Assembly (NCBI GenBank): GCA_031364845.1
Contig: JANLWX010000065.1
Location: 1-64,000 of the forward strand
Origin: Candidatus Eiseniibacteriota bacterium
GTDB taxonomy: Bacteria > Eisenbacteria > RBG-16-71-46
Direction: 5' to 3'
Length of the DNA stretch: 64,000 nucleotides
Shown here: piece after piece, positions 1-64,000 of the stretch
How the letters are laid out: each line of letters opens with the position of its first letter
How positions within the stretch are numbered: the first letter of the stretch is position 1
Translations under genes and position numbers: made by a program
Notes under the pieces: generated by a model
Database searches by the model: none
What the model was told of the DNA's origin: nothing
The model's input: only the letters and a program-made list of their open reading frames with translations

Positions 1-138
1 CGAAGCGGCGTGCGTGCGGGTTCCGCAGCCGCGAGCGCTTCCGCACCGCGATCTACTTCCACTGCGGCGGACTCGACCTCTACCCCGCGAGCCTCGGCGC
101 GGCATCATGATTCCAGCCACACCATTCTCGGAAGAGCC
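1..138 (+). mobile_element. Right end of an ISL3-family insertion sequence (transposase C-terminus to stop at 110, terminal IR ending GAAGAGCC at 138)
   Basis: Frame 3 from nt 3 reads [28 protein letters not shown], the typical ISL3 transposase C-terminus; ISL3-like terminal GAGCC at 134-138. Confidence 0.85.
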
Positions 139-149
139 CAAACGTTCAA

Positions 150-1892
150 GTGATCGGGTTTAAGATCCGGCACTCAAACGACGACGGCATCACTGGCCTT
201 GGGTGGAGCAAGGTTCTAATTTCAAGCAACGACGTCCAAGCATCATGGCGTCAGGGGATCATGTTCAGCACTAGCAAGCAGGTTACCGTGTCGAGCAATG
301 CCGTTTCAAATAACGGTTCACATGGTATCTATTTGGTCAATAGCGACAGTGGGTGCGTTGTCTCATACAATACGGCATCCACGAACGATGCGCCGGCAAG
401 TGATCGCGGCGGTATCAACGGTATACGCATCGGCGATCGCACAACCGAGCCTATCGATACGGTGTACACGCACAATCATGCCGTCGAATTCAACGAGGCC
501 TTTGATAACGAAGATACAGGCATCGAATTTCGTGCTAACGCCGTGCGGTCACGGTACAATCGATCATGGTCTAACGGCGACCATGGCTATGATCATTTGT
601 ATTGCGTAGACGTCTGGCATGTTGGTGACTTGTCTGTGGGTAACGATCGATCCGGCATGTCCTTTGAAGCGAATGGATGGAGGGCGTCCCTTAGAAACTG
701 TGTCATCGCAAATAACGGGCGAGACGCCAACCGGCGCGACTATGAGATCGAGCTGGATTCAAACATTCCGGCTCAGCCGCACCCTCTGCTCGGCTTTTCG
801 TCGAAGTACAACGTTGTGTTCCGAGACAACACGCAAACCACTGACTCGGTGTTGATTGCGGTCGGAAATGTGCATGAGACTGGAGCCGGTGGCTCCCAAA
901 CTGGGAATGACGGATGTTCATCTTACGGAACGTGCTACGGTCGAAATCAACTCGCACGGTTTCAGTCGGAGCACCTGTCAGGTGCAGGTTACCATGCAGA
1001 TTCTCTCGAAGCCCACTCACGCGGTCTAGAGCCGACGTTTGTCAATAGTGCGATTGGGGATTTCACGCCTGTGGCGGGATCAGCAGTGATCGATGCGGCG
1101 GATACGACTGTAACCGGGCATCTTCCGCGGGACATTCGAGGATACGTGCGGCACGATTATGCAGGGACAGCAAATAGTGGATATCCGGGCGGTTTCGCTT
1201 ATGCGGATATAGGTCCCTACGAATTCGACTCGGCTCCCGGTGCGCCAACGATCGATCTGATCTCGTGGGGTAGATACGACTTCTCGGTCAATTGGGTCAA
1301 CAGCGGAGATGATGGCGCTGTGGGTACGGCGGGGACGGTTGAAGTGCTTGCCAACAATGTCGTCGTGGCATCTGCACCCGTATATACTACCGGGGCTGAG
1401 CAATGCATACCGGTCGATGCGGCCTCATGTACTGGGTATAGCGTCAAGCTTCGAATTACTGAGGTGGACAACGGCAAGACGGTTGAGAGTAACACGGTGA
1501 CAGGTTCAACGCTGTGTTCGGGCACAACTACGTCCGACTGTACGTACGCGTCATTGCTACCACCAGAGGAATCCTCAGCGAAACACATGAAGGTTGGCAC
1601 GGACTACGCTTTGGCGTTGGACCAGCCGTCTCCGAATCCTATGGTGTCCGGGGGCCTGATTGGCTACTCGATTCCGCGGGCCCTGAGCGGTAAGCTGATC
1701 GATCTGGCGATCTTCGACATCAGCGGACGACGCACGAGTCAGCTTGTGGCGGGTGCGGCAAAAGCCGGAAGGTTTAACGTCCCCATTAGTGGCGATGGCG
1801 CAGCGCAGAGGAAGTTGCACCCTGGAGTGTATTACGCACGTCTCCGGATTGGTGGAGAGGTGTTTACGCGGACGATTGTTCTCACCCACTAG
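150..1892 (+). CDS. Secreted right-handed beta-helix protein with FN3-like and FlgD-like C-terminal domains; 5' end interrupted by the ISL3 element
   Basis: Repeated 'N..HGIY/DTGIEF' beta-helix turns, 'DFTPVAGSAVIDA...DIGPYEF' motif, C-terminal 'PSPNP...LAIFDISGRR...PGVYYARL'; no signal peptide, and the ORF is open back to the IS end. Confidence 0.75.
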   Translation: MIGFKIRHSNDDGITGLGWSKVLISSNDVQASWRQGIMFSTSKQVTVSSNAVSNNGSHGIYLVNSDSGCVVSYNTASTNDAPASDRGGINGIRIGDRTTEPIDTVYTHNHAVEFNEAFDNEDTGIEFRANAVRSRYNRSWSNGDHGYDHLYCVDVWHVGDLSVGNDRSGMSFEANGWRASLRNCVIANNGRDANRRDYEIELDSNIPAQPHPLLGFSSKYNVVFRDNTQTTDSVLIAVGNVHETGAGGSQTGNDGCSSYGTCYGRNQLARFQSEHLSGAGYHADSLEAHSRGLEPTFVNSAIGDFTPVAGSAVIDAADTTVTGHLPRDIRGYVRHDYAGTANSGYPGGFAYADIGPYEFDSAPGAPTIDLISWGRYDFSVNWVNSGDDGAVGTAGTVEVLANNVVVASAPVYTTGAEQCIPVDAASCTGYSVKLRITEVDNGKTVESNTVTGSTLCSGTTTSDCTYASLLPPEESSAKHMKVGTDYALALDQPSPNPMVSGGLIGYSIPRALSGKLIDLAIFDISGRRTSQLVAGAAKAGRFNVPISGDGAAQRKLHPGVYYARLRIGGEVFTRTIVLTH

Positions 1893-2235
1893 AAGTGATT
1901 GGCGGACTGGGCGAGGCGCGATATTGAACCCCGCGCCTCTTGAGGCGACCTGATCGACGCAAGGGACTGCGTTCTGCTGGCGTCCAAAGAGCAGGTCGAC
2001 AAGAACGCAATTGCTGAAGCGTTAATGGCCATGCCGGAAAGTGCCCCGGCATGGCCATTGCGTAGCTCGGCGGGTGCTCTGACTGGGGCAGAACTTCTCG
2101 GTCCCTGACGTGTTGGTCGTGACGCTGAGCGCCGGCCGGCTCCAGAGCCGTACGAGGGTTCGATCACACCCGAACCGCGTTACCCCCGAACTGCAACTCT
2201 GTAACGCGCCGGGCGCGTTGACGTCCATCGACTTG

Positions 2236-3604
2236 GGCCTCTAGATCGAATTCTAGGATCGTGCCCGACTGATCAGCGACAATTAAAACACGCCCTCGTG
2301 TTGCCTCAGTCGGGAATGAGGCCAGTGAAGACGGTTGCTCGCGCGGCAATTTGAAATTGCCGGGGACGATCCGATACCGCGGCCAGGGTGGCGCTGGCGA
2401 ACGACCGCGCGAGCCTAGGCAGCACCCTGCGACGATGCGAAGACGAGCTCACGCGCGGCGGCAAGCACCGGTGTTCGGAGTGCGGACGCGAGCACGCAGA
2501 GGGTTTGTTCGAAGAGGCAGCTGCGATTCGATTCCGGGATTGCTCGATCGGCGACTTCGAGACGTACCTGGAAGTGGAACCGGTGCGGGTGGCGTGCTGT
2601 GGCGGAACGCGCACCGAGCGGCTGCCGTTCGTGATGCCGGGGTTTCGGATGACGCGGCGGATGTTCGAGCGCATCGCAGCCCTGTGCACTCGATTGCCGA
2701 TCGCGGTGGTGGCGCAGATGGCAAAGCTGTCGTGGGCAACGGTGGCGAAGGTCGATGGACACGCGATCGCGCTGGGGCTCGACGATCGAGCGATGGATCT
2801 GACGAAGCTGCGTTGGATCGGAGTCGACGAGGTGTCATGGACCGGAGGCCGCAAGTACTTCACGATCGTGACGGATCTCGAGAGCGGACGGGTGGTGTGG
2901 ATCGGCGACGGCAAGGGCAAGCGGGGATTGCTGCCATTCTTGCGCGCCCTGGGTGCGCGGGGGCGGCGCAAGCTGCGCGGGATGGTCAGCGATCTGGGCT
3001 ATCAGTCGATCATCGCCAAACGCGCGGCACGCGGTTCATGTCCTCGATCGCTTCCACATCGTGCGGTGGGTGAACGCGGCGCTCACGGACCTGCAGCGGC
3101 GGCTCTTCTCGGGAGCACCGCGCGATGAACTCGGTCGCACGCTCAAGGCGAAGATGTGGATGTTGCTGTCGGCGCGCGAGAACCTCGCGCACCAGGACAA
3201 GCTGCTCTTGACCGAGTTGATGGATCTCAACCAGTCGCCCTATCAGGGCTATCTGCTCAAGGAGCAACTGCGCGGCATCCTGCGGTACCCGTGGCGCTAT
3301 TTCGGCACGTTGCGGGATCGCCTGCACGACTGGATCGGATCGGTACTCGACAGCGACCTCAAGGAGTTCAAAAAGGTGGCCCATCGCATCGCCAACCATC
3401 TCGACGCCGTGATCGCCGGTAGCCAACACGACGTTCCACTCGGCCTGGTGGAAGTGATCAACGGCAAGATCGCGGCACTGCGGCGTCAGGCACGCGGCTA
3501 CCGCGACCCGGAGTACTTCAAGCTCAAGATCTTTCAGCGCTGCTCGCCGCCAGAGAATCCGTGGGCGAGGATCATACTGGGATTACGGAATTGTGAGAGG
3601 AGCC
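2236..3604 (+). mobile_element. Degenerate ISL3-family IS; transposase split by frameshifts (2388-3128 and 2953-~3580)
   Basis: CxxCG zinc finger, 'WIGVDEVSWTGGRKYFTIVTDLE', 'VLDRFHIV', 'EVINGKIAALRRQARGYRDPEYFKLKI'; right end ...GAGGAGCC at 3604; left end uncertain. Confidence 0.8.
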
Positions 3605-3904
3605 AAAAAAATGGCCAACCTGGTGGTTGGCCTCATCCAATCAGCATTCAGTCGCGCAGGAGAAATAGAAATCTCCCAACAATACAAGCCATACAGCATG
3701 CGATGGCACAAAGGGCAGCGCCCCGGCGTCCACTCTGCTCCCGCAGACTAGTCGCAAACGTAACTGTTACAGCGACGACCCACAGAATAAACGAACGCCA
3801 GCATAAATCATCCGACAATCCTCTCCACTAACAACGATCCCATGCGTCACCTCCGATGGGGGACATTGGGCTACGAGAGCAACAAGAATAGCATACAGCT
3901 GCGT

Positions 3905-4360
3905 CTATCTAGTGTCAACACTTGAGCTGTTAGTAATAGCACGGGTCATGATTACGACACTGTCGCGTTTGACGCCGGACGGCAAGACAACGTTACACAA
4001 CGCAAGTCCCTGGTCTCGGTCAAGAGTGCACTCTGCCACTCCAATATCACCGGCATTGCGATCAAGAAGTCGTAGAAACCATCGTGATGTCCTTGGCGTT
4101 GAGGAAGCAGCCATTACGCTACGGACGGCTACGAGATTCACTCCATAAATTACAGCTAATTGTTCTTCAAGTTTTGCAGTTGTAATTTGGATCTCGTGCG
4201 TTCGGTCGAGTTTGTCGCCCAACATGAGACCAATGGTCACCACGCCAGTTAAGGCACTGCTGCTTACCACAATAAGGAGTGCTGCGACTGGGAGATGTTT
4301 GATGCGTCGTCCGACAAAGCGCCGGAGCAATGCATGTCCAAGTCCTTCATGAGCCGACAT
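3905..4360 (-). CDS. Hypothetical membrane protein
   Basis: GGAGG RBS before ATG 4360; one hydrophobic segment. Confidence 0.55.
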   Translation of the reverse strand: MSAHEGLGHALLRRFVGRRIKHLPVAALLIVVSSSALTGVVTIGLMLGDKLDRTHEIQITTAKLEEQLAVIYGVNLVAVRSVMAASSTPRTSRWFLRLLDRNAGDIGVAECTLDRDQGLALCNVVLPSGVKRDSVVIMTRAITNSSSVDTR

Positions 4361-4385
4361 CGTAGATGCCTCCTGGGTCAAAACG

Positions 4386-5555
4386 TCAGGATTTGCTTCT
4401 AAAGTACTCGACAAGTAGAACCCTGTCGTGATATCGGGGCGGCACGACAAACCCGTACCCTCCCCGTACGCCGCGACTGACCTGCGAAGAATCGGGATAC
4501 AGCCCTTGCTGAAATGAAACCGCAACAGGCTCTGGATCGATCCGTTCTGTCCGAGGGTCAAATGCAAAGACCCAGATGACGACTGGACGATCCGCATAGA
4601 GATTAATGCTCAGTGGTCCGTCAAGTCTCGGGAATTGGCGTAAATCGAGAAAGAACCCGTCATTGACAGATGCCATCGCGCCTGGTGAGCAGAAGGCCTG
4701 ATGAACTGCCAACGGTCGATTGCGTTCGGCGGGAATGCTCGTTGACGCAAGGAAAAATGACCGTACTCCAATGGTGTGGCGCTTAAACTTGGTGTCATAA
4801 CGTTTGCCGTCCGACGGCCAGGGCTCGACAAGATATCGTAGATGAGATTCGTCAAGAGGCGGTGCTGGCACGCCGAGAATTGCATCTAGCAGCACTGAGT
4901 GTTTGTCGAAGTCCGAGGCGGGTTGTCCATACAGGTACAGTTCGCGAGTACCCGTTGTACCTACAACGGCGAAGTCGACACGGACGCTGTCAAGCGCGAT
5001 ATCACCTAAACGACAATCATTCAGCATCGCCTCATAGACTCGGATGATACCTTCCGCCTTGGCACGCAGGGACCAGGAAAAGCCATCTCCTAGCTTGCCG
5101 ACGCCAGGGATTATCCTGGGACCAGCGGTCCAACCCCAGATCAGAAGCATGCCCGCCAGGGCACACGCGCAAACGTCGAAGAAAGCGAAGGCGAATACGG
5201 CGCGCCACTTCGCCCTCGTTTGAGTAGCACGCAGAGGCACGTATATTTGAGTATAGCCAAATCGCAATGTCGCGAAGAGGGGCACAAAGACCAAGAGAAA
5301 CACCAACGCAACGTAGCCCTTTGAGACAGACAACCGCTCGGAGATGCTATCCACGGACAAGATCGCAAGGACAATTGCGCCAAGCTCAAGGAGTATGGGT
5401 CGAAGGAAAAAATGACCAATACGACGAACGGCCCGGTCAACCATGTCTGGCTGGGGATGATTCGGGGGCGAAGGAGGGGCTGCCAATGGGTCGGCGGGAG
5501 GGTTTGTCTCCGTCGGAGTAGCACGATGCTCGGGAGGATCGGCTTGATTATTCAT
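4386..5555 (-). CDS. Hypothetical membrane protein (three N-terminal TM segments, soluble C-terminal domain)
   Basis: Long ORF with hydrophobic helices; candidate sigma70 promoter TTGACG(5743-5738)-N16-TAGTCT upstream. Confidence 0.65.
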   Translation of the reverse strand: MNNQADPPEHRATPTETNPPADPLAAPPSPPNHPQPDMVDRAVRRIGHFFLRPILLELGAIVLAILSVDSISERLSVSKGYVALVFLLVFVPLFATLRFGYTQIYVPLRATQTRAKWRAVFAFAFFDVCACALAGMLLIWGWTAGPRIIPGVGKLGDGFSWSLRAKAEGIIRVYEAMLNDCRLGDIALDSVRVDFAVVGTTGTRELYLYGQPASDFDKHSVLLDAILGVPAPPLDESHLRYLVEPWPSDGKRYDTKFKRHTIGVRSFFLASTSIPAERNRPLAVHQAFCSPGAMASVNDGFFLDLRQFPRLDGPLSINLYADRPVVIWVFAFDPRTERIDPEPVAVSFQQGLYPDSSQVSRGVRGGYGFVVPPRYHDRVLLVEYFRSKS

Positions 5556-5785
5556 TCGGGCGACCCTGAACTGACAGGAGGATGTGCACGTCAAGTTAGC
5601 CAATCCGCGGGGCGAGATCCGGCTGCTTGATTCGTTGTGCGTGCTGCCTTGACCGCGAGCCAGTCCTGCTCGATTGACGCACGGCTAGTCGGCGCGATGG
5701 AACGAGATAATTGTTAGACTACCCAATTCAACACGGCCGTCAAGTGTGGGGTTATGGCAATCAGGTTGCTCGGGCGGATGACGTC

Positions 5786-5799
5786 TTCAGATAGTTGAA
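5786..5799. promoter_or_regulatory. TTCA-N6-TGAA palindromic box (TTCAGATAGTTGAA)
   Basis: One of six intergenic copies; this copy lacks the 22-nt-spaced -10 and lies about -83 from the candidate leftward promoter. Confidence 0.5.
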
Positions 5800-6017
5800 G
5801 AAACGTGTCCACATGTCGCCGTCATGCCGTGCACCGGCACTCATGAGTTTGTCCTGTCGAAACTGCATCGCGCAGGAGCTACGGGGGAGAGCAGAAAAAC
5901 TCGGCTTAGATGTGTTGGATTGTCGCCAGCGACCGTCAGGGGCGCATCACGGGAAATCCCCGAGCTACGAGGGTAGAAGTAGCTAAGGCCGAGGGAAGGC
6001 CCGTCTCGGTCAGTTTC

Positions 6018-6570
6018 GAGCCTGTCCTGATTTCTGTGTAAGCCCATTCCGGGTCACGCGGACAGTCGTCCTCCGAACATGATGGCGAACTGGTTCAAAG
6101 CGAGATTCCAACACTTCGGTTGCCGCGGCCACTTCTTCTCCATGTTGAGGATTCCGAGGTAGACCGGCTTGAGTGCCGCTTCGTCATTCGGGAGGTGGCC
6201 ACGAGCCTTCGTTACCTTGCGCAGCGTGAAGTTCAGCGACTCGATCGCGTTCGTCGTGTAGATGATCTTGCGCACCTCATGGCCGAACGCGAAGAACGGT
6301 CGGACGCGCTCCCAGTTCGAGCGCTACGACTGGGCGACCATCGGTTAGCGGTCGTCCAACTTCCGTTCGAACTCGCTGAGGGGGGCGAGCGCCGCTTCCT
6401 CGGTCTGGGCCGCGTAGACCGATCGCAGGTCGGCGGTCAGGGCCTTGCGATTGATCCAAGCCACGAACCGCGTCGAGCTGCGGATCAGATTGACGATGCG
6501 CGTCTGGACGATCGCCCGCGGGAACACCGCCTCAATCGCTTCGGGGAAGCCCTTGAGCCCATCGCAGCAG
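6018..6570 (-). pseudogene. IS256-family transposase remnant (3' half, frameshifted) with right terminal repeat
   Basis: 'DGLKGFPEAIEAVFPRAIVQT', 'RKIIYTTNAIESLN...PNDEAALK.VYL...WNLALNQFAIMFGGR'; IS256-like end TTACACAGAAATCAGGACAGGCTC. Confidence 0.85.
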
Positions 6571-7160
6571 ACGACGAACTGGGGTCGCGCATGAGCCGAG
6601 TTGTCTTGCGGCTCTTGAGCCTGGCGATCGAACTGGGCCAGCCATTGACCGTGATTCAGCGCCGACTCGAGGTTCCGCAGCTGTCGCCAAGGATGCGAGT
6701 CGCTCGAAGGACACCACGCTTCGTGAGTACACGCAGTCGGGATTCGCCCGCGAGAGTCGTCCAGCCATCGACGCGTTGCTCGCTTCGCCTCGATTCCTTC
6801 CTCTTTCTTGACGAGGTCAAGCTCCCACTGTCAGCGCCAAGCTGCGTCTCGTTCGCCGACGCCCTGGAATCCATCGTGGATTTGGGCAGCCCACCCGCGG
6901 GTGCCGAGCGGGCACAGCGATTCTGAGCGGGTATCCTGACCGGTCGTATAACCCGGGCAATCCTGTCTTGGCCAGTCGGACCGGGAACGCCTCGCACTTG
7001 GGTCATCTTCGAGGAAGTCCAGGAAGCGCTCGAGAGGAATCAAGCCGAGCAGTTCCGCCGTCTGCTGACGCTGGCCCGGCACACGCGGGTGGCGGTAACC
7101 CTGATCGAGAGGATGTGTCATGCCGTGAAGCCGTCAGTGAACGATGCTACGGCCTACACG

Positions 7161-7472
7161 TTATCGCCGTAGGTGATCGCGAAGACTGTGGCCGCGTTTG
7201 GCAATTGCTGCGATGGCAAGAATGCCTCCCAAGAGCACGCCAGTGAGAGGCGAGAAGCCTGGGACGGTGTCCGTCGGCGGAGGGCATGCACAGTCCCCTG
7301 GAGAATTGTAACAGCAGCCCCCCAGAGCCTGACACGTCGCGCAGTCGGCCGTAGTGGAAGATGCTCCGGTTTGGCAATCCGTTACGCAGGTCGTTGCTTG
7401 GCAAAGCGTGGAGAACGATAGAGCGACGATGCAGGCAATGATTGCGCATGATGGATGGCGTAGTGACGTCAT
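7161..7472 (-). CDS. Small Cys-rich secreted protein with VPGF-TM-basic C-terminal sorting signal
   Basis: GGAGG RBS; signal peptide ending CQA; 8 Cys in the mature part; 'TVPGFSPLTGVLLGGILAIAAIAKR'. Confidence 0.7.
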   Translation of the reverse strand: MTSLRHPSCAIIACIVALSFSTLCQATTCVTDCQTGASSTTADCATCQALGGCCYNSPGDCACPPPTDTVPGFSPLTGVLLGGILAIAAIAKRGHSLRDHLRR

Positions 7473-7704
7473 GTACGTCCTCCCGGAGGGCTTCACCGTA
7501 CGGGCCGAAGTGTGTCGTGCGAGTTGCGAGTAGTTCACCGTCGCACCGGACTTCATTCGCGCTATGCCCGTGACGGGCTACCCAGCAGCGAGATCAACGC
7601 GGGGTCGCGGTTGTGTTCCACGGACTGATCCCAACTGCGCTGTCGTGGCGGTGCATGGAGCAATCAGCTCGCGATCACCGTTCCTGTGATGGCAACCCAA
7701 GACA

Positions 7705-8937
7705 CTAGTTGCCACCAGAAATGCCATTGAGCTGCCAAACGCCCCTGATCGCAGTCTGACGCGCCGCAGGTGAGTTGTTGAGGAAATCCAGGTGGTTGAG
7801 CGCGTCAAATCCGAGCTCGTCGCGACAGCCGTTCGAAATGCAGTTGTTGGGGAAGTGATTCATCGTATCGATAATGTTGGCAATGGTCAGATCGACGCCG
7901 TCGCCCCCGGTGTCGCCGTCGATCAAATCCCACAACGCCGCCGAATGACAGAACGGAAACTCCCATGGCCGATCGGCCGTGCGGCACTTGACCAGGACGC
8001 GGCCTTGGCCGTCGATTACCGTGGCAGCTTCGTAATTCAGCGTGCGATCGCCTTGTGTGATCGTCGGGTCGCAATTCTGACCGCCAAGCCAAACAACCAT
8101 CCAAAGATCGGCCATCCCTTCAAGAAAAGCTGCTTTCGAGAACTCCCGACTGTCCCGAGCCCAACCGGGCACACCAAACATCATGTAGTCAGAAAGTGGA
8201 TTGATCGGGGCAGAGTTCAGTTGTAACGCCGCCCACGTGATGGCATGACCCAGTTCGTGAGCCACTGTGCCTGGATTGCTTACCGCTCGCCCGGGAGTTA
8301 CCCACACTTCGTGCGGCACCGGCGTGATACCAGAAAAGATCCCAAAACCCTCTACGTTGACTTTCACAACTGTCCCGGGCATGCGCTCCCGAAGATTGCG
8401 CGATCGCGCGACAATCGTTTCGAAGAACTCACGAGTCGTCAAATATGCTGCTGACTCTTCGCCCGCCCGACTCGCGTCAACGATAATGTCCCCAAGATTG
8501 AAGTTATTGGTCGTTACATCGCGACGAAATGTCTCCTGGTCGCCATCGACCATGAACAGGACTCTGGGCGGCGTGCGTCCGCCACCGTTGGACTCTGAGG
8601 ACGTGTACGTAATCGTCAGCCTCAGGCGAATCGGTAGCGCACCCCGGGTCTCGTCCGTCCATTGGACCCGGAACCTTCCGTTTGCGTCCGTAACAGCGTA
8701 GTTGGTGGGGTTGATGAAAGACCCCCCGGTCATTGAACTGGCGGCGGGCGACGTAACCGCGACAACGAGCCGGCGCGCTGCGACCGTCGTCCCCAATGTG
8801 GCAGTGTTCGGGGACAGGCTGCGATTGTCGAAAATCAGCACACGCCCCGATACAACACCTCTAACCGTGGCATATGCGCGGGGTGCGCACATCAAGGCCA
8901 TTACGAGAATCAGACAGAATACCTGCGGCCTGAGCAT
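7705..8937 (-). CDS. Secreted zinc metallopeptidase-like protein (gluzincin-type)
   Basis: GAGGAG RBS, signal peptide (AYA), 'VAHELGH' plus downstream 'AFLEGMAD'. Confidence 0.75.
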   Translation of the reverse strand: MLRPQVFCLILVMALMCAPRAYATVRGVVSGRVLIFDNRSLSPNTATLGTTVAARRLVVAVTSPAASSMTGGSFINPTNYAVTDANGRFRVQWTDETRGALPIRLRLTITYTSSESNGGGRTPPRVLFMVDGDQETFRRDVTTNNFNLGDIIVDASRAGEESAAYLTTREFFETIVARSRNLRERMPGTVVKVNVEGFGIFSGITPVPHEVWVTPGRAVSNPGTVAHELGHAITWAALQLNSAPINPLSDYMMFGVPGWARDSREFSKAAFLEGMADLWMVVWLGGQNCDPTITQGDRTLNYEAATVIDGQGRVLVKCRTADRPWEFPFCHSAALWDLIDGDTGGDGVDLTIANIIDTMNHFPNNCISNGCRDELGFDALNHLDFLNNSPAARQTAIRGVWQLNGISGGN

Positions 8938-9025
8938 GTCGCGCTCCTCATGAACCATCTGGTTGTGCAATAGAAGAACTGCGGGGCAGCGGTGTGGGAG
9001 GACCAACGTGATCGATAGACTCCCG

Positions 9026-9067
9026 AACATGGACTAGAACCCAGTGGAGTGCATTCAGATAGCTGAA
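9026..9067 (-). promoter_or_regulatory. Candidate class II Crp/Fnr-type promoter: box TTCAGATAGCTGAA (9054-9067) with -10 CATGTT
   Basis: Box centre at -41.5 relative to the -10 at 9031-9026; upstream of the metallopeptidase. Confidence 0.6.
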
Positions 9068-9368
9068 GGCCTGATCAGGTTGTGTGACGCCACACCAAGT
9101 GCCATCGGCCGCCGTCGAAGGCCGTAAGCGGCTGGTTGTCACGGCTCTAGGGGCGATCAATGATCAAGGCAATGCGCGGTTGATATGCGATCTGCCGATG
9201 CGGCTCTTAGGTAGGCCCGCGACAGCGGCCGGCCCCGGAGACCCCCGGATGCATGGCCTCAGATCATTGGGCGTGAGATCCGCTTGGAGTATGCACTGAC
9301 GTGGCTCGGAATAGCGGGGCCTCCGCACGGGCGTTGCGAGCCTGTGCGGAGGCGTCCTGTGACCACAA

Positions 9369-9794
9369 CTAGGGGCAGTACTTCTCAGTCCCCGACGTAT
9401 TCGTCGTGACACTGGGCGAGTTGCTGACCGGCGAGCGATTGCCTGAAGCATCCGTGAACGTGATGGCAAAGTAGTAGGTCGTGCCCTGGGTCAGGCCCGT
9501 TACCGAGTAGCAGTCCGCTGTTCCACCACTGCCTGCCGGCGTCCCGTTGGAAACAACCACGGTTGCGGAGTAGTAGTTCGCTTCGGTGATCGCGGAGGCG
9601 GAGCGACGGATTTCGAACGACGTCGCGGTCCCACTCAGACAGTCGTCGCCGGCGTCCGTGAAGCCGAGCGGGACGGTCGTCTTACCGATTACCACTGCCG
9701 CAAGGTCCGACACCTTTGACGGCGGGCAGTTCTCGGCGTAGGCGGTCGCGGCGGCAAGGACCAGCATTACCAAGATCAGATAGGCACGCTTCAT
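9369..9794 (-). CDS. Small secreted fibronectin type III domain protein
   Basis: GGAGG RBS, signal peptide 'MKRAYL...AYA', 'GDD', 'VTGLTQGTTYYFAI...GNRSPVSN'. Confidence 0.85.
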   Translation of the reverse strand: MKRAYLILVMLVLAAATAYAENCPPSKVSDLAAVVIGKTTVPLGFTDAGDDCLSGTATSFEIRRSASAITEANYYSATVVVSNGTPAGSGGTADCYSVTGLTQGTTYYFAITFTDASGNRSPVSNSPSVTTNTSGTEKYCP

Positions 9795-9877
9795 CGTGAG
9801 CCTCCTGTGGAGTGACGAGGCGAGTGCACAAAGTCTGGGCGGATCCCGGATCTTTGAGCACCGCAACTCCACGTCGG

Positions 9878-9919
9878 AACGTAGGGCAAGGCGCGCCTGC
9901 GATCATTCAACTAGATGAA
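9878..9919 (-). promoter_or_regulatory. Candidate class II Crp/Fnr-type promoter: box TTCAACTAGATGAA (9906-9919) with -10 TACGTT
   Basis: Box centre at -41.5 relative to the -10 at 9883-9878; upstream of the FN3 gene. Confidence 0.65.
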
Positions 9920-9981
9920 CGCGCACGCTCGAGAGCATCCGAAGCGCAATCCGCCGTACCGCCCACCAATCGACGCCGATC

Positions 9982-10023
9982 TTCCACTAGCTGAATGCGC
10001 GTGACGCTGCTCCCGCAGAGAAT
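9982..10023 (+). promoter_or_regulatory. Candidate divergent class II promoter: box TTCCACTAGCTGAA (9982-9995) with -10 GAGAAT
   Basis: One mismatch to the box; same 22-nt spacing to 10018-10023. Confidence 0.5.
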
Positions 10024-10547
10024 GGCCTTTCCCCATTGAGGCCCAGAGCGGTCGCGCCGCGCCACCTCCGCAAAGATCATGGGCTCTGAGCGCACGCCTG
10101 TTCTAGGGGGAAGGAATGCTCTGAACGCTCTGATGCTGCGCCTCGTTGCCTGCATCGACCTTTCCGCGGTCATCGTCAACTCAGGCAGTGCCGCCCGCGT
10201 CGCCACGGTCTTTGCCTGCGACGGGATAAAGAAGCCCACTTGTCGGGGCGTGCTCACCGTTACCGGCTCGGACCTGGCGCGGCCCTCTTCATGACCTCAG
10301 TGGTCGACTTTCGACGTCGCCGCATGGTCGTGAGCTAGGAGTACGTGGTCTAGGTTTGTTGGCGTCGTGGGGGGATGGCCAACCTTGAAGTGAGTGACCG
10401 CATGCGCCTGGTCCAGTTTATGCGCGAGACCTATGGGGCTATTAGACGAGTTCATCGTGCGCGCGGGGCAACCGCTATTTCGGCCACCCTGGCACTCGAG
10501 AGTAACGCGACGCGCTGCTGGTCACGCAATCCACCACGAGGGTAGTC

Positions 10548-11408
10548 ATGACTACGAGCAAGATAGTGTACTTCGTGACGTGCAGCCTCATGATGATCGG
10601 GCCGATCCCTGCCGCAGTTGCTGGACCGATGCATGCGAGAGCGGCCATTTGCGCGCTCAACGGCTGCACGGCCTCTGCCGACTGCGAACCTCACAGCGGT
10701 GCCGCGCACGCTACAAAAACAGCGAGTACGGCCGCAGGAACCATTTCTGTTACCGCCCACGAACAGCTCGGCAATAACTACGTGCGAATATCCAATCCCG
10801 CCGTCTACCTTGGTTGGTCCGCCAGCGGACATGCGCACCATCACGCTGTGGGATGCATACCCATAGCCCCGAATGGCATCAACGGCGCGGAGAACAGTGA
10901 GGAGAGCGCCGTCGTTAGCGACAATCTCTTCGCGAACCAGACGTATGGCCCCGGACCAAATTCAAACACCATCGCAGTCGGGTTCGATTCAAGCTCGTTT
11001 CTGCAGCTGAACTTGTCAAATCCGGCGGTGATGACGACAGGCTGGATCATGGAGATTAATGGAACGGAGAGCAGCGTTGTTCTCCACGGCCTGTCAGGAG
11101 CATCGAACGATTCTGTGTGGGCCGAAACCACGGGACTGTTTGCCGGGCGCCAGTACACGATCTCGTCGTCACCAGGGCACGTGCACACCCTTAGGTTTGT
11201 GTCACCGCTCCAATGGACAGTAGCGGGGGTTTGGGATACGGCCGACATCGGGCTGGAGGCTAGCGTGTGTGCAGGTGCCTCAATGTGCACGGCAGAGGCT
11301 GTCCCCGTGCCTGCCGCTCCTCTCGCCGGAATCCTTGGGATGGGCTCGTTCCTCGTCTTGATTGGGGTAACCCGCCTCCGGCGCGGATTTGCGGGGCGGG
11401 GCGATTAA
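10548..11408 (+). CDS. Secreted protein with VPxA-TM-basic C-terminal sorting signal
   Basis: N-terminal signal peptide; C-terminus 'VPVPAAPLAGILGMGSFLVLIGVTRLRR'. Confidence 0.75.
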   Translation: MTTSKIVYFVTCSLMMIGPIPAAVAGPMHARAAICALNGCTASADCEPHSGAAHATKTASTAAGTISVTAHEQLGNNYVRISNPAVYLGWSASGHAHHHAVGCIPIAPNGINGAENSEESAVVSDNLFANQTYGPGPNSNTIAVGFDSSSFLQLNLSNPAVMTTGWIMEINGTESSVVLHGLSGASNDSVWAETTGLFAGRQYTISSSPGHVHTLRFVSPLQWTVAGVWDTADIGLEASVCAGASMCTAEAVPVPAAPLAGILGMGSFLVLIGVTRLRRGFAGRGD

Positions 11409-11719
11409 AAACAAGAGTCGGTACATGCGCCTTCCTTGAATGCGCATGTCGCGGCTGCCGGGGCTTACTGGTCTTCCAGAACCCAGCCTTCCGGCCCTCC
11501 TCATGTTTGCGCCTCCATCATCGTCCGCCGTCGCCGTCAGTGGTCATGTGAACGACTACTTCGGAGATTGCCGCCGCGGGGAGCGCCGGGAGTTATGGGA
11601 TGTGGCGAACCATATCTCTCCATCAAGGACGTTGTGACGTTTGCCCCGGTTGCTCGCCAATTATCCATCGCCGTAGGCCGGGGATCGGCTGCTTCCGCAT
11701 CCGATCCCCGGTCGTCCGA

Positions 11720-12031
11720 CTAGCGCTGAGCGCGCGGTGCGAGGGTCAGTCGAATCTGAGAACCACGAAGAACGGGAGAGGCCGACGCTGCAGGAAGTGG
11801 GGACGTGAACCTTGACGCATAAGCCGTCTCCCAAAATGACCAACGAATCGGGCTGGTGGTCACCATGCGCCACGACAAGAAATCGGTTGGCGAAAGGCTC
11901 GGCGTCGGAGCCGGAGCCCTCAGGGGTTGTCCGCCCCCACCGGGGCCGGGATCGGTTATCTGCGCCCAACAGGTCTGACCGCTGACCATGAGAACACACA
12001 GCAGGGCAAGGCGACACGGTACATTGCGCAT
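11720..12031 (-). CDS. Small secreted hypothetical protein downstream of the sigma54 activator
   Basis: GGAGGTCTT-ATG RBS; signal peptide ending CWA; 'QITDPGPGGGG'. Confidence 0.6.
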   Translation of the reverse strand: MRNVPCRLALLCVLMVSGQTCWAQITDPGPGGGGQPLRAPAPTPSLSPTDFLSWRMVTTSPIRWSFWETAYASRFTSPLPAASASPVLRGSQIRLTLAPRAQR

Positions 12032-12074
12032 AAGACCTCCATCGCAAACGGGATGTTTGCGTGGAGGCCTCTAC

Positions 12075-12090
12075 AGCCAGCGACATGCCG
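12075..12090 (-). promoter_or_regulatory. Candidate sigma54 -24/-12 promoter (CGGCATGTCGCTGGCT)
   Basis: GG-N10-GC resembling TGGCAC-N5-TTGCW, ~45 nt upstream of ATG 12031. Confidence 0.45.
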
Positions 12091-12314
12091 CATCCGCCGG
12101 TATTGGCGCAGGGCTCGAAGCTATTGCGACATAGAGAATTGCGCCGATGGACGCGGATAGCGACCGCCCGAGATCTCGCAACTTTTCTGCGAGGGTCCAT
12201 GGGCGTCAGCCCTAAATGCGTGCAGTACCGCTTCTGCTGTCAGCGAACTCGAAGTGACGAACCGATCGATTCCTGCGAGGAACAAACTCCGATGGCGCCG
12301 ATCTTGCCGGAGTT

Positions 12315-15300
12315 CTAGGCTGTGCCGTTGGATCCCTTGGTGTCCACCAGCTGCATGCGATGCTTCTTCAAGCGATATCGCAGCGCTTGCTCGGTCAAAC
12401 CCAAGTCGCGAGCGGCCTGACTCTGATTTCCACCGCTGGCGCGAAGCGCATCCATCAGCACGCGTCTCTCATAGTCCTTAATGACTCTGGCTAGCCGACG
12501 ATTGCGCGCTGGCGCGCGTGTCGGGGTGCTGCTCACGTCACGAGGGGCTGGCTCCGGAGACAAGTAGCTCCCCGGCGTTAGCGCAAGCAGCCGCTCCAAA
12601 TAATTCTGAAGTTCCCGCACATTGCCGGGCCAGTCACTCTGGAGGAGGACGGCAAAAAAATCTGGTGAGAGCTTTGGAACGTCACGTTCTTGTTGCTTCG
12701 CAAATTGCGCCAAGAAGGCGCGGCTCAACTCTGGGATGTCCGCCTTCCGTTCCCGCAATGGAGGAATCGCGATCTCGATGACGCTCAGACGAAAGAACAG
12801 ATCCTCGCGAAACTTCCCGAGTTCAACCAGGCTGCGCAGGCTGCGATTCGTCGCGGCAACAATGCGCGCGTCGAAGGCGACCTCCTTCTGGCCCCCAACA
12901 GGCGTGACGGTGCGTTGTTGAATTGCCGCGAGCAGTGCGACCTGTTGACTCATGGGCATGTCACCAACTTCATCGAGGAACAGGGTGCCGCCGTCAGCTT
13001 GAACGAACTTGCCTGTCCGACCCCGGACCCCCGTCGCGACATTTGGCAGAATGCCAAAGAGTTCACTTTCCAAGAGGGTATCGGTGATTGCTCCGCAATT
13101 GACGGTGACGAAGGGACCGTGGGCGCGTTTGCCGCTACGGTGGAGTGCTTCGGCAATCAACTGCTTGCCGGTGCCGTTTTCCCCGGTGAGCAATACCGTG
13201 GTCTTGGTTCTGGCTGCGTGTTCAACCATGGTCAACACGCGACGCATGGGAGCGCTGGCGCCAATGACCCCGAACGCATGGCCACTCTTACCGACGACCG
13301 TACGCAACCCTACGTTCTCATCTCCGAGGCGAGTATTGGCTTGTTGGGCCTCGTCATGGCTGCGGCTTTTGTCGATTGCAACCGCGATGAGATGAACAAA
13401 GCCCTCGACCATGCTGCGTTGCGTTTCGGCAAAGGCATGAGTGCGCCGCGAGTCGTCCAAATAGACCATCCCGAGCAATCGACCATCGGTGAACAGCGGC
13501 ACGCAAAGGATGGATTGAATGTGCATTGCCTCAACACTGGCCGATGTCGTACGCGAGTCGCTGCCCGCGTCAAAGACCAGGAGGCTGTCGCCGCCCTCGG
13601 CGACCTGATGCACGACGCGTTTGCTGTATCCGAGCGCTGCCACGCGGGTCGAGGTCTCGATCTGCCCATATTCGGCCGCCGTAGTCATCTCGCCAGACAG
13701 AGGATCGACGAGCAGCAGGACTCCACGTTCCGCATCTAGTTGTTCGACGACGGCGCGCATGGCTCGCCGTAACAACTCGTCCAAGTCGGTGAGCGAGCTG
13801 AGGAGCCAGGAGGCACGTTCAATGAGCCCGAGCTCGCGCTCTGGTGCATCGTACGACTGGTTCGCGGAGGTCCATTTCACGGTCAACGTCAGTGCCGTAA
13901 CGCGACTGTGGTGATCGCCGCACCGTTCAAAAAGCGCAACCGCCTCCAGCAGGAGGCTCGTCAGTGGCGCGCGGACCGCTGCGGCAGCTGGGATCAACTG
14001 GGCAGCCTGCAAGATGGCCAGGGCGCGCTCATATGGTGCCGGCAATTCGGCGAATCGCCGCAGGGATTGTCCGAGGACGCGTAGACCCTCTGCGGAATTG
14101 CCGGCGACGAGTAGTCGTTCAGCCTCAAACACATCGCAATGTGCAGTCAGCAACGCGCTCGGGAATTTCGCCATCAACGTGCGGGCGCGTTCCACGTATT
14201 GATCAGTCGCCCTAGACTTTTCAAACCGGAGCGTGGCTCGAGCCGCGTTGATTGCGAGGAAGGCGACACCCAGACTCTCTGGCTGAGCGGTTTGGCGGAG
14301 ACCCGTCTCCCAGATATTGAGCGCTTCCTTCCAGCGGCCCTGCTGCGCGAGGATCCGACCGTACTCGATACGACACCATTGCGGCTCGGACCCTTGAGTA
14401 TCTCTCAGGGCGGCGTGAGCGCGCCGGACCGCCAGCAGCGCCAGGCCGGATCGGCCGGCCATGCGTTCTGCTTGGGCCAACGAGCGCCAGGCATAGGAAG
14501 AGAGGTCGGGCTGATGGCGTGCCGTGAGCCGAACGGCGCCGCGGGCTTGGCGACGTGCTAGCCGAGGATTGCCCAAGAGTCCGTCGACCTGCGCCATGTG
14601 GGACATCGCCACGGTGACTTCGATGAGACGACCGTCCTCGATGGCGAGTCTCAGTGCTTCAGCAAACGCTGCGCGCGCCGCCGGCCATTGGCCCAGGTCA
14701 ACCTTCACAGCCCCAAGCTTCATCAACTGTTCGCTCAGGGCCAGCCGATGATTACATTTTCGCGCGGCGGCTACGGCCAAGCCTGACTGCCGGTCCGCCC
14801 GAAGGATCTTGCCCCGTGCCCTGTATGCCAAGGCCTTCGTGCCCATGGCGCGAAGCACCCCGAGGGTGTTGTTGGCGCGGCGGTAGGCGCGGGCAGACTC
14901 GCTGATCCACTCCAAGGCGCCAGTCGCGTTGCCCCGGGCAAGCGCGAGGCGAACCAAGGTGTCCGAAGCCAATCCCATCCCGAGCCAATCCTTGGCCGTC
15001 TGAGAGTCGGCAAACGCGTCTCGTGCGTCACGCTCCGCCGATGGCTCTCCAAGCATCGCTCGCGCAATAGCCTGGTTGCCCCGCAGGCGATACCCCCAGG
15101 ACCCCGAGGCTTCCTGAAGTCCTTGATCGATGCGCTGCAGACACCCGCGTAAGTCTCCCGTGCGGAGATATGCCGTCGAGAGCCGAAAGAACAACTCGCC
15201 GCGCTGTAGAGGATCAAGTGCTCTCGTCAACGATCGTTCATAAAACGGAATGGCTGAAGCGTACTGGCAATCCTCGCGATACATCTCGCCAGCCCGATAG

Positions 15301-17330
15301 AACCATAGGGCTGCCTCAGAGAACCCATTCAGTTCGGCAAACTCACCTGCGGCCACCGCAAGGTGAGCGTCAGGCTGGTCGCCATGAGCTTGTTCCGCGG
15401 CCTGCAATGCCTGGTCCACATGCCCCAGAGCCCGCAGATGAACAAATCGCTCCCGGGCTGTTGTCGCCACCGCCGCGAGGGCCACGCGATGGAATCGACT
15501 CTGTATTTCGACGTCCGGCAAAGCCGCGGCCGGCGCTTGCAACCTTGATGAAGCCAGGAAGAATTTTTCGCCTTCCTCTGCGATCAGCGATTGGCGCTGG
15601 AGCTGAATGAGGTCATCGACTCTGGTCTTCGGCAGCAACGCACACAATTCCATCTTACTGAGCGGCCCAATGATGGCTAGGGCCGCCAGCGCTTCACGTT
15701 GCGCCAGAGGCAATCCGGACAACCGGTCCATCCGTGCCGCCATTGGGCCATTCAGGGCATTGTCGACCAAGATGTCGCCGCGGATGGCGACGCCATGGTC
15801 ATCTTCAACGACCGCCCCTTTGGAGACCAACCGGTGGAGCAGGTCGAGGGTGAACCCACAGTGGCCCTTGGCCTGTTGCCACAGGTACTTCACCAGCTGG
15901 GGTGGCGCTTCTGTTCCAAGTTGCATCGCGACCATTCGCTGCAGGTCATCTTCGCGGAGCGGACCGACGTCGATGGTTAAGGCAACACCACCAGCCTTGA
16001 GGACCTGCATTGCGTTATCCGTCTCCACCCCGTGCCCCAGAACCCACCACACCAGCTGTGAGCCTTCGGCTAGGATCACACGACGGAGCCAGGCAGCTGA
16101 CCAACGATCAAGCCGATCGGCGTCATCGATGACGATCAGGAGGTCGCCTACTCCTGAGGCGAATGCGCTCCGCGTCTGCTGAACCCAGTCGTCCAAGTCG
16201 TCGTTCGTCAATGGCTCCTTGCGATCGAACAGGCGGCTCAGGATTTGAGCGTTTGGCGTGGGCAACTGCGCGGCCAGCATTCTGAGTAGGGTGCGCGTCC
16301 CGCTTCCCCAAGCGGTTCCATGCGTCATGGCCAGATGGACCACGCGGCGTTCGCCAAGCGCGGCTCGGGCGGCAACTTCGTTCAAGAATGCTGAGCGCCC
16401 GGTTCCTGGTCTGCCTGCGACCAGCGCCACGCTGGGCACGGGTTTTGGCTGGATCAACCATTGGTCAAGCGAGCCTAGTTCGCGGTCACGTCCAATGACC
16501 CGAGACGCGCCTAGCCTGACCTCGAGTGAGCGAGCGGCATGCGGGGCTCGGCGCTCGATCTCGCGGCGGACGTCGCGAGCAGTGGCGGGGCGCTCGCTGG
16601 GCTTTTCGGCCAGCAGCCAGAGAAGTAGTTCGATGAGCTTCCACGGAACGTTGGCGATCTCTAGCGCTTGGACATCCGGTTTTGAACCGCGGTCGACAAA
16701 TGATCGCGATTCAACATCCTGCTCAAGAGGGGTCTTCCCGGTGATCAGCGCGTACAACGTAGCGCCCAAACCAAAGAGATCACTCGCGGTGTTGGCCGGC
16801 CCGCCGCCGACGATTTCAGGGGCTGCGAAGCCAAAGGTTCCTCGCCGGAAACTCTCAGGACCAACGCGGAGAGCTGAAAGTCCGAAATCCACCAGGCGCA
16901 CGTCGCGGTGGTGACCTCGAGCGCTGGACACCAAGATGTTGGAGGGTTTCAGGTCACCGTGGATTACCCCCGCGTCGTGGAGCGCTTCAAGACCCTCGAC
17001 CACCCGGCAGCCAACGGAAAGCGCGGAACTCCAATCGCCTCGGTCGACCGCTCGGTCGGATGGCACGCCCGGCACATATTCCAGCGCCAGATAGGGCGTT
17101 CCATCGGCCGAGACAGCGCAGTCTAAGACCTGGACGATGACCGGATGGCGAAGTTGAGCCAGGGCCTTGAATTCTCTGCGCAAGACGGTGAGAGGGTCGG
17201 CGATCTCGGGATTCAGGCGCTTGATGGCGCAGACCGACCCGGTAGCGAGGTCGCGCGCGAGAAAAACCTCGCCCATTCCACCATGGCCGAGTTTGCGCAA
17301 CAGAAGGTAGCGCGCTGCAAAGGTTTCCAT
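12315..17330 (-). CDS. Ser/Thr kinase-AAA-TPR-GAF-sigma54-interacting Fis-family transcriptional activator
   Basis: GHGGMG, AIK, HGDLKPSN, DFG, APE; P-loop GRPGTGRS; TPR-like helices; GAF 'SILCVPL...GMVYLD'; GENGTGK, ESELFG, GGTLFLDEVG, WPGNVRELQN; HTH 'GGNQSQAARDLG'. Confidence 0.93.
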   Translation of the reverse strand: METFAARYLLLRKLGHGGMGEVFLARDLATGSVCAIKRLNPEIADPLTVLRREFKALAQLRHPVIVQVLDCAVSADGTPYLALEYVPGVPSDRAVDRGDWSSALSVGCRVVEGLEALHDAGVIHGDLKPSNILVSSARGHHRDVRLVDFGLSALRVGPESFRRGTFGFAAPEIVGGGPANTASDLFGLGATLYALITGKTPLEQDVESRSFVDRGSKPDVQALEIANVPWKLIELLLWLLAEKPSERPATARDVRREIERRAPHAARSLEVRLGASRVIGRDRELGSLDQWLIQPKPVPSVALVAGRPGTGRSAFLNEVAARAALGERRVVHLAMTHGTAWGSGTRTLLRMLAAQLPTPNAQILSRLFDRKEPLTNDDLDDWVQQTRSAFASGVGDLLIVIDDADRLDRWSAAWLRRVILAEGSQLVWWVLGHGVETDNAMQVLKAGGVALTIDVGPLREDDLQRMVAMQLGTEAPPQLVKYLWQQAKGHCGFTLDLLHRLVSKGAVVEDDHGVAIRGDILVDNALNGPMAARMDRLSGLPLAQREALAALAIIGPLSKMELCALLPKTRVDDLIQLQRQSLIAEEGEKFFLASSRLQAPAAALPDVEIQSRFHRVALAAVATTARERFVHLRALGHVDQALQAAEQAHGDQPDAHLAVAAGEFAELNGFSEAALWFYRAGEMYREDCQYASAIPFYERSLTRALDPLQRGELFFRLSTAYLRTGDLRGCLQRIDQGLQEASGSWGYRLRGNQAIARAMLGEPSAERDARDAFADSQTAKDWLGMGLASDTLVRLALARGNATGALEWISESARAYRRANNTLGVLRAMGTKALAYRARGKILRADRQSGLAVAAARKCNHRLALSEQLMKLGAVKVDLGQWPAARAAFAEALRLAIEDGRLIEVTVAMSHMAQVDGLLGNPRLARRQARGAVRLTARHQPDLSSYAWRSLAQAERMAGRSGLALLAVRRAHAALRDTQGSEPQWCRIEYGRILAQQGRWKEALNIWETGLRQTAQPESLGVAFLAINAARATLRFEKSRATDQYVERARTLMAKFPSALLTAHCDVFEAERLLVAGNSAEGLRVLGQSLRRFAELPAPYERALAILQAAQLIPAAAAVRAPLTSLLLEAVALFERCGDHHSRVTALTLTVKWTSANQSYDAPERELGLIERASWLLSSLTDLDELLRRAMRAVVEQLDAERGVLLLVDPLSGEMTTAAEYGQIETSTRVAALGYSKRVVHQVAEGGDSLLVFDAGSDSRTTSASVEAMHIQSILCVPLFTDGRLLGMVYLDDSRRTHAFAETQRSMVEGFVHLIAVAIDKSRSHDEAQQANTRLGDENVGLRTVVGKSGHAFGVIGASAPMRRVLTMVEHAARTKTTVLLTGENGTGKQLIAEALHRSGKRAHGPFVTVNCGAITDTLLESELFGILPNVATGVRGRTGKFVQADGGTLFLDEVGDMPMSQQVALLAAIQQRTVTPVGGQKEVAFDARIVAATNRSLRSLVELGKFREDLFFRLSVIEIAIPPLRERKADIPELSRAFLAQFAKQQERDVPKLSPDFFAVLLQSDWPGNVRELQNYLERLLALTPGSYLSPEPAPRDVSSTPTRAPARNRRLARVIKDYERRVLMDALRASGGNQSQAARDLGLTEQALRYRLKKHRMQLVDTKGSNGTA

Positions 17331-17718
17331 TGCCGGCCCACGTTGATGTCCAATTCCACGCTTGGCTCACTAGGGGAACTGAACGGTACTGCCGAATCTA
17401 GCGCTAAGGCAATGGGAACTCTTCAAATAGGTCCGTCGAAAGGACTTGCCGCTGGCTCGCGAATTTCTCGCCCGGGTCAGTACAACATCGAGCCGGATAA
17501 GCGGAAGTACTGAAAGGACGTTACGAGTTTTCGAAAAAGTACATCGCAGGAAATCTGCGAATGCCGTGGGCATGCCCCGCTTCATCAGCCCGCGCTTTCC
17601 AAGAATTCGCGGCCTCAAGCGATCGGCACAGCAACTGCTTTCAGCTTGGTTGGGGGCCGCCCCGACCAAGTGTGCCTTATGAATCTGAGCCAATCCTCGC
17701 CGTGGAAGGAAATCGTCA

Positions 17719-18504
17719 GTGCCCGAGACCACGCGTGCCCAACTAGCGACGCGATTTGGACACTTCTCCTTACCTGTCACGGACCGGGTCTCTTCATTGG
17801 GGACGAGTCGCACCTACCCTGCTCGATACACGTTCTTCAGTCAGGGTGAAGGAGTCGAGGATGTTCTGTACCTCGAGCACGGCCTCGTCAAGCTTGTTCG
17901 GGGAAACCAGGACGGTCGGGAAGAGAGAATCATTGGGCTGCGCGCCGATGGGTGGGTCATCGGCGCCGCAGCCGCCATCCTCGACGAACCCTATGTCGCG
18001 ACGGCCGTCACGGTTGTGCCGAGCCGAATCGCTCGAGTGGCGGCCACGGAATTCAGGAGGCGGCTCCAGACAGATCACGAGCTTTCTGCGGCTGTGCACC
18101 GTATGCACGCTCGCGAAGTCTACAACGAACTCACGCAGGTAACGGAAAGCTCAATTTCCGCACGATCCCGTTTGGAACATCTCCTTCGCAACCTTGCCTC
18201 TCTGGAGCCGCCAAAGGGCTCGGGAGAGATCCACGTGCAGATGCCGCTTCGACAATGGGAGGTCGCCCAGATTGTCGGCGTCGCTCCACCCTATCTGTGT
18301 CAGCTGATGGCTGAGATGGAGGAGGATGGAATTCTAAGACGGGAGCGAGGCGCGGTGGTGCTCACCCTCCAGGGTCGGGACCACACAATTGCTCTGAGCA
18401 ATGCTCCGATCGCCAATGGTGGGCTGTCAGCATCAGCGATGGCATCGGGCGCGCCCAACCATCCGCTCGCGGCTGGCCGTTCTGCCGAGGCGCCTCCGAG
18501 ATAG
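17719..18504 (+). CDS. Crp/Fnr family transcriptional regulator
   Basis: cNMP-binding fold 'FFSQGE...LYLEHGLVKL...G.E.IIG...G.VIG...ATAVTV'; C-terminal HTH 'LRQWEVAQIVGVAPPYLCQLMAEMEEDGIL'. Confidence 0.9.
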   Translation: MPETTRAQLATRFGHFSLPVTDRVSSLGTSRTYPARYTFFSQGEGVEDVLYLEHGLVKLVRGNQDGREERIIGLRADGWVIGAAAAILDEPYVATAVTVVPSRIARVAATEFRRRLQTDHELSAAVHRMHAREVYNELTQVTESSISARSRLEHLLRNLASLEPPKGSGEIHVQMPLRQWEVAQIVGVAPPYLCQLMAEMEEDGILRRERGAVVLTLQGRDHTIALSNAPIANGGLSASAMASGAPNHPLAAGRSAEAPPR

Positions 18505-18807
18505 TCTCCGGCCAATATTTGCGAAAGATGTTGCCATCGGAGTGACCTACTGCTAGTTGCCGGCGACCTCGGCGAGCAAGTGGCGAGACGTCGCGCTCGA
18601 ATTGGGGGCGCATGCGAATGCCCCTCCCGTCCGCCAGGCCGTGAGCCATAGCGTGTAGTCATTTTCCGGCCCCGGGCAACAGAACCCCAGGTCCAGCTTC
18701 ATGGATTGCCTCTCTGGGGAGACAGGCGGGTACTTGGAGCCAGGGAGGTGTTGAATCCTCGGACTGCAACCCGTGCCGCACGGCTGGGCAGCTGACGTCG
18801 GCGTTCA

Positions 18808-18849
18808 TTCAACTAGATGAATGCGCTGCCAAGGAGGAGTGTGCAGGAT
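18808..18849 (+). promoter_or_regulatory. Candidate class II Crp/Fnr-type promoter: box TTCAACTAGATGAA (18808-18821) with -10 CAGGAT
   Basis: Extended palindrome CATTCA-N6-TGAATG; 22 nt to the -10 at 18844-18849; upstream of DyP. Confidence 0.65.
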
Positions 18850-18931
18850 CAAACCTCAAGCCGGTCGTGCCCGGAGGCGTCCGCCCCTGCGATGTGCCGC
18901 GAAGTCCCTAACTCGAGGAAGGCAGGATTGA

Positions 18932-20362
18932 ATGCCGATCGATCTGAGTAAGCCCATTGCCTGGAAACTCGCTAATCACGATGAACAAAGAATGCTGCGA
19001 AGCCTCCAAGGCAACATACTCAAGGGTCATGGGCGATCCGCGACGTTGAACGTGTTTTTCGCCATCGACCCGGTCAAGAAGCACTCGGTGCGTGCTGCCC
19101 TTCGGACCATTGCCACCTTTCATGCTACTTCCGCATATCAACAGTTGCTCGAGACCGAACGATTCAAACAAACAGGCGAATCGGGAAGCCCGTTCGTTTC
19201 CGTCCTACTCTCCGCCTCGGGCTACGTCGCTCTGGACGTCCCAACAGAACAAATACCGGACGGTCAAAGCTTTAGGGAGGGCATGAAGGCGGCAGCCCTC
19301 GGAGACCCGCCTGTTGCTAGCTGGGACCAGCCTTTTCAAGGTCAGATCGACGGGCTGGTCCTGCTCGCGAGCGAGAACGATACGGCGCTTCGACTCAAGC
19401 GAGATGCGGTGGTGACGCTGTTGACTGAAGCTGGCGCGACCGTCGTCAAGGAGCAGCCTGGGCGAGCCCTTTTCAACAAGGCCAACGATGGCATTGAGCA
19501 CTTCGGTTACGTGGATGGTCGTAGTCAACCCCTTATGCTCGAAGAGGATGTTGAGCGCGAGGCCAGAGATGCTGGCATCGCACAGTGGGATCCGCAGTCG
19601 ACACTCGACGCTGCTCTCGTGCCTGAACCGGGCGCAAGCGACGACATTAGCTTCGGCAGCTATTTTATCTTTCGCAAGCTCGACCAGAATGTGCGCGAGT
19701 TCAAGCGCAGGGAGCTAGAGTTGGCGGTTGTGCTCGGGCTGACGGGCGAGGCACGTGAGCTGGCGGGCGCTTTGGTTGTTGGCCGTTTTGAAGACGGTAC
19801 GCCGGTGACCATGTCGAGCGAAGCTCGCGGCGTCAATCCTCCGAACGACTTCAACTACGACGCCGACGCGGGTACACGTTGCCCGTTCCACGCACACATC
19901 CGGAAGACAAATCCGCGAGGGAGCGGTGGCTTCGAGCCGCTCCCTAACGAACGCAAGCACCTGATGCCGCGTAGAGGAATTCCCTACGAGGATGTTGTTC
20001 GTGTGGTCCATCCGGTGGACGTTCCAGAGAGCGAGTCACTGGCCCAATTCGACGCTGAGGTCGCGCCCAAGCTGCCAACCGGGGATGTTGGTCTGCTGTT
20101 CATGGCCTACAACCGAGATCTATCGGTGCAATTCGAATTTACTCAGAAGACCTGGGCAAATAATGCAGGCTTTCCGCAGGCGCCAAATGCGCCGGGTCTC
20201 GATCCGGTAATCGGGCAGGGGCCCGTTAGCTTGCAGCCGTGGCCAATGCAGTGGGACGACATCGGCCTTGGGGCAACGCCATTCTCGTTTCAAGGATTAG
20301 TTACCATGCGCGGAGGCGAATATTTCTTTGCACCCAGTCTAAATTTTCTCCGAGCCCTATAG
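18932..20362 (+). CDS. Dye-decolorizing (DyP-type) heme peroxidase
   Basis: 'LQGNILKGHGR', 'EHFGYVDGRSQP' (GxxDG), 'CPFHAHIRKTNPR', 'RRGIPY', 'GLLFMAY', 'GGEYFFAPS'. Confidence 0.93.
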   Translation: MPIDLSKPIAWKLANHDEQRMLRSLQGNILKGHGRSATLNVFFAIDPVKKHSVRAALRTIATFHATSAYQQLLETERFKQTGESGSPFVSVLLSASGYVALDVPTEQIPDGQSFREGMKAAALGDPPVASWDQPFQGQIDGLVLLASENDTALRLKRDAVVTLLTEAGATVVKEQPGRALFNKANDGIEHFGYVDGRSQPLMLEEDVEREARDAGIAQWDPQSTLDAALVPEPGASDDISFGSYFIFRKLDQNVREFKRRELELAVVLGLTGEARELAGALVVGRFEDGTPVTMSSEARGVNPPNDFNYDADAGTRCPFHAHIRKTNPRGSGGFEPLPNERKHLMPRRGIPYEDVVRVVHPVDVPESESLAQFDAEVAPKLPTGDVGLLFMAYNRDLSVQFEFTQKTWANNAGFPQAPNAPGLDPVIGQGPVSLQPWPMQWDDIGLGATPFSFQGLVTMRGGEYFFAPSLNFLRAL

Positions 20363-20999
20363 GACAGGGGGCACTCTGCGACGGAAGCCGTAACAGTGAG
20401 GAAATCCCGTCTGCGTTGTCTGGCGCAACTGCCCGACCATGTGGTCGTGCGTTCAGGGCAGCGACATAGGATCACACGTAGTCTTCCAAATTGTAACTGA
20501 GCACGTCCGTGAACTCCTTGTGTGCATGACCCAACTTCAGGAGAGAACCACGCCCTTCATTGCCAATTGCCCTCAAATCCAAGGGCCCAAGGAGGGTAGC
20601 CTCAAGCTCAGTTCAATCTTTCGCAGGGAGTAAATCTCGTAATTCCTTCACCGGGGCCCCAAGGAAGGACGGCCCCGTTGTCAAAACCTGGTTGGTCGTC
20701 CGATCGACGTCGCTTGGAGTTGTTAGGGTTCTGGGGAATTCCATGCAAGGAGCATGGTTCCCAGCAGCGTACCACCCACGCGAAGCCGCATGCATTACTT
20801 CCGGGTACGACCGAGAGGTCTTTACAGTAGCCGACGATCACAAATGCGAAGACCGGAGCTTTTGCAACAACACAGCTGCTCAGCACACGACGGACCTTGG
20901 TTGGGGGGATGAACGTCTCCGACAAAAATATCGCCGCAATGGCTCAATAAACCCATGTGGAAGGATTAGCGGCTGGAAATGAAACCCACGCCCCCGACC

Positions 21000-21150
21000 G
21001 GTCACTTCAGCAATCTCGTCGGTACCGCTTCCGCTGTATCGGTGGGACGTCGGCTGGGGCCATTGCGGCCGTAATCAAGGCTGCCGCTGAGTATGATCGC
21101 GAGGGAGGCGGCTTCGAAAGGCCTCGATCGGCTCCAATGGACGTTCCAAG
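21000..21150 (+). pseudogene. Patatin-like phospholipase N-terminal fragment
   Basis: 'RYRFRCIGGTSAGAIAAV.KAAAEY' (GxSxG nucleophile elbow), no intact flanking ORF. Confidence 0.55.
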
Positions 21151-21933
21151 ATGATAATGCGCAGAAATGCGTTCGACTAGCCCCATTCGACGCGAATCCA
21201 TGTGCTCCGCGCCCACAGTTGCGAAATCCCATGCGTCGGACACTTGAGTCGCGGTACGCGCGCGTGGACCGAATGGTGCGGAACTTACGGTGCCCAGGTG
21301 TCGCCAGCCGCGATCGCAATGATCGCCGCAAACCAAAACCTGCGTCTCCATTTGCCGATACCCACTGGACCTACAGCCCAGAACCGTCGCGTACAGGCGC
21401 TCGAACGGTCCGCTCGAATGCCATCAGGCTGCCACGTCGCCGCCCTCACCACTTTCACCCAGCACCCAAGCCGGAAGAGCCCAAGAGACTTCTAAAGATT
21501 TACTTGCTCTGAACAAGATTCAGTCTATAGTGCAAAAATCCTTCATAGCGGGCCGTTCCTTGGTGAACTGCCACTTGTCATCTGTTGGTTTGGCTTGTGG
21601 CGACCTTCCTTTCTCACAAGGTCGGCGTGGGGAGTAGGTGCTCAGCGGGTCTTGAGGGACCCTGCCGCTTATGACCACGGACTCGCGGCATACAACTCCG
21701 TCTGCCGACGACCGTCTGGCCAACGTACTCGAGATCCATAACCCCACCCGGAACCATACCTCCAAGAAGTTCAACTTTCCCACATTGGCGACTGAACTCC
21801 GACCGCCTAGGGAAATTTGAAGGAGCTTATGAGGTATGCGCCAGGGCCTCGGGCAGGCTCTGAGCGCGCTGAATCCTTACAGGATGGTCAGGGACCCCAA
21901 ACACCATGGGATGCCTGGCAAGGAGGCCGGATC

Positions 21934-24108
21934 ATGCAGTGCCGCAATCTTTTGCACTCGGCGTTGATCGGATGCGCTGCGATCACTCTGATAGCCCCGT
22001 TGGTCCGGGCGACATGCTCGGATGCTCCGTCAAATGAGAACGTCTTGTGGTACGCCTCCACCAATCTTACGGGGTGTCCGGCTGGTGAGACTACCGGTGT
22101 TGCCAGCCACGCATCAAGAGTCCGCATCGCCATTGATTATTCAGATATGGACTGTAACTACAACGCTGGTGTACCACCCGAATCCATCTATGTTACATGG
22201 CAAAATCGATCGGGCAACGTAACGGTCAATGACAAAACCACTAATACGTATGCCGATGATTCTACCGACGCGTCCGGTCATACAAATGTCACATTACCCA
22301 GCCTATCAGGTAACGGCACGATACGGGTATGGGTAACCGTTTCAGGGGCTGACCAAGGCTTTCAGGACGTAGTAATTCGAACTCTCGACACAGACGCGAA
22401 TGGCCGCATCACGGCATCTGACACCACAAGCGCGACAGACGTTAATTGGAGCGGTAGCGTTACCTCAACCGACAAGAACATGATTCTGGCACACGTCGAT
22501 CACTGGCGGCGCAACGCACTTCACGGAACGCTTGTGCGTCGAACATCGTTGTGCGACACATGCCCGGATCACCATCCAAACACCAAAGGCGAAGGAGCGC
22601 TTTCCTGGTCGCCCAGCCAACGCTACATTGCATATACAGCGTTTGTAGGATATGCGTCCGATACAGCATGCAAAGTATTCGTCGTCCCATCGGCACCAAC
22701 TGATGGCAATCTCATGCGGCAAATAACGAACGCCCCGACAACAGGTCATGATTATGATCCGAGCTGGTCGCCGCTCAATGGCGTGATCGTATTCGATAGA
22801 GCAGATACCATGCTGATCTCAAAAGGATTATTCGGCAACTTTGGCTCGGTGGACACGACGGACCACATTATTAGCCACAGCAACAAAACAGGTTGCAATG
22901 ATGGTGGCGACAACTGGCCAGCGGTATCCCCCGATGGGCAATGGGTCGTATTCAGTCGCTGCAAAGGCTACGCACCGCCAACCCTCCCGGGCGGCTGGGC
23001 CCTGTGGAAAGTTCCTATCGCTGGTGGCCTCCCTACGGTATTGACAGATACGACGACGAGTTCGACGGACAAGTACGCCCAGTGGTCCGCGAATGGCCAG
23101 ACGATTGTGTTCCAACGAAATGATCCAGGGCTTGGAAACCAATGGCGATTGTTCAAGGTTGCGGCCACCGGGGGATCAACCACACAGATCTTTGTGGGTC
23201 CAACCTCATACGCTGATTCCGTGCTGCGAGATGCTGTGCAGCCAAGCTATTCGCCAGACGATTCGATCCTCACCTTCGAATACGGCAATCGTCACCCCTC
23301 ACTCGGGAGTCAGTTTACTCACACTCTGAATCCTCTCCTGTCGTCACCAGACTCAACGAAGATCATTCCGAACTACGCGAGTTTTTTGCTCCGTGGGGAG
23401 GAAGCGGTCATGACGCCTCGACTGAGCGCTGATGGCACGCGCCTCGCGTTGAATACATCGCAGATTTGGGCCGGTCGTCGCAACATGAACCTGCCGCCGG
23501 CCTTCACGAGTATTACCGGCACACCCACTGGCACACTCACGGTTAGTGACACAGCGAGTGTTGTGTCAAGCGATTGGGACACATACGACACCAAAACAGA
23601 ATACGTTGTAAATGCATCGGACCCAGAAAGCAATACCATAACCTACAATGCCTTCTTCCGGCCTGCCTGGATGAACTGGGATGCCGGTACGAGGACGCTA
23701 TCTGGCACACCGGGAAGTGGCAATATCGGGAAAGTGTACTATGTCAAGTTGCTGGCAACGACCGCTAGCGGTGGTAGCGATTCATTTATCTTCAAGATTA
23801 CGGTAGCGACAACGGGCCCGATGATGATCGATCGCGGCGCACTAGCCCCGACGTTGCAGGTAATCAGCGATAACCCGACACAAGGGCCTCTGCTCGTGCG
23901 TTTTGCCGCTCCGCCAAATATGGTTACGCGCTTGATAGTATTTGACGTCGCCGGCAGGAGGGTCGCCTCGTTGGAGGGCAAAGGCATATCAACACTGCGG
24001 TGGGATGGACGTGCGCGGGGAAGCAAGAGGATTGGCCCCGGCATATACATGTACAGAGCTGAAGTGGCGAATGTCCGCAAGAGTGGCAAAGTGGTCATAG
24101 TGCGTTAG
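21934..24108 (+). CDS. Secreted protein with dockerin-like segment, TolB/PD40 beta-propeller, putative Ig domain and FlgD-like C-terminal domain
   Basis: AGGAGG RBS, signal peptide, 'DTDANGRITASD...DVNWSGSVTSTD', repeated WSP/PAVSPDG, 'WMNWDAGTRTLSGTP', 'VFDVAGRRV...WDGR...PGIYMYR'. Confidence 0.85.
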   Translation: MQCRNLLHSALIGCAAITLIAPLVRATCSDAPSNENVLWYASTNLTGCPAGETTGVASHASRVRIAIDYSDMDCNYNAGVPPESIYVTWQNRSGNVTVNDKTTNTYADDSTDASGHTNVTLPSLSGNGTIRVWVTVSGADQGFQDVVIRTLDTDANGRITASDTTSATDVNWSGSVTSTDKNMILAHVDHWRRNALHGTLVRRTSLCDTCPDHHPNTKGEGALSWSPSQRYIAYTAFVGYASDTACKVFVVPSAPTDGNLMRQITNAPTTGHDYDPSWSPLNGVIVFDRADTMLISKGLFGNFGSVDTTDHIISHSNKTGCNDGGDNWPAVSPDGQWVVFSRCKGYAPPTLPGGWALWKVPIAGGLPTVLTDTTTSSTDKYAQWSANGQTIVFQRNDPGLGNQWRLFKVAATGGSTTQIFVGPTSYADSVLRDAVQPSYSPDDSILTFEYGNRHPSLGSQFTHTLNPLLSSPDSTKIIPNYASFLLRGEEAVMTPRLSADGTRLALNTSQIWAGRRNMNLPPAFTSITGTPTGTLTVSDTASVVSSDWDTYDTKTEYVVNASDPESNTITYNAFFRPAWMNWDAGTRTLSGTPGSGNIGKVYYVKLLATTASGGSDSFIFKITVATTGPMMIDRGALAPTLQVISDNPTQGPLLVRFAAPPNMVTRLIVFDVAGRRVASLEGKGISTLRWDGRARGSKRIGPGIYMYRAEVANVRKSGKVVIVR

Positions 24109-24196
24109 AGGAAGATGCCGTAAGAATCGTCTCGGCGTCTGACGCCCGCGTATGCGGTCGTCGGGCGCTGAGAGCGAACACGAGAGGGGCTACCAA

Positions 24197-24850
24197 GTGA
24201 GAGTGGTTGGCATCGCGGTAGGCCTGATGTGTGCCATGTACGTGCCCAGCGCAGTATGCGAAGAACTCAGTCAATGTGCGTCGGTTACAATTGCGGGGCA
24301 CGATACGTCCTTCAGCAATGGCGCCGGCGGTCCCAGCGAGGGCAAAGGGCTGGGGCAGATTTTCTATGCAGTCGATACTGTGATTACCAAGATTACCGTA
24401 TGGCGTCCGCCAGGCAACCTTAGCGCTATCGGTGCGCATCTGTTTGTTGTCGGCGTCGATACAATGCGCACACCAATGTATCCGGTGACGCAGGGCGTGC
24501 TTCAAGATGGCCCAACAATTCGCGTGTATGGAGACAGCACTGGCCGCATTGCGATGCCATTCGTGCTGGAGCCACCGCTTATACTGCCGCAGCGTGGATA
24601 CTATGCGTTCTTTATACAGCCGGAAAACTGCTTTCAGGGGTTTGCCTATGCCATATATCAAGACATGGAGAATCATTATCCGTTCGGATCGCTGTGGGTG
24701 ACAGAACGCGCTTTTACAAGTTGTGGGCTATTTCGCGCGAACTACAATGCGCCGGATACAGATTTGATTTTTGAGATAGAGTACTGCCGCGACACATCGA
24801 CCGCGGTAGGACAGTCAACGTGGGGCAGGGTAAAGGTGCTGTATCGGTAA
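24197..24850 (+). CDS. Secreted protein with C-terminal 'STWGRVKVLYR' motif
   Basis: GTG start after GAGAGG; signal peptide; terminal motif TAVGQSTWGRVKVLYR. Confidence 0.75.
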   Translation: MRVVGIAVGLMCAMYVPSAVCEELSQCASVTIAGHDTSFSNGAGGPSEGKGLGQIFYAVDTVITKITVWRPPGNLSAIGAHLFVVGVDTMRTPMYPVTQGVLQDGPTIRVYGDSTGRIAMPFVLEPPLILPQRGYYAFFIQPENCFQGFAYAIYQDMENHYPFGSLWVTERAFTSCGLFRANYNAPDTDLIFEIEYCRDTSTAVGQSTWGRVKVLYR

Positions 24851-24930
24851 TGTGACCGCAGTGGGTCCATGGGCCATATACCGATATGGACAGAGGTGAT
24901 GGCTAGGGCGGGCGTGATTAATGCTGAAGC

Positions 24931-27006
24931 ATGGGATGGATGCCGATGACCGGTTTGCGAATGAGCTCGTACCTGTGGCACATGTGGCCGAGAGCGGTTG
25001 GGCTGATAGTAGTTAGCCTTTGTGCTAGTGTGGTGCATGTGGCCTTGGGTGAACCGTTGCATGGAGCGGCACGCGATGTTAGAGAGGCCTTCGCAGTCTC
25101 GAGCAGTGCCGTTAGCTGGCCGGGGATGACGCGGGCATTTCTGCTTACGCCAACCTCACTATTCAACGGTGAGTGGTCCCTAACAGTGAGTGTGACGCCA
25201 AGTCCTGATCGGGAATCTGTGAAAGTCACTCCGATCCGTCACGAGTCATCCGGCGCACCCGTGGCGACGTGGGGTTACAACCAGGACGACGTTGCGTGGT
25301 TGTTTTCGGCAGCGGCACTCCCGGTTGGAGGCACCAACGACTCGCTTCTGCTCGCATCGTTTGAGGTAACAGCGCGAAACGTGGGACGCCAGATCGCAGA
25401 GGCGTCGATCGGTTTTGATCTGAGAGCCGGTGATTCAGCGAGGATCTTCACGTCCTTCGACGCTGGTAGGGGTACGACCGCGGACACACTCTCCTACGGT
25501 TGGGCGGAAACCGCATCGCAAACGGCGAGCGTGCCACGGACGTTAGTGCTGAAGCCCGGAGCATCCAAGAGCATCCGCGTAATTATGCCTTCGTACCCGC
25601 TGTCGCAAGCGGAGCTGAACCGCTGGTCCCGGCATAGCCACAAATCATTCATAGCCAGCAATCGCAGGTATTGGCGGGCCGAGCTCGCGAGAGGACTGAG
25701 CTTGGAACTCGGCGATGCTACAGTGGAGGCAGCTTTTCGCAGTGCGGTAGTTGTACTGCTATCGTGTCGAGAACGCCGCGGCGACGTATGGGTACCGATT
25801 GGGGGTCCCTTTCACTATCGCGATGTGTGGCTGCGGGATGGCGCTCGGGCTATCTATGCACTTGCGATCGCTGGGTATACGGGCGAATCACGCGAGCTAG
25901 CGAAGGGACTTCTGCGCTATCAGTGGCCCGAGGGATTCCTGATAAGCCAGCGCGGCCAACTTGACGGGACTGGTCAAGCATTATGGGCTCTGGAGCAAGC
26001 GCTCTTGCGAGGCATCGATAGGCAAGTGGAGCCTGCCGTGGCCGAGGCCGTGCTACGTGCGTGGCGATGGTGTGAACGCTCACGAGCATCCAGCAGCGCC
26101 CTGGGCATGAGATCCGGGCTGCTTCCTTTCGGTGATCCTAAGGATAACGAAGCAGTGCAGGCACAGCTGGTGGGGAATGATTTGTGGGCATATGCTGGGT
26201 ACGTGGCCGGTGCACGCCTGCTGGTGCGTGCGGGGCGCAATGCTGAGGCCGAGTCTCTTAGCGCGACAGCACGTGATTATCGGTCCGTTATTGTTCAGAC
26301 CCTGATCGAGGGCGAGAGTGACGATGTACCTGCAACGTGGCAAGGATGCGGTCTTGACTGGGGGAACCTCACAGGCACGTTTCCGAGTGGCGTGTTGCAG
26401 CCTTGGGACGACAGAATGCATCGCTTGGCCAGAAGGATGCGAAGCGCCTCGGATTATCCTGGTTTAAGTGCCTACGGCCCATCCGATTCGGTGCACTACT
26501 ATCTCGGTGCCGATTTGGGCATGTGGGCACTACTTGCGCATGAGAGAAACATCGGCGACGAGGTGTTGGATGCCATGCTGTATTGGAGAACTGCGTCGGG
26601 TGGAGCGCCCGAACTCTTTTCCAACGCGACGCGCGACTTTGGTGAAAATGTGCCACCGCATGCTACGGGCGCCGCAGCGCTGATTACTTTGATCCGCAAT
26701 GCGGTCGTGTGTGACGTTGACGATACGCTGCGACTCACCCTAGGAGCGCGACGGTTGTGGTGGCGCGGCTCAGCGGTCAAACACGTACCTACCCGATGGG
26801 GGAACGTGGATGTACAGTTCCAATCCAAATCGCATTATGCGTCGTGGACATGGACGGCGGTCGACGCATGGACTGAACTGACAATTCCTCCGAATACTAG
26901 CATTGCATGGATACCAAGCACTTGTCGCAGCCATGGGCAATATTCAGTCCTAGTACCACCTGGTATCGGATACGTCAAAATTGGCGTGGAGTACAATGCG
27001 GAATGA
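24931..27006 (+). CDS. Six-hairpin glycosidase-like (alpha/alpha)6 protein
   Basis: 'HYRDVWLRDGA', 'GQLDGTGQALWAL', 'PPHATGAA', 'PTRWG'; start uncertain. Confidence 0.7.
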   Translation: MGWMPMTGLRMSSYLWHMWPRAVGLIVVSLCASVVHVALGEPLHGAARDVREAFAVSSSAVSWPGMTRAFLLTPTSLFNGEWSLTVSVTPSPDRESVKVTPIRHESSGAPVATWGYNQDDVAWLFSAAALPVGGTNDSLLLASFEVTARNVGRQIAEASIGFDLRAGDSARIFTSFDAGRGTTADTLSYGWAETASQTASVPRTLVLKPGASKSIRVIMPSYPLSQAELNRWSRHSHKSFIASNRRYWRAELARGLSLELGDATVEAAFRSAVVVLLSCRERRGDVWVPIGGPFHYRDVWLRDGARAIYALAIAGYTGESRELAKGLLRYQWPEGFLISQRGQLDGTGQALWALEQALLRGIDRQVEPAVAEAVLRAWRWCERSRASSSALGMRSGLLPFGDPKDNEAVQAQLVGNDLWAYAGYVAGARLLVRAGRNAEAESLSATARDYRSVIVQTLIEGESDDVPATWQGCGLDWGNLTGTFPSGVLQPWDDRMHRLARRMRSASDYPGLSAYGPSDSVHYYLGADLGMWALLAHERNIGDEVLDAMLYWRTASGGAPELFSNATRDFGENVPPHATGAAALITLIRNAVVCDVDDTLRLTLGARRLWWRGSAVKHVPTRWGNVDVQFQSKSHYASWTWTAVDAWTELTIPPNTSIAWIPSTCRSHGQYSVLVPPGIGYVKIGVEYNAE

Positions 27007-27538
27007 CCTTTGCGCAGCCGTTATGTTTGGGCTGATGTTGTTGTGGAGTGTCACGGTCGTGAACTATGCGCAAGCAGCACCGTCAGGTGGCTACAGTGCT
27101 GATGCGCAAAGCGAATACGTCATCGCAATGATGCTAGTACGCGACGGTCGATTCGCGGAGAGTCTGGTACATTTCGAACGGGGCATGATCGTCGGTGTTA
27201 TGGATCCTGGATACTGGGTGGCTTACGGCATTGCGTTGCGGGGCACAAGTACGAGCGGTGAGGTGATTGAGAAGCGAAGAGTTGCACGGGTGCGTTCCAG
27301 TTACGAGCGAATGCTTATGCTGCGACAGGCACGCGAATGCTTTGTCCAGGCCTTGAAGCTCAGCAAGAAGGACGACGAGCGAGCACGCATTGCGGACCAG
27401 ATGGGACGTTTGTTGTGGTTTGTTGGTTCGCCGGTGGATGGACGGAGTCATTTGGGCGACGCTGCAGCATTCTCGCCGTTGTTCGACAGCGTGGTTAGCG
27501 CCTATGACTCGACGTTTAGGCGTCTGTGCCAAGAATGA
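26996..27538 (+). CDS. Secreted TPR-like hypothetical protein
   Basis: Signal peptide (AQA), helical repeats 'GRFAESLVHFERG...DPGYWVAYGIAL'. Confidence 0.6.
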   Translation: MRNDLCAAVMFGLMLLWSVTVVNYAQAAPSGGYSADAQSEYVIAMMLVRDGRFAESLVHFERGMIVGVMDPGYWVAYGIALRGTSTSGEVIEKRRVARVRSSYERMLMLRQARECFVQALKLSKKDDERARIADQMGRLLWFVGSPVDGRSHLGDAAAFSPLFDSVVSAYDSTFRRLCQE

Positions 27539-27927
27539 AGGGCATCGTATAGACCGGTGGCCGCTCGGCCCATAGTCGTGCTATGACTTACTGTGCGCCA
27601 TGCCAAAAGAAGGCTGACTGAACCGCAATGGGTTGCTGTCTGAGCTGCATCTGCAGGCGGAGCCCGGATCGGAGAACGGGGCCGAGGCCTTTGCTGCGCG
27701 CGCAGTAGCGCCGACTTGATCCTTACGCGTGGAGACGCAAGGCATTTACGCAAGCACTGTTCGAGGACCATTCGCCAGCGTTAGTATCGCGCCGCCGTGA
27801 CGAGGAAGCACATTAGTTGGAATCAAACCTTGTTCGTCTCGTAGCTGGGGGGTGATGTGGCGCAGAATTCCCTTCGCAACTGGCCAACAAAACGACCCTA
27901 AGGCGCAAGTCCAGCGGTGAGGGCGCG

Positions 27928-28128
27928 GCTAACCGCATGCTTTAGCGAGAGGGTGCAGTGGCTCGGGTAGGCTCACCGAATCCGCTGAAATGCGGCTGAA
28001 TGCCGAGGTCGCGGCCACGCCCAGATCCTAGACCGATGGCCCTTCTCGCGCTAGAGTGAATTCACGGAGCCGCGCCAGCGGCCCAAGACCGGCCTGACTG
28101 CACCTTTTCGCTAAAGGGTGCAGTCAGG
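27928..28128. repeat. Pair of inverted tyrosine-recombinase-type core sites (27928-27963 and 28093-28128)
   Basis: CTTTAGCGAGAGGGTGCAGT (27940-27959) matches the reverse complement of ACTGCACCTTTTCGCTAAAG (28097-28116) at 18/20; the second site is a palindrome with perfect 12-bp outer arms. Confidence 0.7.
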
Positions 28129-28157
28129 TCGCGACTGTTTCACTCACCCTCCCGCCT

Positions 28158-28757
28158 ATGCCCGATCCTCTCGGGCCCAATCAGCGCATACCCCGCTATC
28201 TCTCTCAAGCCGAAGTCGGTCGCTTCTTCGAGGCGATCCCCGCCGGCCGGGATCGGCTGCTCTTTGGCCTGATCTACCTGTACGGCTTGCGAGTCGGGGA
28301 AGTCGCGCTCTTGCGCGTGGGGGATGTCGACCTCGAGCGAGGCCGAATTCTAATTCAGCGTCTCAAGGGCGGCGCGTGGTCGGAGCGGCCAATCTTCCGA
28401 TCGGTGGAGGCACCGCTGCGGGCACACCTGACGGCCAGACGCGCTGACTCATCCTTGGCGCTGTTCCCCGGTCGTGCAGGTCCACTCAAGAAGCGGCAAA
28501 TCCAGGCGCTCTTCGAGCGCTATCGAGGCGGCGCCGGTTTGCCGGACACGTTCACCTGCCACTGCCTGCGACATTCGATCGCCACGCACCTCCTCGATGC
28601 CGGCGTTGCCCTTGAGTTCGTCCAGGACCACCTCGGGCACCAAAGCATTCGCTCAACGTCGATCTACGCCCGGATCACGGACCACCGTCGGGCGGAAGTC
28701 TTTCGCCAGCTCGAAGCGTCACCGTGGATTGTTCAGCCCATGATTGGAGAACGTTGA
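28158..28757 (+). CDS. Short (FimB/FimE-like, catalytic-domain-only) tyrosine recombinase
   Basis: 'YGLRVGE', 'RLKGG', 'HCLRHSIATHLL', 'QDHLGH.SIRSTSIYA'. Confidence 0.9.
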   Translation: MPDPLGPNQRIPRYLSQAEVGRFFEAIPAGRDRLLFGLIYLYGLRVGEVALLRVGDVDLERGRILIQRLKGGAWSERPIFRSVEAPLRAHLTARRADSSLALFPGRAGPLKKRQIQALFERYRGGAGLPDTFTCHCLRHSIATHLLDAGVALEFVQDHLGHQSIRSTSIYARITDHRRAEVFRQLEASPWIVQPMIGER

Positions 28758-30082
28758 TGGCCACGAAATCACTTCTGGTCAGGGCAGTGGCATGGATGTC
28801 GATCTTAGTTCTTGCTGCTGGTTGCGGTTCAGACGTATCGCAGCGGTCAACAGAGCTCATTCGGCTGCGCTCCTACGACCAAGCGGTAACACTGTTGCGG
28901 GAGGGGATTAGCAAGCGACCTCGAGAGGCGAAGCTCCATCGTCTGCTTGGCGACGCCCTCAGCGGAGCCGCCAGTGAGTGGCGGTTCGGGACTGACCCTG
29001 ACCAACGTCGGGTTGAAGAAGCAGCCGAACAAGCCCTGTCTTCGTACAAAGCGGCGCTGCAGCTTTCCCCGCGCGATCTTCCCACGCTTTACCATCTCGC
29101 TTGTGTAGACCCCGATCTTGCCTCCGTCCAGGACCGACTGTGGACCATCCTCAGCCTGGATCCCAACCACCCGGCCAAGGTCAGCATCGCGGATCGCCTG
29201 GCCCGAAGCGACAACCTCGCCCTCGCTGCCCGAGGTGACTCCTTGGCCCGACTGTCCGCTTCGGCGGTGAAGCTGTCCGGGGAGTGGGTGGCGACCATTG
29301 GGAACGAAGGGACCAGCGGGTCACTCGCGGTGATCGGCGCTTCGGCCACGCTACGGGATCCGAGCACGAAGCAGCCGGCAGGCGAGATCCCCGCCGGAAG
29401 CGTCTGGCCTTGCGTGCGATCGGGCAGTCCACCGCAGCTGCTGATGGATTATCCACGCCAAGTGACGCACACCGGCTGGATGTTGGCGGGCTTCGCCAGA
29501 ATGGCGACAGGGCAGACGCGACGCCTTCCTGAAATTATCCTGATGGCCTATGCCGCCCCGACTACACTGCGTCCGTTTGAGACCGCCAACACTCGATGGA
29601 TTTCCTCACCGACAACCGAGGTGGACCGCACCGGTTATGAGTTGAGCGAGGCCGAGATCAGCACCGTCACTCTCCTGCCGGCGACGCAAAGCCGACTCTA
29701 CCGCACGGACATTAGGGCCGAGGTCAGAGAGTGGCAACAGGTGAGTTGGGTTGAACACGTCCAGGATCGGTTGGCGGTCGATACGGCATCCGTAATTTTT
29801 CTGCCGATCTCTTACGAGCAGCTGCAACACAAACTGACCAGCCTCGATGCACTCCAGCTCTCTGATCCCAAGGTCCGGGACGCGTTGCTACGGGGGCAAC
29901 TGCGAGCCGGCCTGACCCCCGCCATGGTGCGCGCCGCCATTGGCCACTTTGGAGAACGCCGCATCGGCTGGGATGATGAAAAACTACTATTCGAAGCGCA
30001 GACGACAGCCACGAATGGGTCCGCGCCGCTCGTCCTCCATTTCACCGATGGATTGCTGAGCGCCTGGGAGATGGCTCGCTAG
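28757..30082 (+). CDS. TPR-containing lipoprotein
   Basis: Lipobox LAAGC; TPR helices; TGATG overlap with the recombinase stop. Confidence 0.7.
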   Translation: MATKSLLVRAVAWMSILVLAAGCGSDVSQRSTELIRLRSYDQAVTLLREGISKRPREAKLHRLLGDALSGAASEWRFGTDPDQRRVEEAAEQALSSYKAALQLSPRDLPTLYHLACVDPDLASVQDRLWTILSLDPNHPAKVSIADRLARSDNLALAARGDSLARLSASAVKLSGEWVATIGNEGTSGSLAVIGASATLRDPSTKQPAGEIPAGSVWPCVRSGSPPQLLMDYPRQVTHTGWMLAGFARMATGQTRRLPEIILMAYAAPTTLRPFETANTRWISSPTTEVDRTGYELSEAEISTVTLLPATQSRLYRTDIRAEVREWQQVSWVEHVQDRLAVDTASVIFLPISYEQLQHKLTSLDALQLSDPKVRDALLRGQLRAGLTPAMVRAAIGHFGERRIGWDDEKLLFEAQTTATNGSAPLVLHFTDGLLSAWEMAR

Positions 30083-30513
30083 AAGCTGGGCCCCCGTCAA
30101 CGGAGGAAGGCACCATGAGTCTGCGTTTCGGAATTCTCGTCGTCACGACTTGAGTCACCACTGTTCTGCACGGTGCGGCAAGTGAAGGGCTGGCCAGCCC
30201 AGACAGTCTGGGTGGTCTGTGAGGCTGGGAAAGCCGACGAGGTTTCGTCTGGCCAGACGAAACTGGCGGTACCCAGCCAAGCATTACGCGATTCACTCGA
30301 TCGCATCGCGGGGCTGTCGTCGTCGCCGACGATACGTGCGTCGACTTCGTGGAGGTCTTTGCTGATTGCGTCACCCCAGCTCGGCGATCGATGTGGGGGT
30401 CCGTGGAGATGCGTACCGATAGTCTGCTGCGACAACATCGCCTTCGCAGGCGGGGTGAGGAGGAGCTGAACACCCGGTCAACTCGTCCGAGGCGAGAAAG
30501 AAATTTGCGCATC

Positions 30514-30555
30514 TTCAGCTAGATGAAGGCGGCGGTCATCGCGACCTATTACCCT
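30514..30555 (+). promoter_or_regulatory. Candidate class II Crp/Fnr-type promoter: box TTCAGCTAGATGAA (30514-30527) with -10 TACCCT
   Basis: Extended CTTCA-N6-TGAAG; 22 nt to the -10 at 30550-30555; upstream of the four-gene cluster. Confidence 0.65.
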
Positions 30556-30600
30556 GCGTGCTCTTAGTTGCCGTGAGCGCTTTCAAAAGGGGAGGTCATG

Positions 30601-30834
30601 ATGGACCGAGAGAAGACCGCTTCCGATGCTGTTGCCGGCGCAACCTCACGAATCACCGTCGACGAATTTGCCGAATCCACGTTCGCTGCCATCACCAAGG
30701 CGATCGACCGTCGTCCGACACGACCCGGTGGCATTCGCGGGCCGATTATCTTCGGGATTATCTACTTCCCTGACGGTCTCCCTGGTGATTTTGGCGGAAA
30801 TCTCCCCGGAAGCGGTGGGCAGCCGGGTCGTTGA
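30601..30834 (+). CDS. Small hypothetical protein (helical N-terminus, GPIIFGIIYFP, Gly/Pro tail); possible precursor peptide
   Basis: GGAGG RBS; first gene of a tight cluster. Confidence 0.7.
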   Translation: MDREKTASDAVAGATSRITVDEFAESTFAAITKAIDRRPTRPGGIRGPIIFGIIYFPDGLPGDFGGNLPGSGGQPGR

Positions 30835-30836
30835 AC

Positions 30837-31286
30837 ATGGCCAACCCGGACATACCCCTCTGCCCGAGTGCGGCACCGGAATCGCCAGAGAGCTCTGTCT
30901 TTGGGGTAGTAGGCGGCTCTCGGGAACAACCACGCGTCGGCTATCTCACCCGACTCGTACCGCTGACAACGGAACTAGTCCAGAGAGTGGCCCCGCTTCA
31001 TCCAGGCGAAGTATTCCGAATTGCGGGTCAATGTGCCGGCAGGGGCTGTCGGCACTTTGACGGTCATCGGTGTCAGTTGGCGGTGCGGACTGTGGCGATG
31101 CTTCCCACCATCACCGAGCAGTTACCTCCCTGTCCTATTCGAGCACGATGCCGATGGTGGCGACAGGAAGGAAAAGCCGCGTGTCTGCGGTGCCCACAAG
31201 TTGTTACGCAGAGTTATGCCTCAGAATCGTTGTTGGCGGAAGCGGCATTGCCGGATATAGAACCCCATTTCAAAACGGAGGACTGA
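30837..31286 (+). CDS. Cys-rich hypothetical protein, probably metal-binding
   Basis: 'LCPSA', 'FGVVGG...PRVGYL', 'C.GRGCRHFDGHRC', 'CPIRARCRWW.QEG.AACLRCP' (8 Cys). Confidence 0.8.
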   Translation: MANPDIPLCPSAAPESPESSVFGVVGGSREQPRVGYLTRLVPLTTELVQRVAPLHPGEVFRIAGQCAGRGCRHFDGHRCQLAVRTVAMLPTITEQLPPCPIRARCRWWRQEGKAACLRCPQVVTQSYASESLLAEAALPDIEPHFKTED

Positions 31287-31289
31287 AAC

Positions 31290-31673
31290 ATGCCGGACCC
31301 AATGATTGACCGCAAGAAAGTCAAGAAGGAAATGGACGCACTAATTGAAATGATTACGCATCCGGCATTCGTCGCCGCCATGAAGGAGATGAAGGAAACT
31401 CCGGTGGCTGCGCGCAGAAAACTGGCCAAGGACGTGCTGGCCGTAGATGCACTTAGGAACGCAGGCGTGACAATGCCTAGGGGCATGCGCGTTACGACCC
31501 GCTACTTCGAACCCGGAAAGACCGAGGCCATCCAAGTCTCCCCCGATGGAAGGCTGAGCACGATCAAACTGCCGAAGGAACTTGTCATCCGCGGAGGTGG
31601 GCTGGTCTCTTGGGGAGGATGCGCTTGTGGTGGCGGACTGAGCTTCTGCGGCGGAGCTGGCGGTTCGTCCTAG
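31290..31673 (+). CDS. NHLP-leader-like protein with Gly/Cys/Ser-rich C-terminal tail (candidate RiPP precursor)
   Basis: GGAGG RBS; 'HPAF...LRNAGVTMPRGMRV'; tail GGG-LVSWGGCACGGGLSFCGGAGGSS. Confidence 0.75.
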   Translation: MPDPMIDRKKVKKEMDALIEMITHPAFVAAMKEMKETPVAARRKLAKDVLAVDALRNAGVTMPRGMRVTTRYFEPGKTEAIQVSPDGRLSTIKLPKELVIRGGGLVSWGGCACGGGLSFCGGAGGSS

Positions 31674-31756
31674 GAAGAGCGCGTCCAGACAACAATTGGG
31701 GCCGGCCCAGTAGGGCCGGTCGATCCTCGATCGCGTGCAAAAGGGGACAACCTGAA

Positions 31757-32296
31757 ATGGAAAACGTGAAGTACGCAGGGCTCGATTTCGATCGCGCGGA
31801 GCTTTCGAAAGTCATGGAAGAGTACTACTCCGACATCCTCGAGTTCATCCTCCATCCTGCGTTCCAGCAAACCTTCGCTGAGATGATGAGCCTCCAGCCC
31901 AATCTGCGGCCCACTTTCGTGTCAGAGGTATGGCTCGAGCCCCAGGAGTTGGAGCGAAGAGGGCTTCGCGTACCAGACGGGGTCCTGATCCAAACCTCCG
32001 CTTTTGGTGACAGAAGGCCGACATTGTTTGTTGTTAAGAAATTCTTGCCGGAGAAGTACCACCGGGCTTGGGAAAATGTGAACTGGACATTCAACAATGA
32101 GTTCAAGGATGAGGACGTGCCGAACGATCCGGAGAGTTCTTGGCGGCTACCGTTGGCAGTTAGCGTTCAAAACGCTTTGATGTCTGGTGGATTCGATCTT
32201 CAGCAGGCACCTAAGGAGATGGCGATCTTTCAAGAATTGGATGGCCCCGAAATCGTACGATCGGAAAAGAGACCGGTGAACGAAAGTGTCGCCTAA
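31757..32296 (+). CDS. Hypothetical protein, paralogous N-terminal domain to 31290-31673
   Basis: Shared 'DR...IxHPAF...EM...R...L..xG.xxPxG...T..F'; unique 'GDRRPTLFVVKKFLP...WENVNWTF'. Confidence 0.75.
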   Translation: MENVKYAGLDFDRAELSKVMEEYYSDILEFILHPAFQQTFAEMMSLQPNLRPTFVSEVWLEPQELERRGLRVPDGVLIQTSAFGDRRPTLFVVKKFLPEKYHRAWENVNWTFNNEFKDEDVPNDPESSWRLPLAVSVQNALMSGGFDLQQAPKEMAIFQELDGPEIVRSEKRPVNESVA

Positions 32297-32804
32297 GCTT
32301 CTAATGGCCAATGGACAGATCGGCACAACATCACATCGCAATCGTGTATTGTTGTATGAGCTGGTTGCTAGGGTGGATCGCCAAACGTGAGTATTGGGTC
32401 GAACGGAGTGGCGCAACATTGGGTTCTCCTGGCGTCAGGCGATCGATCCACATCGAGGCAAACTCCACCGACTGCGATTGGAGCGCCGCCAAGATGGGGC
32501 TCAATGTGCTAGGACCGGACTTCACCTTTGCCGATGGAACGCGCTTGCGGCAGATGGACCTCGATCCACCGGTGAACGCGGACTTCATCGTCGCCTTCAC
32601 GCCCACGGCCGAAGGGGAGGAGTCCATCGTGATTACATCGTATCGCGTTTGTGGGCCGCCGGGGACTCGCGGGGAACCGGGCCGGACGCGGTAAGGGGTC
32701 GGCGCGCCGGCAAGCGGCGTCACGATGAATTCGCGGATGCCAGCGGTTTGGAAGCCGCGGGGTAGGTAAGGAAACCGTGCCCGCGCAGCGCGAGTCGTCC
32801 TCGA

Positions 32805-33587
32805 CTACGCGGCAAAATCGCCAGACCGTAATCGCTGGAGCAACCCGATCGCGGAATCCGTGATGTCATGTTCGACGGCCAGACTCCACAAGCGCAGGAC
32901 ATGCATAGCCAAGAGAACGCACCCAGCAAACGTTTCATCGGAGTAGTGGGACTGCTTCACCTTCCAGGGCCAACCATCGCTACTCGCCTGATCAAATCGG
33001 GCGGCAAACATCGGGACGGTGTGGGTGTGTAAGCTGAACAACTTGAACATGTGGTGAAGGTCTTTTAAGGCCTCCCGATCAACGGGGTCAGTCAGAACGG
33101 CGTGCAACTCCTCGACGATCTTGCCTAGCCCTGATGCGCAGTGCCAGTAGATACATGCGCCCGTTATCCCCAGCTGTTGGCGCAGGTCTTTGGCCCGTTC
33201 CAGTTCGCTGGCCGGGACGGAGAAGGCCTCCCCTCGGATACGTTCTTCTGTGACCACGAGGGCAGAGAGAAACAGCTCTTCCTTGTCAATCGTTCGCAAG
33301 AAGACTTGTCGATGTCCCACCTTCCTCGTGGTCGGTGTCCGCAGGTACTGCAGATCGATGGCACGCTCGGTCAAGGATCGACCGAGGATGCCAATCTGGT
33401 CATCCACGCCGTGGTCCGCGAGCGCCACCATGGCCAGTAACGCATCCAGCCCAATGAGCGAAGCGACCAACTCGCCATTACGATGCTCGGGCTGCCTACG
33501 AAACCGCTCATCGATGTGGCTAGCAAGCCCGTCTGCCAGGCGCATGGCTTCGGCCGCGATCGCAACTATCTCGGCTCTGTCTGGCAT
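32805..33587 (-). CDS. DUF5677-like hypothetical protein
   Basis: 'ILGRSLTERAIDLQYL' and C-terminal 'LFSLHTH' pattern. Confidence 0.6.
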   Translation of the reverse strand: MPDRAEIVAIAAEAMRLADGLASHIDERFRRQPEHRNGELVASLIGLDALLAMVALADHGVDDQIGILGRSLTERAIDLQYLRTPTTRKVGHRQVFLRTIDKEELFLSALVVTEERIRGEAFSVPASELERAKDLRQQLGITGACIYWHCASGLGKIVEELHAVLTDPVDREALKDLHHMFKLFSLHTHTVPMFAARFDQASSDGWPWKVKQSHYSDETFAGCVLLAMHVLRLWSLAVEHDITDSAIGLLQRLRSGDFAA

Positions 33588-33607
33588 GTGTGCGAAACCC
33601 CTCGTCG

Positions 33608-34429
33608 TTAGAGCGAAATGGAGCCAGCTGAAGGATCTTGTTTGCCCGCGAGCATGTTTGGGGGATCGTCTAAAGCAACCTCAACAAAGTACCGGGAGTT
33701 GTTCTCCCCATCTCTGCCCATGAGTATGCCCCGATAGGTTCCTTCACCCGATGGCGGATCTAGTGCGACCCAAGCTCTACTAGGTCGCTGAAGGCTGTCA
33801 TGGAAGTCATGTATGCCCTTCTGAAACGAGGGCTGGGAAAGCCAGTTGGAGTAGACGATGAACAGGGTGGTCGAATCGCTCAAGGTGTGACGCCTAAGCA
33901 GGATCGTGCCCATTGAGTTCTTGCCTGGCCATTGATCCTGCGGAAGTTGCGGCTCAACGATCAATAGGTCAATCGCGACGTGGTTGCCTAACGGAGGTTC
34001 AGGCATCCAAGTGACGGGACGTCTAGGATCGATCCACGTGGTGAATGGTCGCAGTTCGGACGAGGGTATCGCGACCCGGCACGGCAAGAAGAACCCTGGA
34101 GCAATTGCGGGCCGCGCCCAGGTGTCGAGCAATCGGTCAGGTCGTGACCAGTTGTCAATCGACTGTTGCTGCAGGACAAAGTTCTTGGTGAAGGCGAATC
34201 GGCACTCACCTGAGGCATGGAGACTGGCTTTGAAGGCGCCGCCAAGGCCACGCTGGGACAGGTAGACGTCGCTCTGGCCGGCTGGCACCCAAACTCTCCA
34301 GGTGCTGGAGCGGTTGGCGGACGGACTTCCGACAGCAAAGCGAAGGACGAAGCCGCGGTCGCGGGAGCTCATCAAGCGTTCATACGTTCCACGCTCCCGA
34401 AAGGCAAACTGTTTCGAGGGGAACTTCAT
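33608..34429 (-). CDS. Hypothetical protein
   Basis: 273-aa ORF, 'RFAVG...RSSTWRVW...DVYL..R...KASLHASG'. Confidence 0.65.
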   Translation of the reverse strand: MKFPSKQFAFRERGTYERLMSSRDRGFVLRFAVGSPSANRSSTWRVWVPAGQSDVYLSQRGLGGAFKASLHASGECRFAFTKNFVLQQQSIDNWSRPDRLLDTWARPAIAPGFFLPCRVAIPSSELRPFTTWIDPRRPVTWMPEPPLGNHVAIDLLIVEPQLPQDQWPGKNSMGTILLRRHTLSDSTTLFIVYSNWLSQPSFQKGIHDFHDSLQRPSRAWVALDPPSGEGTYRGILMGRDGENNSRYFVEVALDDPPNMLAGKQDPSAGSISL

Positions 34430-34751
34430 GATAGGACGCCGAACGATGCCACTCAGATAACGCGATCACTTAGGAGACGTAAGGAAGACAAGCCGCCTCG
34501 GAGTGCAGCTATCTTTGTCAAGGTCTCACGCTCTGAGTCAGCCCGAAGAATGAACGCTCGGACATCTCAGGCGTTGATCGATTGCTTTTTCGGGCTGCCG
34601 AGTTCGAAGCAGTCCGGTCCTTCTTGGCGTCTTCGAGAGCTAGTGACTCTGACCCTCCGAGAGTTGACTGTCACGCGAGATAGCGCGCCGACGTGGCTCG
34701 GCCAAGTTAGCGACGGTGAGCCGCGCAACTCACCAATGGACGACATTTCAA

Positions 34752-35342
34752 TCACAAAGCCAGCCGTTGCTCCAGTTCCTCATGTGCACGCAGTAGCATC
34801 TGCGTGACTGAGTTGCGTTTGATGCCGAAGAAGGCTGGCAGTTCGTCGCGCGGAATCCCACAATAATAGTGGGCGATGATGATGCGACGACGCTTAACTG
34901 GAAGAAGACGAATGGCATTGCGCAGCCGTTGATGCAGAATAGGTCGTCGCCCTTCGTAGTCGTCCTCAGGGACCGTGGCGAGACGAGTTTGATCTTCGTC
35001 AGAAAACTTAGAGACGCCGACCTCCAGTGGCAACCGCTTTTCCGGCTCGTCACGTAGCCACTCGATCACGATGAATCGAATGACTTTGAACGACCACGTC
35101 CTCGGGTCTCTGACCGTTCTGCGTGCGACAAATAGCCTTCCGTACGTTTCCACGGCGACATCTTCAACGTTCATCACGTCGCCCAAGCGACGCGATGCGC
35201 CCAGACGTCGCAGATTCCATCCGGCCATCCTTCGCACTTCAGGATAGGTTCCTCGGGTGAACCTCTCCCACAGGCGCTCCGAATTCCTCCCTTCGACGGT
35301 AGTTGCCTGATGAAACAAGTCCCAGGCAGGTTGGCGTGGCAT
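34752..35342 (-). CDS. ECF-type sigma70 factor-like protein
   Basis: Region 2 'VEDVAVETYGRLF...TWSFKVIRFIVIEWLR'; region 4 'AIRLLP.KRRRIIIAHYYCG...ELP.FFGI...SVTQMLLRA'; start uncertain. Confidence 0.65.
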   Translation of the reverse strand: MPRQPAWDLFHQATTVEGRNSERLWERFTRGTYPEVRRMAGWNLRRLGASRRLGDVMNVEDVAVETYGRLFVARRTVRDPRTWSFKVIRFIVIEWLRDEPEKRLPLEVGVSKFSDEDQTRLATVPEDDYEGRRPILHQRLRNAIRLLPVKRRRIIIAHYYCGIPRDELPAFFGIKRNSVTQMLLRAHEELEQRLAL

Positions 35343-36127
35343 GACCGCTCTCCTTTGGTTTGCTGAGAGCAGCCCGAAAATTTGGTGGCGTAGAAGATGT
35401 GGGGCTTGGGTGACACAATTCAACAAAAAAAGCCCGATGCTTCAACGCATCAGGCGAATAGAGGCCAGCCGCAACTCCCACCCAAAGGAAGCAACGAACT
35501 GGCTTGGGCCAGCCCGCTACTCCAGCAAAGGAGCGCAAACTGGCCCACAACTTAATGAACTAGAATAGGTTAGCATAACGTCAGTAAATTGTCAAGGCGC
35601 GCCCGGTCACTGCGGCGCTACATCTCTGGGGTGAGGAATACCAGGCCCAAAGATGAGGTAACCGTGCGCAAGCGACCACGCCAATCCTCCCGTTCTCCTC
35701 AAGGCGAAGCATGCTCAAAGGTGGACCGGCCGAGCCCCGCGCCGCCAATGAACATCGCGGATCTACTGCGCTTAGATGGCGCGTTATTTCGTGCCCACCT
35801 CCACGACCGCCGACGCCCACGTCGCCGCCCGCGCATTAGGCCTGCCTAGCACTCTCGATCGAGTCGATGCGCGGGCACCCCGAGAATTTCCATCTTCTTG
35901 TTCGGTTCCCCACACGCTCCAAGTCCGCGTCTGAGCCCAGCGGCAGTCACCTCCTCGCACACTCCTCCTGACGATGGTCGGCGAAAGGCGCCGATGCGTC
36001 GCAGTTTCGAGAGAGGAGGAGGTGGCAGCTTGAGTGGGAGTGCTCCGGGGCAATGTCGCTGTCTGCCCGGAGTACTTCCCGCCAAGCACGCTTCATCGCA
36101 GCCGCTCTCAAATGAAGTAACCCCACG

Positions 36128-37573
36128 ATGACCCGCAGGAGAATGTCAATGCAGATCCCCATCCCTAGCCGCCGCACCCAATTCTTCGTCACCCCGCAAC
36201 GGCGGCAATATGTTGACCTCATCGAGGCCGCCCGTGCCGCCGCGCATCAGGGACTACCCGCGTCCACCGCCACGACGCCCGACGACAACGAAACGACGAT
36301 CGAACGGCAGTTCACCCAGGAGCACATCGACACCGCCAATGCTGCGGCGAGCGCCCTTCACGATCATGCGGGCAACTTCGGCCGGCTGGCGGAACACTTC
36401 CCGACGCCCACTGACCTAACCGCAATCGTTGATACGGCGCAGACCCGTATCGAGCACGAACTGACCGCAGACGTCGACCTGCACCGGTGCCTGGATTCCT
36501 ACAACTTGGAGCGCAGCAGCTTGTTGGCGTTCAAGCGCGAATTCGGCCTGGTGCACGTGCCGAAGGATCAAGAGCCCCGCATCTGGCTCTTCGCGAAGCT
36601 CTTGGCGATCTTCTGTCTCGAAAGTGCCGGGAACACGACGTTCTTCGCGCAAGGCAACCAGCTCGGCATGCTCGGCGGCTTCTTCCAGGCCGCCATGATC
36701 TCCGCTGTGAACGTGGGAAGTGGATTCTGCGTCGGCAAGCTGGCCGTGCCCCACGTCAACAAACCATCCAACCGGCTGCGGGCCGCTGTCGCCCTGGCCG
36801 CGTGCGTGGCCGGAGCGATCGGATTCAATTTGGTGGCGGCGCATTATCGCGACGCTTTGGCGGCGTCGAGCACAACACTTCACGACTCGATCGGAGGTCT
36901 GCTGCGAGCGCCGCTTGGCCTGTCTTTCCACAGCTTTCTGATGCTGGCCGTCGGGCTGATCGCCTTCGGCGCGGCCGTGTGGAAGGGCGCCAGTGATGAC
37001 GACTGGTTTCCGCACTACGGTCGTCGTCATCGCCAATTCCTCTCCGCCCAAGACGCTTTGCATAGCATGTTCAAGACCACCAAAGGACGGCTGCTCAGCC
37101 ACGAGATGGGCGTCGGGCATGCCTGTGATGAGACCGTGGGCCGCGGCGCGGGGACTCTGGAAGCGATGAGCGAGGTGCTGAAGGGCGCTCAGCAGCTCGT
37201 CGGCACGTATGACGCCGAGCGAGCCCAGCTCGAAGGCAATCGCAACGTGCACTGGACCTGCTACCGCGAGGAAAACAAGGCGGTGCGATCCTCGCCGCCT
37301 CCAGCCTACTTCGACGTGTTCGAGCCATTCCCCAACTTGGTTGCTCGCCAACCGTTGGCAGAAATGCACGGTCGGATGGATCAGTTGCGGCGGGCTCTTG
37401 ATGAGCTACGGCTCCAGACGGGTGAGATCAAAGCTCACGGGCCCCGCCGTGTGGTTGCCCTCGAGCGTCGCTTTCGCGACTTCCTGAAGGGCCGTACCGC
37501 CCTGGACCTGGGCGTTGCCGAGCGCCATCCCGACCACCTCCGCGTCGGTGATGACGGCAGGGAGGTCGCGTGA
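36128..37573 (+). CDS. Membrane protein with flanking coiled-coil regions
   Basis: Four TM segments around 'ESAGNTTFFAQGNQLGMLGG', 'FNL..AHYRD'. Confidence 0.75.
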   Translation: MTRRRMSMQIPIPSRRTQFFVTPQRRQYVDLIEAARAAAHQGLPASTATTPDDNETTIERQFTQEHIDTANAAASALHDHAGNFGRLAEHFPTPTDLTAIVDTAQTRIEHELTADVDLHRCLDSYNLERSSLLAFKREFGLVHVPKDQEPRIWLFAKLLAIFCLESAGNTTFFAQGNQLGMLGGFFQAAMISAVNVGSGFCVGKLAVPHVNKPSNRLRAAVALAACVAGAIGFNLVAAHYRDALAASSTTLHDSIGGLLRAPLGLSFHSFLMLAVGLIAFGAAVWKGASDDDWFPHYGRRHRQFLSAQDALHSMFKTTKGRLLSHEMGVGHACDETVGRGAGTLEAMSEVLKGAQQLVGTYDAERAQLEGNRNVHWTCYREENKAVRSSPPPAYFDVFEPFPNLVARQPLAEMHGRMDQLRRALDELRLQTGEIKAHGPRRVVALERRFRDFLKGRTALDLGVAERHPDHLRVGDDGREVA

Positions 37574-38328
37574 CGGCGCAACGACGGACTCTCGCGGCCG
37601 GCATCTTGATCGGCCTTTCGCTGGTGTTTCTCTTGGGAATCGGAACCGCTGCCCTCTGCGTGGGCCGCGGCGAATTGGAACCGGGAACGCTCTGCCGGAA
37701 GGACCGGCCGAGAGCGGGCGGCACGATCGTACTGATCGACGTGACGGATCCGTACACGGCAAACCAAGCACAGGCACTGCGGGCTCGGCTCGGGCGGCTG
37801 GTCCAAACCGAACTGCGGACCAACGAATGGTTCGCCATTTGGGTACTGGGCGATTTCGAGGAGGGGACTCTCCGGAAACCGTTTTGCGCATGCAGTCCCG
37901 GTACGTCCTCGAACTGGCTGATTTCCAACCCGATTCAGACCAAGGATCGTTTCGACTCTCTGTTCGCGCATCCCTTGGCCCGACTGCTCGACACTTTGAG
38001 CGTCGTTCACCACGCCGAGCGGTCGCCGATCATGGAGGCCGTGCAGGAACTGACGGAGCAGAAGGAATTCTCACCTAACCTCGGAGTTCGGAGATTGATC
38101 ATCGTCTCCGACCTCCTCCAGAACACGGCCCGCCTGTCCCAGTACCGGGCACGTACACGGTCGCAACCCAGTCAGTCGCCGACCGGGGATCTGCGCGGCG
38201 TTCATGTTGAAGTGCTGTACATCGAACGTCGGCGCGACGCGGCCTACCAGGGAAGCGCTCACCGGCAATTCTGGCGGAAGTACCTCCATCGCTCCGGCGC
38301 GACCAGCGTCGACTTCGAGCGTCTGTGA
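37570..38328 (+). CDS. Membrane-anchored vWA-like protein
   Basis: 'IVLIDVTD', 'SPIMEAV', 'RRLIIVSDLLQN'; GTGA overlap. Confidence 0.7.
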   Translation: MTAQRRTLAAGILIGLSLVFLLGIGTAALCVGRGELEPGTLCRKDRPRAGGTIVLIDVTDPYTANQAQALRARLGRLVQTELRTNEWFAIWVLGDFEEGTLRKPFCACSPGTSSNWLISNPIQTKDRFDSLFAHPLARLLDTLSVVHHAERSPIMEAVQELTEQKEFSPNLGVRRLIIVSDLLQNTARLSQYRARTRSQPSQSPTGDLRGVHVEVLYIERRRDAAYQGSAHRQFWRKYLHRSGATSVDFERL

Positions 38329-38768
38329 AAGGCGCTCCCATGATCTCAACCATCAAGCTTCTGACGCTTCTCCTCGTGGGCCTGGCGTTGGTTCAATCGG
38401 TCACGGGTCCACTGCTCACTTTGGTTTTAGCTACAGCCGGCATTGCTTGGGTTTTCGGTGCGGATGTACGCGGAGGGCTCTGGCGAGGGGTCGCGTATCT
38501 GCGCACGCTCGTCTGGCAAGCCGCGCTCGTGCTCCTGCTGGCCTGGCTGGCCGTCGGCGGTCTGCTTGGGAGTACGCAGGGAATTCGCTCCCGGCATCCT
38601 CTCGCCATCTCTCTCGGCATGGCCCTGATCGGTTTCGTCCTGTGGCGCATGTGGCAACTCCTCCGTCGCCTCGGGCCACGGCGGAGTGTTCGTTTGGTCC
38701 GTGCGCCACTTCCGCCGTCGGCCAAATGGGTGGCGCCCAGATCTCCGAAGCGCAGGAGGACGCTGTGA
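38325..38768 (+). CDS. Hypothetical membrane protein
   Basis: Four hydrophobic segments; overlaps the upstream stop. Confidence 0.6.
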   Translation: MKGAPMISTIKLLTLLLVGLALVQSVTGPLLTLVLATAGIAWVFGADVRGGLWRGVAYLRTLVWQAALVLLLAWLAVGGLLGSTQGIRSRHPLAISLGMALIGFVLWRMWQLLRRLGPRRSVRLVRAPLPPSAKWVAPRSPKRRRTL

Positions 38769-38910
38769 GGCACGACAGTCGGGACGTGAGGCTTTCGATC
38801 AACCACTCTCGCCGCTTCTGGTTACGTCTCGAAACCCTGTCCACCAGCGACACCATGCTTGTGGGCAGGGTCGGTGGACAGCGTGCGACCCATGAATCTG
38901 GGAGCCGAAG

Positions 38911-40482
38911 ATGACTGCGATGCTCCTATCGATCGTGACTCTCGGCGGTGTCGGTTGGCTTGTGTTTGCGTGGCGCGCCAGACGTGACGCCGCAGTCGCC
39001 CGTCAGTCCGCGCGGCGGAGGAAGGCGCGCGAACAGGTCCTGCGCGAGTTCAACGACGTCTATGGGTACTTGGGAGACGTCGTTCATGGACAAGAGGCAC
39101 GTCGACTGATTCAAGCGGAGCCTGATCCTGCCCAGCTTCGTCACCAGCTCACGGAGCGCGTGGCCGCCATCGACGGTCCGCTGCTCGGACACCACCTCGC
39201 GGGCAGCGCCCGTCTCCCGATTCGCATGCCGATGCAGTTGCGGCTGCGTCACACCTTGGTCGTGGGGAAGACCGGCGTGGGCAAATCGACCATGCTCGTT
39301 AACGCCATCGTCGATGACATGGAACGCGGTTTGGGGCTAGCGGCCATTTCCCCGGAGCCGGAGTTCTTCGAAGAGGATCTCCTGCGGCTGGTGCCACCTC
39401 ACCGCCATGCGGATGTCATCTACATCAATCCGCGGGACACGACCGCTCCGGTGGTGCTCAACCCGCTGCAGTGTGACCCGGGCGAGGATCTCGACTTGAA
39501 GGTCGCCGAGACCATGGCGGTCATGGAGCGGCTCTGCGGGGAAGAAGGATCGACGGCCGCGCCGCGCACGCATGGGCTCCTTCGGCAAAGCCTTTATCTG
39601 TTGATGCGGATCCGCGGTTCGACCCTGCTCGACGTCGAGCCGCTGCTCGATCGTACCGATGATGGATTCCGGCGGTGGGCACTGGACCAGATCGATGATG
39701 AGCTGGCGCAACGTTTCTGGACCCGGACCTATCTGGCTTACGCGCGGGATAGCCACATCCCGCTGGTTAATCGCCTTTCGCGGTTCCTGCGACCGCGATT
39801 CACGCGTTCCTTGATGTGCACGTCGGGCTCCGGACTGAACATTCGCCGGTGCATGGACGAGGGGAAAATTATCTTGCTCAACGCCTCGGACGGCATCTTG
39901 GGTCAGGAGAACGCGGAGATTGTGGGACAGCTGTTCACCTCCAAGCTGCAGCTCGGATCGATGTCTCGGGCGGATACGCCCAAGGATCAACGCCGGCCGT
40001 TCATGGTGTACATCGATGAATTTCCATTCTTCTGCAATGTCGGCGCGACCAGCTACGAGCGGATGTTCAGTCGCAGTCGCAAGTACGGCCTGGGGCTGAC
40101 GCTGGCGGCACAGCATCTGGGGCAGATTCCCGAACCTCTCCTGCGCGATATTCTGGGCACGATTGGTTCAATCACGGCGTTCCAAGTCGGTTCAACCGAT
40201 GCCCGCCGGCTCGCGCGAGAATTCGTGGGTGAGCGCAACGGCGAAACGCTCGCAATCGAGCCGGAGACATTCTTGCGTCTCCCTGTCGGCCACGCGGTGT
40301 GCCGCATCGGCCGCCACGTCTTCCGCCTCCAGACGCCTTCCCCTCGAGCCGGTGGCTGTGACGCCACACGCAAGACTGTCGAAGCCCTATCGCAGCAGGT
40401 TCATGGCGCCCGCCCCCGAACGGTCGCGAGCGGCGATCGTCCAACTCCCACCGCCGCCTTTGATCCCGCGGAGGTGTTTTGA
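38911..40482 (+). CDS. VirD4/TraD-like (type IV coupling, HerA/FtsK superfamily) ATPase
   Basis: N-terminal TM; 'RHTLVVGKTGVGKST'; 'FMVYIDEF'; 'SRKYGLGLTLAAQHLGQ'; 'ILGTIGS..AFQVG'. Confidence 0.88.
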   Translation: MTAMLLSIVTLGGVGWLVFAWRARRDAAVARQSARRRKAREQVLREFNDVYGYLGDVVHGQEARRLIQAEPDPAQLRHQLTERVAAIDGPLLGHHLAGSARLPIRMPMQLRLRHTLVVGKTGVGKSTMLVNAIVDDMERGLGLAAISPEPEFFEEDLLRLVPPHRHADVIYINPRDTTAPVVLNPLQCDPGEDLDLKVAETMAVMERLCGEEGSTAAPRTHGLLRQSLYLLMRIRGSTLLDVEPLLDRTDDGFRRWALDQIDDELAQRFWTRTYLAYARDSHIPLVNRLSRFLRPRFTRSLMCTSGSGLNIRRCMDEGKIILLNASDGILGQENAEIVGQLFTSKLQLGSMSRADTPKDQRRPFMVYIDEFPFFCNVGATSYERMFSRSRKYGLGLTLAAQHLGQIPEPLLRDILGTIGSITAFQVGSTDARRLAREFVGERNGETLAIEPETFLRLPVGHAVCRIGRHVFRLQTPSPRAGGCDATRKTVEALSQQVHGARPRTVASGDRPTPTAAFDPAEVF

Positions 40483-41354
40483 GCCGCGCGGGATTGCAGA
40501 TAACTGAGCGGGACAGGACCTTGCTGACCACTCTTGAGCGGTATCGATTTCTGACGGCCGCCCAACTGCAGCGTCTCAGCTTTCCTTCCAAACACACCTG
40601 CTTGCGGCGCATTCTCAAGCTCGAGGCAGCCGGATTAGTCGCGCGTACCCGCGCGGACTCCATGCTACAGCCGCTGGTCACCCTCACCCGGCGCGGTGCC
40701 GCCCTCATCGGGAACGACGTCTCTGGTGCGAAACGCATCGTCTCTGACCTCTTCCTTCGGCATGCTGTGGAGTTGAACGACTTTCGCATCGCCCTTGAGC
40801 AAGCGTGTGCGCAGCGGTCGGACGTGCAACTTGGTGGGTTCGTGCCTGATCTCGCCTCGCATGCCTCCCGTGGGCGTCAACCCGAGCGGGTCCTCGGGAG
40901 CGGAGTCTTCGGTGGCGCCGTCGGATCACACACGCCAGATGCGGCGTTCGTTCTTCAGCGTGAAGGTCGCGCCGCTTTGTTCTTCCTAGAGATCGATCGC
41001 GGCACCGAAGTCATTGGCGATGTGAAGCGCGGAGTGGGCCGAGCGATTACCTACTACCTGCAGGCCTTCGCCGGAACCGGATTCCAAAGCCTCAGTAGTC
41101 TCTTTGATCTGCCGGAGCAGTTCCGCACCTTCCGCGTGCTGTTCGTCACTACGTCATCCGCCCGGATTAAAAATATTCGCACCCGGTGGGGGGCCGGCGC
41201 CGGAACGGCTGATCGGCGCTTCGTGTGGTTGGCGACTAAGGCCGTGTCCCACACCACCGACCTCTTCGCGGAGGAGTGGGTGACGCTCGAATCGAGCGAT
41301 GCGCACGCCTACACGATGATGGGCCGCCCGCGGGAGGCAACGCATGCTGCGTAG
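40479..41354 (+). CDS. Replication-relaxation (Replic_Relax) family protein
   Basis: wHTH 'ITERDRTLL..LERYRFLTAAQL', 'LRHAVELNDF', 'PDAAF...FFLEIDRGTE', 'FRVLFVT'. Confidence 0.85.
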   Translation: MSRAGLQITERDRTLLTTLERYRFLTAAQLQRLSFPSKHTCLRRILKLEAAGLVARTRADSMLQPLVTLTRRGAALIGNDVSGAKRIVSDLFLRHAVELNDFRIALEQACAQRSDVQLGGFVPDLASHASRGRQPERVLGSGVFGGAVGSHTPDAAFVLQREGRAALFFLEIDRGTEVIGDVKRGVGRAITYYLQAFAGTGFQSLSSLFDLPEQFRTFRVLFVTTSSARIKNIRTRWGAGAGTADRRFVWLATKAVSHTTDLFAEEWVTLESSDAHAYTMMGRPREATHAA

Positions 41355-41859
41355 TCTCAACCCGCACGACCTCATCGATTGCCAGGTGTTCCTCGTCCAA
41401 GGCGCTGGGGAACACGAAGCCACCATTCTCGAAGCCATCGAAAACCGCCTTGAGAACGCGGCGATCGGTGACTGGACCCACTGGACGACTACCGATGTTC
41501 GCTTGGGTCGGTGGCCATTCGCGCGGCCGGTGAGGCACCTCATCGTTGGACACCGAAGCTTCGGGGATATCCACGTGCTCGTCGGGGCACGGGGCTATGG
41601 AACGAGCCTTGAGCTTTCATTGCTGAAGGCGATGACACCGAATCTGATCAAGCGTCGATTGGCCGCACTCATGACCGGGGGTGATGAGTCGGCGTGGTCG
41701 CGGCCGCGAGGGCTGGCTCAGGAGCGTGAGTTTCAATCATGGGTGTCGGTCGTGGAGCAGTGCGTTCAGTCGGCGGCAAAGGACCTGGCCAGAAAGCCTA
41801 GGAGCGCGACTCCGCCTTTCGCCGGCGGCATGTCCGACGGGGACGGTCAAGTTGTCTAG
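41344..41859 (+). CDS. Hypothetical protein
   Basis: GGAGG RBS; overlaps the relaxase stop. Confidence 0.65.
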   Translation: MLRSLNPHDLIDCQVFLVQGAGEHEATILEAIENRLENAAIGDWTHWTTTDVRLGRWPFARPVRHLIVGHRSFGDIHVLVGARGYGTSLELSLLKAMTPNLIKRRLAALMTGGDESAWSRPRGLAQEREFQSWVSVVEQCVQSAAKDLARKPRSATPPFAGGMSDGDGQVV

Positions 41860-41912
41860 TAGTGAAATCAAGAGTGGCCGGGTCGTCAGCTTACGATTAA
41901 CCAAGAACGACC

Positions 41913-42227
41913 GTGAAACACCTCGTTTGGAGAACGATCCTATGGACGCTGTTGCTGGTGCCAGTTGGCACTGGACGACTGCTGTGGCAAACGGCTCGGA
42001 CGATTGTGGGCTTCCGTCCGCAGACGCTGCTGATGTTCGTCGGGTTGGCGGTGGCTTTGAGTTTCCCGAATCCCGTGACCGCGCAGCTAGCTCAAGCCGA
42101 GGTCTGGCCCCCGGGGCAAATGATCTTGGTCAGGCTGCTGCCGGCACTTGGGGCGGGGGTGCTCTACCACGGACTGCGCTCGCCGATGCAGCGACGGCTC
42201 TGGCGGAGGTTACAACGCTCGAGTTGA
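41913..42227 (+). CDS. Small hydrophobic hypothetical protein
   Basis: Co-oriented ORF with TM-like segments. Confidence 0.45.
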   Translation: MKHLVWRTILWTLLLVPVGTGRLLWQTARTIVGFRPQTLLMFVGLAVALSFPNPVTAQLAQAEVWPPGQMILVRLLPALGAGVLYHGLRSPMQRRLWRRLQRSS

Positions 42228-42363
42228 GCCACCAGCAGAGTCCTTTGCGACAGGTAACGGGCGCAGATCCTCCGACGTCTCTCGATGCGGCGTCCGTGGT
42301 CCCTAACGGGGACTCGCGGGTTGACGCTTCCCGGCCAATTTCTCTTCGGCGCGGGTGTTGACC

Positions 42364-42576
42364 ATGCCTGCGCCTTCGCTCGTGCCCGCAGTTGAGCGGC
42401 TGCTGTGTGTCCGCGAACTGGCGGATTTGCTGCAGCTCCATCCGAAGACGGTCGAGCGCATGGCCCGCGCCGGTCGGCTGCCTAGCCTTCGCGTGTGTGG
42501 CCGCCTAAGATTTCGACCGAGCGACATCGCTTCGTGGTTGGCGGCTCGGGAGGACCGCACATGCCACGACTCATGA
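42364..42576 (+). CDS. Excisionase-like helix-turn-helix protein
   Basis: 'LLCVRELADLLQLHPKTVERMARAGRLPSLRV.GRLRFRPSDIASWL'. Confidence 0.85.
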   Translation: MPAPSLVPAVERLLCVRELADLLQLHPKTVERMARAGRLPSLRVCGRLRFRPSDIASWLAAREDRTCHDS

Positions 42577-43619
42577 AAGGCCTTCGCCAGCGCGGCCGGA
42601 GCTATTACTTCCGGATTCGCGATGGAGAAGGAGAACAAAGCATTCCCCTCGGTCGGGACTTTGATCGCGCCATGACGCGCGCATTGGGGATCCGCCGCCG
42701 TCTGAAAGCCGGCCTACCGCCCACGGAAGAACGGTTGGCCACCTTCACCCTGCGAGACGCCGTGGAGCGTTGGTTGGAAGATCACGTGCGGCATGCCCGC
42801 CATGGAGCGTTTGCGGACAACACGCGTTCGCGCTGCGAACGGGTGCTGCTGCCGTTCATGGGGGGTGTCCAGATCGAGGATGTCACCGCCAGCAGGCTGT
42901 ATGCCTACCGCAACCACTTGGTTGTGCTGCGCAGCCGGCGCGGTGGCCCGCTATCGGCCGCGACAGTGCGGATGTTTCTCGGTGACGTGCGAGCGGTGCT
43001 GAATCACGCCCTGACACTGCAAGTGCTGGATCGCTCACCGATCCCGCGCAAGTGGCTGCCACGGCTACCGGAGCAAGCTCCTGATGTGCTGTCCCGAGAT
43101 GAACAGGCGGTGCTGCGAAATTTGCCTGATGACTTCGGGCGGACCTTGCGGCTGCTGCTCGGCACGGGCATCCGCTGGGGCGAACTCGACCGCGCTCAAG
43201 CAAGAGACATCCAGGCCGGCAAGCTCGTCATCAAGCGCAGCAAATCTGGGAAGATTCGCCGCGTGCCACTCCCGGCTGATGTGCTGCACGAGTGTCGCGG
43301 GCGCGTGGGCCAGCTATCGCCGTTTCGCGATGCCTGCCAATTCAACAAGAGCGTGCGGAAGCTGTCGGGGATTGTTCGGTTCCACTCGCACCTGTGTCGG
43401 CACACCTTCGCGACCGAATGGCGAGAGGCCGGGGGATCACTCGCAGCTCTCCAAGCGATCCTTGGTCACGGGAGCATCGCGGTGACAGAACGCTACGGCA
43501 CGATCGGCGATGACTTGGTGGATCGCGAGGCGCAGCGGGTCGCCGAGTACCGCGTTTCGAGGTCGGCCCCGTGCAAACGGGACAGAAAACGGGACAGGTC
43601 ACCGTTGTCCGTGAGCTAA
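42561..43619 (+). CDS. Tyrosine integrase
   Basis: GGAGG RBS; arm-binding N-terminus, 'TGIRWGEL', 'KSGK.R.VPL', 'HLCRHTFAT', 'LGHGSIAVTERY'. Confidence 0.92.
   Translation: MPRLMKGLRQRGRSYYFRIRDGEGEQSIPLGRDFDRAMTRALGIRRRLKAGLPPTEERLATFTLRDAVERWLEDHVRHARHGAFADNTRSRCERVLLPFMGGVQIEDVTASRLYAYRNHLVVLRSRRGGPLSAATVRMFLGDVRAVLNHALTLQVLDRSPIPRKWLPRLPEQAPDVLSRDEQAVLRNLPDDFGRTLRLLLGTGIRWGELDRAQARDIQAGKLVIKRSKSGKIRRVPLPADVLHECRGRVGQLSPFRDACQFNKSVRKLSGIVRFHSHLCRHTFATEWREAGGSLAALQAILGHGSIAVTERYGTIGDDLVDREAQRVAEYRVSRSAPCKRDRKRDRSPLSVS
43575..43597 (+). repeat. Tandem 11-bp direct repeat AAACGGGACAG (candidate integrase arm-type sites)
   Basis: Copies at 43575-43585 and 43587-43597, 25 nt from the tRNA 3' end. 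Confidence 0.5.
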
Positions 43620-43621
43620 GT

Positions 43622-43697
<76 letters not shown>

Positions 43698-43939
43698 ACA
43701 TTTCCGGTTCGCGTGCGGAACGCGAAAAGCGCCGCGTAATTTACGGTCGAAACGACGCTCGCGTCAAGCTGGATTCGGATTCTCGTCGATTCCGTGGACC
43801 CGGGCACTGACCGCGGTAAGCGGATGTCGCGCTCCCCGCGGAGGGACCGAGTGTACTGCCGCGCAACCAGGCGGGGGATTACGGTACCTTCTCCGTGCCG
43901 AGCTCGAACCGCAGCACTCCATCCACCCGAGACCGCAGC

Positions 43940-45178
43940 ATGGTTGCTCAATCCACCGACGAATGGACCGCCACCGAACTCTTCGAACGCCTGATGGCGC
44001 GCGAGAGCTTTATGCTGCTCGACGTGCGTGCGGGGGATGAGTTCGAGGAGTGGCGCATCGAGGGCCGCGAGCCGCTGGCGACGCGCAGCGCGCCGTACTT
44101 CGAGTTGATCGAGCGCGCCGAGAGCGACGATCCCAAACAATGCGCCACTGCGCTCATCGCCATGCCGGATGCGGTGCCGCTGCCTAAGGACGTGCCGATC
44201 CTGGTCGCGTGCGCCAAGGGTGGATCCTCTGCGTTCATCGCGGACGGCCTGCGCCAGCTCGGGTACCGCGCGGTCAACCTCGCGGGAGGAATGGAGGCGT
44301 GGTCGCACACGACGTTCGCGATGCCGGTTGTGCGTGGGGCGCGGCGTACGGGTGACATGGCTGTGGGCGCAAGCGAAGCATCCTCGACGATCTTTCAAGT
44401 CGGCCGCCCATCGCGCGGATGCCTCAGCTACGTCATCGTCTCGGCGGGCGAGGCCGCGATCATCGATCCCCTGCGTGATCCCGAGCCGTACCTCGCGCTG
44501 CTGGATCGCGAGTCGTTGCGCGCGGCGTTCGTGCTCGACACGCACGCGCACGCCGACCACGTGAGCGGCGGGCCCGCGCTCGCGAAACGGCTGGACGTTC
44601 CGTACTGGCTTCACCCGTACGACGCGATCCACCCTATGGACCTGGTGCCGGGGAGCGTCGCCTACGAGCCGCTGCGCGATGATCAGACATTGAAGCTGGG
44701 TCAGGCGACGATCGAAGTGCTCCACATCCCGGGACACACGCTCGGTAATGTGGCGCTGCGCATCGGCGGGTCGTTGCTGTCGGGCGATAGCATCTTCATC
44801 GACTCGGTCGCGCGCCCCGATCTCGGGGGACGCGGCGAAGCGTGGGCAAGGCTCCACTGGCGATCGTTGCGCCGGTTGCTCACGCTCGCAGACGATGTCA
44901 CGGTGCTGCCGGGACACGTGAGCACGCTCGCCGAGGCAGACTCCGAAGAGCGGTTCGCTGCGCGACTCGGCGACTTGCGCCGGTCGAACGAAGGCCTGCG
45001 GGAAGCGCAGAAGAGCGAGGACGAGTTCGTCGCCTGGATCATGAGCCACGCGGCGGAGATTCCACTGCGCTACATCGACATCAAACGCGTGAACCTCGGG
45101 CTCAAGCAGGTCGACGACGATGGCGCCGCGGAACTCGAGATCGGCAAGAACGTCTGCGCGATGGCGAACGCCCGATGA
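43940..45178 (+). CDS. Rhodanese + MBL-fold metallo-hydrolase (persulfide dioxygenase-like)
   Basis: 'LLDVR', 'CAKGGSS', 'DTHAHADH', 'PGHT', 'GDSIF', 'LPGH'. Confidence 0.88.
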   Translation: MVAQSTDEWTATELFERLMARESFMLLDVRAGDEFEEWRIEGREPLATRSAPYFELIERAESDDPKQCATALIAMPDAVPLPKDVPILVACAKGGSSAFIADGLRQLGYRAVNLAGGMEAWSHTTFAMPVVRGARRTGDMAVGASEASSTIFQVGRPSRGCLSYVIVSAGEAAIIDPLRDPEPYLALLDRESLRAAFVLDTHAHADHVSGGPALAKRLDVPYWLHPYDAIHPMDLVPGSVAYEPLRDDQTLKLGQATIEVLHIPGHTLGNVALRIGGSLLSGDSIFIDSVARPDLGGRGEAWARLHWRSLRRLLTLADDVTVLPGHVSTLAEADSEERFAARLGDLRRSNEGLREAQKSEDEFVAWIMSHAAEIPLRYIDIKRVNLGLKQVDDDGAAELEIGKNVCAMANAR

Positions 45179-45230
45179 GGCACCGCGATGGGACAGGCGC
45201 TGTGCGTGGCGCAGTGGCGAGGAGGAACGC

Positions 45231-45479
45231 ATGACCCACTTTGATCGCACTCTCGATGCGCGCGGGCTCAACTGCCCGATGCCGATCATCAAGGCTCGCC
45301 AGGAGCTGGGCATGATCGAGCCAGGACAGGTGCTGCAGATCCTGAGCACCGACCGCGGGTCGGTGAAGGATTTCCAGGGCTGGGCCAAGACCGCGAAGAA
45401 TGTCGAACTGGTCGCACAGGAAGACGCGCAGCAGGACGGCAAGGCCGTCTACGTGCACTACGTGAAGCGCGTGAGTTGA
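45231..45479 (+). CDS. tusA: TusA-family sulfur carrier
   Basis: 'LDARGLNCPMP', 'TDRGSVKDF'. Confidence 0.9.
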   Translation: MTHFDRTLDARGLNCPMPIIKARQELGMIEPGQVLQILSTDRGSVKDFQGWAKTAKNVELVAQEDAQQDGKAVYVHYVKRVS

Positions 45480-45490
45480 AGGGGAGGCAC

Positions 45491-46063
45491 ATGACGACGA
45501 CCGCAGCAGGCACCACCCCGGCCTCCACCGCGAGTGTCGAGGAACGAATCGCCGCACTCGAGCGCAGACTCGCCGAGGCGGAAGAGCGGCTCCCCGAGGA
45601 TCGCGTGACGATCGTCGTGTTCTCGGGCGACCTCGACAAGGTCATCGCCGCGCATGTGATCGCGACGGGTGCCGTCGCGATGGGGCAGCAGGTGAGCATG
45701 TTCTTCACGTTCTGGGGCCTGAACGCGCTGCGCACCGGCAAGACACTCGAGGGCAAGCACCTGTTCGAGAAGATGATGGCGGTGATGTCGCCCGGCGGAT
45801 CGACTTCGCTGCCGGTCTCCAAGATGAACTACTTCGGAGCCGGGGCGATCATGCTGCGCGAAATGATGAAGAACAAGAATGTCGCTTCGCTCGAGGACAT
45901 GATGCAGATGGCGCGCGATATGGGGGTGCGCGTGATCGCGTGCGAGATGTCGCGCGATGTGATGGGGATCACGGATGCCGAACTCGCCTCCGGAATCGAG
46001 TGTGGGGGCGCGGCGTCGATGCTGGCCGACGCGCTGAAGAGCCGGGCGACGCTGTTCATCTAG
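45491..46063 (+). CDS. DsrE2-like sulfur relay protein
   Basis: 'IVVFSGDLDK', 'MFFTFWGL', 'ACEMSRDVMG'. Confidence 0.88.
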   Translation: MTTTAAGTTPASTASVEERIAALERRLAEAEERLPEDRVTIVVFSGDLDKVIAAHVIATGAVAMGQQVSMFFTFWGLNALRTGKTLEGKHLFEKMMAVMSPGGSTSLPVSKMNYFGAGAIMLREMMKNKNVASLEDMMQMARDMGVRVIACEMSRDVMGITDAELASGIECGGAASMLADALKSRATLFI

Positions 46064-46165
46064 GCCGCGATGTCTGCGGGACCACCGGCCGTGCTATCTT
46101 CGCCTCCCTGTGCATCTGGTGGCGCGCGGCCCATGCCGCGCGTGCAATCCCCCATGAGGAGTGCC

Positions 46166-46570
46166 ATGGACGTGGGACTCCCGGAACGGCGGTCGTCATC
46201 TTTTCTGCGCTACTGGCTTCCGGCTCTGATCTATGTGGCGGTGATCTTCACGCTCAGCGCCCAGCCGGGGCTGCGGGCGCCGCTCGAGTTCAACAACTCG
46301 GACAAGTTCTACCACCTGCTCGAGTACATGGGGCTGGGCGTGCTGATCGCGCGCGTGCTGGCGCACGTGATGCCGGCGCCGCGGCCGGTGCCCGCCGCGT
46401 TGCTCGCGATCGCGATCGGTGCGCTGATCGCGACCTGCGACGAGTTCTTCCAGTCCACGGTGCCCAATCGCCAGTCGAGCGTCTACGACGCGCTCGCGGA
46501 CACGCTCGGGTTGGCACTGGGGCAGCTGCTCTACTGGCGCTGGCGCGCGCGCCGCGCGCGGCCGGAGTGA
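46166..46570 (+). CDS. VanZ-family membrane protein
   Basis: 'DKFYHLLEY', 'DEFFQSTVPNR...D.LAD'. Confidence 0.8.
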   Translation: MDVGLPERRSSSFLRYWLPALIYVAVIFTLSAQPGLRAPLEFNNSDKFYHLLEYMGLGVLIARVLAHVMPAPRPVPAALLAIAIGALIATCDEFFQSTVPNRQSSVYDALADTLGLALGQLLYWRWRARRARPE

Positions 46571-46574
46571 CGCG

Positions 46575-47921
46575 ATGAAGCATCAGGCGCCGCGCGGCAC
46601 GCGCGATCTGCTGCCGGGCGACATCGAGCGCTGGCAATGGGCCGAGGCCCAGGCGCGCGGTGTGCTCGATCGCTACGGATACCGCGAGATCCGTACGCCG
46701 ATCTTCGAGGACTACGAGTTGTTCGCGCGCACGAGCGGCGAGTCTAGCGACGTGGTCCAGAAGGAGATGTACCGGTTCAAGGATCTCGGCGACCGCGATC
46801 TCGCGCTGCGTCCCGAGGGTACGGCGGGCGTGTGCCGGGCGTATCTCGAGCACGGCCTGGGCGGCCGCTCGCGCATTCATCGGCTCTGGTACATGGGCCC
46901 GATGTTCCGTTACGGGCGTCCGCAGAAGGGGCGCTATCGCCAGTTCTGGCAGATCGGCGCCGAGGTGATCGGCACGCCGGCGCCTGCGGCGGACGTCGAG
47001 ATGATCGCGCTGTTCGTGGATCTGTTCGAGGCGTGGGGCTTCAAGGATCTCGTGGTCGCGGTGAACAGCGTGGGAACGCCCGAGACGCGGCGCGCGTACG
47101 GCGACGCACTGCGCGCGTGGCTCGCTCCGGTGCGCGAGCGGCTGAGCGCGGACTCGCAGGCGCGGCTCGAGACGAATCCGATGCGCGTGCTGGACTCGAA
47201 GAGTCCGGGGGATCTGGCACTGCTGCGCGGTGAGTGGAATGCGGAGGCCGGCGCGGTCGCGGCATCGAACGCGACGCCTTCAGGCCCGCTCCCGCGCATG
47301 CTCGATGTGCTCGACGAGGAATCACGCGCGCACTTCGCCGCGGTACTCGAAGGGCTCGACGGATTCGGCATCACGCACGAAACCGATCATGGACTGGTGC
47401 GCGGGCTCGACTACTACACGCGCACGGCGTTCGAAGTGCACGATCGCTCGCTCGGCGCGCAGAGCGCGCTCGGCGGCGGCGGGCGCTACGACGGTTTGAT
47501 CGAAGCGCTCGGCGGCCCTCCGACGCCCGGTGTGGGGTTCTCGATCGGCCTCGATCGCACGATGCTTGCGCTCGATGAGCGCGGGGTCGCGGCGCCCGCG
47601 GCCGCCGACGGTGTGTTCGTAGTCACGATGGACACGACGCGGCAGGCGGCACTCGGCATGATCCGCGACCTGCGTCGCGAGTTCACGGTGACGACCGATC
47701 TCGACGGCAAGGGTTTCAACGCGCAGATGAAGTCCGCGGGCAAGAGCGGCGCACGGTTGCTCGTGATCTGCGGCGATGACGAATGGCAACGCGGCGAAGT
47801 CGTGGTGAAGAACCTGGGTGACGGGAGCCAGACGACGGCGACGGTTGCGGGACTTCACGACGTGCTGCGCGCTCGCCTCATGGAACCGGCCGCTGCAACG
47901 GCGACGCAAGGAGAGAAGTAA
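46575..47921 (+). CDS. hisS: Histidine--tRNA ligase
   Basis: 'PRGTRDLLP', 'LRPEGTA', 'RPQKGRYRQF', 'LVRGLDYYT', 'GGGRYDGL'. Confidence 0.97.
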   Translation: MKHQAPRGTRDLLPGDIERWQWAEAQARGVLDRYGYREIRTPIFEDYELFARTSGESSDVVQKEMYRFKDLGDRDLALRPEGTAGVCRAYLEHGLGGRSRIHRLWYMGPMFRYGRPQKGRYRQFWQIGAEVIGTPAPAADVEMIALFVDLFEAWGFKDLVVAVNSVGTPETRRAYGDALRAWLAPVRERLSADSQARLETNPMRVLDSKSPGDLALLRGEWNAEAGAVAASNATPSGPLPRMLDVLDEESRAHFAAVLEGLDGFGITHETDHGLVRGLDYYTRTAFEVHDRSLGAQSALGGGGRYDGLIEALGGPPTPGVGFSIGLDRTMLALDERGVAAPAAADGVFVVTMDTTRQAALGMIRDLRREFTVTTDLDGKGFNAQMKSAGKSGARLLVICGDDEWQRGEVVVKNLGDGSQTTATVAGLHDVLRARLMEPAAATATQGEK

Positions 47922-48154
47922 TGGCGTTCACTATCACGATCGTCGACGACTCCGGCCGCGGTATCGAAGGTCTGCGCGTGACGCTGCGGTTCGTCGAGCC
48001 GCTGCGCGGCGATCCGCCGACCGAGTACACCGACGAGAACGGTCGTGCGGAATTCGAAGGCTTTGATGAGGGCGAAGTTCAGGTGTTCGTCGACGGCGTC
48101 GACTGCGGCGTCTACAACTACGACGACGGCGAGACCGTGACGATCACGCGATAA
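47921..48154 (+). CDS. Small acidic beta-sandwich hypothetical protein
   Basis: TAATG coupling to hisS; 'ITIVDDSG..IEG..V...TDENG.AEF'. Confidence 0.65.
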   Translation: MAFTITIVDDSGRGIEGLRVTLRFVEPLRGDPPTEYTDENGRAEFEGFDEGEVQVFVDGVDCGVYNYDDGETVTITR

Positions 48155-48218
48155 TGAAGGATGGCGCGGACCGGCACACGCCGCACGCTGCCGTATACGG
48201 AAACGGAAAACGAATCCC

Positions 48219-50030
48219 ATGACCGACACGACCACGACCAAGGATCTGAAGCTCGAAGGCATCGGCGACTGGCGCCGCTCGCATACGTGCGGTGAGTTGC
48301 GTGCAGCCCAAGCGGGCTCGCACGCGACGCTGATGGGCTGGGTGCATCGCAGCCGCGACCACGGCGGTGTGCTGTTCATCGATCTGCGGGATCGCTATGG
48401 CATCACGCAGGTGGTCTTCCGCCCCGAGACGAGCGGTGCGGAGTTGCTCGCGCGCGCCGAACAGCTCGGCAGCGAATGGGTGATCGCGGTGCGCGGTGAT
48501 GTCACCCGCCGCCCGGCCGATGCACTCAACACCGAGCTTCCGACCGGGGAGGTCGAGCTCGAAGTGAAAGCGCTCAAGGTGCTCTCGGCCTCCGATCCGC
48601 TGCCGTTTCAGGTCAACGACGAGACGAACCTCGCCAACGAGGATCTGCGGTTGCGCTATCGCTATCTGGATCTGCGGCGTCCCGAACTCGCGGCGGTGTT
48701 CGCGCTGCGTCATCGCGCGGCGATGTCTGCCCGCAACTACCTTTCGAGTCAGAACTTTCTCGAGATCGAAACTCCGCTGCTCGTGAAGCCGACGCCCGAA
48801 GGCGCGCGCGACTACATCGTCCCGAGCCGCATTCATCACGGCAAATTCTACGCGCTGCCGCAGAGCCCGCAGCTCTACAAGCAGACGCTGATGATCGCGG
48901 GCTGCGATCGCTACTTCCAGCTCGCGCGCTGCCTGCGCGACGAGGACCTGCGCGCCGATCGCCAGCCGGAGCACACGCAGATCGACATCGAGATGAGCTT
49001 CGTCACCGAGGACGACGTGTTCGATGCGGTTGAAGGCCTGTACGTGGCACTGTGGCGCGAGTGTCTCGGTGTCACGCTTCAGACGCCGTTTCCGCGCATG
49101 ACGTTCCGCGAGTCGATGAGCCGCTACGGCTCCGACAAGCCCGACGTGCGGTTCGGCCTCGAGTTCGTGGACGTGACCGACATTTCGGCGCGCTCGCCGC
49201 GCAACGTGATCGCGAACGGCGCCAAGGCCGCGGGCGGAACCGCCGCTGCGATGGTGATTCCGGGCGGGGCCGAAATCTCGGGCACCCAGCTGCGCAAGTT
49301 CGAGGACATCGTGAAGTCGGCGGGAGCGGGCGGGCTCACGTTCTTCAAAGTCCAGGACGCGGATCGCGAGAAGCAGCAGGTGATCTTCCCGGGCGAGTTT
49401 CTCGACGAATTCTACGCGCGCGTCCAGGCGAAACCGGGCGATGCGGTCGTGTTCACGAATGGGCCGTGGGAGCAGACGTTGAAGGCGCTCGGCGTCCTGC
49501 GTTCGCATCTGGGCAAGGATCTCGTGAAGGGTCGCGAGAACGAGTGGGCGTTCCTGTGGGTGCGCGAGTTCCCGATGTTCGAGTACGACCCCGATCGCAA
49601 GAGCTGGGTTGCGCGGCACCACATGTTCACGATGCCGAACGCCGAGCATCTCGACATGCTCGAGAGCGATCCCGGCAACGTGTACGCGCAGCTCTACGAT
49701 CTGGTGCTCAACGGCAACGAGCTGGGTTCGGGCTCGATCCGCATCCATCGCCCCGAGATCCAGGAGCGCGTGCTCCAAGTGTGCGGCTTCACGAAGGAGC
49801 AGGCGTACGAGAAGTTCGGATTCCTGATGGATGCGTACCGCTTCGCTTCGCCGCCGCACGGTGGCATCGGGATGGGCTTCGACCGGATCGTCATGCTGAT
49901 GGCGGGCCGCGACAACATTCGCGACACGATCGCGTTCCCGAAGAGCGCGAGCGCCGCATGCCTGATGGACGGGAGCCCGGACGTGGTCGATGGCCCGTCG
50001 CTGAAGGAGCTGGGAATCCGGCTCGAGTGA
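48219..50030 (+). CDS. aspS: Aspartate--tRNA ligase
   Basis: 'RSHTCGELR', 'RDHGGV.FIDLRD', 'TPEGARDY', 'ALPQSPQ', 'RDEDLRADRQPE', 'PPHGG'. Confidence 0.97.
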   Translation: MTDTTTTKDLKLEGIGDWRRSHTCGELRAAQAGSHATLMGWVHRSRDHGGVLFIDLRDRYGITQVVFRPETSGAELLARAEQLGSEWVIAVRGDVTRRPADALNTELPTGEVELEVKALKVLSASDPLPFQVNDETNLANEDLRLRYRYLDLRRPELAAVFALRHRAAMSARNYLSSQNFLEIETPLLVKPTPEGARDYIVPSRIHHGKFYALPQSPQLYKQTLMIAGCDRYFQLARCLRDEDLRADRQPEHTQIDIEMSFVTEDDVFDAVEGLYVALWRECLGVTLQTPFPRMTFRESMSRYGSDKPDVRFGLEFVDVTDISARSPRNVIANGAKAAGGTAAAMVIPGGAEISGTQLRKFEDIVKSAGAGGLTFFKVQDADREKQQVIFPGEFLDEFYARVQAKPGDAVVFTNGPWEQTLKALGVLRSHLGKDLVKGRENEWAFLWVREFPMFEYDPDRKSWVARHHMFTMPNAEHLDMLESDPGNVYAQLYDLVLNGNELGSGSIRIHRPEIQERVLQVCGFTKEQAYEKFGFLMDAYRFASPPHGGIGMGFDRIVMLMAGRDNIRDTIAFPKSASAACLMDGSPDVVDGPSLKELGIRLE

Positions 50031-50056
50031 GCGGCCCGGCGCGAACCGCCATCGGC

Positions 50057-50716
50057 ATGCGCGCGGCCGCGATCCTGTGGCTGTCGTCCGTCCAGTTCTT
50101 CATCATGCAGCCGATCGTCCAGTCCGCATGGACGACGCCGTTCAGCCTCACGCAGAACTTCATCAGCGATCTCGGCAACACCGCGTGCGCGCCGTATCCG
50201 CTCGGGTCCGCCAGCTACGTGTGTTCGCCGTGGCACCTGGGGATGAACACGTCGTTCGTCCTGCTCGGGATCACGATTCTGATGGGCGTTGTGCGCGCGC
50301 GCGCGGCGTTCCGGCCGGGCTTCCTGCGTGAGATCGCGCTCCTGCTGCTCGCGCTGGCCGGCCCGGGATACGTCGCGGTCGGCCTCTATCCCGAGAACGT
50401 CGACATCACGCCGCACAAGATCGGCGCCGGGTTCGTGTTCGTGAGCGGCAATCTCGGGCTCGCGCTGCTCGGTTTTGCGATCCAGCAGACGTTCCAGCGC
50501 ACGCGGCTCGCTACCTCGCTCGCAGTCCTCGGAGTTGCCGGATTCATCGCCACCGTTCTGCTCGTGACGGGCCGATACATGGGTATCGGCATCGGAGGCA
50601 TCGAGCGGGTCGCCGCCTACCCGTTGCCGGTCGGACTGATCATGGCCGGGTACTTTCTCTGGCGCCGCGGCCACGTCACGGCCACACATCCATCGACACC
50701 ACGGAGATCCGGATGA
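50057..50716 (+). CDS. DUF998-like membrane protein
   Basis: 'NFISDLG', 'CSPWH..MN..F', 'GGIER...YP'. Confidence 0.75.
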   Translation: MRAAAILWLSSVQFFIMQPIVQSAWTTPFSLTQNFISDLGNTACAPYPLGSASYVCSPWHLGMNTSFVLLGITILMGVVRARAAFRPGFLREIALLLLALAGPGYVAVGLYPENVDITPHKIGAGFVFVSGNLGLALLGFAIQQTFQRTRLATSLAVLGVAGFIATVLLVTGRYMGIGIGGIERVAAYPLPVGLIMAGYFLWRRGHVTATHPSTPRRSG

Positions 50717-51009
50717 CCGAGTGGATCGGATTCATCGCCGCCGCGTGCACGACGTTCGCCTTCGTTCCGCAGGCTGTCCGCGTGTGGCGGACGCATTCGG
50801 TGGAGGACATCTCGCTCGCGATGTACTTGATTCTGGTGACCGGGATCGCGATGTGGATCGCTTACGGCATCCGGATCAACTCGACGCCGGTGACGGTGGC
50901 GAACATCGTCACGCTCGTGCTCGCGAGTGCGGTGCTCGTAGGGAAGCTCAAGTTCATGAACGAGAACCGCGGGAGCGCCAGCGCCGGGAACCGGCGCGTC
51001 GGAACGTAA
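50713..51009 (+). CDS. SemiSWEET / PQ-loop transporter
   Basis: 'TTFAFVPQ', 'DISL.MY', 'W..YG', 'P...AN'. Confidence 0.88.
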   Translation: MTEWIGFIAAACTTFAFVPQAVRVWRTHSVEDISLAMYLILVTGIAMWIAYGIRINSTPVTVANIVTLVLASAVLVGKLKFMNENRGSASAGNRRVGT

Positions 51010-51036
51010 GGTCCCTCGACGCGCCGTTCTCCGCGC

Positions 51037-51936
51037 TCAGCTCCCGTGCAGCTCAGGAGTCGGCAGGCTCGCGAGCACGGCGGTGATCAGGAGCACGACC
51101 GCTGCGAGAAGCAACTCCGTGGTTGCCGAGCGGCGCAAGCCGACCGCGCCGGCTTCACTGCCCAGTCGCGGTTTCACGCGACGCCAGTTCCACGCGCCGA
51201 CCGCGACCACTCCCGCCACCACCACCAGCTTCGCGATCAGGGCGTAACCATAGGGCGTGGTCCACAGCGCGGCGACGTACTTGAGATTCAGCCATGCGGC
51301 AACCACACCCAGAAACACCAGCGCCCCGCTCGCAATGAGCGCGAGCGGCGAGAACCGGTTCACCATTTCCGCCACGACGGCCCCGCGACGGTCCGAAGAC
51401 AACCCGCTGCGCAGCACGATCGCGAGTCCCACGACGACGAGGACGAAGAGGGTTCCGATCCACAGCCCGCCTGCGAGCATGTGCGTCGGCTTCACCATTC
51501 GCGTCCACTCCCCGAACAAGGCGCCCCGCAACGGAATCGCGATGACGGCGAACACGGCGACCGGCCAGCCGGCCGGCCGGCGAATCGCGGCGAAGGTGAA
51601 GCCCAGGAGGGAGGCGATCGTGAGCCCGACCTGGATTGCGAGCATCGGAGTGCCGGCGATCAAGGCGGGCACCGTCAGTTGCTGTCGCGCGGCGTTCGCG
51701 GGAAGCCGGCTCGCGATCAGCATCACGTTGATCAGCGCGCCCATGAGCCCGAGTGCCGCGGCGCGCACGGAGATGCGTTCGAACACGCTGCGCTCGTCGG
51801 CGCCCGCGTGGCGGCCGGGCATGCTCCGGAGCACCGAAATCCACAGGCCCGCGGCTCCGGCGGTGAGGAAGGCGGCGATGAAGCTGGTCAGTTCGAGAAT
51901 CGGTTTCGGCCACTCGATCAGCGGTTCGGCTGCCAT
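51037..51936 (-). CDS. CopD-family membrane protein
   Basis: 'HMLAGGLWIG', 'RFS', 'TPYG..L.AK', 'ELLLA...TAVL'. Confidence 0.8.
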   Translation of the reverse strand: MAAEPLIEWPKPILELTSFIAAFLTAGAAGLWISVLRSMPGRHAGADERSVFERISVRAAALGLMGALINVMLIASRLPANAARQQLTVPALIAGTPMLAIQVGLTIASLLGFTFAAIRRPAGWPVAVFAVIAIPLRGALFGEWTRMVKPTHMLAGGLWIGTLFVLVVVGLAIVLRSGLSSDRRGAVVAEMVNRFSPLALIASGALVFLGVVAAWLNLKYVAALWTTPYGYALIAKLVVVAGVVAVGAWNWRRVKPRLGSEAGAVGLRRSATTELLLAAVVLLITAVLASLPTPELHGS

Positions 51937-52072
51937 GTTCGGACTCCAGGAAGTAGTGAGAACGAACGACCGCTACACTATGCACGAACGGCCCCGGAGT
52001 TTCCTCCGAGGCCGTCGTTCCCTCGCTCGTCTTCGCCGCCGCCGCGCGCCCGCGGGCGTCAGGCCAACCCGT

Positions 52073-54466
52073 TCACATCTGCCACAGGTAGCTGACCTTC
52101 GTGAAGATGCTGCTCTGGCTCGATTGTAGATCTCGCGTCTCTTCGCCGTTCAGTAGCGAACCGTAGCCCAGATACACCACGGTTCCCGGCCGCACGTAGT
52201 AGCTCATGAGCACGTCGGGGCTCAGCGTCTGCGAGCGCGACGTCCGCACGCCGTTCGTATCGAACCCCTGGCGTCCGCGCAGTTCGGTGATCCAGCGCAG
52301 CGACAGCTCCTTGTTGAACTGATAGCTCAGGCGCAGGCGCGGGATGAACACCTCGGCGAACTTCGAATCGTTCTCGCGCCACACGGTGCTCCCGCGCAGG
52401 AACACGCCGCCGTCGAACTGCGGGCCGAAGCGGAAGTCGCTCCATAGCTCCCAGCGCTGATCGCGGCCGCGGACCGTCTCGGCAAACACGACCTGGTCGC
52501 CCCACACGTAGAGTCCGCCGGCGCGAATCGTTGTGTAGCGCTCGCTGCCGGCCCACACCGCGTGGCGATAGATGTCGTCGAACTTCTCGCCATTGTGGCG
52601 GATCATGCGGCGCACGTGCTCCATGCCCGCCCACGAGTTCTTCGGAAAGTTTACTTCCTGCACCAGCGACAGGACTTCGTCGGTGAGCACCTCACGGTCG
52701 TAGGTGTAGTTGCGCTCGTAGTAGATCGGGAAGTGGATGCCGGTGTACCACTGCTTCTCCTTGCCCCAGATGTGCGGGCGCACGTAACCGGACACCGCGA
52801 ACAGATCGGTGCGGCGGATGAATCCCATGTCGGCCGAGAACTCCGGCGAGTAGCCCGACACCGTCGCGCCGAGGCCGAGCTTGCGCGTGTTGCGGGCGAG
52901 CTCGGTGTAGAACGTGTTGCCTTCGGTCTTACGCCCGGTCTGGCCCGCGACCTCGCCGGGCAGGTCCGCCTGCTCGGCCGGCGACAGTCCGGCGATCGCC
53001 GAGCGGAAGTCGTGATCGCGTCCCCAGCTGTGGGCGCCCTGGAATGTGAAGCTGTACTTATCCTTCCAGCTCAGCCGGCCATCGGCGCCGATGCCGCGGT
53101 TGTATTGGTCCTCGTGCGTGCGATCGCCCATCAGGAGCCCGACGTAGGAACTCTTGAACACGTCCTGCTTGAAGCGCGCGATCGTGTACTGCGCGCTCTG
53201 GTCGATGTAGGGATTGAGAGTGTTCGAGAAACCATCGATGCCGCGCCCGGCGCTGCGGTCGGCGGCATTGAGCACGCCGATCGACGTGCGTCCGACCTTG
53301 CCGGTGAGCTTTGCGCCGTACAGCGGATCGACGATGCGCCGCGTGTAGACCAGGCTGATCGGGCTGTTGAAGATGTCGCTGCCTTCGAGAAAGAACGGTC
53401 GCTTCTCCGGGAAGAAGATCGCGAAACGTTCATTGATGTCGACCACTCCGGCGTCGGCTTCGACCTGGCTGAAGTCAGGCGTCATCACGCCGTCGGCGAT
53501 CAGATTGCTCGTGAGCCCGACTTTGGCGCCGATGCCGAATCGTCCATTCGGCGCGTCGTACGTGAAGCGGTCGCCTTCGCGCGCGCCGAGCGTCGAAGTC
53601 GTGTGCGTGGGATTGATCTCGACGTTGCGTCCCGGGCGGATGCCGGTGAGGTTCTGAAGGCTGCCGATCTGCGAGTGATAGTTGTCCACGTTGCGGGAGA
53701 TCGGAGCCCAGTACATGTGCGTGCCGTCGCGGCGCACGTCGCGGATCGCATTGAATCCAAACGTGACCTGTTCACCCGGATTGAAGCGCAGCGTCTTGAA
53801 CGGGATCGCCATCTCGACGTCGTATCCATCACCGGTCACGCTCCCTTTGCTCGTGAATTGGAAGTCGGGAGCCATGTCGGTGTCGCGGCCCTCCTGATCG
53901 ACTCCGTCCATCTGGATGCCGAGCGGATTCGAGCCCAGGAAGAACGACCGCTGCTGGTCGTTATAAGTATCGATCGAGACGCCGACCCAGTCGCCCTGTC
54001 CGATCTGATCGCGCGGCACGACCGGAGCCTGCACCTTGCCCGGATCGTCCACCGCGTGAAACGCGACGTAGAGGTTGTGGTTGTCGTACATCACGAGCGT
54101 CGTGGTTCCGAGCGAATCCCTCACGCCCTCGACCGGCCGGCCGTGAGTGAAGGCTTCGAGGCGCGCCGCCTGCGACCACACTTCGTCGTCGAGCCGGCCG
54201 TCGATGCTCGGGCCATCGGTAACGTGCGGCGGGGAGAACTTGAGATTGCCGCCGGCTCCTTCGAGCACCAGCGTGGCGCGCATCCAGGGCGCAATCGTGA
54301 TCGATGCGCTCTCGGCAGGATTGGCCGCCGAGGCGAGCAACTCACGGGAATTCGTGGAATCCGGGCGGGCCGCGGACTTCTTCTTCGCTGCAAGCGCTTC
54401 TTCGGGCGTCGAGCCGAGTACCGCGGCGAGCGCGATCAGTGTGAGTGCGGGAGCAAGGGGCTTCAC
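52073..54466 (-). CDS. CBM9-like / DUF5916 outer-membrane protein
   Basis: GGAGG-GTG, signal peptide, 'IDGRLDD.VW', 'EMAIPF..LRF', 'PDFSQVEAD', 'FFPEKRPFFLEG'. Confidence 0.85.
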   Translation of the reverse strand: MKPLAPALTLIALAAVLGSTPEEALAAKKKSAARPDSTNSRELLASAANPAESASITIAPWMRATLVLEGAGGNLKFSPPHVTDGPSIDGRLDDEVWSQAARLEAFTHGRPVEGVRDSLGTTTLVMYDNHNLYVAFHAVDDPGKVQAPVVPRDQIGQGDWVGVSIDTYNDQQRSFFLGSNPLGIQMDGVDQEGRDTDMAPDFQFTSKGSVTGDGYDVEMAIPFKTLRFNPGEQVTFGFNAIRDVRRDGTHMYWAPISRNVDNYHSQIGSLQNLTGIRPGRNVEINPTHTTSTLGAREGDRFTYDAPNGRFGIGAKVGLTSNLIADGVMTPDFSQVEADAGVVDINERFAIFFPEKRPFFLEGSDIFNSPISLVYTRRIVDPLYGAKLTGKVGRTSIGVLNAADRSAGRGIDGFSNTLNPYIDQSAQYTIARFKQDVFKSSYVGLLMGDRTHEDQYNRGIGADGRLSWKDKYSFTFQGAHSWGRDHDFRSAIAGLSPAEQADLPGEVAGQTGRKTEGNTFYTELARNTRKLGLGATVSGYSPEFSADMGFIRRTDLFAVSGYVRPHIWGKEKQWYTGIHFPIYYERNYTYDREVLTDEVLSLVQEVNFPKNSWAGMEHVRRMIRHNGEKFDDIYRHAVWAGSERYTTIRAGGLYVWGDQVVFAETVRGRDQRWELWSDFRFGPQFDGGVFLRGSTVWRENDSKFAEVFIPRLRLSYQFNKELSLRWITELRGRQGFDTNGVRTSRSQTLSPDVLMSYYVRPGTVVYLGYGSLLNGEETRDLQSSQSSIFTKVSYLWQM

Positions 54467-54751
54467 TGCGGACCTCCGGGGGCAACGGCAAATGCGCGAG
54501 ACGACGCAGCATCTGACCGGCACGCTACTCAAATCGTTGGCGGAAATCTTCATGGATTCGACACGGGATGCCGAGCGCGGGGGATTGGTGACACCGGCGC
54601 CGGGTTTCGAGCGCCTGGGCGCCGCCGCTGCCTCATCGCGCCGCTGGGCCTTCATAAGAAATCAAGTCCCGCCGCGCGCGGGCCGATAACCCCCATGAAT
54701 CCATCCGGGTAACGCACCGTTCGGCGGAAGTCCTTGCGAAGAGGGTCATTC

Positions 54752-56284
54752 GTGTCCACCGAAGCCTCGCGCCACGCGCGCAATTTGTCCTCGATCCTGC
54801 TCGAAGCAGGGGTCGTCACGCCGAGTCAGGTCCAGATGGGACTCGAGCATCAGCTCGAGATGGGCGTGCGATTCGGCGAGGCCCTCGTCCATATGGGCGC
54901 GGCGAGCGAGAGCGACATCGGCTGGGCGCTGTCGCGCCAGCTCGGAATCCCATTCATCGATCTGCTGCCCGAGGCTCTCGACCGCCAGCTCATTGGCAGC
55001 TTTCCCGAGGCCACGCTGCGACGGCTGCTCGCATTGCCGGTGGTGCGCGACGACGATTCGATCTCCATCGCGTTCGGCGATCCCACCGACCTCGAAGCGA
55101 TCTCGGAACTCGAGACCCTCGCCGGTGTTCGCGTGATCCCGAGCGTGGCGACGCCGTCCTCGATCCGCGCGATTCTGGACCGCGTCGCGCGTGGCCACTC
55201 GGATCACTCGCGCATCGAACCGCACGTCTACTACTCGCGCAAAGGTGAACGCGCGGGGGCCGCGCTCCTCAACCTGCATCTGGGTCGCGCGATTGCCGCG
55301 GGCGCGACCGAAGTCCACTTCCTGCCCGCCGGCAGCACGGTCAGTGTGCGCTACCGCGTCAAAGGCAAGTTGATGATGGCGGGCTCCGAGCCTGCCGCCG
55401 CGATCGACGATCTCATCGCACGGCTCGAAGCGCTGGGCGGGCCGCTGTTCGAAGGCGATGTGCTCCATGCTTCCGGCCGGGTGACGTATCCGATGGGTGA
55501 TCAGGAGCGGGAGATCGAAGTCTCGCTGCTCGGCTGCGAAGAGGGGCTCGCGGTGCGGCTCGGCCTCGCAACCGCATCGCCCGCCCTGCCACTCGAAAAG
55601 CTCGGATTCGACCCGCTGGATCTTTCGCGGCTTCGTTCGGTGCTCGATCAGCCGGCCGGGCTCGTGCTCGTCTCGGGCCCTCCGGGATCCGGATGCTCGA
55701 CCACACTGCGCGCGCTGGCTGAGGCCTGCTCCGCTGAGTCGAAACTCACCGTGGCCTTCGAAGGCCATGGCGAACGCCCGTTCGGCGCCGGAGTGCATGC
55801 GCGCCTCGATGCCGTGCGCGCCCGCGAGAACTGGGCGGAAGTCTCGGTCGCCCAGAACGCGGACGTGATCGTGCTCGACGGCGTGCTGAATGGCGAATCG
55901 GTCGCCGGCGTGCTCGCGAGCTCGGTCTCGGGCCGCCGGCTGCTCGCCTCCACCGACTGGTGCGACAGCTTTGCGCTGCTCGACTATCTGATGACGCGCC
56001 CCGCGGGCGCTGCGGCGATCGCCGACCGGCTCCACGCGGTGATCGAGCAGCGCATGCTCGAGCCCGATGGCGAGCGCACGCCGATGACATCCACACCCAG
56101 GCCGCTGTTCGAAGTTCTGTTCGTGAGCGATCCCATGCGCGAGCGCCTGCGCTCGGGCGCGCGGATCTCCGACCTTCACGCACTCGCCCGGGCCGACGGA
56201 CACCGTCGCCTCGCCGATCGTGTTCGCTCGCTCGTCGAGGACGGCCGCATTTCTGCGGCCGCCGCCTCGCGGCTGCTGGCCTGA
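54752..56284 (+). CDS. GspE/PilB-like protein with degenerate ATPase motifs
   Basis: MshEN-like N-terminus; Walker A 'GPPGSGCSTT' (K>C); Walker B and His boxes eroded. Confidence 0.8.
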   Translation: MSTEASRHARNLSSILLEAGVVTPSQVQMGLEHQLEMGVRFGEALVHMGAASESDIGWALSRQLGIPFIDLLPEALDRQLIGSFPEATLRRLLALPVVRDDDSISIAFGDPTDLEAISELETLAGVRVIPSVATPSSIRAILDRVARGHSDHSRIEPHVYYSRKGERAGAALLNLHLGRAIAAGATEVHFLPAGSTVSVRYRVKGKLMMAGSEPAAAIDDLIARLEALGGPLFEGDVLHASGRVTYPMGDQEREIEVSLLGCEEGLAVRLGLATASPALPLEKLGFDPLDLSRLRSVLDQPAGLVLVSGPPGSGCSTTLRALAEACSAESKLTVAFEGHGERPFGAGVHARLDAVRARENWAEVSVAQNADVIVLDGVLNGESVAGVLASSVSGRRLLASTDWCDSFALLDYLMTRPAGAAAIADRLHAVIEQRMLEPDGERTPMTSTPRPLFEVLFVSDPMRERLRSGARISDLHALARADGHRRLADRVRSLVEDGRISAAAASRLLA

Positions 56285-56292
56285 GGTTAACG

Positions 56293-57447
56293 ATGTCCTT
56301 CGATCTCACTGCGCTGCTCGGATTCGCCAAGGATCAAGGAGCTTCCGACCTGCACATCTCGGCCGGCATGCCGCCGATTCTGCGGCTCAACGGCGAGATG
56401 GTGCGCCTCGAGATGCCGCCGTTCACGCGCGAACAGGCGCACGATGCGCTCTACGATATCCTGCAGGACGATCAGAAGCGCCAGTTCGAAGAGCACATGG
56501 AGATGGACTTCGCGTTCGAGATCCCGGGCCTCGCGCGGTTCCGCGCCAACATGCTGATGCAGTTGCGCGGCGAAGCCGCGGTGTTCCGGCTGGTCCCCAC
56601 GCAGGTGAAGACGCTCGAACAGCTCGGGATGCCGGATGTGCTGCGGCAGCTCTCCGAGAAGGAGCGCGGCCTGGTCGTGGTCACCGGACCCACCGGCTCG
56701 GGCAAGTCCACGACGCTCGCCGCGATGGTGAACTACGTCAACGAGAATCTGAAGGGCCACATCGTCACGGTCGAGGATCCGATCGAGTTCGTGCACGAAT
56801 CCAAGAAGTGCCTGGTGACGCAGCGCGAAGTGCGCGCGCACACGCACTCGTTCTCGAATGCGCTCCGCGCCGCTCTGCGTGAAGATCCGGACGTGATCCT
56901 GGTCGGCGAGCTGCGCGACCTCGAGACCACCCAGCTCGCGGTTTCGGCCGCCGAGACGGGCCATCTCGTGTTTGCGACCCTGCACACCAATTCCGCCGCC
57001 AAGGCGATCGACCGCATCATCGACATCTTCCCCTCGGGGCAGCAGTCGCAGATCCGCACCATGCTGTCCGAGTCGCTCGAAGGCGTGGTCGCCCAGATGC
57101 TGCTGCCGGCGAAGGAAGGCAACGGCCGCGTGGCCGCGATCGAAGTGCTGGTCGGAGTGCCCGCACTGCGCAACCTGATCCGCGAGGACAAGAACGCGCA
57201 GATCCTGTCGGTGATCCAGACCGGCTCGGCGCACGGCATGCGCAGCCTCGACCAGTCGCTGCGCGACCTGGTCATGCAGGGCAAACTGTCGCGCGCCGAA
57301 GCGATGAAGCACGCGTCGCATCCGAATCTGTTCGAGAACGCGGCCGCTCCGGGACAGGGATCATCGAACGCGCCCGGCAGCTCCGGTTCGGGACGTCCCT
57401 CGGCATCGGCTGAGCCGGCGAAGCGCCCCGGGCTCTTCTCCAAGTAA
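56293..57447 (+). CDS. pilT: Type IV pilus retraction ATPase PilT
   Basis: 'ASDLH', 'GPTGSGKSTT', 'EDPIE', 'LREDPDVILVGELRD', 'TLHTNSA', 'ALRNLIRE'. Confidence 0.93.
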   Translation: MSFDLTALLGFAKDQGASDLHISAGMPPILRLNGEMVRLEMPPFTREQAHDALYDILQDDQKRQFEEHMEMDFAFEIPGLARFRANMLMQLRGEAAVFRLVPTQVKTLEQLGMPDVLRQLSEKERGLVVVTGPTGSGKSTTLAAMVNYVNENLKGHIVTVEDPIEFVHESKKCLVTQREVRAHTHSFSNALRAALREDPDVILVGELRDLETTQLAVSAAETGHLVFATLHTNSAAKAIDRIIDIFPSGQQSQIRTMLSESLEGVVAQMLLPAKEGNGRVAAIEVLVGVPALRNLIREDKNAQILSVIQTGSAHGMRSLDQSLRDLVMQGKLSRAEAMKHASHPNLFENAAAPGQGSSNAPGSSGSGRPSASAEPAKRPGLFSK

Positions 57448-57456
57448 TCGCCGCCG

Positions 57457-58569
<1,113 letters not shown>

Positions 58570-58706
58570 CCTGCTGGTCCGCGCCCGCGCCGGCTGGTAG
58601 GGTCGTCGCGCAAAGCGATCAACATTCCGCCGGATCGCACGGTCGTCACTCCGGCATCGGGTAGTCGCTTCCACGCGTGCGTGGTGGCCGCCGAGGAGAG
58701 AGTCGT

Positions 58707-59549
58707 CTGAGCCCTTCCCGAGTCCCTGAAGGCCGCACGCGCGGTTTCATCGTCCCGATCGGCGGAGCCGAAGCGAAGGTCGGTGACGAGACCATTCTGC
58801 GGCGCTTCGTCCGGGTGTGCGGCGGCCGCGACGCGCGCATCGCCGTGATTCCGACGGCGTCCGAGATGTCCGACACCGGGCGGCGCTACGAAGAGATCTT
58901 CCGCGGCATGCGCGCCGCGAAAGTGTGGGTGCTGCCGTTCGACTCGCGCCCCGCGTGCGAGGACGAGGAAGAACTCAACGTCCTGCAGAAGGCGAACGGC
59001 GTGTTCCTGACCGGCGGCAATCAGCTGCGTCTGAGCACCACGCTCGGCGGCACTTCGGTCGCGAAACATCTGCGGCTCATGAACGCCGCCGGTGTGCACG
59101 TCGCCGGAACTTCCGCCGGAGCCGCTTTCCTGTCGGAGCACATGATCGCCTTCGGCGACGAAGGCGCGACACCGCACGCCGGCATGGTGCAGCTTGCGCC
59201 GGGGCTCGGTCTCACCAATCGCATCGTGGTCGATCAGCACTTCCGCCAGCGCGACCGGCTGGGCCGCCTGCTGACCGCGCTTGCGTTCAACCCGTTCGCG
59301 GTGGGCGTGGGCCTCGACGAAGACACCGCGGCGTTCATCGGACCCGACGAAACGCTCGAAGTCGTCGGCAGCGGCGGCATCACCATCGCCGATCCCGCTC
59401 ACATCGAATACTCCTCGATGGACACGGCGAAGCAGGGCGAGGCCGTGAGCATGATCGGCCTCAAGCTCCACGTGTTGGTGCGCGGCGGGACGTTCAACCT
59501 GCACACACGCGTGGCGCTGGCGAACGCTTCTGAGGTGGACGAGGCGTAG
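58707..59549 (+). CDS. cphB: Cyanophycinase
   Basis: 'PIGGAE', 'IPTAS', 'TGGNQLRL', 'GTSAGA', 'DQHFRQRDRLGRL', 'GLDEDTA'; start probably CTG 58707 after GAGGAG (alternative GTG 58677). Confidence 0.92.
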   Translation: MSPSRVPEGRTRGFIVPIGGAEAKVGDETILRRFVRVCGGRDARIAVIPTASEMSDTGRRYEEIFRGMRAAKVWVLPFDSRPACEDEEELNVLQKANGVFLTGGNQLRLSTTLGGTSVAKHLRLMNAAGVHVAGTSAGAAFLSEHMIAFGDEGATPHAGMVQLAPGLGLTNRIVVDQHFRQRDRLGRLLTALAFNPFAVGVGLDEDTAAFIGPDETLEVVGSGGITIADPAHIEYSSMDTAKQGEAVSMIGLKLHVLVRGGTFNLHTRVALANASEVDEA

Positions 59550-59566
59550 GATCTGGCATTCGCTTC

Positions 59567-59874
59567 CTAACGGTAGACGTCCTTGCGATGCCCAACCTTG
59601 ATGACGGTCACGACGATCCGCCGGTCCTCGACGTCGTATAGGACGCGGTAGTCACCCACTCGAATCCGGTACGTGTTCGTGCTCCTCTTAGCTTTGAACA
59701 ACCATCGGGGCGCGGATTGTTGGACAGCGCATCGATGCGTGCGCCCACGCGCTTTTGCGTCTTCGCGTCCAGCTCGGCGAACTCGTTCGCGGCCACATTC
59801 AGGAACTCGATCGAGTACGTACGTCTTTGAGACGTCGGGGCCGGCTCGCGTTTTGCCCGCGGTCCCTTGCTCAC
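59567..59874 (-). pseudogene. RelE/ParE toxin with a 1-bp frameshift near 59685
   Basis: N-half 'YSIEF...QKRV...NPRPDGCSKLRG' and C-half 'YRIRVGDYRVLY...KVGHRKDVYR' are in different frames. Confidence 0.8.
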
Positions 59875-59883
59875 GCGGCTGCC

Positions 59884-60138
59884 TCAGATGCCGTGACGCT
59901 TCTTGATCGCCTCCCACGTGACACGCTTCTTTCCTCGCTCGGCACGCAGGCGCTCGCGTACGGCTTCGAGGTCGACCTGGTCCTCGAGCTCTTCGAGCAT
60001 CTCCAGGTCAGCGAACGGGATGACCGCGAACTGTGGACGTCCATGCCGCTGCACAACGATACGTTCCCCATCATGGGCAACCCTCTCCGTGGTCTGGCCG
60101 AATTTTCTCTGAAATTCGGTTGCTTCAACGACATTCAT
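59884..60138 (-). CDS. Phd/YefM antitoxin
   Basis: GGAGGAG RBS; 'ATEFQRKFGQ..ERV...GERIVVQRHGRP.FAVIP'. Confidence 0.88.
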   Translation of the reverse strand: MNVVEATEFQRKFGQTTERVAHDGERIVVQRHGRPQFAVIPFADLEMLEELEDQVDLEAVRERLRAERGKKRVTWEAIKKRHGI

Positions 60139-60178
60139 GGGTCTCCTCCGGGGCGGGTGGGACGGCTCCAGATTACTG

Positions 60179-60221
60179 ATTATCCGTACAATACACAATA
60201 TCGGAATTATCCGTAAAATAC
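60179..60221. promoter_or_regulatory. AT-rich 16-bp direct repeat ATTATCCGTA(C/A)AATAC; candidate TA operator/promoter
   Basis: Copies at 60179-60194 and 60206-60221, just upstream of the antitoxin. Confidence 0.5.
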
Positions 60222-60333
60222 TTAACTTCATTCTTTGACGGACAGATCAGACCGGACTGAAATCGTCCTAAGCCACTCCGCAGTCACATGACGTGACGTC
60301 TCGCACTCTACGTAGCCGACACCGCGTCAGCCT

Positions 60334-60969
60334 CTATTTCTTGGTGTTGCGGCGGATCCAGCTTCGTTCGGCGACGACCACGGAGTCCCGCGCCGGGAGC
60401 AGTATTGGGACTTGGACCTCGTAACCGATCTCGTAGGGAAGTCCGAGGAAGGAGAAGACCCCGATAAGCCGGTCGCTTGCGGGGACCTCATAGAGACGGA
60501 TCATTCTGAGCGAAGGATCCAGAAACGTCTCGGCCGTTACTCTTCCTTCGCATGCGCCATTGAACCATCTCACGCTCGTGCGATAGCGGGGCCAGTTGCT
60601 GCCATGCCTTCTCAACGTGTCGAGCAGGACGACCTGGCTGAGTTGCGGAATGGTTGTCGTCAACCGCTCGCGAAGCGGCCTCAGCCCCCGCGTAACTGAT
60701 TTCAAGCGCGCCCGGTACATGGAGTCTTCGGACACTTCGACGCTCCAATCCAAGGGCATGAATCGATTCACTCCGCGTCCCTTCAGCCGAAGCACTGAGG
60801 GGGCGTACCCACTTTCATTCATGGATATGATGCGGAAGAACACGTCACCGGTCCTGGGCTCGTAACCGAGAGGCTCGGCGAGGTCGGGACCGCCGACGGT
60901 TGCGAGAACCAGCGCAGACGAGCAGAGCAACGCTAGTCCCGCCCATATGACAGTCTTCGCGGGTTTCAT
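60334..60969 (-). CDS. Secreted hypothetical protein
   Basis: Signal peptide; 211-aa ORF. Confidence 0.65.
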   Translation of the reverse strand: MKPAKTVIWAGLALLCSSALVLATVGGPDLAEPLGYEPRTGDVFFRIISMNESGYAPSVLRLKGRGVNRFMPLDWSVEVSEDSMYRARLKSVTRGLRPLRERLTTTIPQLSQVVLLDTLRRHGSNWPRYRTSVRWFNGACEGRVTAETFLDPSLRMIRLYEVPASDRLIGVFSFLGLPYEIGYEVQVPILLPARDSVVVAERSWIRRNTKK

Positions 60970-61018
60970 CGGCTGTTATCCACGGTCGGGTTTGTTTTGG
61001 CGGGCAATATCGCCGAGC

Positions 61019-61597
61019 TCAGACATCTGCGGCCTGCTCTCGGGCACGTCTCAAAAGGTCTGCCAGGTTGAGTTCCACGGCCCAAGAGTCGAGGTACGTG
61101 GTGTCCAAAGAGCCTCGTCGCGCGACCAAAATACCCAGAACGTCCCGCCACTGATGATCGGATGCCTCGCCGCCGAGGCGGAACCACTCGAGCTTGCGAA
61201 GGATGGTGTCTTCGGGACTCAACAACCTGATCGGCGGAGAGTCGGCTCGGCCAAGGAAGTGGTCGACACTGCGTCTGAAGGCTTCACGATCGTATGGTCG
61301 ATCCCCAACGATGAAGAAATCCACCTTGTACGGAGTGTCCAGTGAGATCGCGTTGAACGAACTGCGATGCTCGACTGCTTCTCGAATCGCTTCACGGCTC
61401 AGGTAGAATTCAGGCGCGAGCACTTCGGCCAATTTATCTAGCTTCCCAAGATCTGCATCGATCACGACATCGATGTCGACAGTGGTTCTTGGTTGTCCGT
61501 GCCACGAACTGGCAATCGAACCTGTGAAGTGATGGGCGATCTCGAGCGAGTCCAGAATGAGAGCGACCCTTCTGACCAAGTCCAGCGGCGAAGTCAT
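61019..61597 (-). CDS. Nucleotidyltransferase (DUF1814/MenT-like toxin)
   Basis: 'TGSIAS..HG.PR.T.DIDVV', 'SPEDTIL.KL', 'QWRDV'. Confidence 0.8.
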   Translation of the reverse strand: MTSPLDLVRRVALILDSLEIAHHFTGSIASSWHGQPRTTVDIDVVIDADLGKLDKLAEVLAPEFYLSREAIREAVEHRSSFNAISLDTPYKVDFFIVGDRPYDREAFRRSVDHFLGRADSPPIRLLSPEDTILRKLEWFRLGGEASDHQWRDVLGILVARRGSLDTTYLDSWAVELNLADLLRRAREQAADV

Positions 61598-61869
61598 GGC
61601 CGTTCGGTAGAGGGACGCTCGGGACGGATTCGATCGCGGTAATCGAGGACCTTCGTCGCGAGTTCTGATCCCAGGATTACCCGGAAATATTCTGCCTCGA
61701 GTTCCGATGCGCTCGCCTCCGGAAACCGCTCTCGAATGCCCGCCTGAACCAATGTGTGCGTCATGCGGGAGAGCGCATCCATCGCTTCGAGTTTCTGCGC
61801 TCCTGAGAGGCTACGGAGCACGCGCGCCTGAACAGCCCGGGCTTCAGGAGTCGTATCGCGAGAGAACAT
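61594..61869 (-). CDS. Small helical partner (Rv0078B/MenA1-like antitoxin)
   Basis: 'DTTPEA...QKL...AGIRERFPEAS..EL'; ATGA overlap with the NTase. Confidence 0.7.
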   Translation of the reverse strand: MFSRDTTPEARAVQARVLRSLSGAQKLEAMDALSRMTHTLVQAGIRERFPEASASELEAEYFRVILGSELATKVLDYRDRIRPERPSTERP

Positions 61870-62048
61870 GCGGTGAGTCTACTCGATTGCCCGCCTATCT
61901 GTTCACTCTCAGCCCTCCATCGATTGCCCGCAACGAACTGGCTCTGGAACTGTCCGCCCGGTGAGTCCACGCACGCCTCGCCGTGCTACTCTGCGGTCGT
62001 CCCGTACCCGCGCCCGCCTGCGCCCGCAACCCCTCAGGAGCCGCTCCG

Positions 62049-64000
62049 ATGAAGGTCCTCGACTCGTCGGTCTATTTCGGACCCAGCATCTACGCCCACT
62101 TCCCGGTGATCCGGCTCACGCTGGACCTCGGGCATCTCGAAGAGTGGCCGACGATGAAGCTGGGCCCGGAGTACGTGAACGCTCTGCTCGAATCGCTGCC
62201 GGGGCTCCGCGAGCACGGATGTTCCTATGGCGAGCCGGGCGGGTTCGTGCGCCGCATGACCGAAGAGGACGGCACCTGGCTCGGCCACGTCCTCGAGCAC
62301 GTCGCGATCGAGCTGCAGAACGTCGCGGGGGCGAAGGTCACGTTCGGGAAGACTCGCGGCGCGGGTGCGCCGGGCCACTATCACGTCGTCTATCAGTACG
62401 AGCAGGCGGAAGTCGCGCAGGAGGCGGGCCGCCTCGGCATGCTGCTGCTGCTCTCGTTGTTGCCCGAGCAACTGAAGCCGCCCGAATCGGTGCCGGCCGA
62501 CTTCGACTTCGAGGCGCAACGCGACGACTTCATCCGCTTCACGCAGCGCCGCGCGCTGGGTCCGAGCACCGCGGCACTGGTGCGCGCGGCGGAGCAGCGC
62601 GACATCCCGGTGATCCGTCTCAATCATCAGAGCCTGGTTCAGTTCGGACACGCGCGTTATCAGCGCCGCATCCAGGCGACGATCACGAGCGAGACTCGCC
62701 ACATCGCGGTCGAGATCGCTTCCGACAAGGAAGAGACCAATCGCATCCTCGGCGATCTCGGGCTGCCGGTTCCGCAGCAACGGCTGGTCTACTCCGAGGA
62801 AGAGGCGGCGTTTGCGGCGCAGAAGCTGGGCTTCCCGGTCGTCGTCAAGCCGTACAACGGCAATCACGGCCGCGGTGTCGCGCTCGATCTGAAAGACGGC
62901 GCTCACGTGCGCGAGGCGTTCCGCCAGGCGCGCGAGATGAGCCGCGCGGTGATCGTCGAGACATTCGTCACCGGGCGCGACTATCGGTTGCTGGTGGTCG
63001 ATGGACGGCTGATCGCGGCCGCCGAGCGTGTGCCGGGTCATATCATCGGCGACGGCAAACACACGGTCGCCGATCTCGTCGACATCACGAACCACGACCC
63101 GCGCCGCGGCATCGGACACGAAAAGGTGCTGACGCGTCTCGAACTCGACGCGCAGGCCGATCGCTGTCTCGCGGACAAAGGCTACACGCGCGAAACGGTG
63201 CCCGCGGCGGGAGAGGTCATCTACTTGAGGCTCACCGGCAATCTCTCGACCGGCGGCACGGCGATCGATGTGACCGACATCATCCATCCGGACAACGCGG
63301 AGATGGCGGTGCGGGCGATCAAAGCGATCGGGCTCGACGTGGGCGGCGTCGACTTCATCCATCCCGACATCGCGCGTTCGTACAAAGAAGGCGGCGGCGC
63401 GATCTGCGAGGTGAACGCGGCTCCCGGATTCCGCATGCACGTGGCGCCCAGCGAAGGCACGCCGCGCGATGTTGCGGGGCCGGTGATCGACATGCTGTTC
63501 CCGCCCGGCACACCGGCGCGCATTCCGATCGCGACCATCACCGGCACCAATGGCAAGACCACGACCGCGCGCATGCTCGCGCACATCTTCCGTCTCGCGG
63601 GACGGCATGTCGGGCTCACGACCACCGACGGCGTCTACATCAACGGACAGCTCACGGTGAAGGGCGACATGACGGGTCCGGTCGCCGCACGCATGGTGCT
63701 GCGCGATCCGCACGTCGAGATCGCGGTGCTCGAAACCGCGCGCGGAGGCATCCTCCGCCGCGGACTCGGTTATCGGAAGTGCATGGTCGGCGCGGTGCTC
63801 AACATCAGTGCGGATCATCTCGGGTTGAAAGGCGTCGACACGCTCGAACAGCTTGCGGAAGTGAAGCGCGTGGTGGTCGAAGTCGCGAAGGACACGGCGG
63901 TTCTGAACGCGGACGATGAGCTGTGCCTCAAGATGGCGTCCCACACCGACGCCAAGCATCTGTGCTACGTCACGCTGCGGAGCAACTATCCGCTGGTGAA
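62049..64000 (+). CDS. cphA: Cyanophycin synthetase (5' part, runs off the window)
   Basis: AGGAG RBS; MKVLDSSVYFGPSIYA, 'GTWLGHVLEHVAIELQ', 'LGPST', 'VVKPYNGNHGRGV', 'NLSTGG', 'EVNAAPGFRMH', 'TGTNGKTTT', 'LETARGG'. Confidence 0.96.
   Translation, partial: MKVLDSSVYFGPSIYAHFPVIRLTLDLGHLEEWPTMKLGPEYVNALLESLPGLREHGCSYGEPGGFVRRMTEEDGTWLGHVLEHVAIELQNVAGAKVTFGKTRGAGAPGHYHVVYQYEQAEVAQEAGRLGMLLLLSLLPEQLKPPESVPADFDFEAQRDDFIRFTQRRALGPSTAALVRAAEQRDIPVIRLNHQSLVQFGHARYQRRIQATITSETRHIAVEIASDKEETNRILGDLGLPVPQQRLVYSEEEAAFAAQKLGFPVVVKPYNGNHGRGVALDLKDGAHVREAFRQAREMSRAVIVETFVTGRDYRLLVVDGRLIAAAERVPGHIIGDGKHTVADLVDITNHDPRRGIGHEKVLTRLELDAQADRCLADKGYTRETVPAAGEVIYLRLTGNLSTGGTAIDVTDIIHPDNAEMAVRAIKAIGLDVGGVDFIHPDIARSYKEGGGAICEVNAAPGFRMHVAPSEGTPRDVAGPVIDMLFPPGTPARIPIATITGTNGKTTTARMLAHIFRLAGRHVGLTTTDGVYINGQLTVKGDMTGPVAARMVLRDPHVEIAVLETARGGILRRGLGYRKCMVGAVLNISADHLGLKGVDTLEQLAEVKRVVVEVAKDTAVLNADDELCLKMASHTDAKHLCYVTLRSNYPLV

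Follow-up and report, generated by a model that had tools for sequence, protein, structure and literature searches.

A palindromic box that recurs six times in the window (the whole 64,000-nucleotide stretch of DNA analysed here) is very probably the site of a Crp/Fnr-family regulator encoded in the same mobile island at 17719-18504. Placed as a dimer at -41.5, this protein would activate sigma70-type class II promoters across the island. Binding of the palindrome by a dimer, and with it promoter activation, is what we infer from the co-location of gene and boxes and from the co-variation of protein and operator. The six 14-mers reported in the preliminary description (at 5786, 9054, 9906, 9982, 18808, and 30514) are each present exactly as written there. 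Allowing one mismatch at most, TTCANNTAGNTGAA gives 12 strand matches in the window, which are these six sites, against a mean of 0.20 and a maximum of 2 in shuffled sequence (n = 100). The six copies in the island are real and far above chance.

The arms of the motif as first described, TTCA-N6-TGAA, are correct, but the definition is too loose, with 93 copies genome-wide that are mostly coding, and TTCA-N-(C/A)TAG-N-TGAA describes the box more tightly. The TAG core belongs to the motif because 80 of the 84 copies lacking it in this genome sit inside open frames of at least 200 aa. The form TTCADVTAGHTGAA has 7 distinct sites in this genome, and in 205 other genomes of the phylum its strand matches number 0-2 apiece. 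The boxes and associated features are collected in Table 1.

Table 1. Boxes, -10-like hexamers, predicted targets, and regulatory genes of the island (window coordinates)
Feature	Position	Strand	Remark
Box TTCAGATAGTTGAA	5786..5799	no strand	No -10-like hexamer at 22 nt, either side
Secreted protein, HELGH motif, metalloprotease-like	7705..8937	-	Predicted target of 9054 box
-10-like hexamer CATGTT	9026..9031	-	22 nt from 9054 box; predicted start about 9019
Box	9054..9067	-	Points leftward to secreted HExxH protein gene
Small secreted FN3-like protein	9369..9794	-	Predicted target of 9906 box
-10-like hexamer TACGTT	9878..9883	-	22 nt from 9906 box; predicted start about 9871
Box	9906..9919	-	Points leftward to FN3-like gene
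Box TTCCACTAGCTGAA, one mismatch	9982..9995	+	Points rightward
-10-like hexamer GAGAAT	10018..10023	+	22 nt from 9982 box; predicted start about 10030
286-aa secreted protein, C-terminal hydrophobic anchor-like segment	10548..11408	+	Possible target of 9982 box
Ser/Thr kinase-AAA-TPR-GAF-sigma54 activator	12315..17330	-	Divergent from crp
Sigma54-like -24/-12 site CGGCACAGCAACTGCT	17624..17639	+	Some 80 nt upstream of crp; from a hand-weighted consensus
Crp/Fnr-family regulator, helix A-P180-P181-Y-L-C-Q185 (CRP numbering)	17719..18504	+	Predicted box reader
Box	18808..18821	+	304 nt after crp stop, typical position in subfamily
-10-like hexamer CAGGAT	18844..18849	+	22 nt from 18808 box; predicted start about 18856
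DyP-type peroxidase	18932..20362	+	Predicted target of 18808 box
Box	30514..30527	+	Points rightward
-10-like hexamer TACCCT	30550..30555	+	22 nt from 30514 box; predicted start about 30562
Five-ORF cluster (78, 149, 127, up to 228, 127 aa)	30598..32694	+	Predicted target of 30514 box
tRNA-Lys(CTT) and 46-bp att core, right island end	43621..43697	-	att copy at C204:32503-32548

Hexamers exactly 22 nt from the box had also been proposed, and these are found towards the next gene for five of the six; the box at 5786 has none, adjoins a broken IS transposase at about 6054-7010, and is an orphan or relic site. Among nine own-genome sites, eight carry an A..T hexamer at a gap of 22, and any other gap from 14 to 45 yields at most two. 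This places the site over the -35 element with 22 bp to the second -10 base, the distance given for class II promoters (from a 16-bp site) in PMC10187061, and 32 of 35 distinct boxes of the protein family have the same arrangement (A..T at a gap of 22 or 23).

The predicted targets encode secreted proteins, a peroxidase, and a peptide cluster. The HELGH protein, whose likely start is the ATG at 8937 with GAGGAG ahead of it, has no Pfam or NCBIfam match, and the domain matches of the FN3-like protein are weak and all under cut-offs. The gene cluster behind 30514, previously counted as four genes, has five ORFs, the first being an unlisted 78-aa ORF at 30598-30834. Homologs of the Cys-rich 149-aa ORF sit in RiPP gene clusters in both of the two plasmid regions opened, and the ORF ending at 32296 has no plasmid match. 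The extent first given for the regulon, 25 kb, is too narrow: three more sites, at 35775, 40491, and 53152, are found on contig C204, which probably forms the remaining half of this tRNA-Lys island. A combined model of box and -10 hexamer, trained on no window sequence, ranks the five window promoter sites 1, 2, 5, 8, and 11. Fifteen distinct places exceed the reversed-genome maximum, and 8 of them fall in the island, which makes up 1.6% of the genome. The same model finds one good site outside the island (C112:4651); C215:18548 was left out of the site counts, and C121:14155 scores high but lies inside a 280-aa ORF and was not counted. A perfect box at locus L019 (genome G029) was also set aside, as it lies within a 330-aa ORF with no crp homolog at E 1e-35.

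The predicted reader is a 261-aa protein with the superfamily architecture of a cNMP-binding-type barrel (PF00027, 49.8 bits) followed by a Crp winged HTH (PF13545, 28.9 bits), both above cut-off. Its structural model (pLDDT 79.5) contains the C-helix and HTH, and the top Foldseek matches are all CRP-type (E 6e-16), with an ESM Atlas search returning generic Crp clusters only. Phylogenetic footprinting, proposed earlier as a check, finds the same module of box and -10 hexamer directly behind crp in other phyla. Leaving the window aside, 76 distinct homolog loci have downstream DNA; in 37 of them a box of at least 12 bits (background 95th percentile, 11.5 bits) follows crp by no more than 500 nt, and in the other 39, including 8 of 15 non-Glu loci, none was found. 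Two non-Glu loci below this threshold, L049 and L118, show TTCA sites by eye. A second box lies 22 bp upstream in 24 of the 35 distinct family boxes; in relatives, 2-3 boxes frequently stand in tandem at 22-bp spacing and are predicted to drive clusters headed by MbtH, ORFs resembling RiPP precursors, and secreted proteins. G152 (Gln181) has a single perfect box in its genome, located at the crp stop, where it is the first of three boxes spaced 22 bp. The best plasmid match in a cultured Acidobacterium, from Acidisarcina (28.7%, Glu181), shows no box over 10.5 bits across 12.6 kb.

A scan of the first 17 homolog loci with the matrix built from the window boxes yielded little, as TTGA is the form used by most relatives, and the link surfaced through an unbiased count of palindromes. 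A matrix of 18 boxes from Glu181 loci, trained on other organisms only and with the two discriminating arm positions masked, ranks 18808, 9906, and C204:35775 at 1, 2, and 4 genome-wide, the remaining four window boxes falling outside the top 60. Together with the homolog modules and the arm base that tracks residue 181 (below), this ranking supports the earlier assignment of the island Crp/Fnr protein as reader of the box.

An improbable variant of this reading is that the island Crp binds the boxes while the regulon is largely relic or repressive, several promoters now driving no gene. The box at 5786 is without a -10 hexamer, the next clear gene begins 518 nt past the predicted start of the 9982 promoter, the C204:40491 and C204:53152 promoters run into opposite-strand genes from the 3' end, and C204:35775 precedes a decayed reading frame. 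Moreover, the three other same-family genomes that hold the crp gene, the closest ones (G159, G102, and G155, 90-98% complete), have no perfect box, and a relaxed CTAG-core pattern reveals no alternative box in G159 or G102. The boxless genomes, the 5786 box, and the C204 promoters count against the main reading as well. Against a relic or repressive regulon, four window promoters are followed after 36-82 nt by genes that have clear ribosome-binding sites, the -35 position in this genome is weak, as activator dependence predicts, and the class II geometry is retained in 32 of 35 family boxes.

The recognition helix ties the protein to the sequence of the box. Although base-contact residues are highly conserved family-wide according to PMC12531629, Glu occupies position 181 in only 68 of the 161 proteins of the island family. 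Glu181 loci have G in 59 of 60 arms (TTGA-N6-TCAA, FNR-type), Gln181 loci have 6 C and 4 A at the third arm base, the Pro181 protein of the window goes with C, and Ala181 loci retain G. A sister pair, L052/L061 (Gln) vs L121/L033 (Glu), has near-identical promoters with both arms switched (clade support 100/99). The well-supported independent contrasts (starred branches) number only 2, and the tests on independent pairs are not significant (sign test p 0.5). Co-variation of residue 181 with the operator base is already in print, the rule being set out in PMC1274295 and PMC2677863: replacement of Glu181 shifts the base at position 7, with CooA-derived Gln181 going with C (PMC2677863), Pro181 of HcpR2 with GTAAC, and Gln181 of NssR with TTAAC (PMC1274295). 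Residue 181 alone does not dictate the base, since Ala181 keeps G and, in the published HcpR2 (Pro181) and NssR (Gln181), the base read is A instead of C. From this published CRP work, the TT in each arm would correspond to Pro180, and the G to C change at the third arm position to the loss of Glu181 (Pro181 here, Gln181 elsewhere). The box had been presented as new; its sequence does differ, but its geometry is that of an FNR/DNR-type site in which either arm has exchanged G for C, a re-coding under the published residue-base rule that would put the box out of reach of the host's Glu181 regulator.

That host regulator is the sole other Crp/Fnr protein of the genome (contig C126; V180-E181-R185), and it is very unlikely that it, or another core-genome factor, is the reader. 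It is a full Crp/Fnr protein, and the site at C112:4651 lies outside the island as a core factor would allow; its helix nevertheless keeps Glu181 and Arg185, which go with G both in published work and in the 59 of 60 arms, and the box is not enriched in the 205 related genomes, including the same-genus G133.

The island Crp dimer at -41.5 would activate genes for secreted proteins, a peroxidase, and a peptide cluster across the tRNA-Lys island, and its own supply is likely set by a sigma54 promoter under the divergent kinase-sigma54 activator in a two-step cascade, a weaker suggestion. A full-length homolog of this activator is also encoded beside the crp homolog in G102, where the same hand-weighted consensus gives no good sigma54 site, and sigma54 activators flank crp homologs in G102 and 18 other loci. 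This recurrence, and the Fis-type HTH of an activator encoded amid the box set, would suit boxes that are its enhancer sites. Such a role is extremely unlikely: no -24/-12 pattern occurs within 250 nt behind any box, most activator-flanked Arg-Pro-Glu loci are boxless behind crp, boxes being present at loci where no activator was detected, and the boxes hold a fixed 22-nt gap to the -10 hexamer, a constancy that is not enhancer geometry. Equally hard to credit are recombination sites or mobile-cassette ends for the small tyrosine recombinase at 28158-28757, since, for all the inverted arms about a 6-bp spacer and the recombinase in the island, conservation ends 2-4 nt outside the box and returns only at the -10, the module follows crp genes, and any recombinase match occurs in only 1 homolog locus.

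More tentatively, and with a chance we place slightly below even, the protein may represent a mobile Crp/Fnr subfamily of cluster-situated activators of peptide-biosynthetic and secreted-protein loci, in which a hypervariable helix has repeatedly replaced Glu181 with Gln or Pro as both operator arms changed, insulating islands from host FNR-type regulators and from one another. Clustered at 50% identity, the subfamily comprises at least 150 groups, those with a named source coming mainly from Acidobacteriota and Eisenbacteria, and neither it nor the box is described in the literature searched on the motif, on Acidobacteria Crp in biosynthetic clusters, and on island- or cluster-situated Crp. 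An unnamed Crp/Fnr subfamily of uncultured bacteria would gain its DNA site through this assignment. The genes that usually lie beside it are RiPP-like, NRPS-type, or for secreted proteins, so the box may be of use in marking out such clusters and activating them; were the wider model true, silent biosynthetic clusters in uncultured soil bacteria could be located by searching for the box and switched on through the protein. Sister genes with the same promoter that differ by one helix change and in both arms form a natural specificity switch, on which the residue-181/base rule can be tested directly, and TTCA/TTGA pairs are also candidates for orthogonal activator-promoter parts.

Among known systems, E. 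coli CRP and FNR class II activators have the same fold and the same spacing as the window module, and the CRP consensus has a central CTAG, as does the window box. The island protein, with P-P-Y-L-C-Q in its helix, differs in lacking the Arg180/Glu181/Arg185 triad that reads TGTGA-N6-TCACA (no perfect CRP box exists in its own genome) and the cAMP-binding Glu/Arg (GlxR G-E and P-R-T align to family G-A and P-Y-A/V), and it scores 35.9 bits against an NCBIfam CRP cut-off of 266. It has a single Cys instead of the four that hold the 4Fe-4S cluster of FNR, and Pro181 with TTCA arms instead of Glu181 with TTGAT-N4-ATCAA, the latter pairing being confined to its Glu181 relatives. CRP and FNR are global, whereas the island Crp would be a local regulator. 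SARP-like cluster-situated activators of secondary-metabolite genes are, like the island Crp, encoded beside their targets; they belong to another protein family, and the boxes of the island Crp are often tandem in relatives and single in the window.

The DNR/HcpR/NnrR group (box TTGAT/C-N4-A/GTCAA) is closer, DNR being the best PDB match of the island family profile (E 9.6e-25). Pro180 is common to DNR and the island Crp, and Glu181 members of the subfamily share the TTGA-N6-TCAA box; the window protein instead lacks the Glu181 that accompanies Pro/Ser180 and TTGA arms in DNR and HcpR, having Pro181/Gln185, a TTCA box, and no denitrification neighbors. DNR and HcpR combine haem/NO sensing with targets in N-oxide metabolism; in the island family two C-helix His are common (105/161 and 71/161 proteins), and the targets seen are not N-oxide genes. 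CooA (Arg180/Gln181, C at position 7, haem-CO sensing) shares the C, but the island protein has Pro180/Pro181, and the family profile matches CooA weakly (E about 1e-8 to 1e-9). The available text of the published accounts of CooA, HcpR2, and NssR gives no TTCA-N6-TGAA and provides the shared precedent of a changed residue 181 with a changed base; in the island subfamily the switch recurs within one subfamily, even between sister genes.

The six 14-bp palindromes reported in the window are present at the coordinates claimed (5786, 9054, 9906, 9982, 18808, and 30514), and the pattern TTCANNTAGNTGAA, with one mismatch allowed, gives 12 strand matches there, all of which are these six sites, against 0.20 expected. 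The preliminary description defined the box as TTCA-N6-TGAA; the six sites are real, but this bare form is not specific, as it occurs 93 times in the genome and 80 of its 84 copies without the TAG core fall in long open frames. The stricter core-bearing pattern has seven distinct sites in the window's genome, whereas 205 other members of the phylum have 0-2 strand matches per genome. CTAG itself is strongly avoided in five of these (G133, G159, G102, G155, and G152), since the CTAG-core pattern is nearly absent from them (0-2 matches vs 25-39 for the reversed control). A matrix built on the six boxes identified three further sites on contig C204 of the same genome: C204:35775 and C204:53152 equal the six in strength, and C204:40491 is weaker.

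The claim that a hexamer with A and T at the -10 positions follows five of the boxes after exactly 22 nt was borne out. The three C204 sites were picked without using the hexamer, the third being taken from lower down the list; together with the window sites, eight of nine carry the hexamer at this gap, the exception being 5786, whereas no other gap between 14 and 45 yields more than two. Among 35 distinct boxes of the family, a -10-like A..T follows 32 at a gap of 22 or 23, and for 24 there is another box 22 bp upstream; the window boxes are single, unlike the tandem boxes of relatives. Most family boxes run on into TGAC, which makes their final A the start of a -35-like ATGACA. Class II sites are positioned at -41.5, and the arrangement would work like a class II CRP/FNR regulon. 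The text of one paper gives the class II spacing as 22 bp (PMC10187061).

The putative reader of the box, encoded at 17719-18504, belongs to the Crp/Fnr superfamily: a domain scan found cNMP-binding and Crp HTH domains, and a structure model and structure search returned a Crp fold, though the protein reaches no named-family cut-off. In an alignment with DNR and GlxR, CRP positions 180, 181, and 185 are occupied by Pro, Pro, and Gln, and the cAMP-binding Glu/Arg are absent; the protein has one Cys only. The sole other Crp/Fnr protein of the genome carries Val-Glu at 180-181 together with Arg185. A subfamily profile search matched 560 clusters at E 1e-30 or better; of 161 proteins, comprising the best 150 of the 560 and the first matches, 143 have Pro at position 180, and the residue at position 181 is Glu in 68, Gln in 38, Pro in 27, Thr in 9, Ser in 8, and another residue in 11. 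The gene is patchily distributed (5/206 phylum genomes).

Homolog loci were fetched from genomes (17) and metagenomes (77), giving with the window 95 footprint rows, of which 80 are distinct and three lack downstream DNA. When the N6 palindromes of the first 17 loci were counted in an unbiased way, TTGA-N6-TCAA came up 25 times, in 13 loci, often just past the crp stop. A matrix was then made from 18 distinct boxes of Glu181 loci, with the two arm positions masked. Among the 77 distinct rows that have downstream DNA, the window included, 38 have a best site behind crp of at least 12 bits, but of the 76 foreign loci 39 lack a box there, among them L031, the closest named homolog. G159, G102, and G155 carry the crp gene and lack a perfect box, while the sole perfect box of G152 (Gln181) lies at the crp stop and begins a series of three spaced by 22 bp, the last of which is followed after 22 nt by CATCTT. 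Across the whole genome, the masked matrix, which contains no window sequence, ranks 18808 first, 9906 second, and C204:35775 fourth; the other four window boxes are not among its best 60 rows. A box-plus-minus-10 model from 38 foreign promoters (three hand-added), in which the arm base was assumed to be C, places the window's five promoters at ranks 1, 2, 5, 8, and 11; 15 distinct places exceed the reversed-genome maximum, eight of them in the island, and C112:4651 is an intergenic candidate outside it. These results support the proposal that the island Crp/Fnr protein reads the box, binding being inferred from sequence.

Residue 181 also tracks the third base of the box arm. At the 12-bit threshold, 30 Glu181 loci have 59 arms with G and one with A, two Ala181 loci four with G, five Gln181 loci six with C and four with A, and the single Pro181 locus, the window, two with C; TTCA sites lie below threshold in homolog loci L049 (Gln) and L118 (Pro). 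In trees built with the helix columns removed (one of 36 rows, another of 91), the window protein falls in an eight-row clade (98/95) in which TTCA is the form shown by all four members that bear a box. L052 and its sister L033 (clade 100/99) differ by a separate switch: the promoter past the box is almost identical, yet TTGATCTCGATCAA becomes TTCACCTAGTTGAA. Only two formal independent pairs are found on starred branches (p 0.5), and co-evolution is therefore illustrated but not statistically established.

Predicted targets are collected in the table. The 518-nt gap 10030-10547 may correspond to a long leader, to a small RNA, or to a 71-aa ORF (10079-10294). The two small secreted proteins at 7161-7556 and 10548-11408 each finish in a tail that is Pro-rich, hydrophobic, and basic, like a sorting signal, and match no family. 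Targets of the C204 promoters are ambiguous.

Features of the window and their predicted relation to the box promoters
Feature	Position	Status	Remark
Secreted HExxH protein gene		predicted target	36-82 nt past predicted start
FN3-like protein gene		predicted target	36-82 nt past predicted start
DyP peroxidase gene		predicted target	36-82 nt past predicted start
Five-ORF cluster	30598-32694	predicted target	36-82 nt past predicted start
286-aa secreted protein	10548-11408	possible target	518 nt past predicted start
Ser/Thr kinase-AAA-TPR-GAF-sigma54 activator, 1671 aa	12315-17330		divergent from crp
Broken transposase	6054-7010		adjoins orphan 5786 box
tRNA-Lys 3' end / att core	43621-43666		46-bp copy at C204:32503-32548

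Homologs of the five-ORF cluster's Cys-rich 149-aa ORF occur in NHLP/Nif11 RiPP clusters: 11 plasmid records were matched, and in each of the two regions inspected the homolog has RiPP genes around it. The 127-aa ORF 31290-31673 ends in a Gly/Cys-rich, RiPP-precursor-like tail; no modifying enzyme was identified adjoining the five-ORF cluster. Among the first ORFs of relatives, some encode MbtH proteins: Pfam confirmed both of the two tested, and a further two look similar by eye. Others encode short precursor-like peptides containing Cys, of which one weakly matches a thiopeptide precursor and the rest match no family, and there are also secreted proteins, an RHS protein, and antiterminators of RfaH-like type. 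Peptides of 54-60 aa with an acidic leader and an NNC..GNC core recur, often in tandem, about 100 nt past the promoter (L058, L067, L069, L072, L078, and L117); one tested had no Pfam or NCBIfam match, and they may be an undescribed RiPP precursor family under regulators of this subfamily. Directly past a TTCA box promoter, L101:1786-2118 encodes a peptide with many CxxC repeats and no family match.

Control of crp by sigma54 and the divergent kinase-activator is a lead only. Scored with weights hand-set from the consensus, a sigma54-like sequence at 17624-17639 exceeds the 99th percentile for random windows, similar sites occur in L031, L048, L074, and L080 of neighbouring branches, and 9/77 rows reach that level against a 4% background. 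A full-length activator homolog lies beside crp in G102, whose crp has no good sigma54 site. The window's activator has a second full-length copy (42%) on contig C55.

tRNA-Lys(CTT) closes the first 43.6 kb of the window (GC 0.596), and C204 from 32503 to its end has GC 0.584 and contains all three C204 sites. DNA past tRNA-Lys matches the end of contig C126 in 3/3 relatives examined, and that end overlaps the C204 start by 141 bp, at a fork common to C203; C204 and the window thus probably each form part of a single island array that spans 74 kb or more; the junction between them is unassembled. Copies of the tRNA-Lys 3' end at C204:32503-32548 and 20376-20426 mark tandem islands, the last feature of C204 is a 5' fragment like that of tRNA-Gly, adjoining an integrase, and the contig of the window begins inside an IS end. 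The broken transposase, on the minus strand, is probably IS256-like, judging by its motif. C204:33500-59000 holds conflict/defence-like genes (a DUF4062-DnaA fusion, a pYEATS protein, and a SIR2-like DUF4917) and a nucleotidyltransferase-patatin set that by eye resembles CBASS.

Literature searches for the motif or subfamily found no description, though figures, motif tables, and supplements of the cited papers could hold a TTCA motif; the string is absent from the main text of PMC3590769, CRP-annotated genes in soil NRP/PKS clusters appear without motifs in the text of PMC11520301, and base-contact residues are termed highly conserved in that of PMC12531629. That the operator co-varies with residues 180/181 is already in print, the published texts pairing Pro181 with GTAAC and Gln181 with TTAAC (PMC1274295), and Pro180 with T at position 5 and a CooA-derived Gln181 with C at position 7 (PMC2677863). 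The island regulator is set apart from CRP, FNR, DNR, and CooA, and is none of these four.

Follow-up and report, generated by a model that had tools for sequence, protein, structure and literature searches.

The window, i.e., the whole 64,000-nucleotide stretch of contig C34 that was analysed, carries four short open reading frames on the + strand behind a palindromic box, and all of them are present with the contents given in the preliminary description. Gene A (30601–30834, +) has a strong ribosome-binding site (RBS) and encodes a candidate precursor peptide of 77 residues, or of 78 if a second ATG at 30598 is used. The N-terminal part of protein A is helix-like and is followed by a GPIIFGII motif and a Gly/Pro tail; the GPIIxGI[IV] motif, at residues 47–54 (30739–30762, +), is the candidate core. 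Gene B (30837–31286, +) encodes a 149-residue protein with eight invariant cysteines. Gene C (31290–31673, +) encodes a 127-residue protein whose D-homologous domain of four helices and a strand is followed by a variable linker and then by a conserved Cys/Gly tail, in which a tandem C-x-small-x-G motif from C111 to G124 (31620–31661, +) is predicted to form a β-hairpin. Gene D (31757–32296, +) encodes a 179-residue protein that contains no cysteine and is both the paralogue and the constant partner of C. The intergenic gaps are 2 nt (A–B), 3 nt (B–C) and 83 nt (C–D), the last being the loosest, and the RBS of gene C lies inside gene B. Each of the four genes is single-copy in the genome, and a single contig assembled from run X1, which may be the source sample, covers the cluster without differences. 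No RNA run was listed as containing this region, a result that does not bear on whether the genes are expressed. Database searches returned 339 relatives of B, 97 of C and 219 of D, all three of which are conserved proteins. None of proteins A to D has a match near the cut-off in Pfam or NCBIfam, PADLOC models matched 0 of 8 proteins, and a PHROG search gave no match to the cluster proteins.

The 14-bp box, TTCAnCTAGnTGAA, is located at 30514–30527 upstream of gene A; a search for sigma-70 promoters at the cluster found none. The window contains six matches to the box with at most one mismatch, compared with 0.02 expected, and two further copies are present on contig C204. One copy, at 18808, lies 124 nt before the gene for a DyP-type peroxidase (18932–20362, +), which has the box in common with the cluster and is a member of neither of the two modules described below. 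Among 37 other loci containing C and D, the box has a single match, with one mismatch and 2.2 kb from C. The box is likely a regulator site common to the cargo genes of an integrative element, the right end of which is marked by a tyrosine integrase gene (42495–43619, +) and a tRNA-Lys gene (43622–43697, −), with a relaxase-like gene at 40479. The 45-bp end of the tRNA recurs on contig C204 at 32504–32548, just before the stretch with the two extra boxes, and the GC content is 0.596 to the left of the tRNA (the left 43.6 kb of the window) and 0.652 to its right. We infer that all eight boxes, those of the window and those of C204, lie on one integrative element. The element also encodes a Crp-family protein (17719–18504) and a sigma-54 activator, either of which may bind the box. 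This element carries both modules, A–B and C–D.

We conclude with high confidence that the cluster comprises two modules of two genes each, which are independent of one another and are neighbors on this integrative element only. The preliminary description had proposed a single four-gene system made up of two precursor–partner pairs. The pairs hold up, each recurring without the other, and the four-gene system is unsupported because A/B and C/D co-occur in no other locus or genome examined. We compared 40 C–D loci. Retrieval with the C alignment gave 37 of them, drawn from metagenomes and from named genomes that belong to several phyla, with three near-duplicate pairs among them; two viral loci and one plasmid locus make up the rest. 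None of these 40 loci contains gene B, the sequence upstream of C extending for 900 nt or more in 30 of them, and B is likewise missing from 10 of 10 other C–D genomes; conversely, genes C and D are found in 0 of 19 other B loci. Locus L016, whose C and D are 83% and 88% identical to those of the window, has no B within 1.3 kb upstream. A single pathway made up of the whole cluster, possibly together with the co-regulated DyP peroxidase, would find some backing in the 3-nt gap between B and C, the position of the RBS of C inside B, the box common to the DyP gene and the X1 contig that spans the cluster. Given the neighborhood counts against it, such a pathway is very improbable, and we regard it as largely refuted. 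The peroxidase, which had been put forward as an oxidative partner, likewise has no match in the 98 fetched loci in a single-sequence search that misses distant DyPs.

In the A–B module, the invariant cysteines of B are C9, C66, C71, C79, C99, C105, C116 and C119. This pattern is kept in 119 of the 120 listed relatives and in 15 of 17 divergent ones, and B is predicted to be a two-site metal binder. Searches with 57 members at E values up to 0.1 gave no Pfam or NCBIfam match, and B has no match in the PDB or among viral contigs. The family is widespread but patchy; in five genome samples it occurred in 4/301, 1/150, 0/201, 2/221 (one of them weak) and 5/151. Some relatives are labelled as nitrogen fixation proteins, for which we found no basis. 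Kinship of B to YkgJ received no support from hhalign (0.1%), a weak test with only two YkgJ sequences.

By our own reading, a small ORF on the same strand lies plausibly and directly upstream of B in 15 of the 19 other B loci, and the remaining four have no convincing upstream peptide. Eight of ten upstream peptides tested form one family (leave-one-out, 25–65 bits). In L039, which lies within a RiPP cluster, B follows an annotated NHLP precursor with a double-glycine leader. The peptide before B in L042 is also of the double-glycine type and adjoins an NHLP exporter; both peptides have a P-I-G-hydrophobic core. Protein A has no GG leader. Its comparison with the other upstream peptides was not significant (best score 5.4 bits, versus a mean best of 3.5 for shuffled sequences), and it was not recovered with a profile built from ten of those peptides (1.0 bit). 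A six-frame translation of the genome, 9.2 million residues in all, contains the motif GPIIxGI[IV] a single time, in A itself; the motif recurs immediately before B at the Bacteroidota loci L090 and L092, which had been seen before it was chosen. The kinship of A to B-linked peptides is weaker than theirs to one another and rests on position and on this motif.

We consider it about an even chance that A–B consists of a precursor peptide and a new eight-Cys metalloenzyme. Protein B would bind two metal centres through its eight cysteines, would recognise the helix of A and would modify the P-x-x-x-G-hydrophobic core. The main alternative to a precursor role is that A is a binding partner of B, which would then be a zinc-finger-like protein. 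The arrangement of a peptide before an eight-Cys protein resembles double-glycine precursors with Cys-rich auxiliaries (SPASM, PF13186; YkgJ/CxxCxxCC, PF03692), and the GG leaders of L039 and L042 add to the likeness for B loci. In contrast to those systems, B is unmatched in Pfam and NCBIfam, A lacks a GG leader, and no radical SAM domain is attached. Protein A is a more RiPP-like precursor than C, and A–B is a better RiPP candidate than C–D.

In the C–D module the partnership is nearly invariant. D directly follows C in 35 of the 37 loci, and the contigs of the other two stop at most 40 nt from C; L007 has a degenerate D and L005 a frameshifted one. The first ~80 residues of the two proteins are related, with BLASTP (E 3e-6) and profile–profile comparison (96%, E 4e-9) agreeing on the paralogy that had been suggested earlier. 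All-against-all clustering of neighbors revealed no third conserved gene at C–D loci, and Pfam scans of 180 selected ORFs, mostly C–D neighbors, returned unrelated genes and many mobile-element genes. C–D often adjoins transposases, integrases, plasmid replicons or a phage terminase. C and D form a mobile pair of paralogues that is complete in itself. The family yielded 170 clusters when 1.8 billion representatives were searched by profile; samples of 300 and 400 genomes contained no member other than in the centre genomes, D was missing from all 40 related genomes, and a plasmid search gave no match to D. The family is thus rare and patchy, yet spread over several phyla.

Variation within the family is considerable. 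C-like and D domains are fused in 31 of the 148 representatives examined, one of which (P0342) resembles a frameshift artefact, and where the Cys hairpin is present in a fusion it lies mid-chain. Fewer than two cysteines are found in 20 of the 31 fusion linkers, a tally in which P0352 was miscounted; thiols are therefore not required in all branches and appear to be dispensable in some. A TLFC motif is present in 90 of 122 shorter D-type proteins. Where context existed, on two viral contigs and one plasmid, the TLFC-type D had a C-type partner gene upstream, whose tail contains two Cys. A rule that C and D always total three cysteines was rejected, as some three-Cys C proteins pair with a TLFC-type D. 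Several C genes can accompany one D: L005 has four, two of them frameshifted, and L037 and L038 have the order C–D–C with different tails. Column identity is 46% for D and 31% for C, and the subfamilies have differing linker motifs ahead of a constant D domain. Twin-arginine-type signals, identified by pattern match without a predictor, are present on P0053, P0348, P0354, L032 and L035. The Tat pathway exports folded proteins and complexes, and these signals fit the export of a folded C–D complex.

A conserved Cys/Gly tail on protein C, noted at the outset, is confirmed. The tandem motif (C-x-small-x-G, loop, C-x-small-x-G) is present in 97 of 97 relatives, compared with 9.5% of shuffled tails, in 40 of 42 distinct C-type ORFs at the loci, both misses being frameshifted copies, and in 10 of 13 hand-picked Cys-bearing fusions. 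Conservation is 0.77 for the tail, 0.61 for the domain and 0.37 for the linker, the value for the tail being partly inflated by its presence in the query. The tail is also fixed in length, ending 7 residues past the last cysteine in 87 of 97 relatives. The GG that precedes it is not invariant, with G109 kept in 68% and G110 in 83% of relatives.

The structural model of D (pLDDT 89.6) contains four helices together with a sheet of three strands and an arm at the C-terminus. The invariant residues of D (S81, F83, G84, D85, R86, R87, P88, T89, L90, K94, W105, N107, N109, T111, W129 and R130) are polar and aromatic and include no His or Cys; D itself therefore has no obvious site for a cofactor. 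In the model of C, the same helices and first strand are followed by a variable insert and a terminal two-strand hairpin (strands 109–116 and 119–126). The pLDDT of the hairpin is under 50, and its register thus rests on the strand limits and the symmetry of the motif. In this register the predicted cross-strand pairs are C111:G124, C113:G122 and G115:C120, such that every Cys is opposite a Gly. Most members have C:G as the middle pair, the two-Cys class has S/T:S there, and C:C was never seen. The middle pair is swapped to G:C in L010, L031, L035 and L036, two of which were found by pattern and two by eye, the pattern having caught an earlier Cys. The Cys spacing is CxC-x6-C in general and C-x8-CxC in the swapped members. 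Read against the predicted pairing, the change from C:G to G:C is a clean compensatory swap.

Structure comparisons gave no Foldseek match in the PDB at an E value of 0.001 for either C or D, and no match for D in a viral structure library. The best VIA-align Z values, 4.8 for D (pilins) and 4.3 for C (Hsp33), are below the scores of common arrangements; these fold-search blanks establish neither a new fold nor a different one. Sequence searches of the PDB returned nothing significant, and a match to microcin B17 (E 1.3) was set aside as most likely due to Gly composition.

Protein C had been likened to the nitrile-hydratase-leader peptides (NHLPs). In PMC2887384, NHLPs are characterized by similarity to nitrile hydratase (NHase) alpha, a Gly-Gly at which conservation ends, a hypervariable core and linkage to ABC exporters; PMC10858898 and PMC12537861 describe a folded NHLP leader, which in PMC10858898 has three helices and two strands. 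The models of C and D have four helices ahead of the first strand, and no NHLP chain is among the matches listed. There is a general likeness of C to the NHLP/proteusin family (TIGR03793), with a long helical N-terminal region, a strand, a Pro linker and a Gly/Cys/Ser-rich C-terminus after GG, and with a short resemblance of the form 'L..GV.lP.g.rv'. An hhalign comparison with a 12-sequence NHLP alignment gave 9.4% over 17 columns for C and 2.0% for D, compared with 97.6% for the control, and Pfam and NCBIfam gave no hit for C or D themselves, nor did Pfam for 103 C members or NCBIfam for 118 D members. Leads to the NHLP/NHase clan in the Atlas scored 0.79 and 0.77, both sub-threshold, the best named match being an NHLP cluster at 0.77, a lead only. 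C and D may have a remote ancestry in the NHLP/NHase alpha clan.

That no classical maturase lies nearby, as first reported, was borne out. The own genome has no detectable YcaO, its 13 radical SAM proteins are all encoded elsewhere than on this contig, and no NHLP-type exporter was found over the cut-off. Across the six C–D genomes, YcaO was found in none (5 of 14 controls were positive), and MNIO/DUF692 in none of the own genome and one of the five others, far from the locus (1/6 overall). The scanned C–D neighborhoods contain no YcaO, LanM or NHLP exporter and no radical SAM protein; SPASM proteins occur away from the locus in 4 of 5 genomes, compared with 8 of 14 controls. We do not file C as an NHLP because its profile score is weak, YcaO is absent and no exporter exceeds the cut-off. 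Unlike in NHLPs, moreover, the tail is more conserved than the leader, the GG is variable, and C has a constant paralogous partner, a feature that is not described for NHLPs in the available portions of PMC2887384 and PMC10858898. The alternative that a YcaO, LanM or MNIO encoded elsewhere nonetheless acts on C as an NHLP/TOMM precursor draws on the tail after GG, the 17-column likeness and the Atlas lead, and is extremely improbable in view of the YcaO and MNIO counts, the missing exporter and a core that is not hypervariable.

An NHase-alpha type of site, also proposed earlier, fares no better. C shares with NHase alpha (PF02979) a cluster of three Cys thiols, and the C–D fusions share with it, by eye, a Cys motif between two related repeats. 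The CxxCSC motif is missing, however, the profile probability is below 2%, NHase alpha is not among the listed fold matches, and no NHase beta subunit lies beside any scanned C–D locus. The broader suggestion of a metal site in the tail stands in a qualified form: the conserved hairpin thiols may constitute one.

How might C and D work together? Their constant adjacency and paralogy, the export signals and the fusions in which the hairpin is internal all suggest a single folded unit. We favor, at about even odds, a heterodimer in which the hairpin of C acts as a thiol or metal site; the conjunction of this reading with the two-module split comes out slightly below even. C and D would be the split halves of a two-repeat protein, with the hairpin substituting for two strands that are present in D and missing from the domain of C. 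The flat side of the hairpin, lined by Cys, Gly and small residues, would be presented to the invariant polar residues S81, D85, R86/R87, T89, K94, N107, N109 and T111 of D. Two or three hairpin thiols would bind a soft metal or cycle their redox state, and the tail would remain attached rather than being released. Some observations sit awkwardly with a metal or redox role. C111 and C120 sit at the two ends of the hairpin, an arrangement that gives no simple single three-Cys site; many fusions are without the cysteines; several copies of C per D, as in L005 and L037/L038, are reminiscent of RiPP clusters; and D is more conserved than C, as is often the case with enzymes.

The main alternative is that C–D is a minimal two-gene RiPP system, in which C would be the precursor, its leader folded, and D, a descendant of that leader fold, would bind C and modify or cross-link the hairpin, e.g., by joining a Cys sulfur to the facing Gly. 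The C-terminal position and fixed length of the tail, the predicted Cys-opposite-Gly register with its compensatory swap, the multiple C copies, the abundance of invariant polar residues in D and the variable linker motifs ahead of a constant D domain are all consistent with it. A hairpin in which Cys is predicted to face a fixed, acceptor-like Gly recalls those of sactipeptides, which have thioether links from Cys sulfur to an α-carbon, and fused precursor–enzyme RiPPs exist among borosins and burpitides, whose precursor-like and enzyme-like parts occur, as in C–D, as two genes or one chain. The likeness to either group is incomplete: in contrast to sactipeptides, no radical SAM or SPASM protein is linked, C has Cys on both strands and D has no Fe–S motif; in contrast to borosins and burpitides, C–D lacks a methyltransferase or BURP domain and its parts are paralogues. 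Furthermore, D has no recognisable cofactor site for C–H activation, the core is conserved above the leader, neither a protease nor an exporter recurs nearby, and the hairpin is internal in fusions and missing from many of them. We therefore hold a two-gene RiPP to be possible but unlikely. A toxin–antitoxin or anti-phage module, in which the paralogue C would keep D inactive, is improbable. It would account for two small genes with the partner first, for the rare and patchy occurrence and for the frequent proximity of mobile-element and phage genes, and is countered by the blank PADLOC and PHROG searches, the export signals on several members and the frequency of fusions. Even less probable is a purely structural hairpin, whose flat face would allow close packing or the formation of disulfide-linked oligomers but would neither bind metal nor take part in catalysis. 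Gly opposite every Cys and the existence of Cys-free variants would suit such a function; yet the third Cys is retained while switching strands, and most members, protein C included, have no export signal, which would make stable disulfides unlikely in the cytoplasm.

Word matching in the main texts of the open-licence literature found no paper on the A–B or the C–D pair, and family and structure searches found no catalogued match for either. The novelty lies in the protein families and their architecture, not in chemistry: the element carries two uncatalogued and independently mobile gene pairs, whose functions we infer from sequence. D is confidently modelled, has no clear structural match, and belongs to a family absent from all libraries searched. 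Given the swap in its Cys/Gly motif, C–D would be either a new kind of thiol or metal site or a minimal peptide-modifying system. B, encoded behind RiPP-like peptides, is a candidate for a new class of maturase. It is rather doubtful that both pairs are self-sufficient two-gene peptide-modifying systems with undescribed chemistry. D, an enzyme with a new fold derived from the leader of its own substrate, would then join Cys to the facing Gly without radical SAM, and B, a stand-alone eight-Cys metalloenzyme, would modify the P-x-x-x-G-hydrophobic core of A-type peptides, such cores also occurring on NHLP and other double-glycine leaders. Each pair comprises only two short genes and is cheaply testable.

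Eight copies of the palindromic box were found in total, six in the window (at 5786, 9054, 9906, 9982, 18808 and 30514) and two on a second contig of the source genome, C204 (at 35775 and 53152). These boxes probably all belong to one tRNA-Lys-integrated element that is divided between C204 and the contig of the window, C34. Candidate box binders encoded on the element are a Crp-family protein (17719-18504) and a kinase-TPR-sigma54 activator (12315-17330).

The region at 36128-41354, which encodes membrane proteins, a Replic_Relax relaxase and an ATPase that is coupling-protein-like by eye and has no Pfam match, is likely the element's transfer module. Genes similar to those of this region also flank the C-D pair in locus L033. 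Two further proteins encoded in the window, at 7161-7556 (-) and 10548-11408 (+), look secreted and each have a Pro-rich, hydrophobic and basic C-terminal segment resembling a sorting signal; the former also has a Cys-rich domain.

Between C and D, a GC-rich inverted repeat lacking a T run was noted by eye (31690-31725) and could set the ratio of C to D transcripts. A 127-aa ORF begins 14 nt 3' of D on the same strand (32311-32694); it has no family match and no match in other C-D loci, and it is doubtful that it is a gene.

In Zobellia (L005, 8073-11223), one D is accompanied by four tandem copies of C, with frameshifts in D and in two of the C copies that reflect either decay or assembly error. 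In a phage contig (L086, 5612-6360), a two-Cys C-type gene and a D-type gene lie immediately 5' of the terminase genes, a moron-like placement. In Nocardia (L007, 11949-19886), a large ORF with SpvB/TcdB-type domains lies 3' of a degenerate D and is an unrelated neighbor. The only D found fused to a known enzyme type is P0421, in which the D-type domain is followed by a C-terminal domain named PKHD-type hydroxylase by the source, a possible clue to oxidative chemistry.

Some B proteins, including one from a cyanobacterium, share an N-terminal extension of ~95 residues (L039, 5641-6342; P0244; P0319), which is possibly a leader-binding part. The Streptomyces peptides encoded 5' of B (L041, 5670-5918; L043, 5654-5887) have a signal-peptide-like start and a Cys end, and adjoin NRPS genes.
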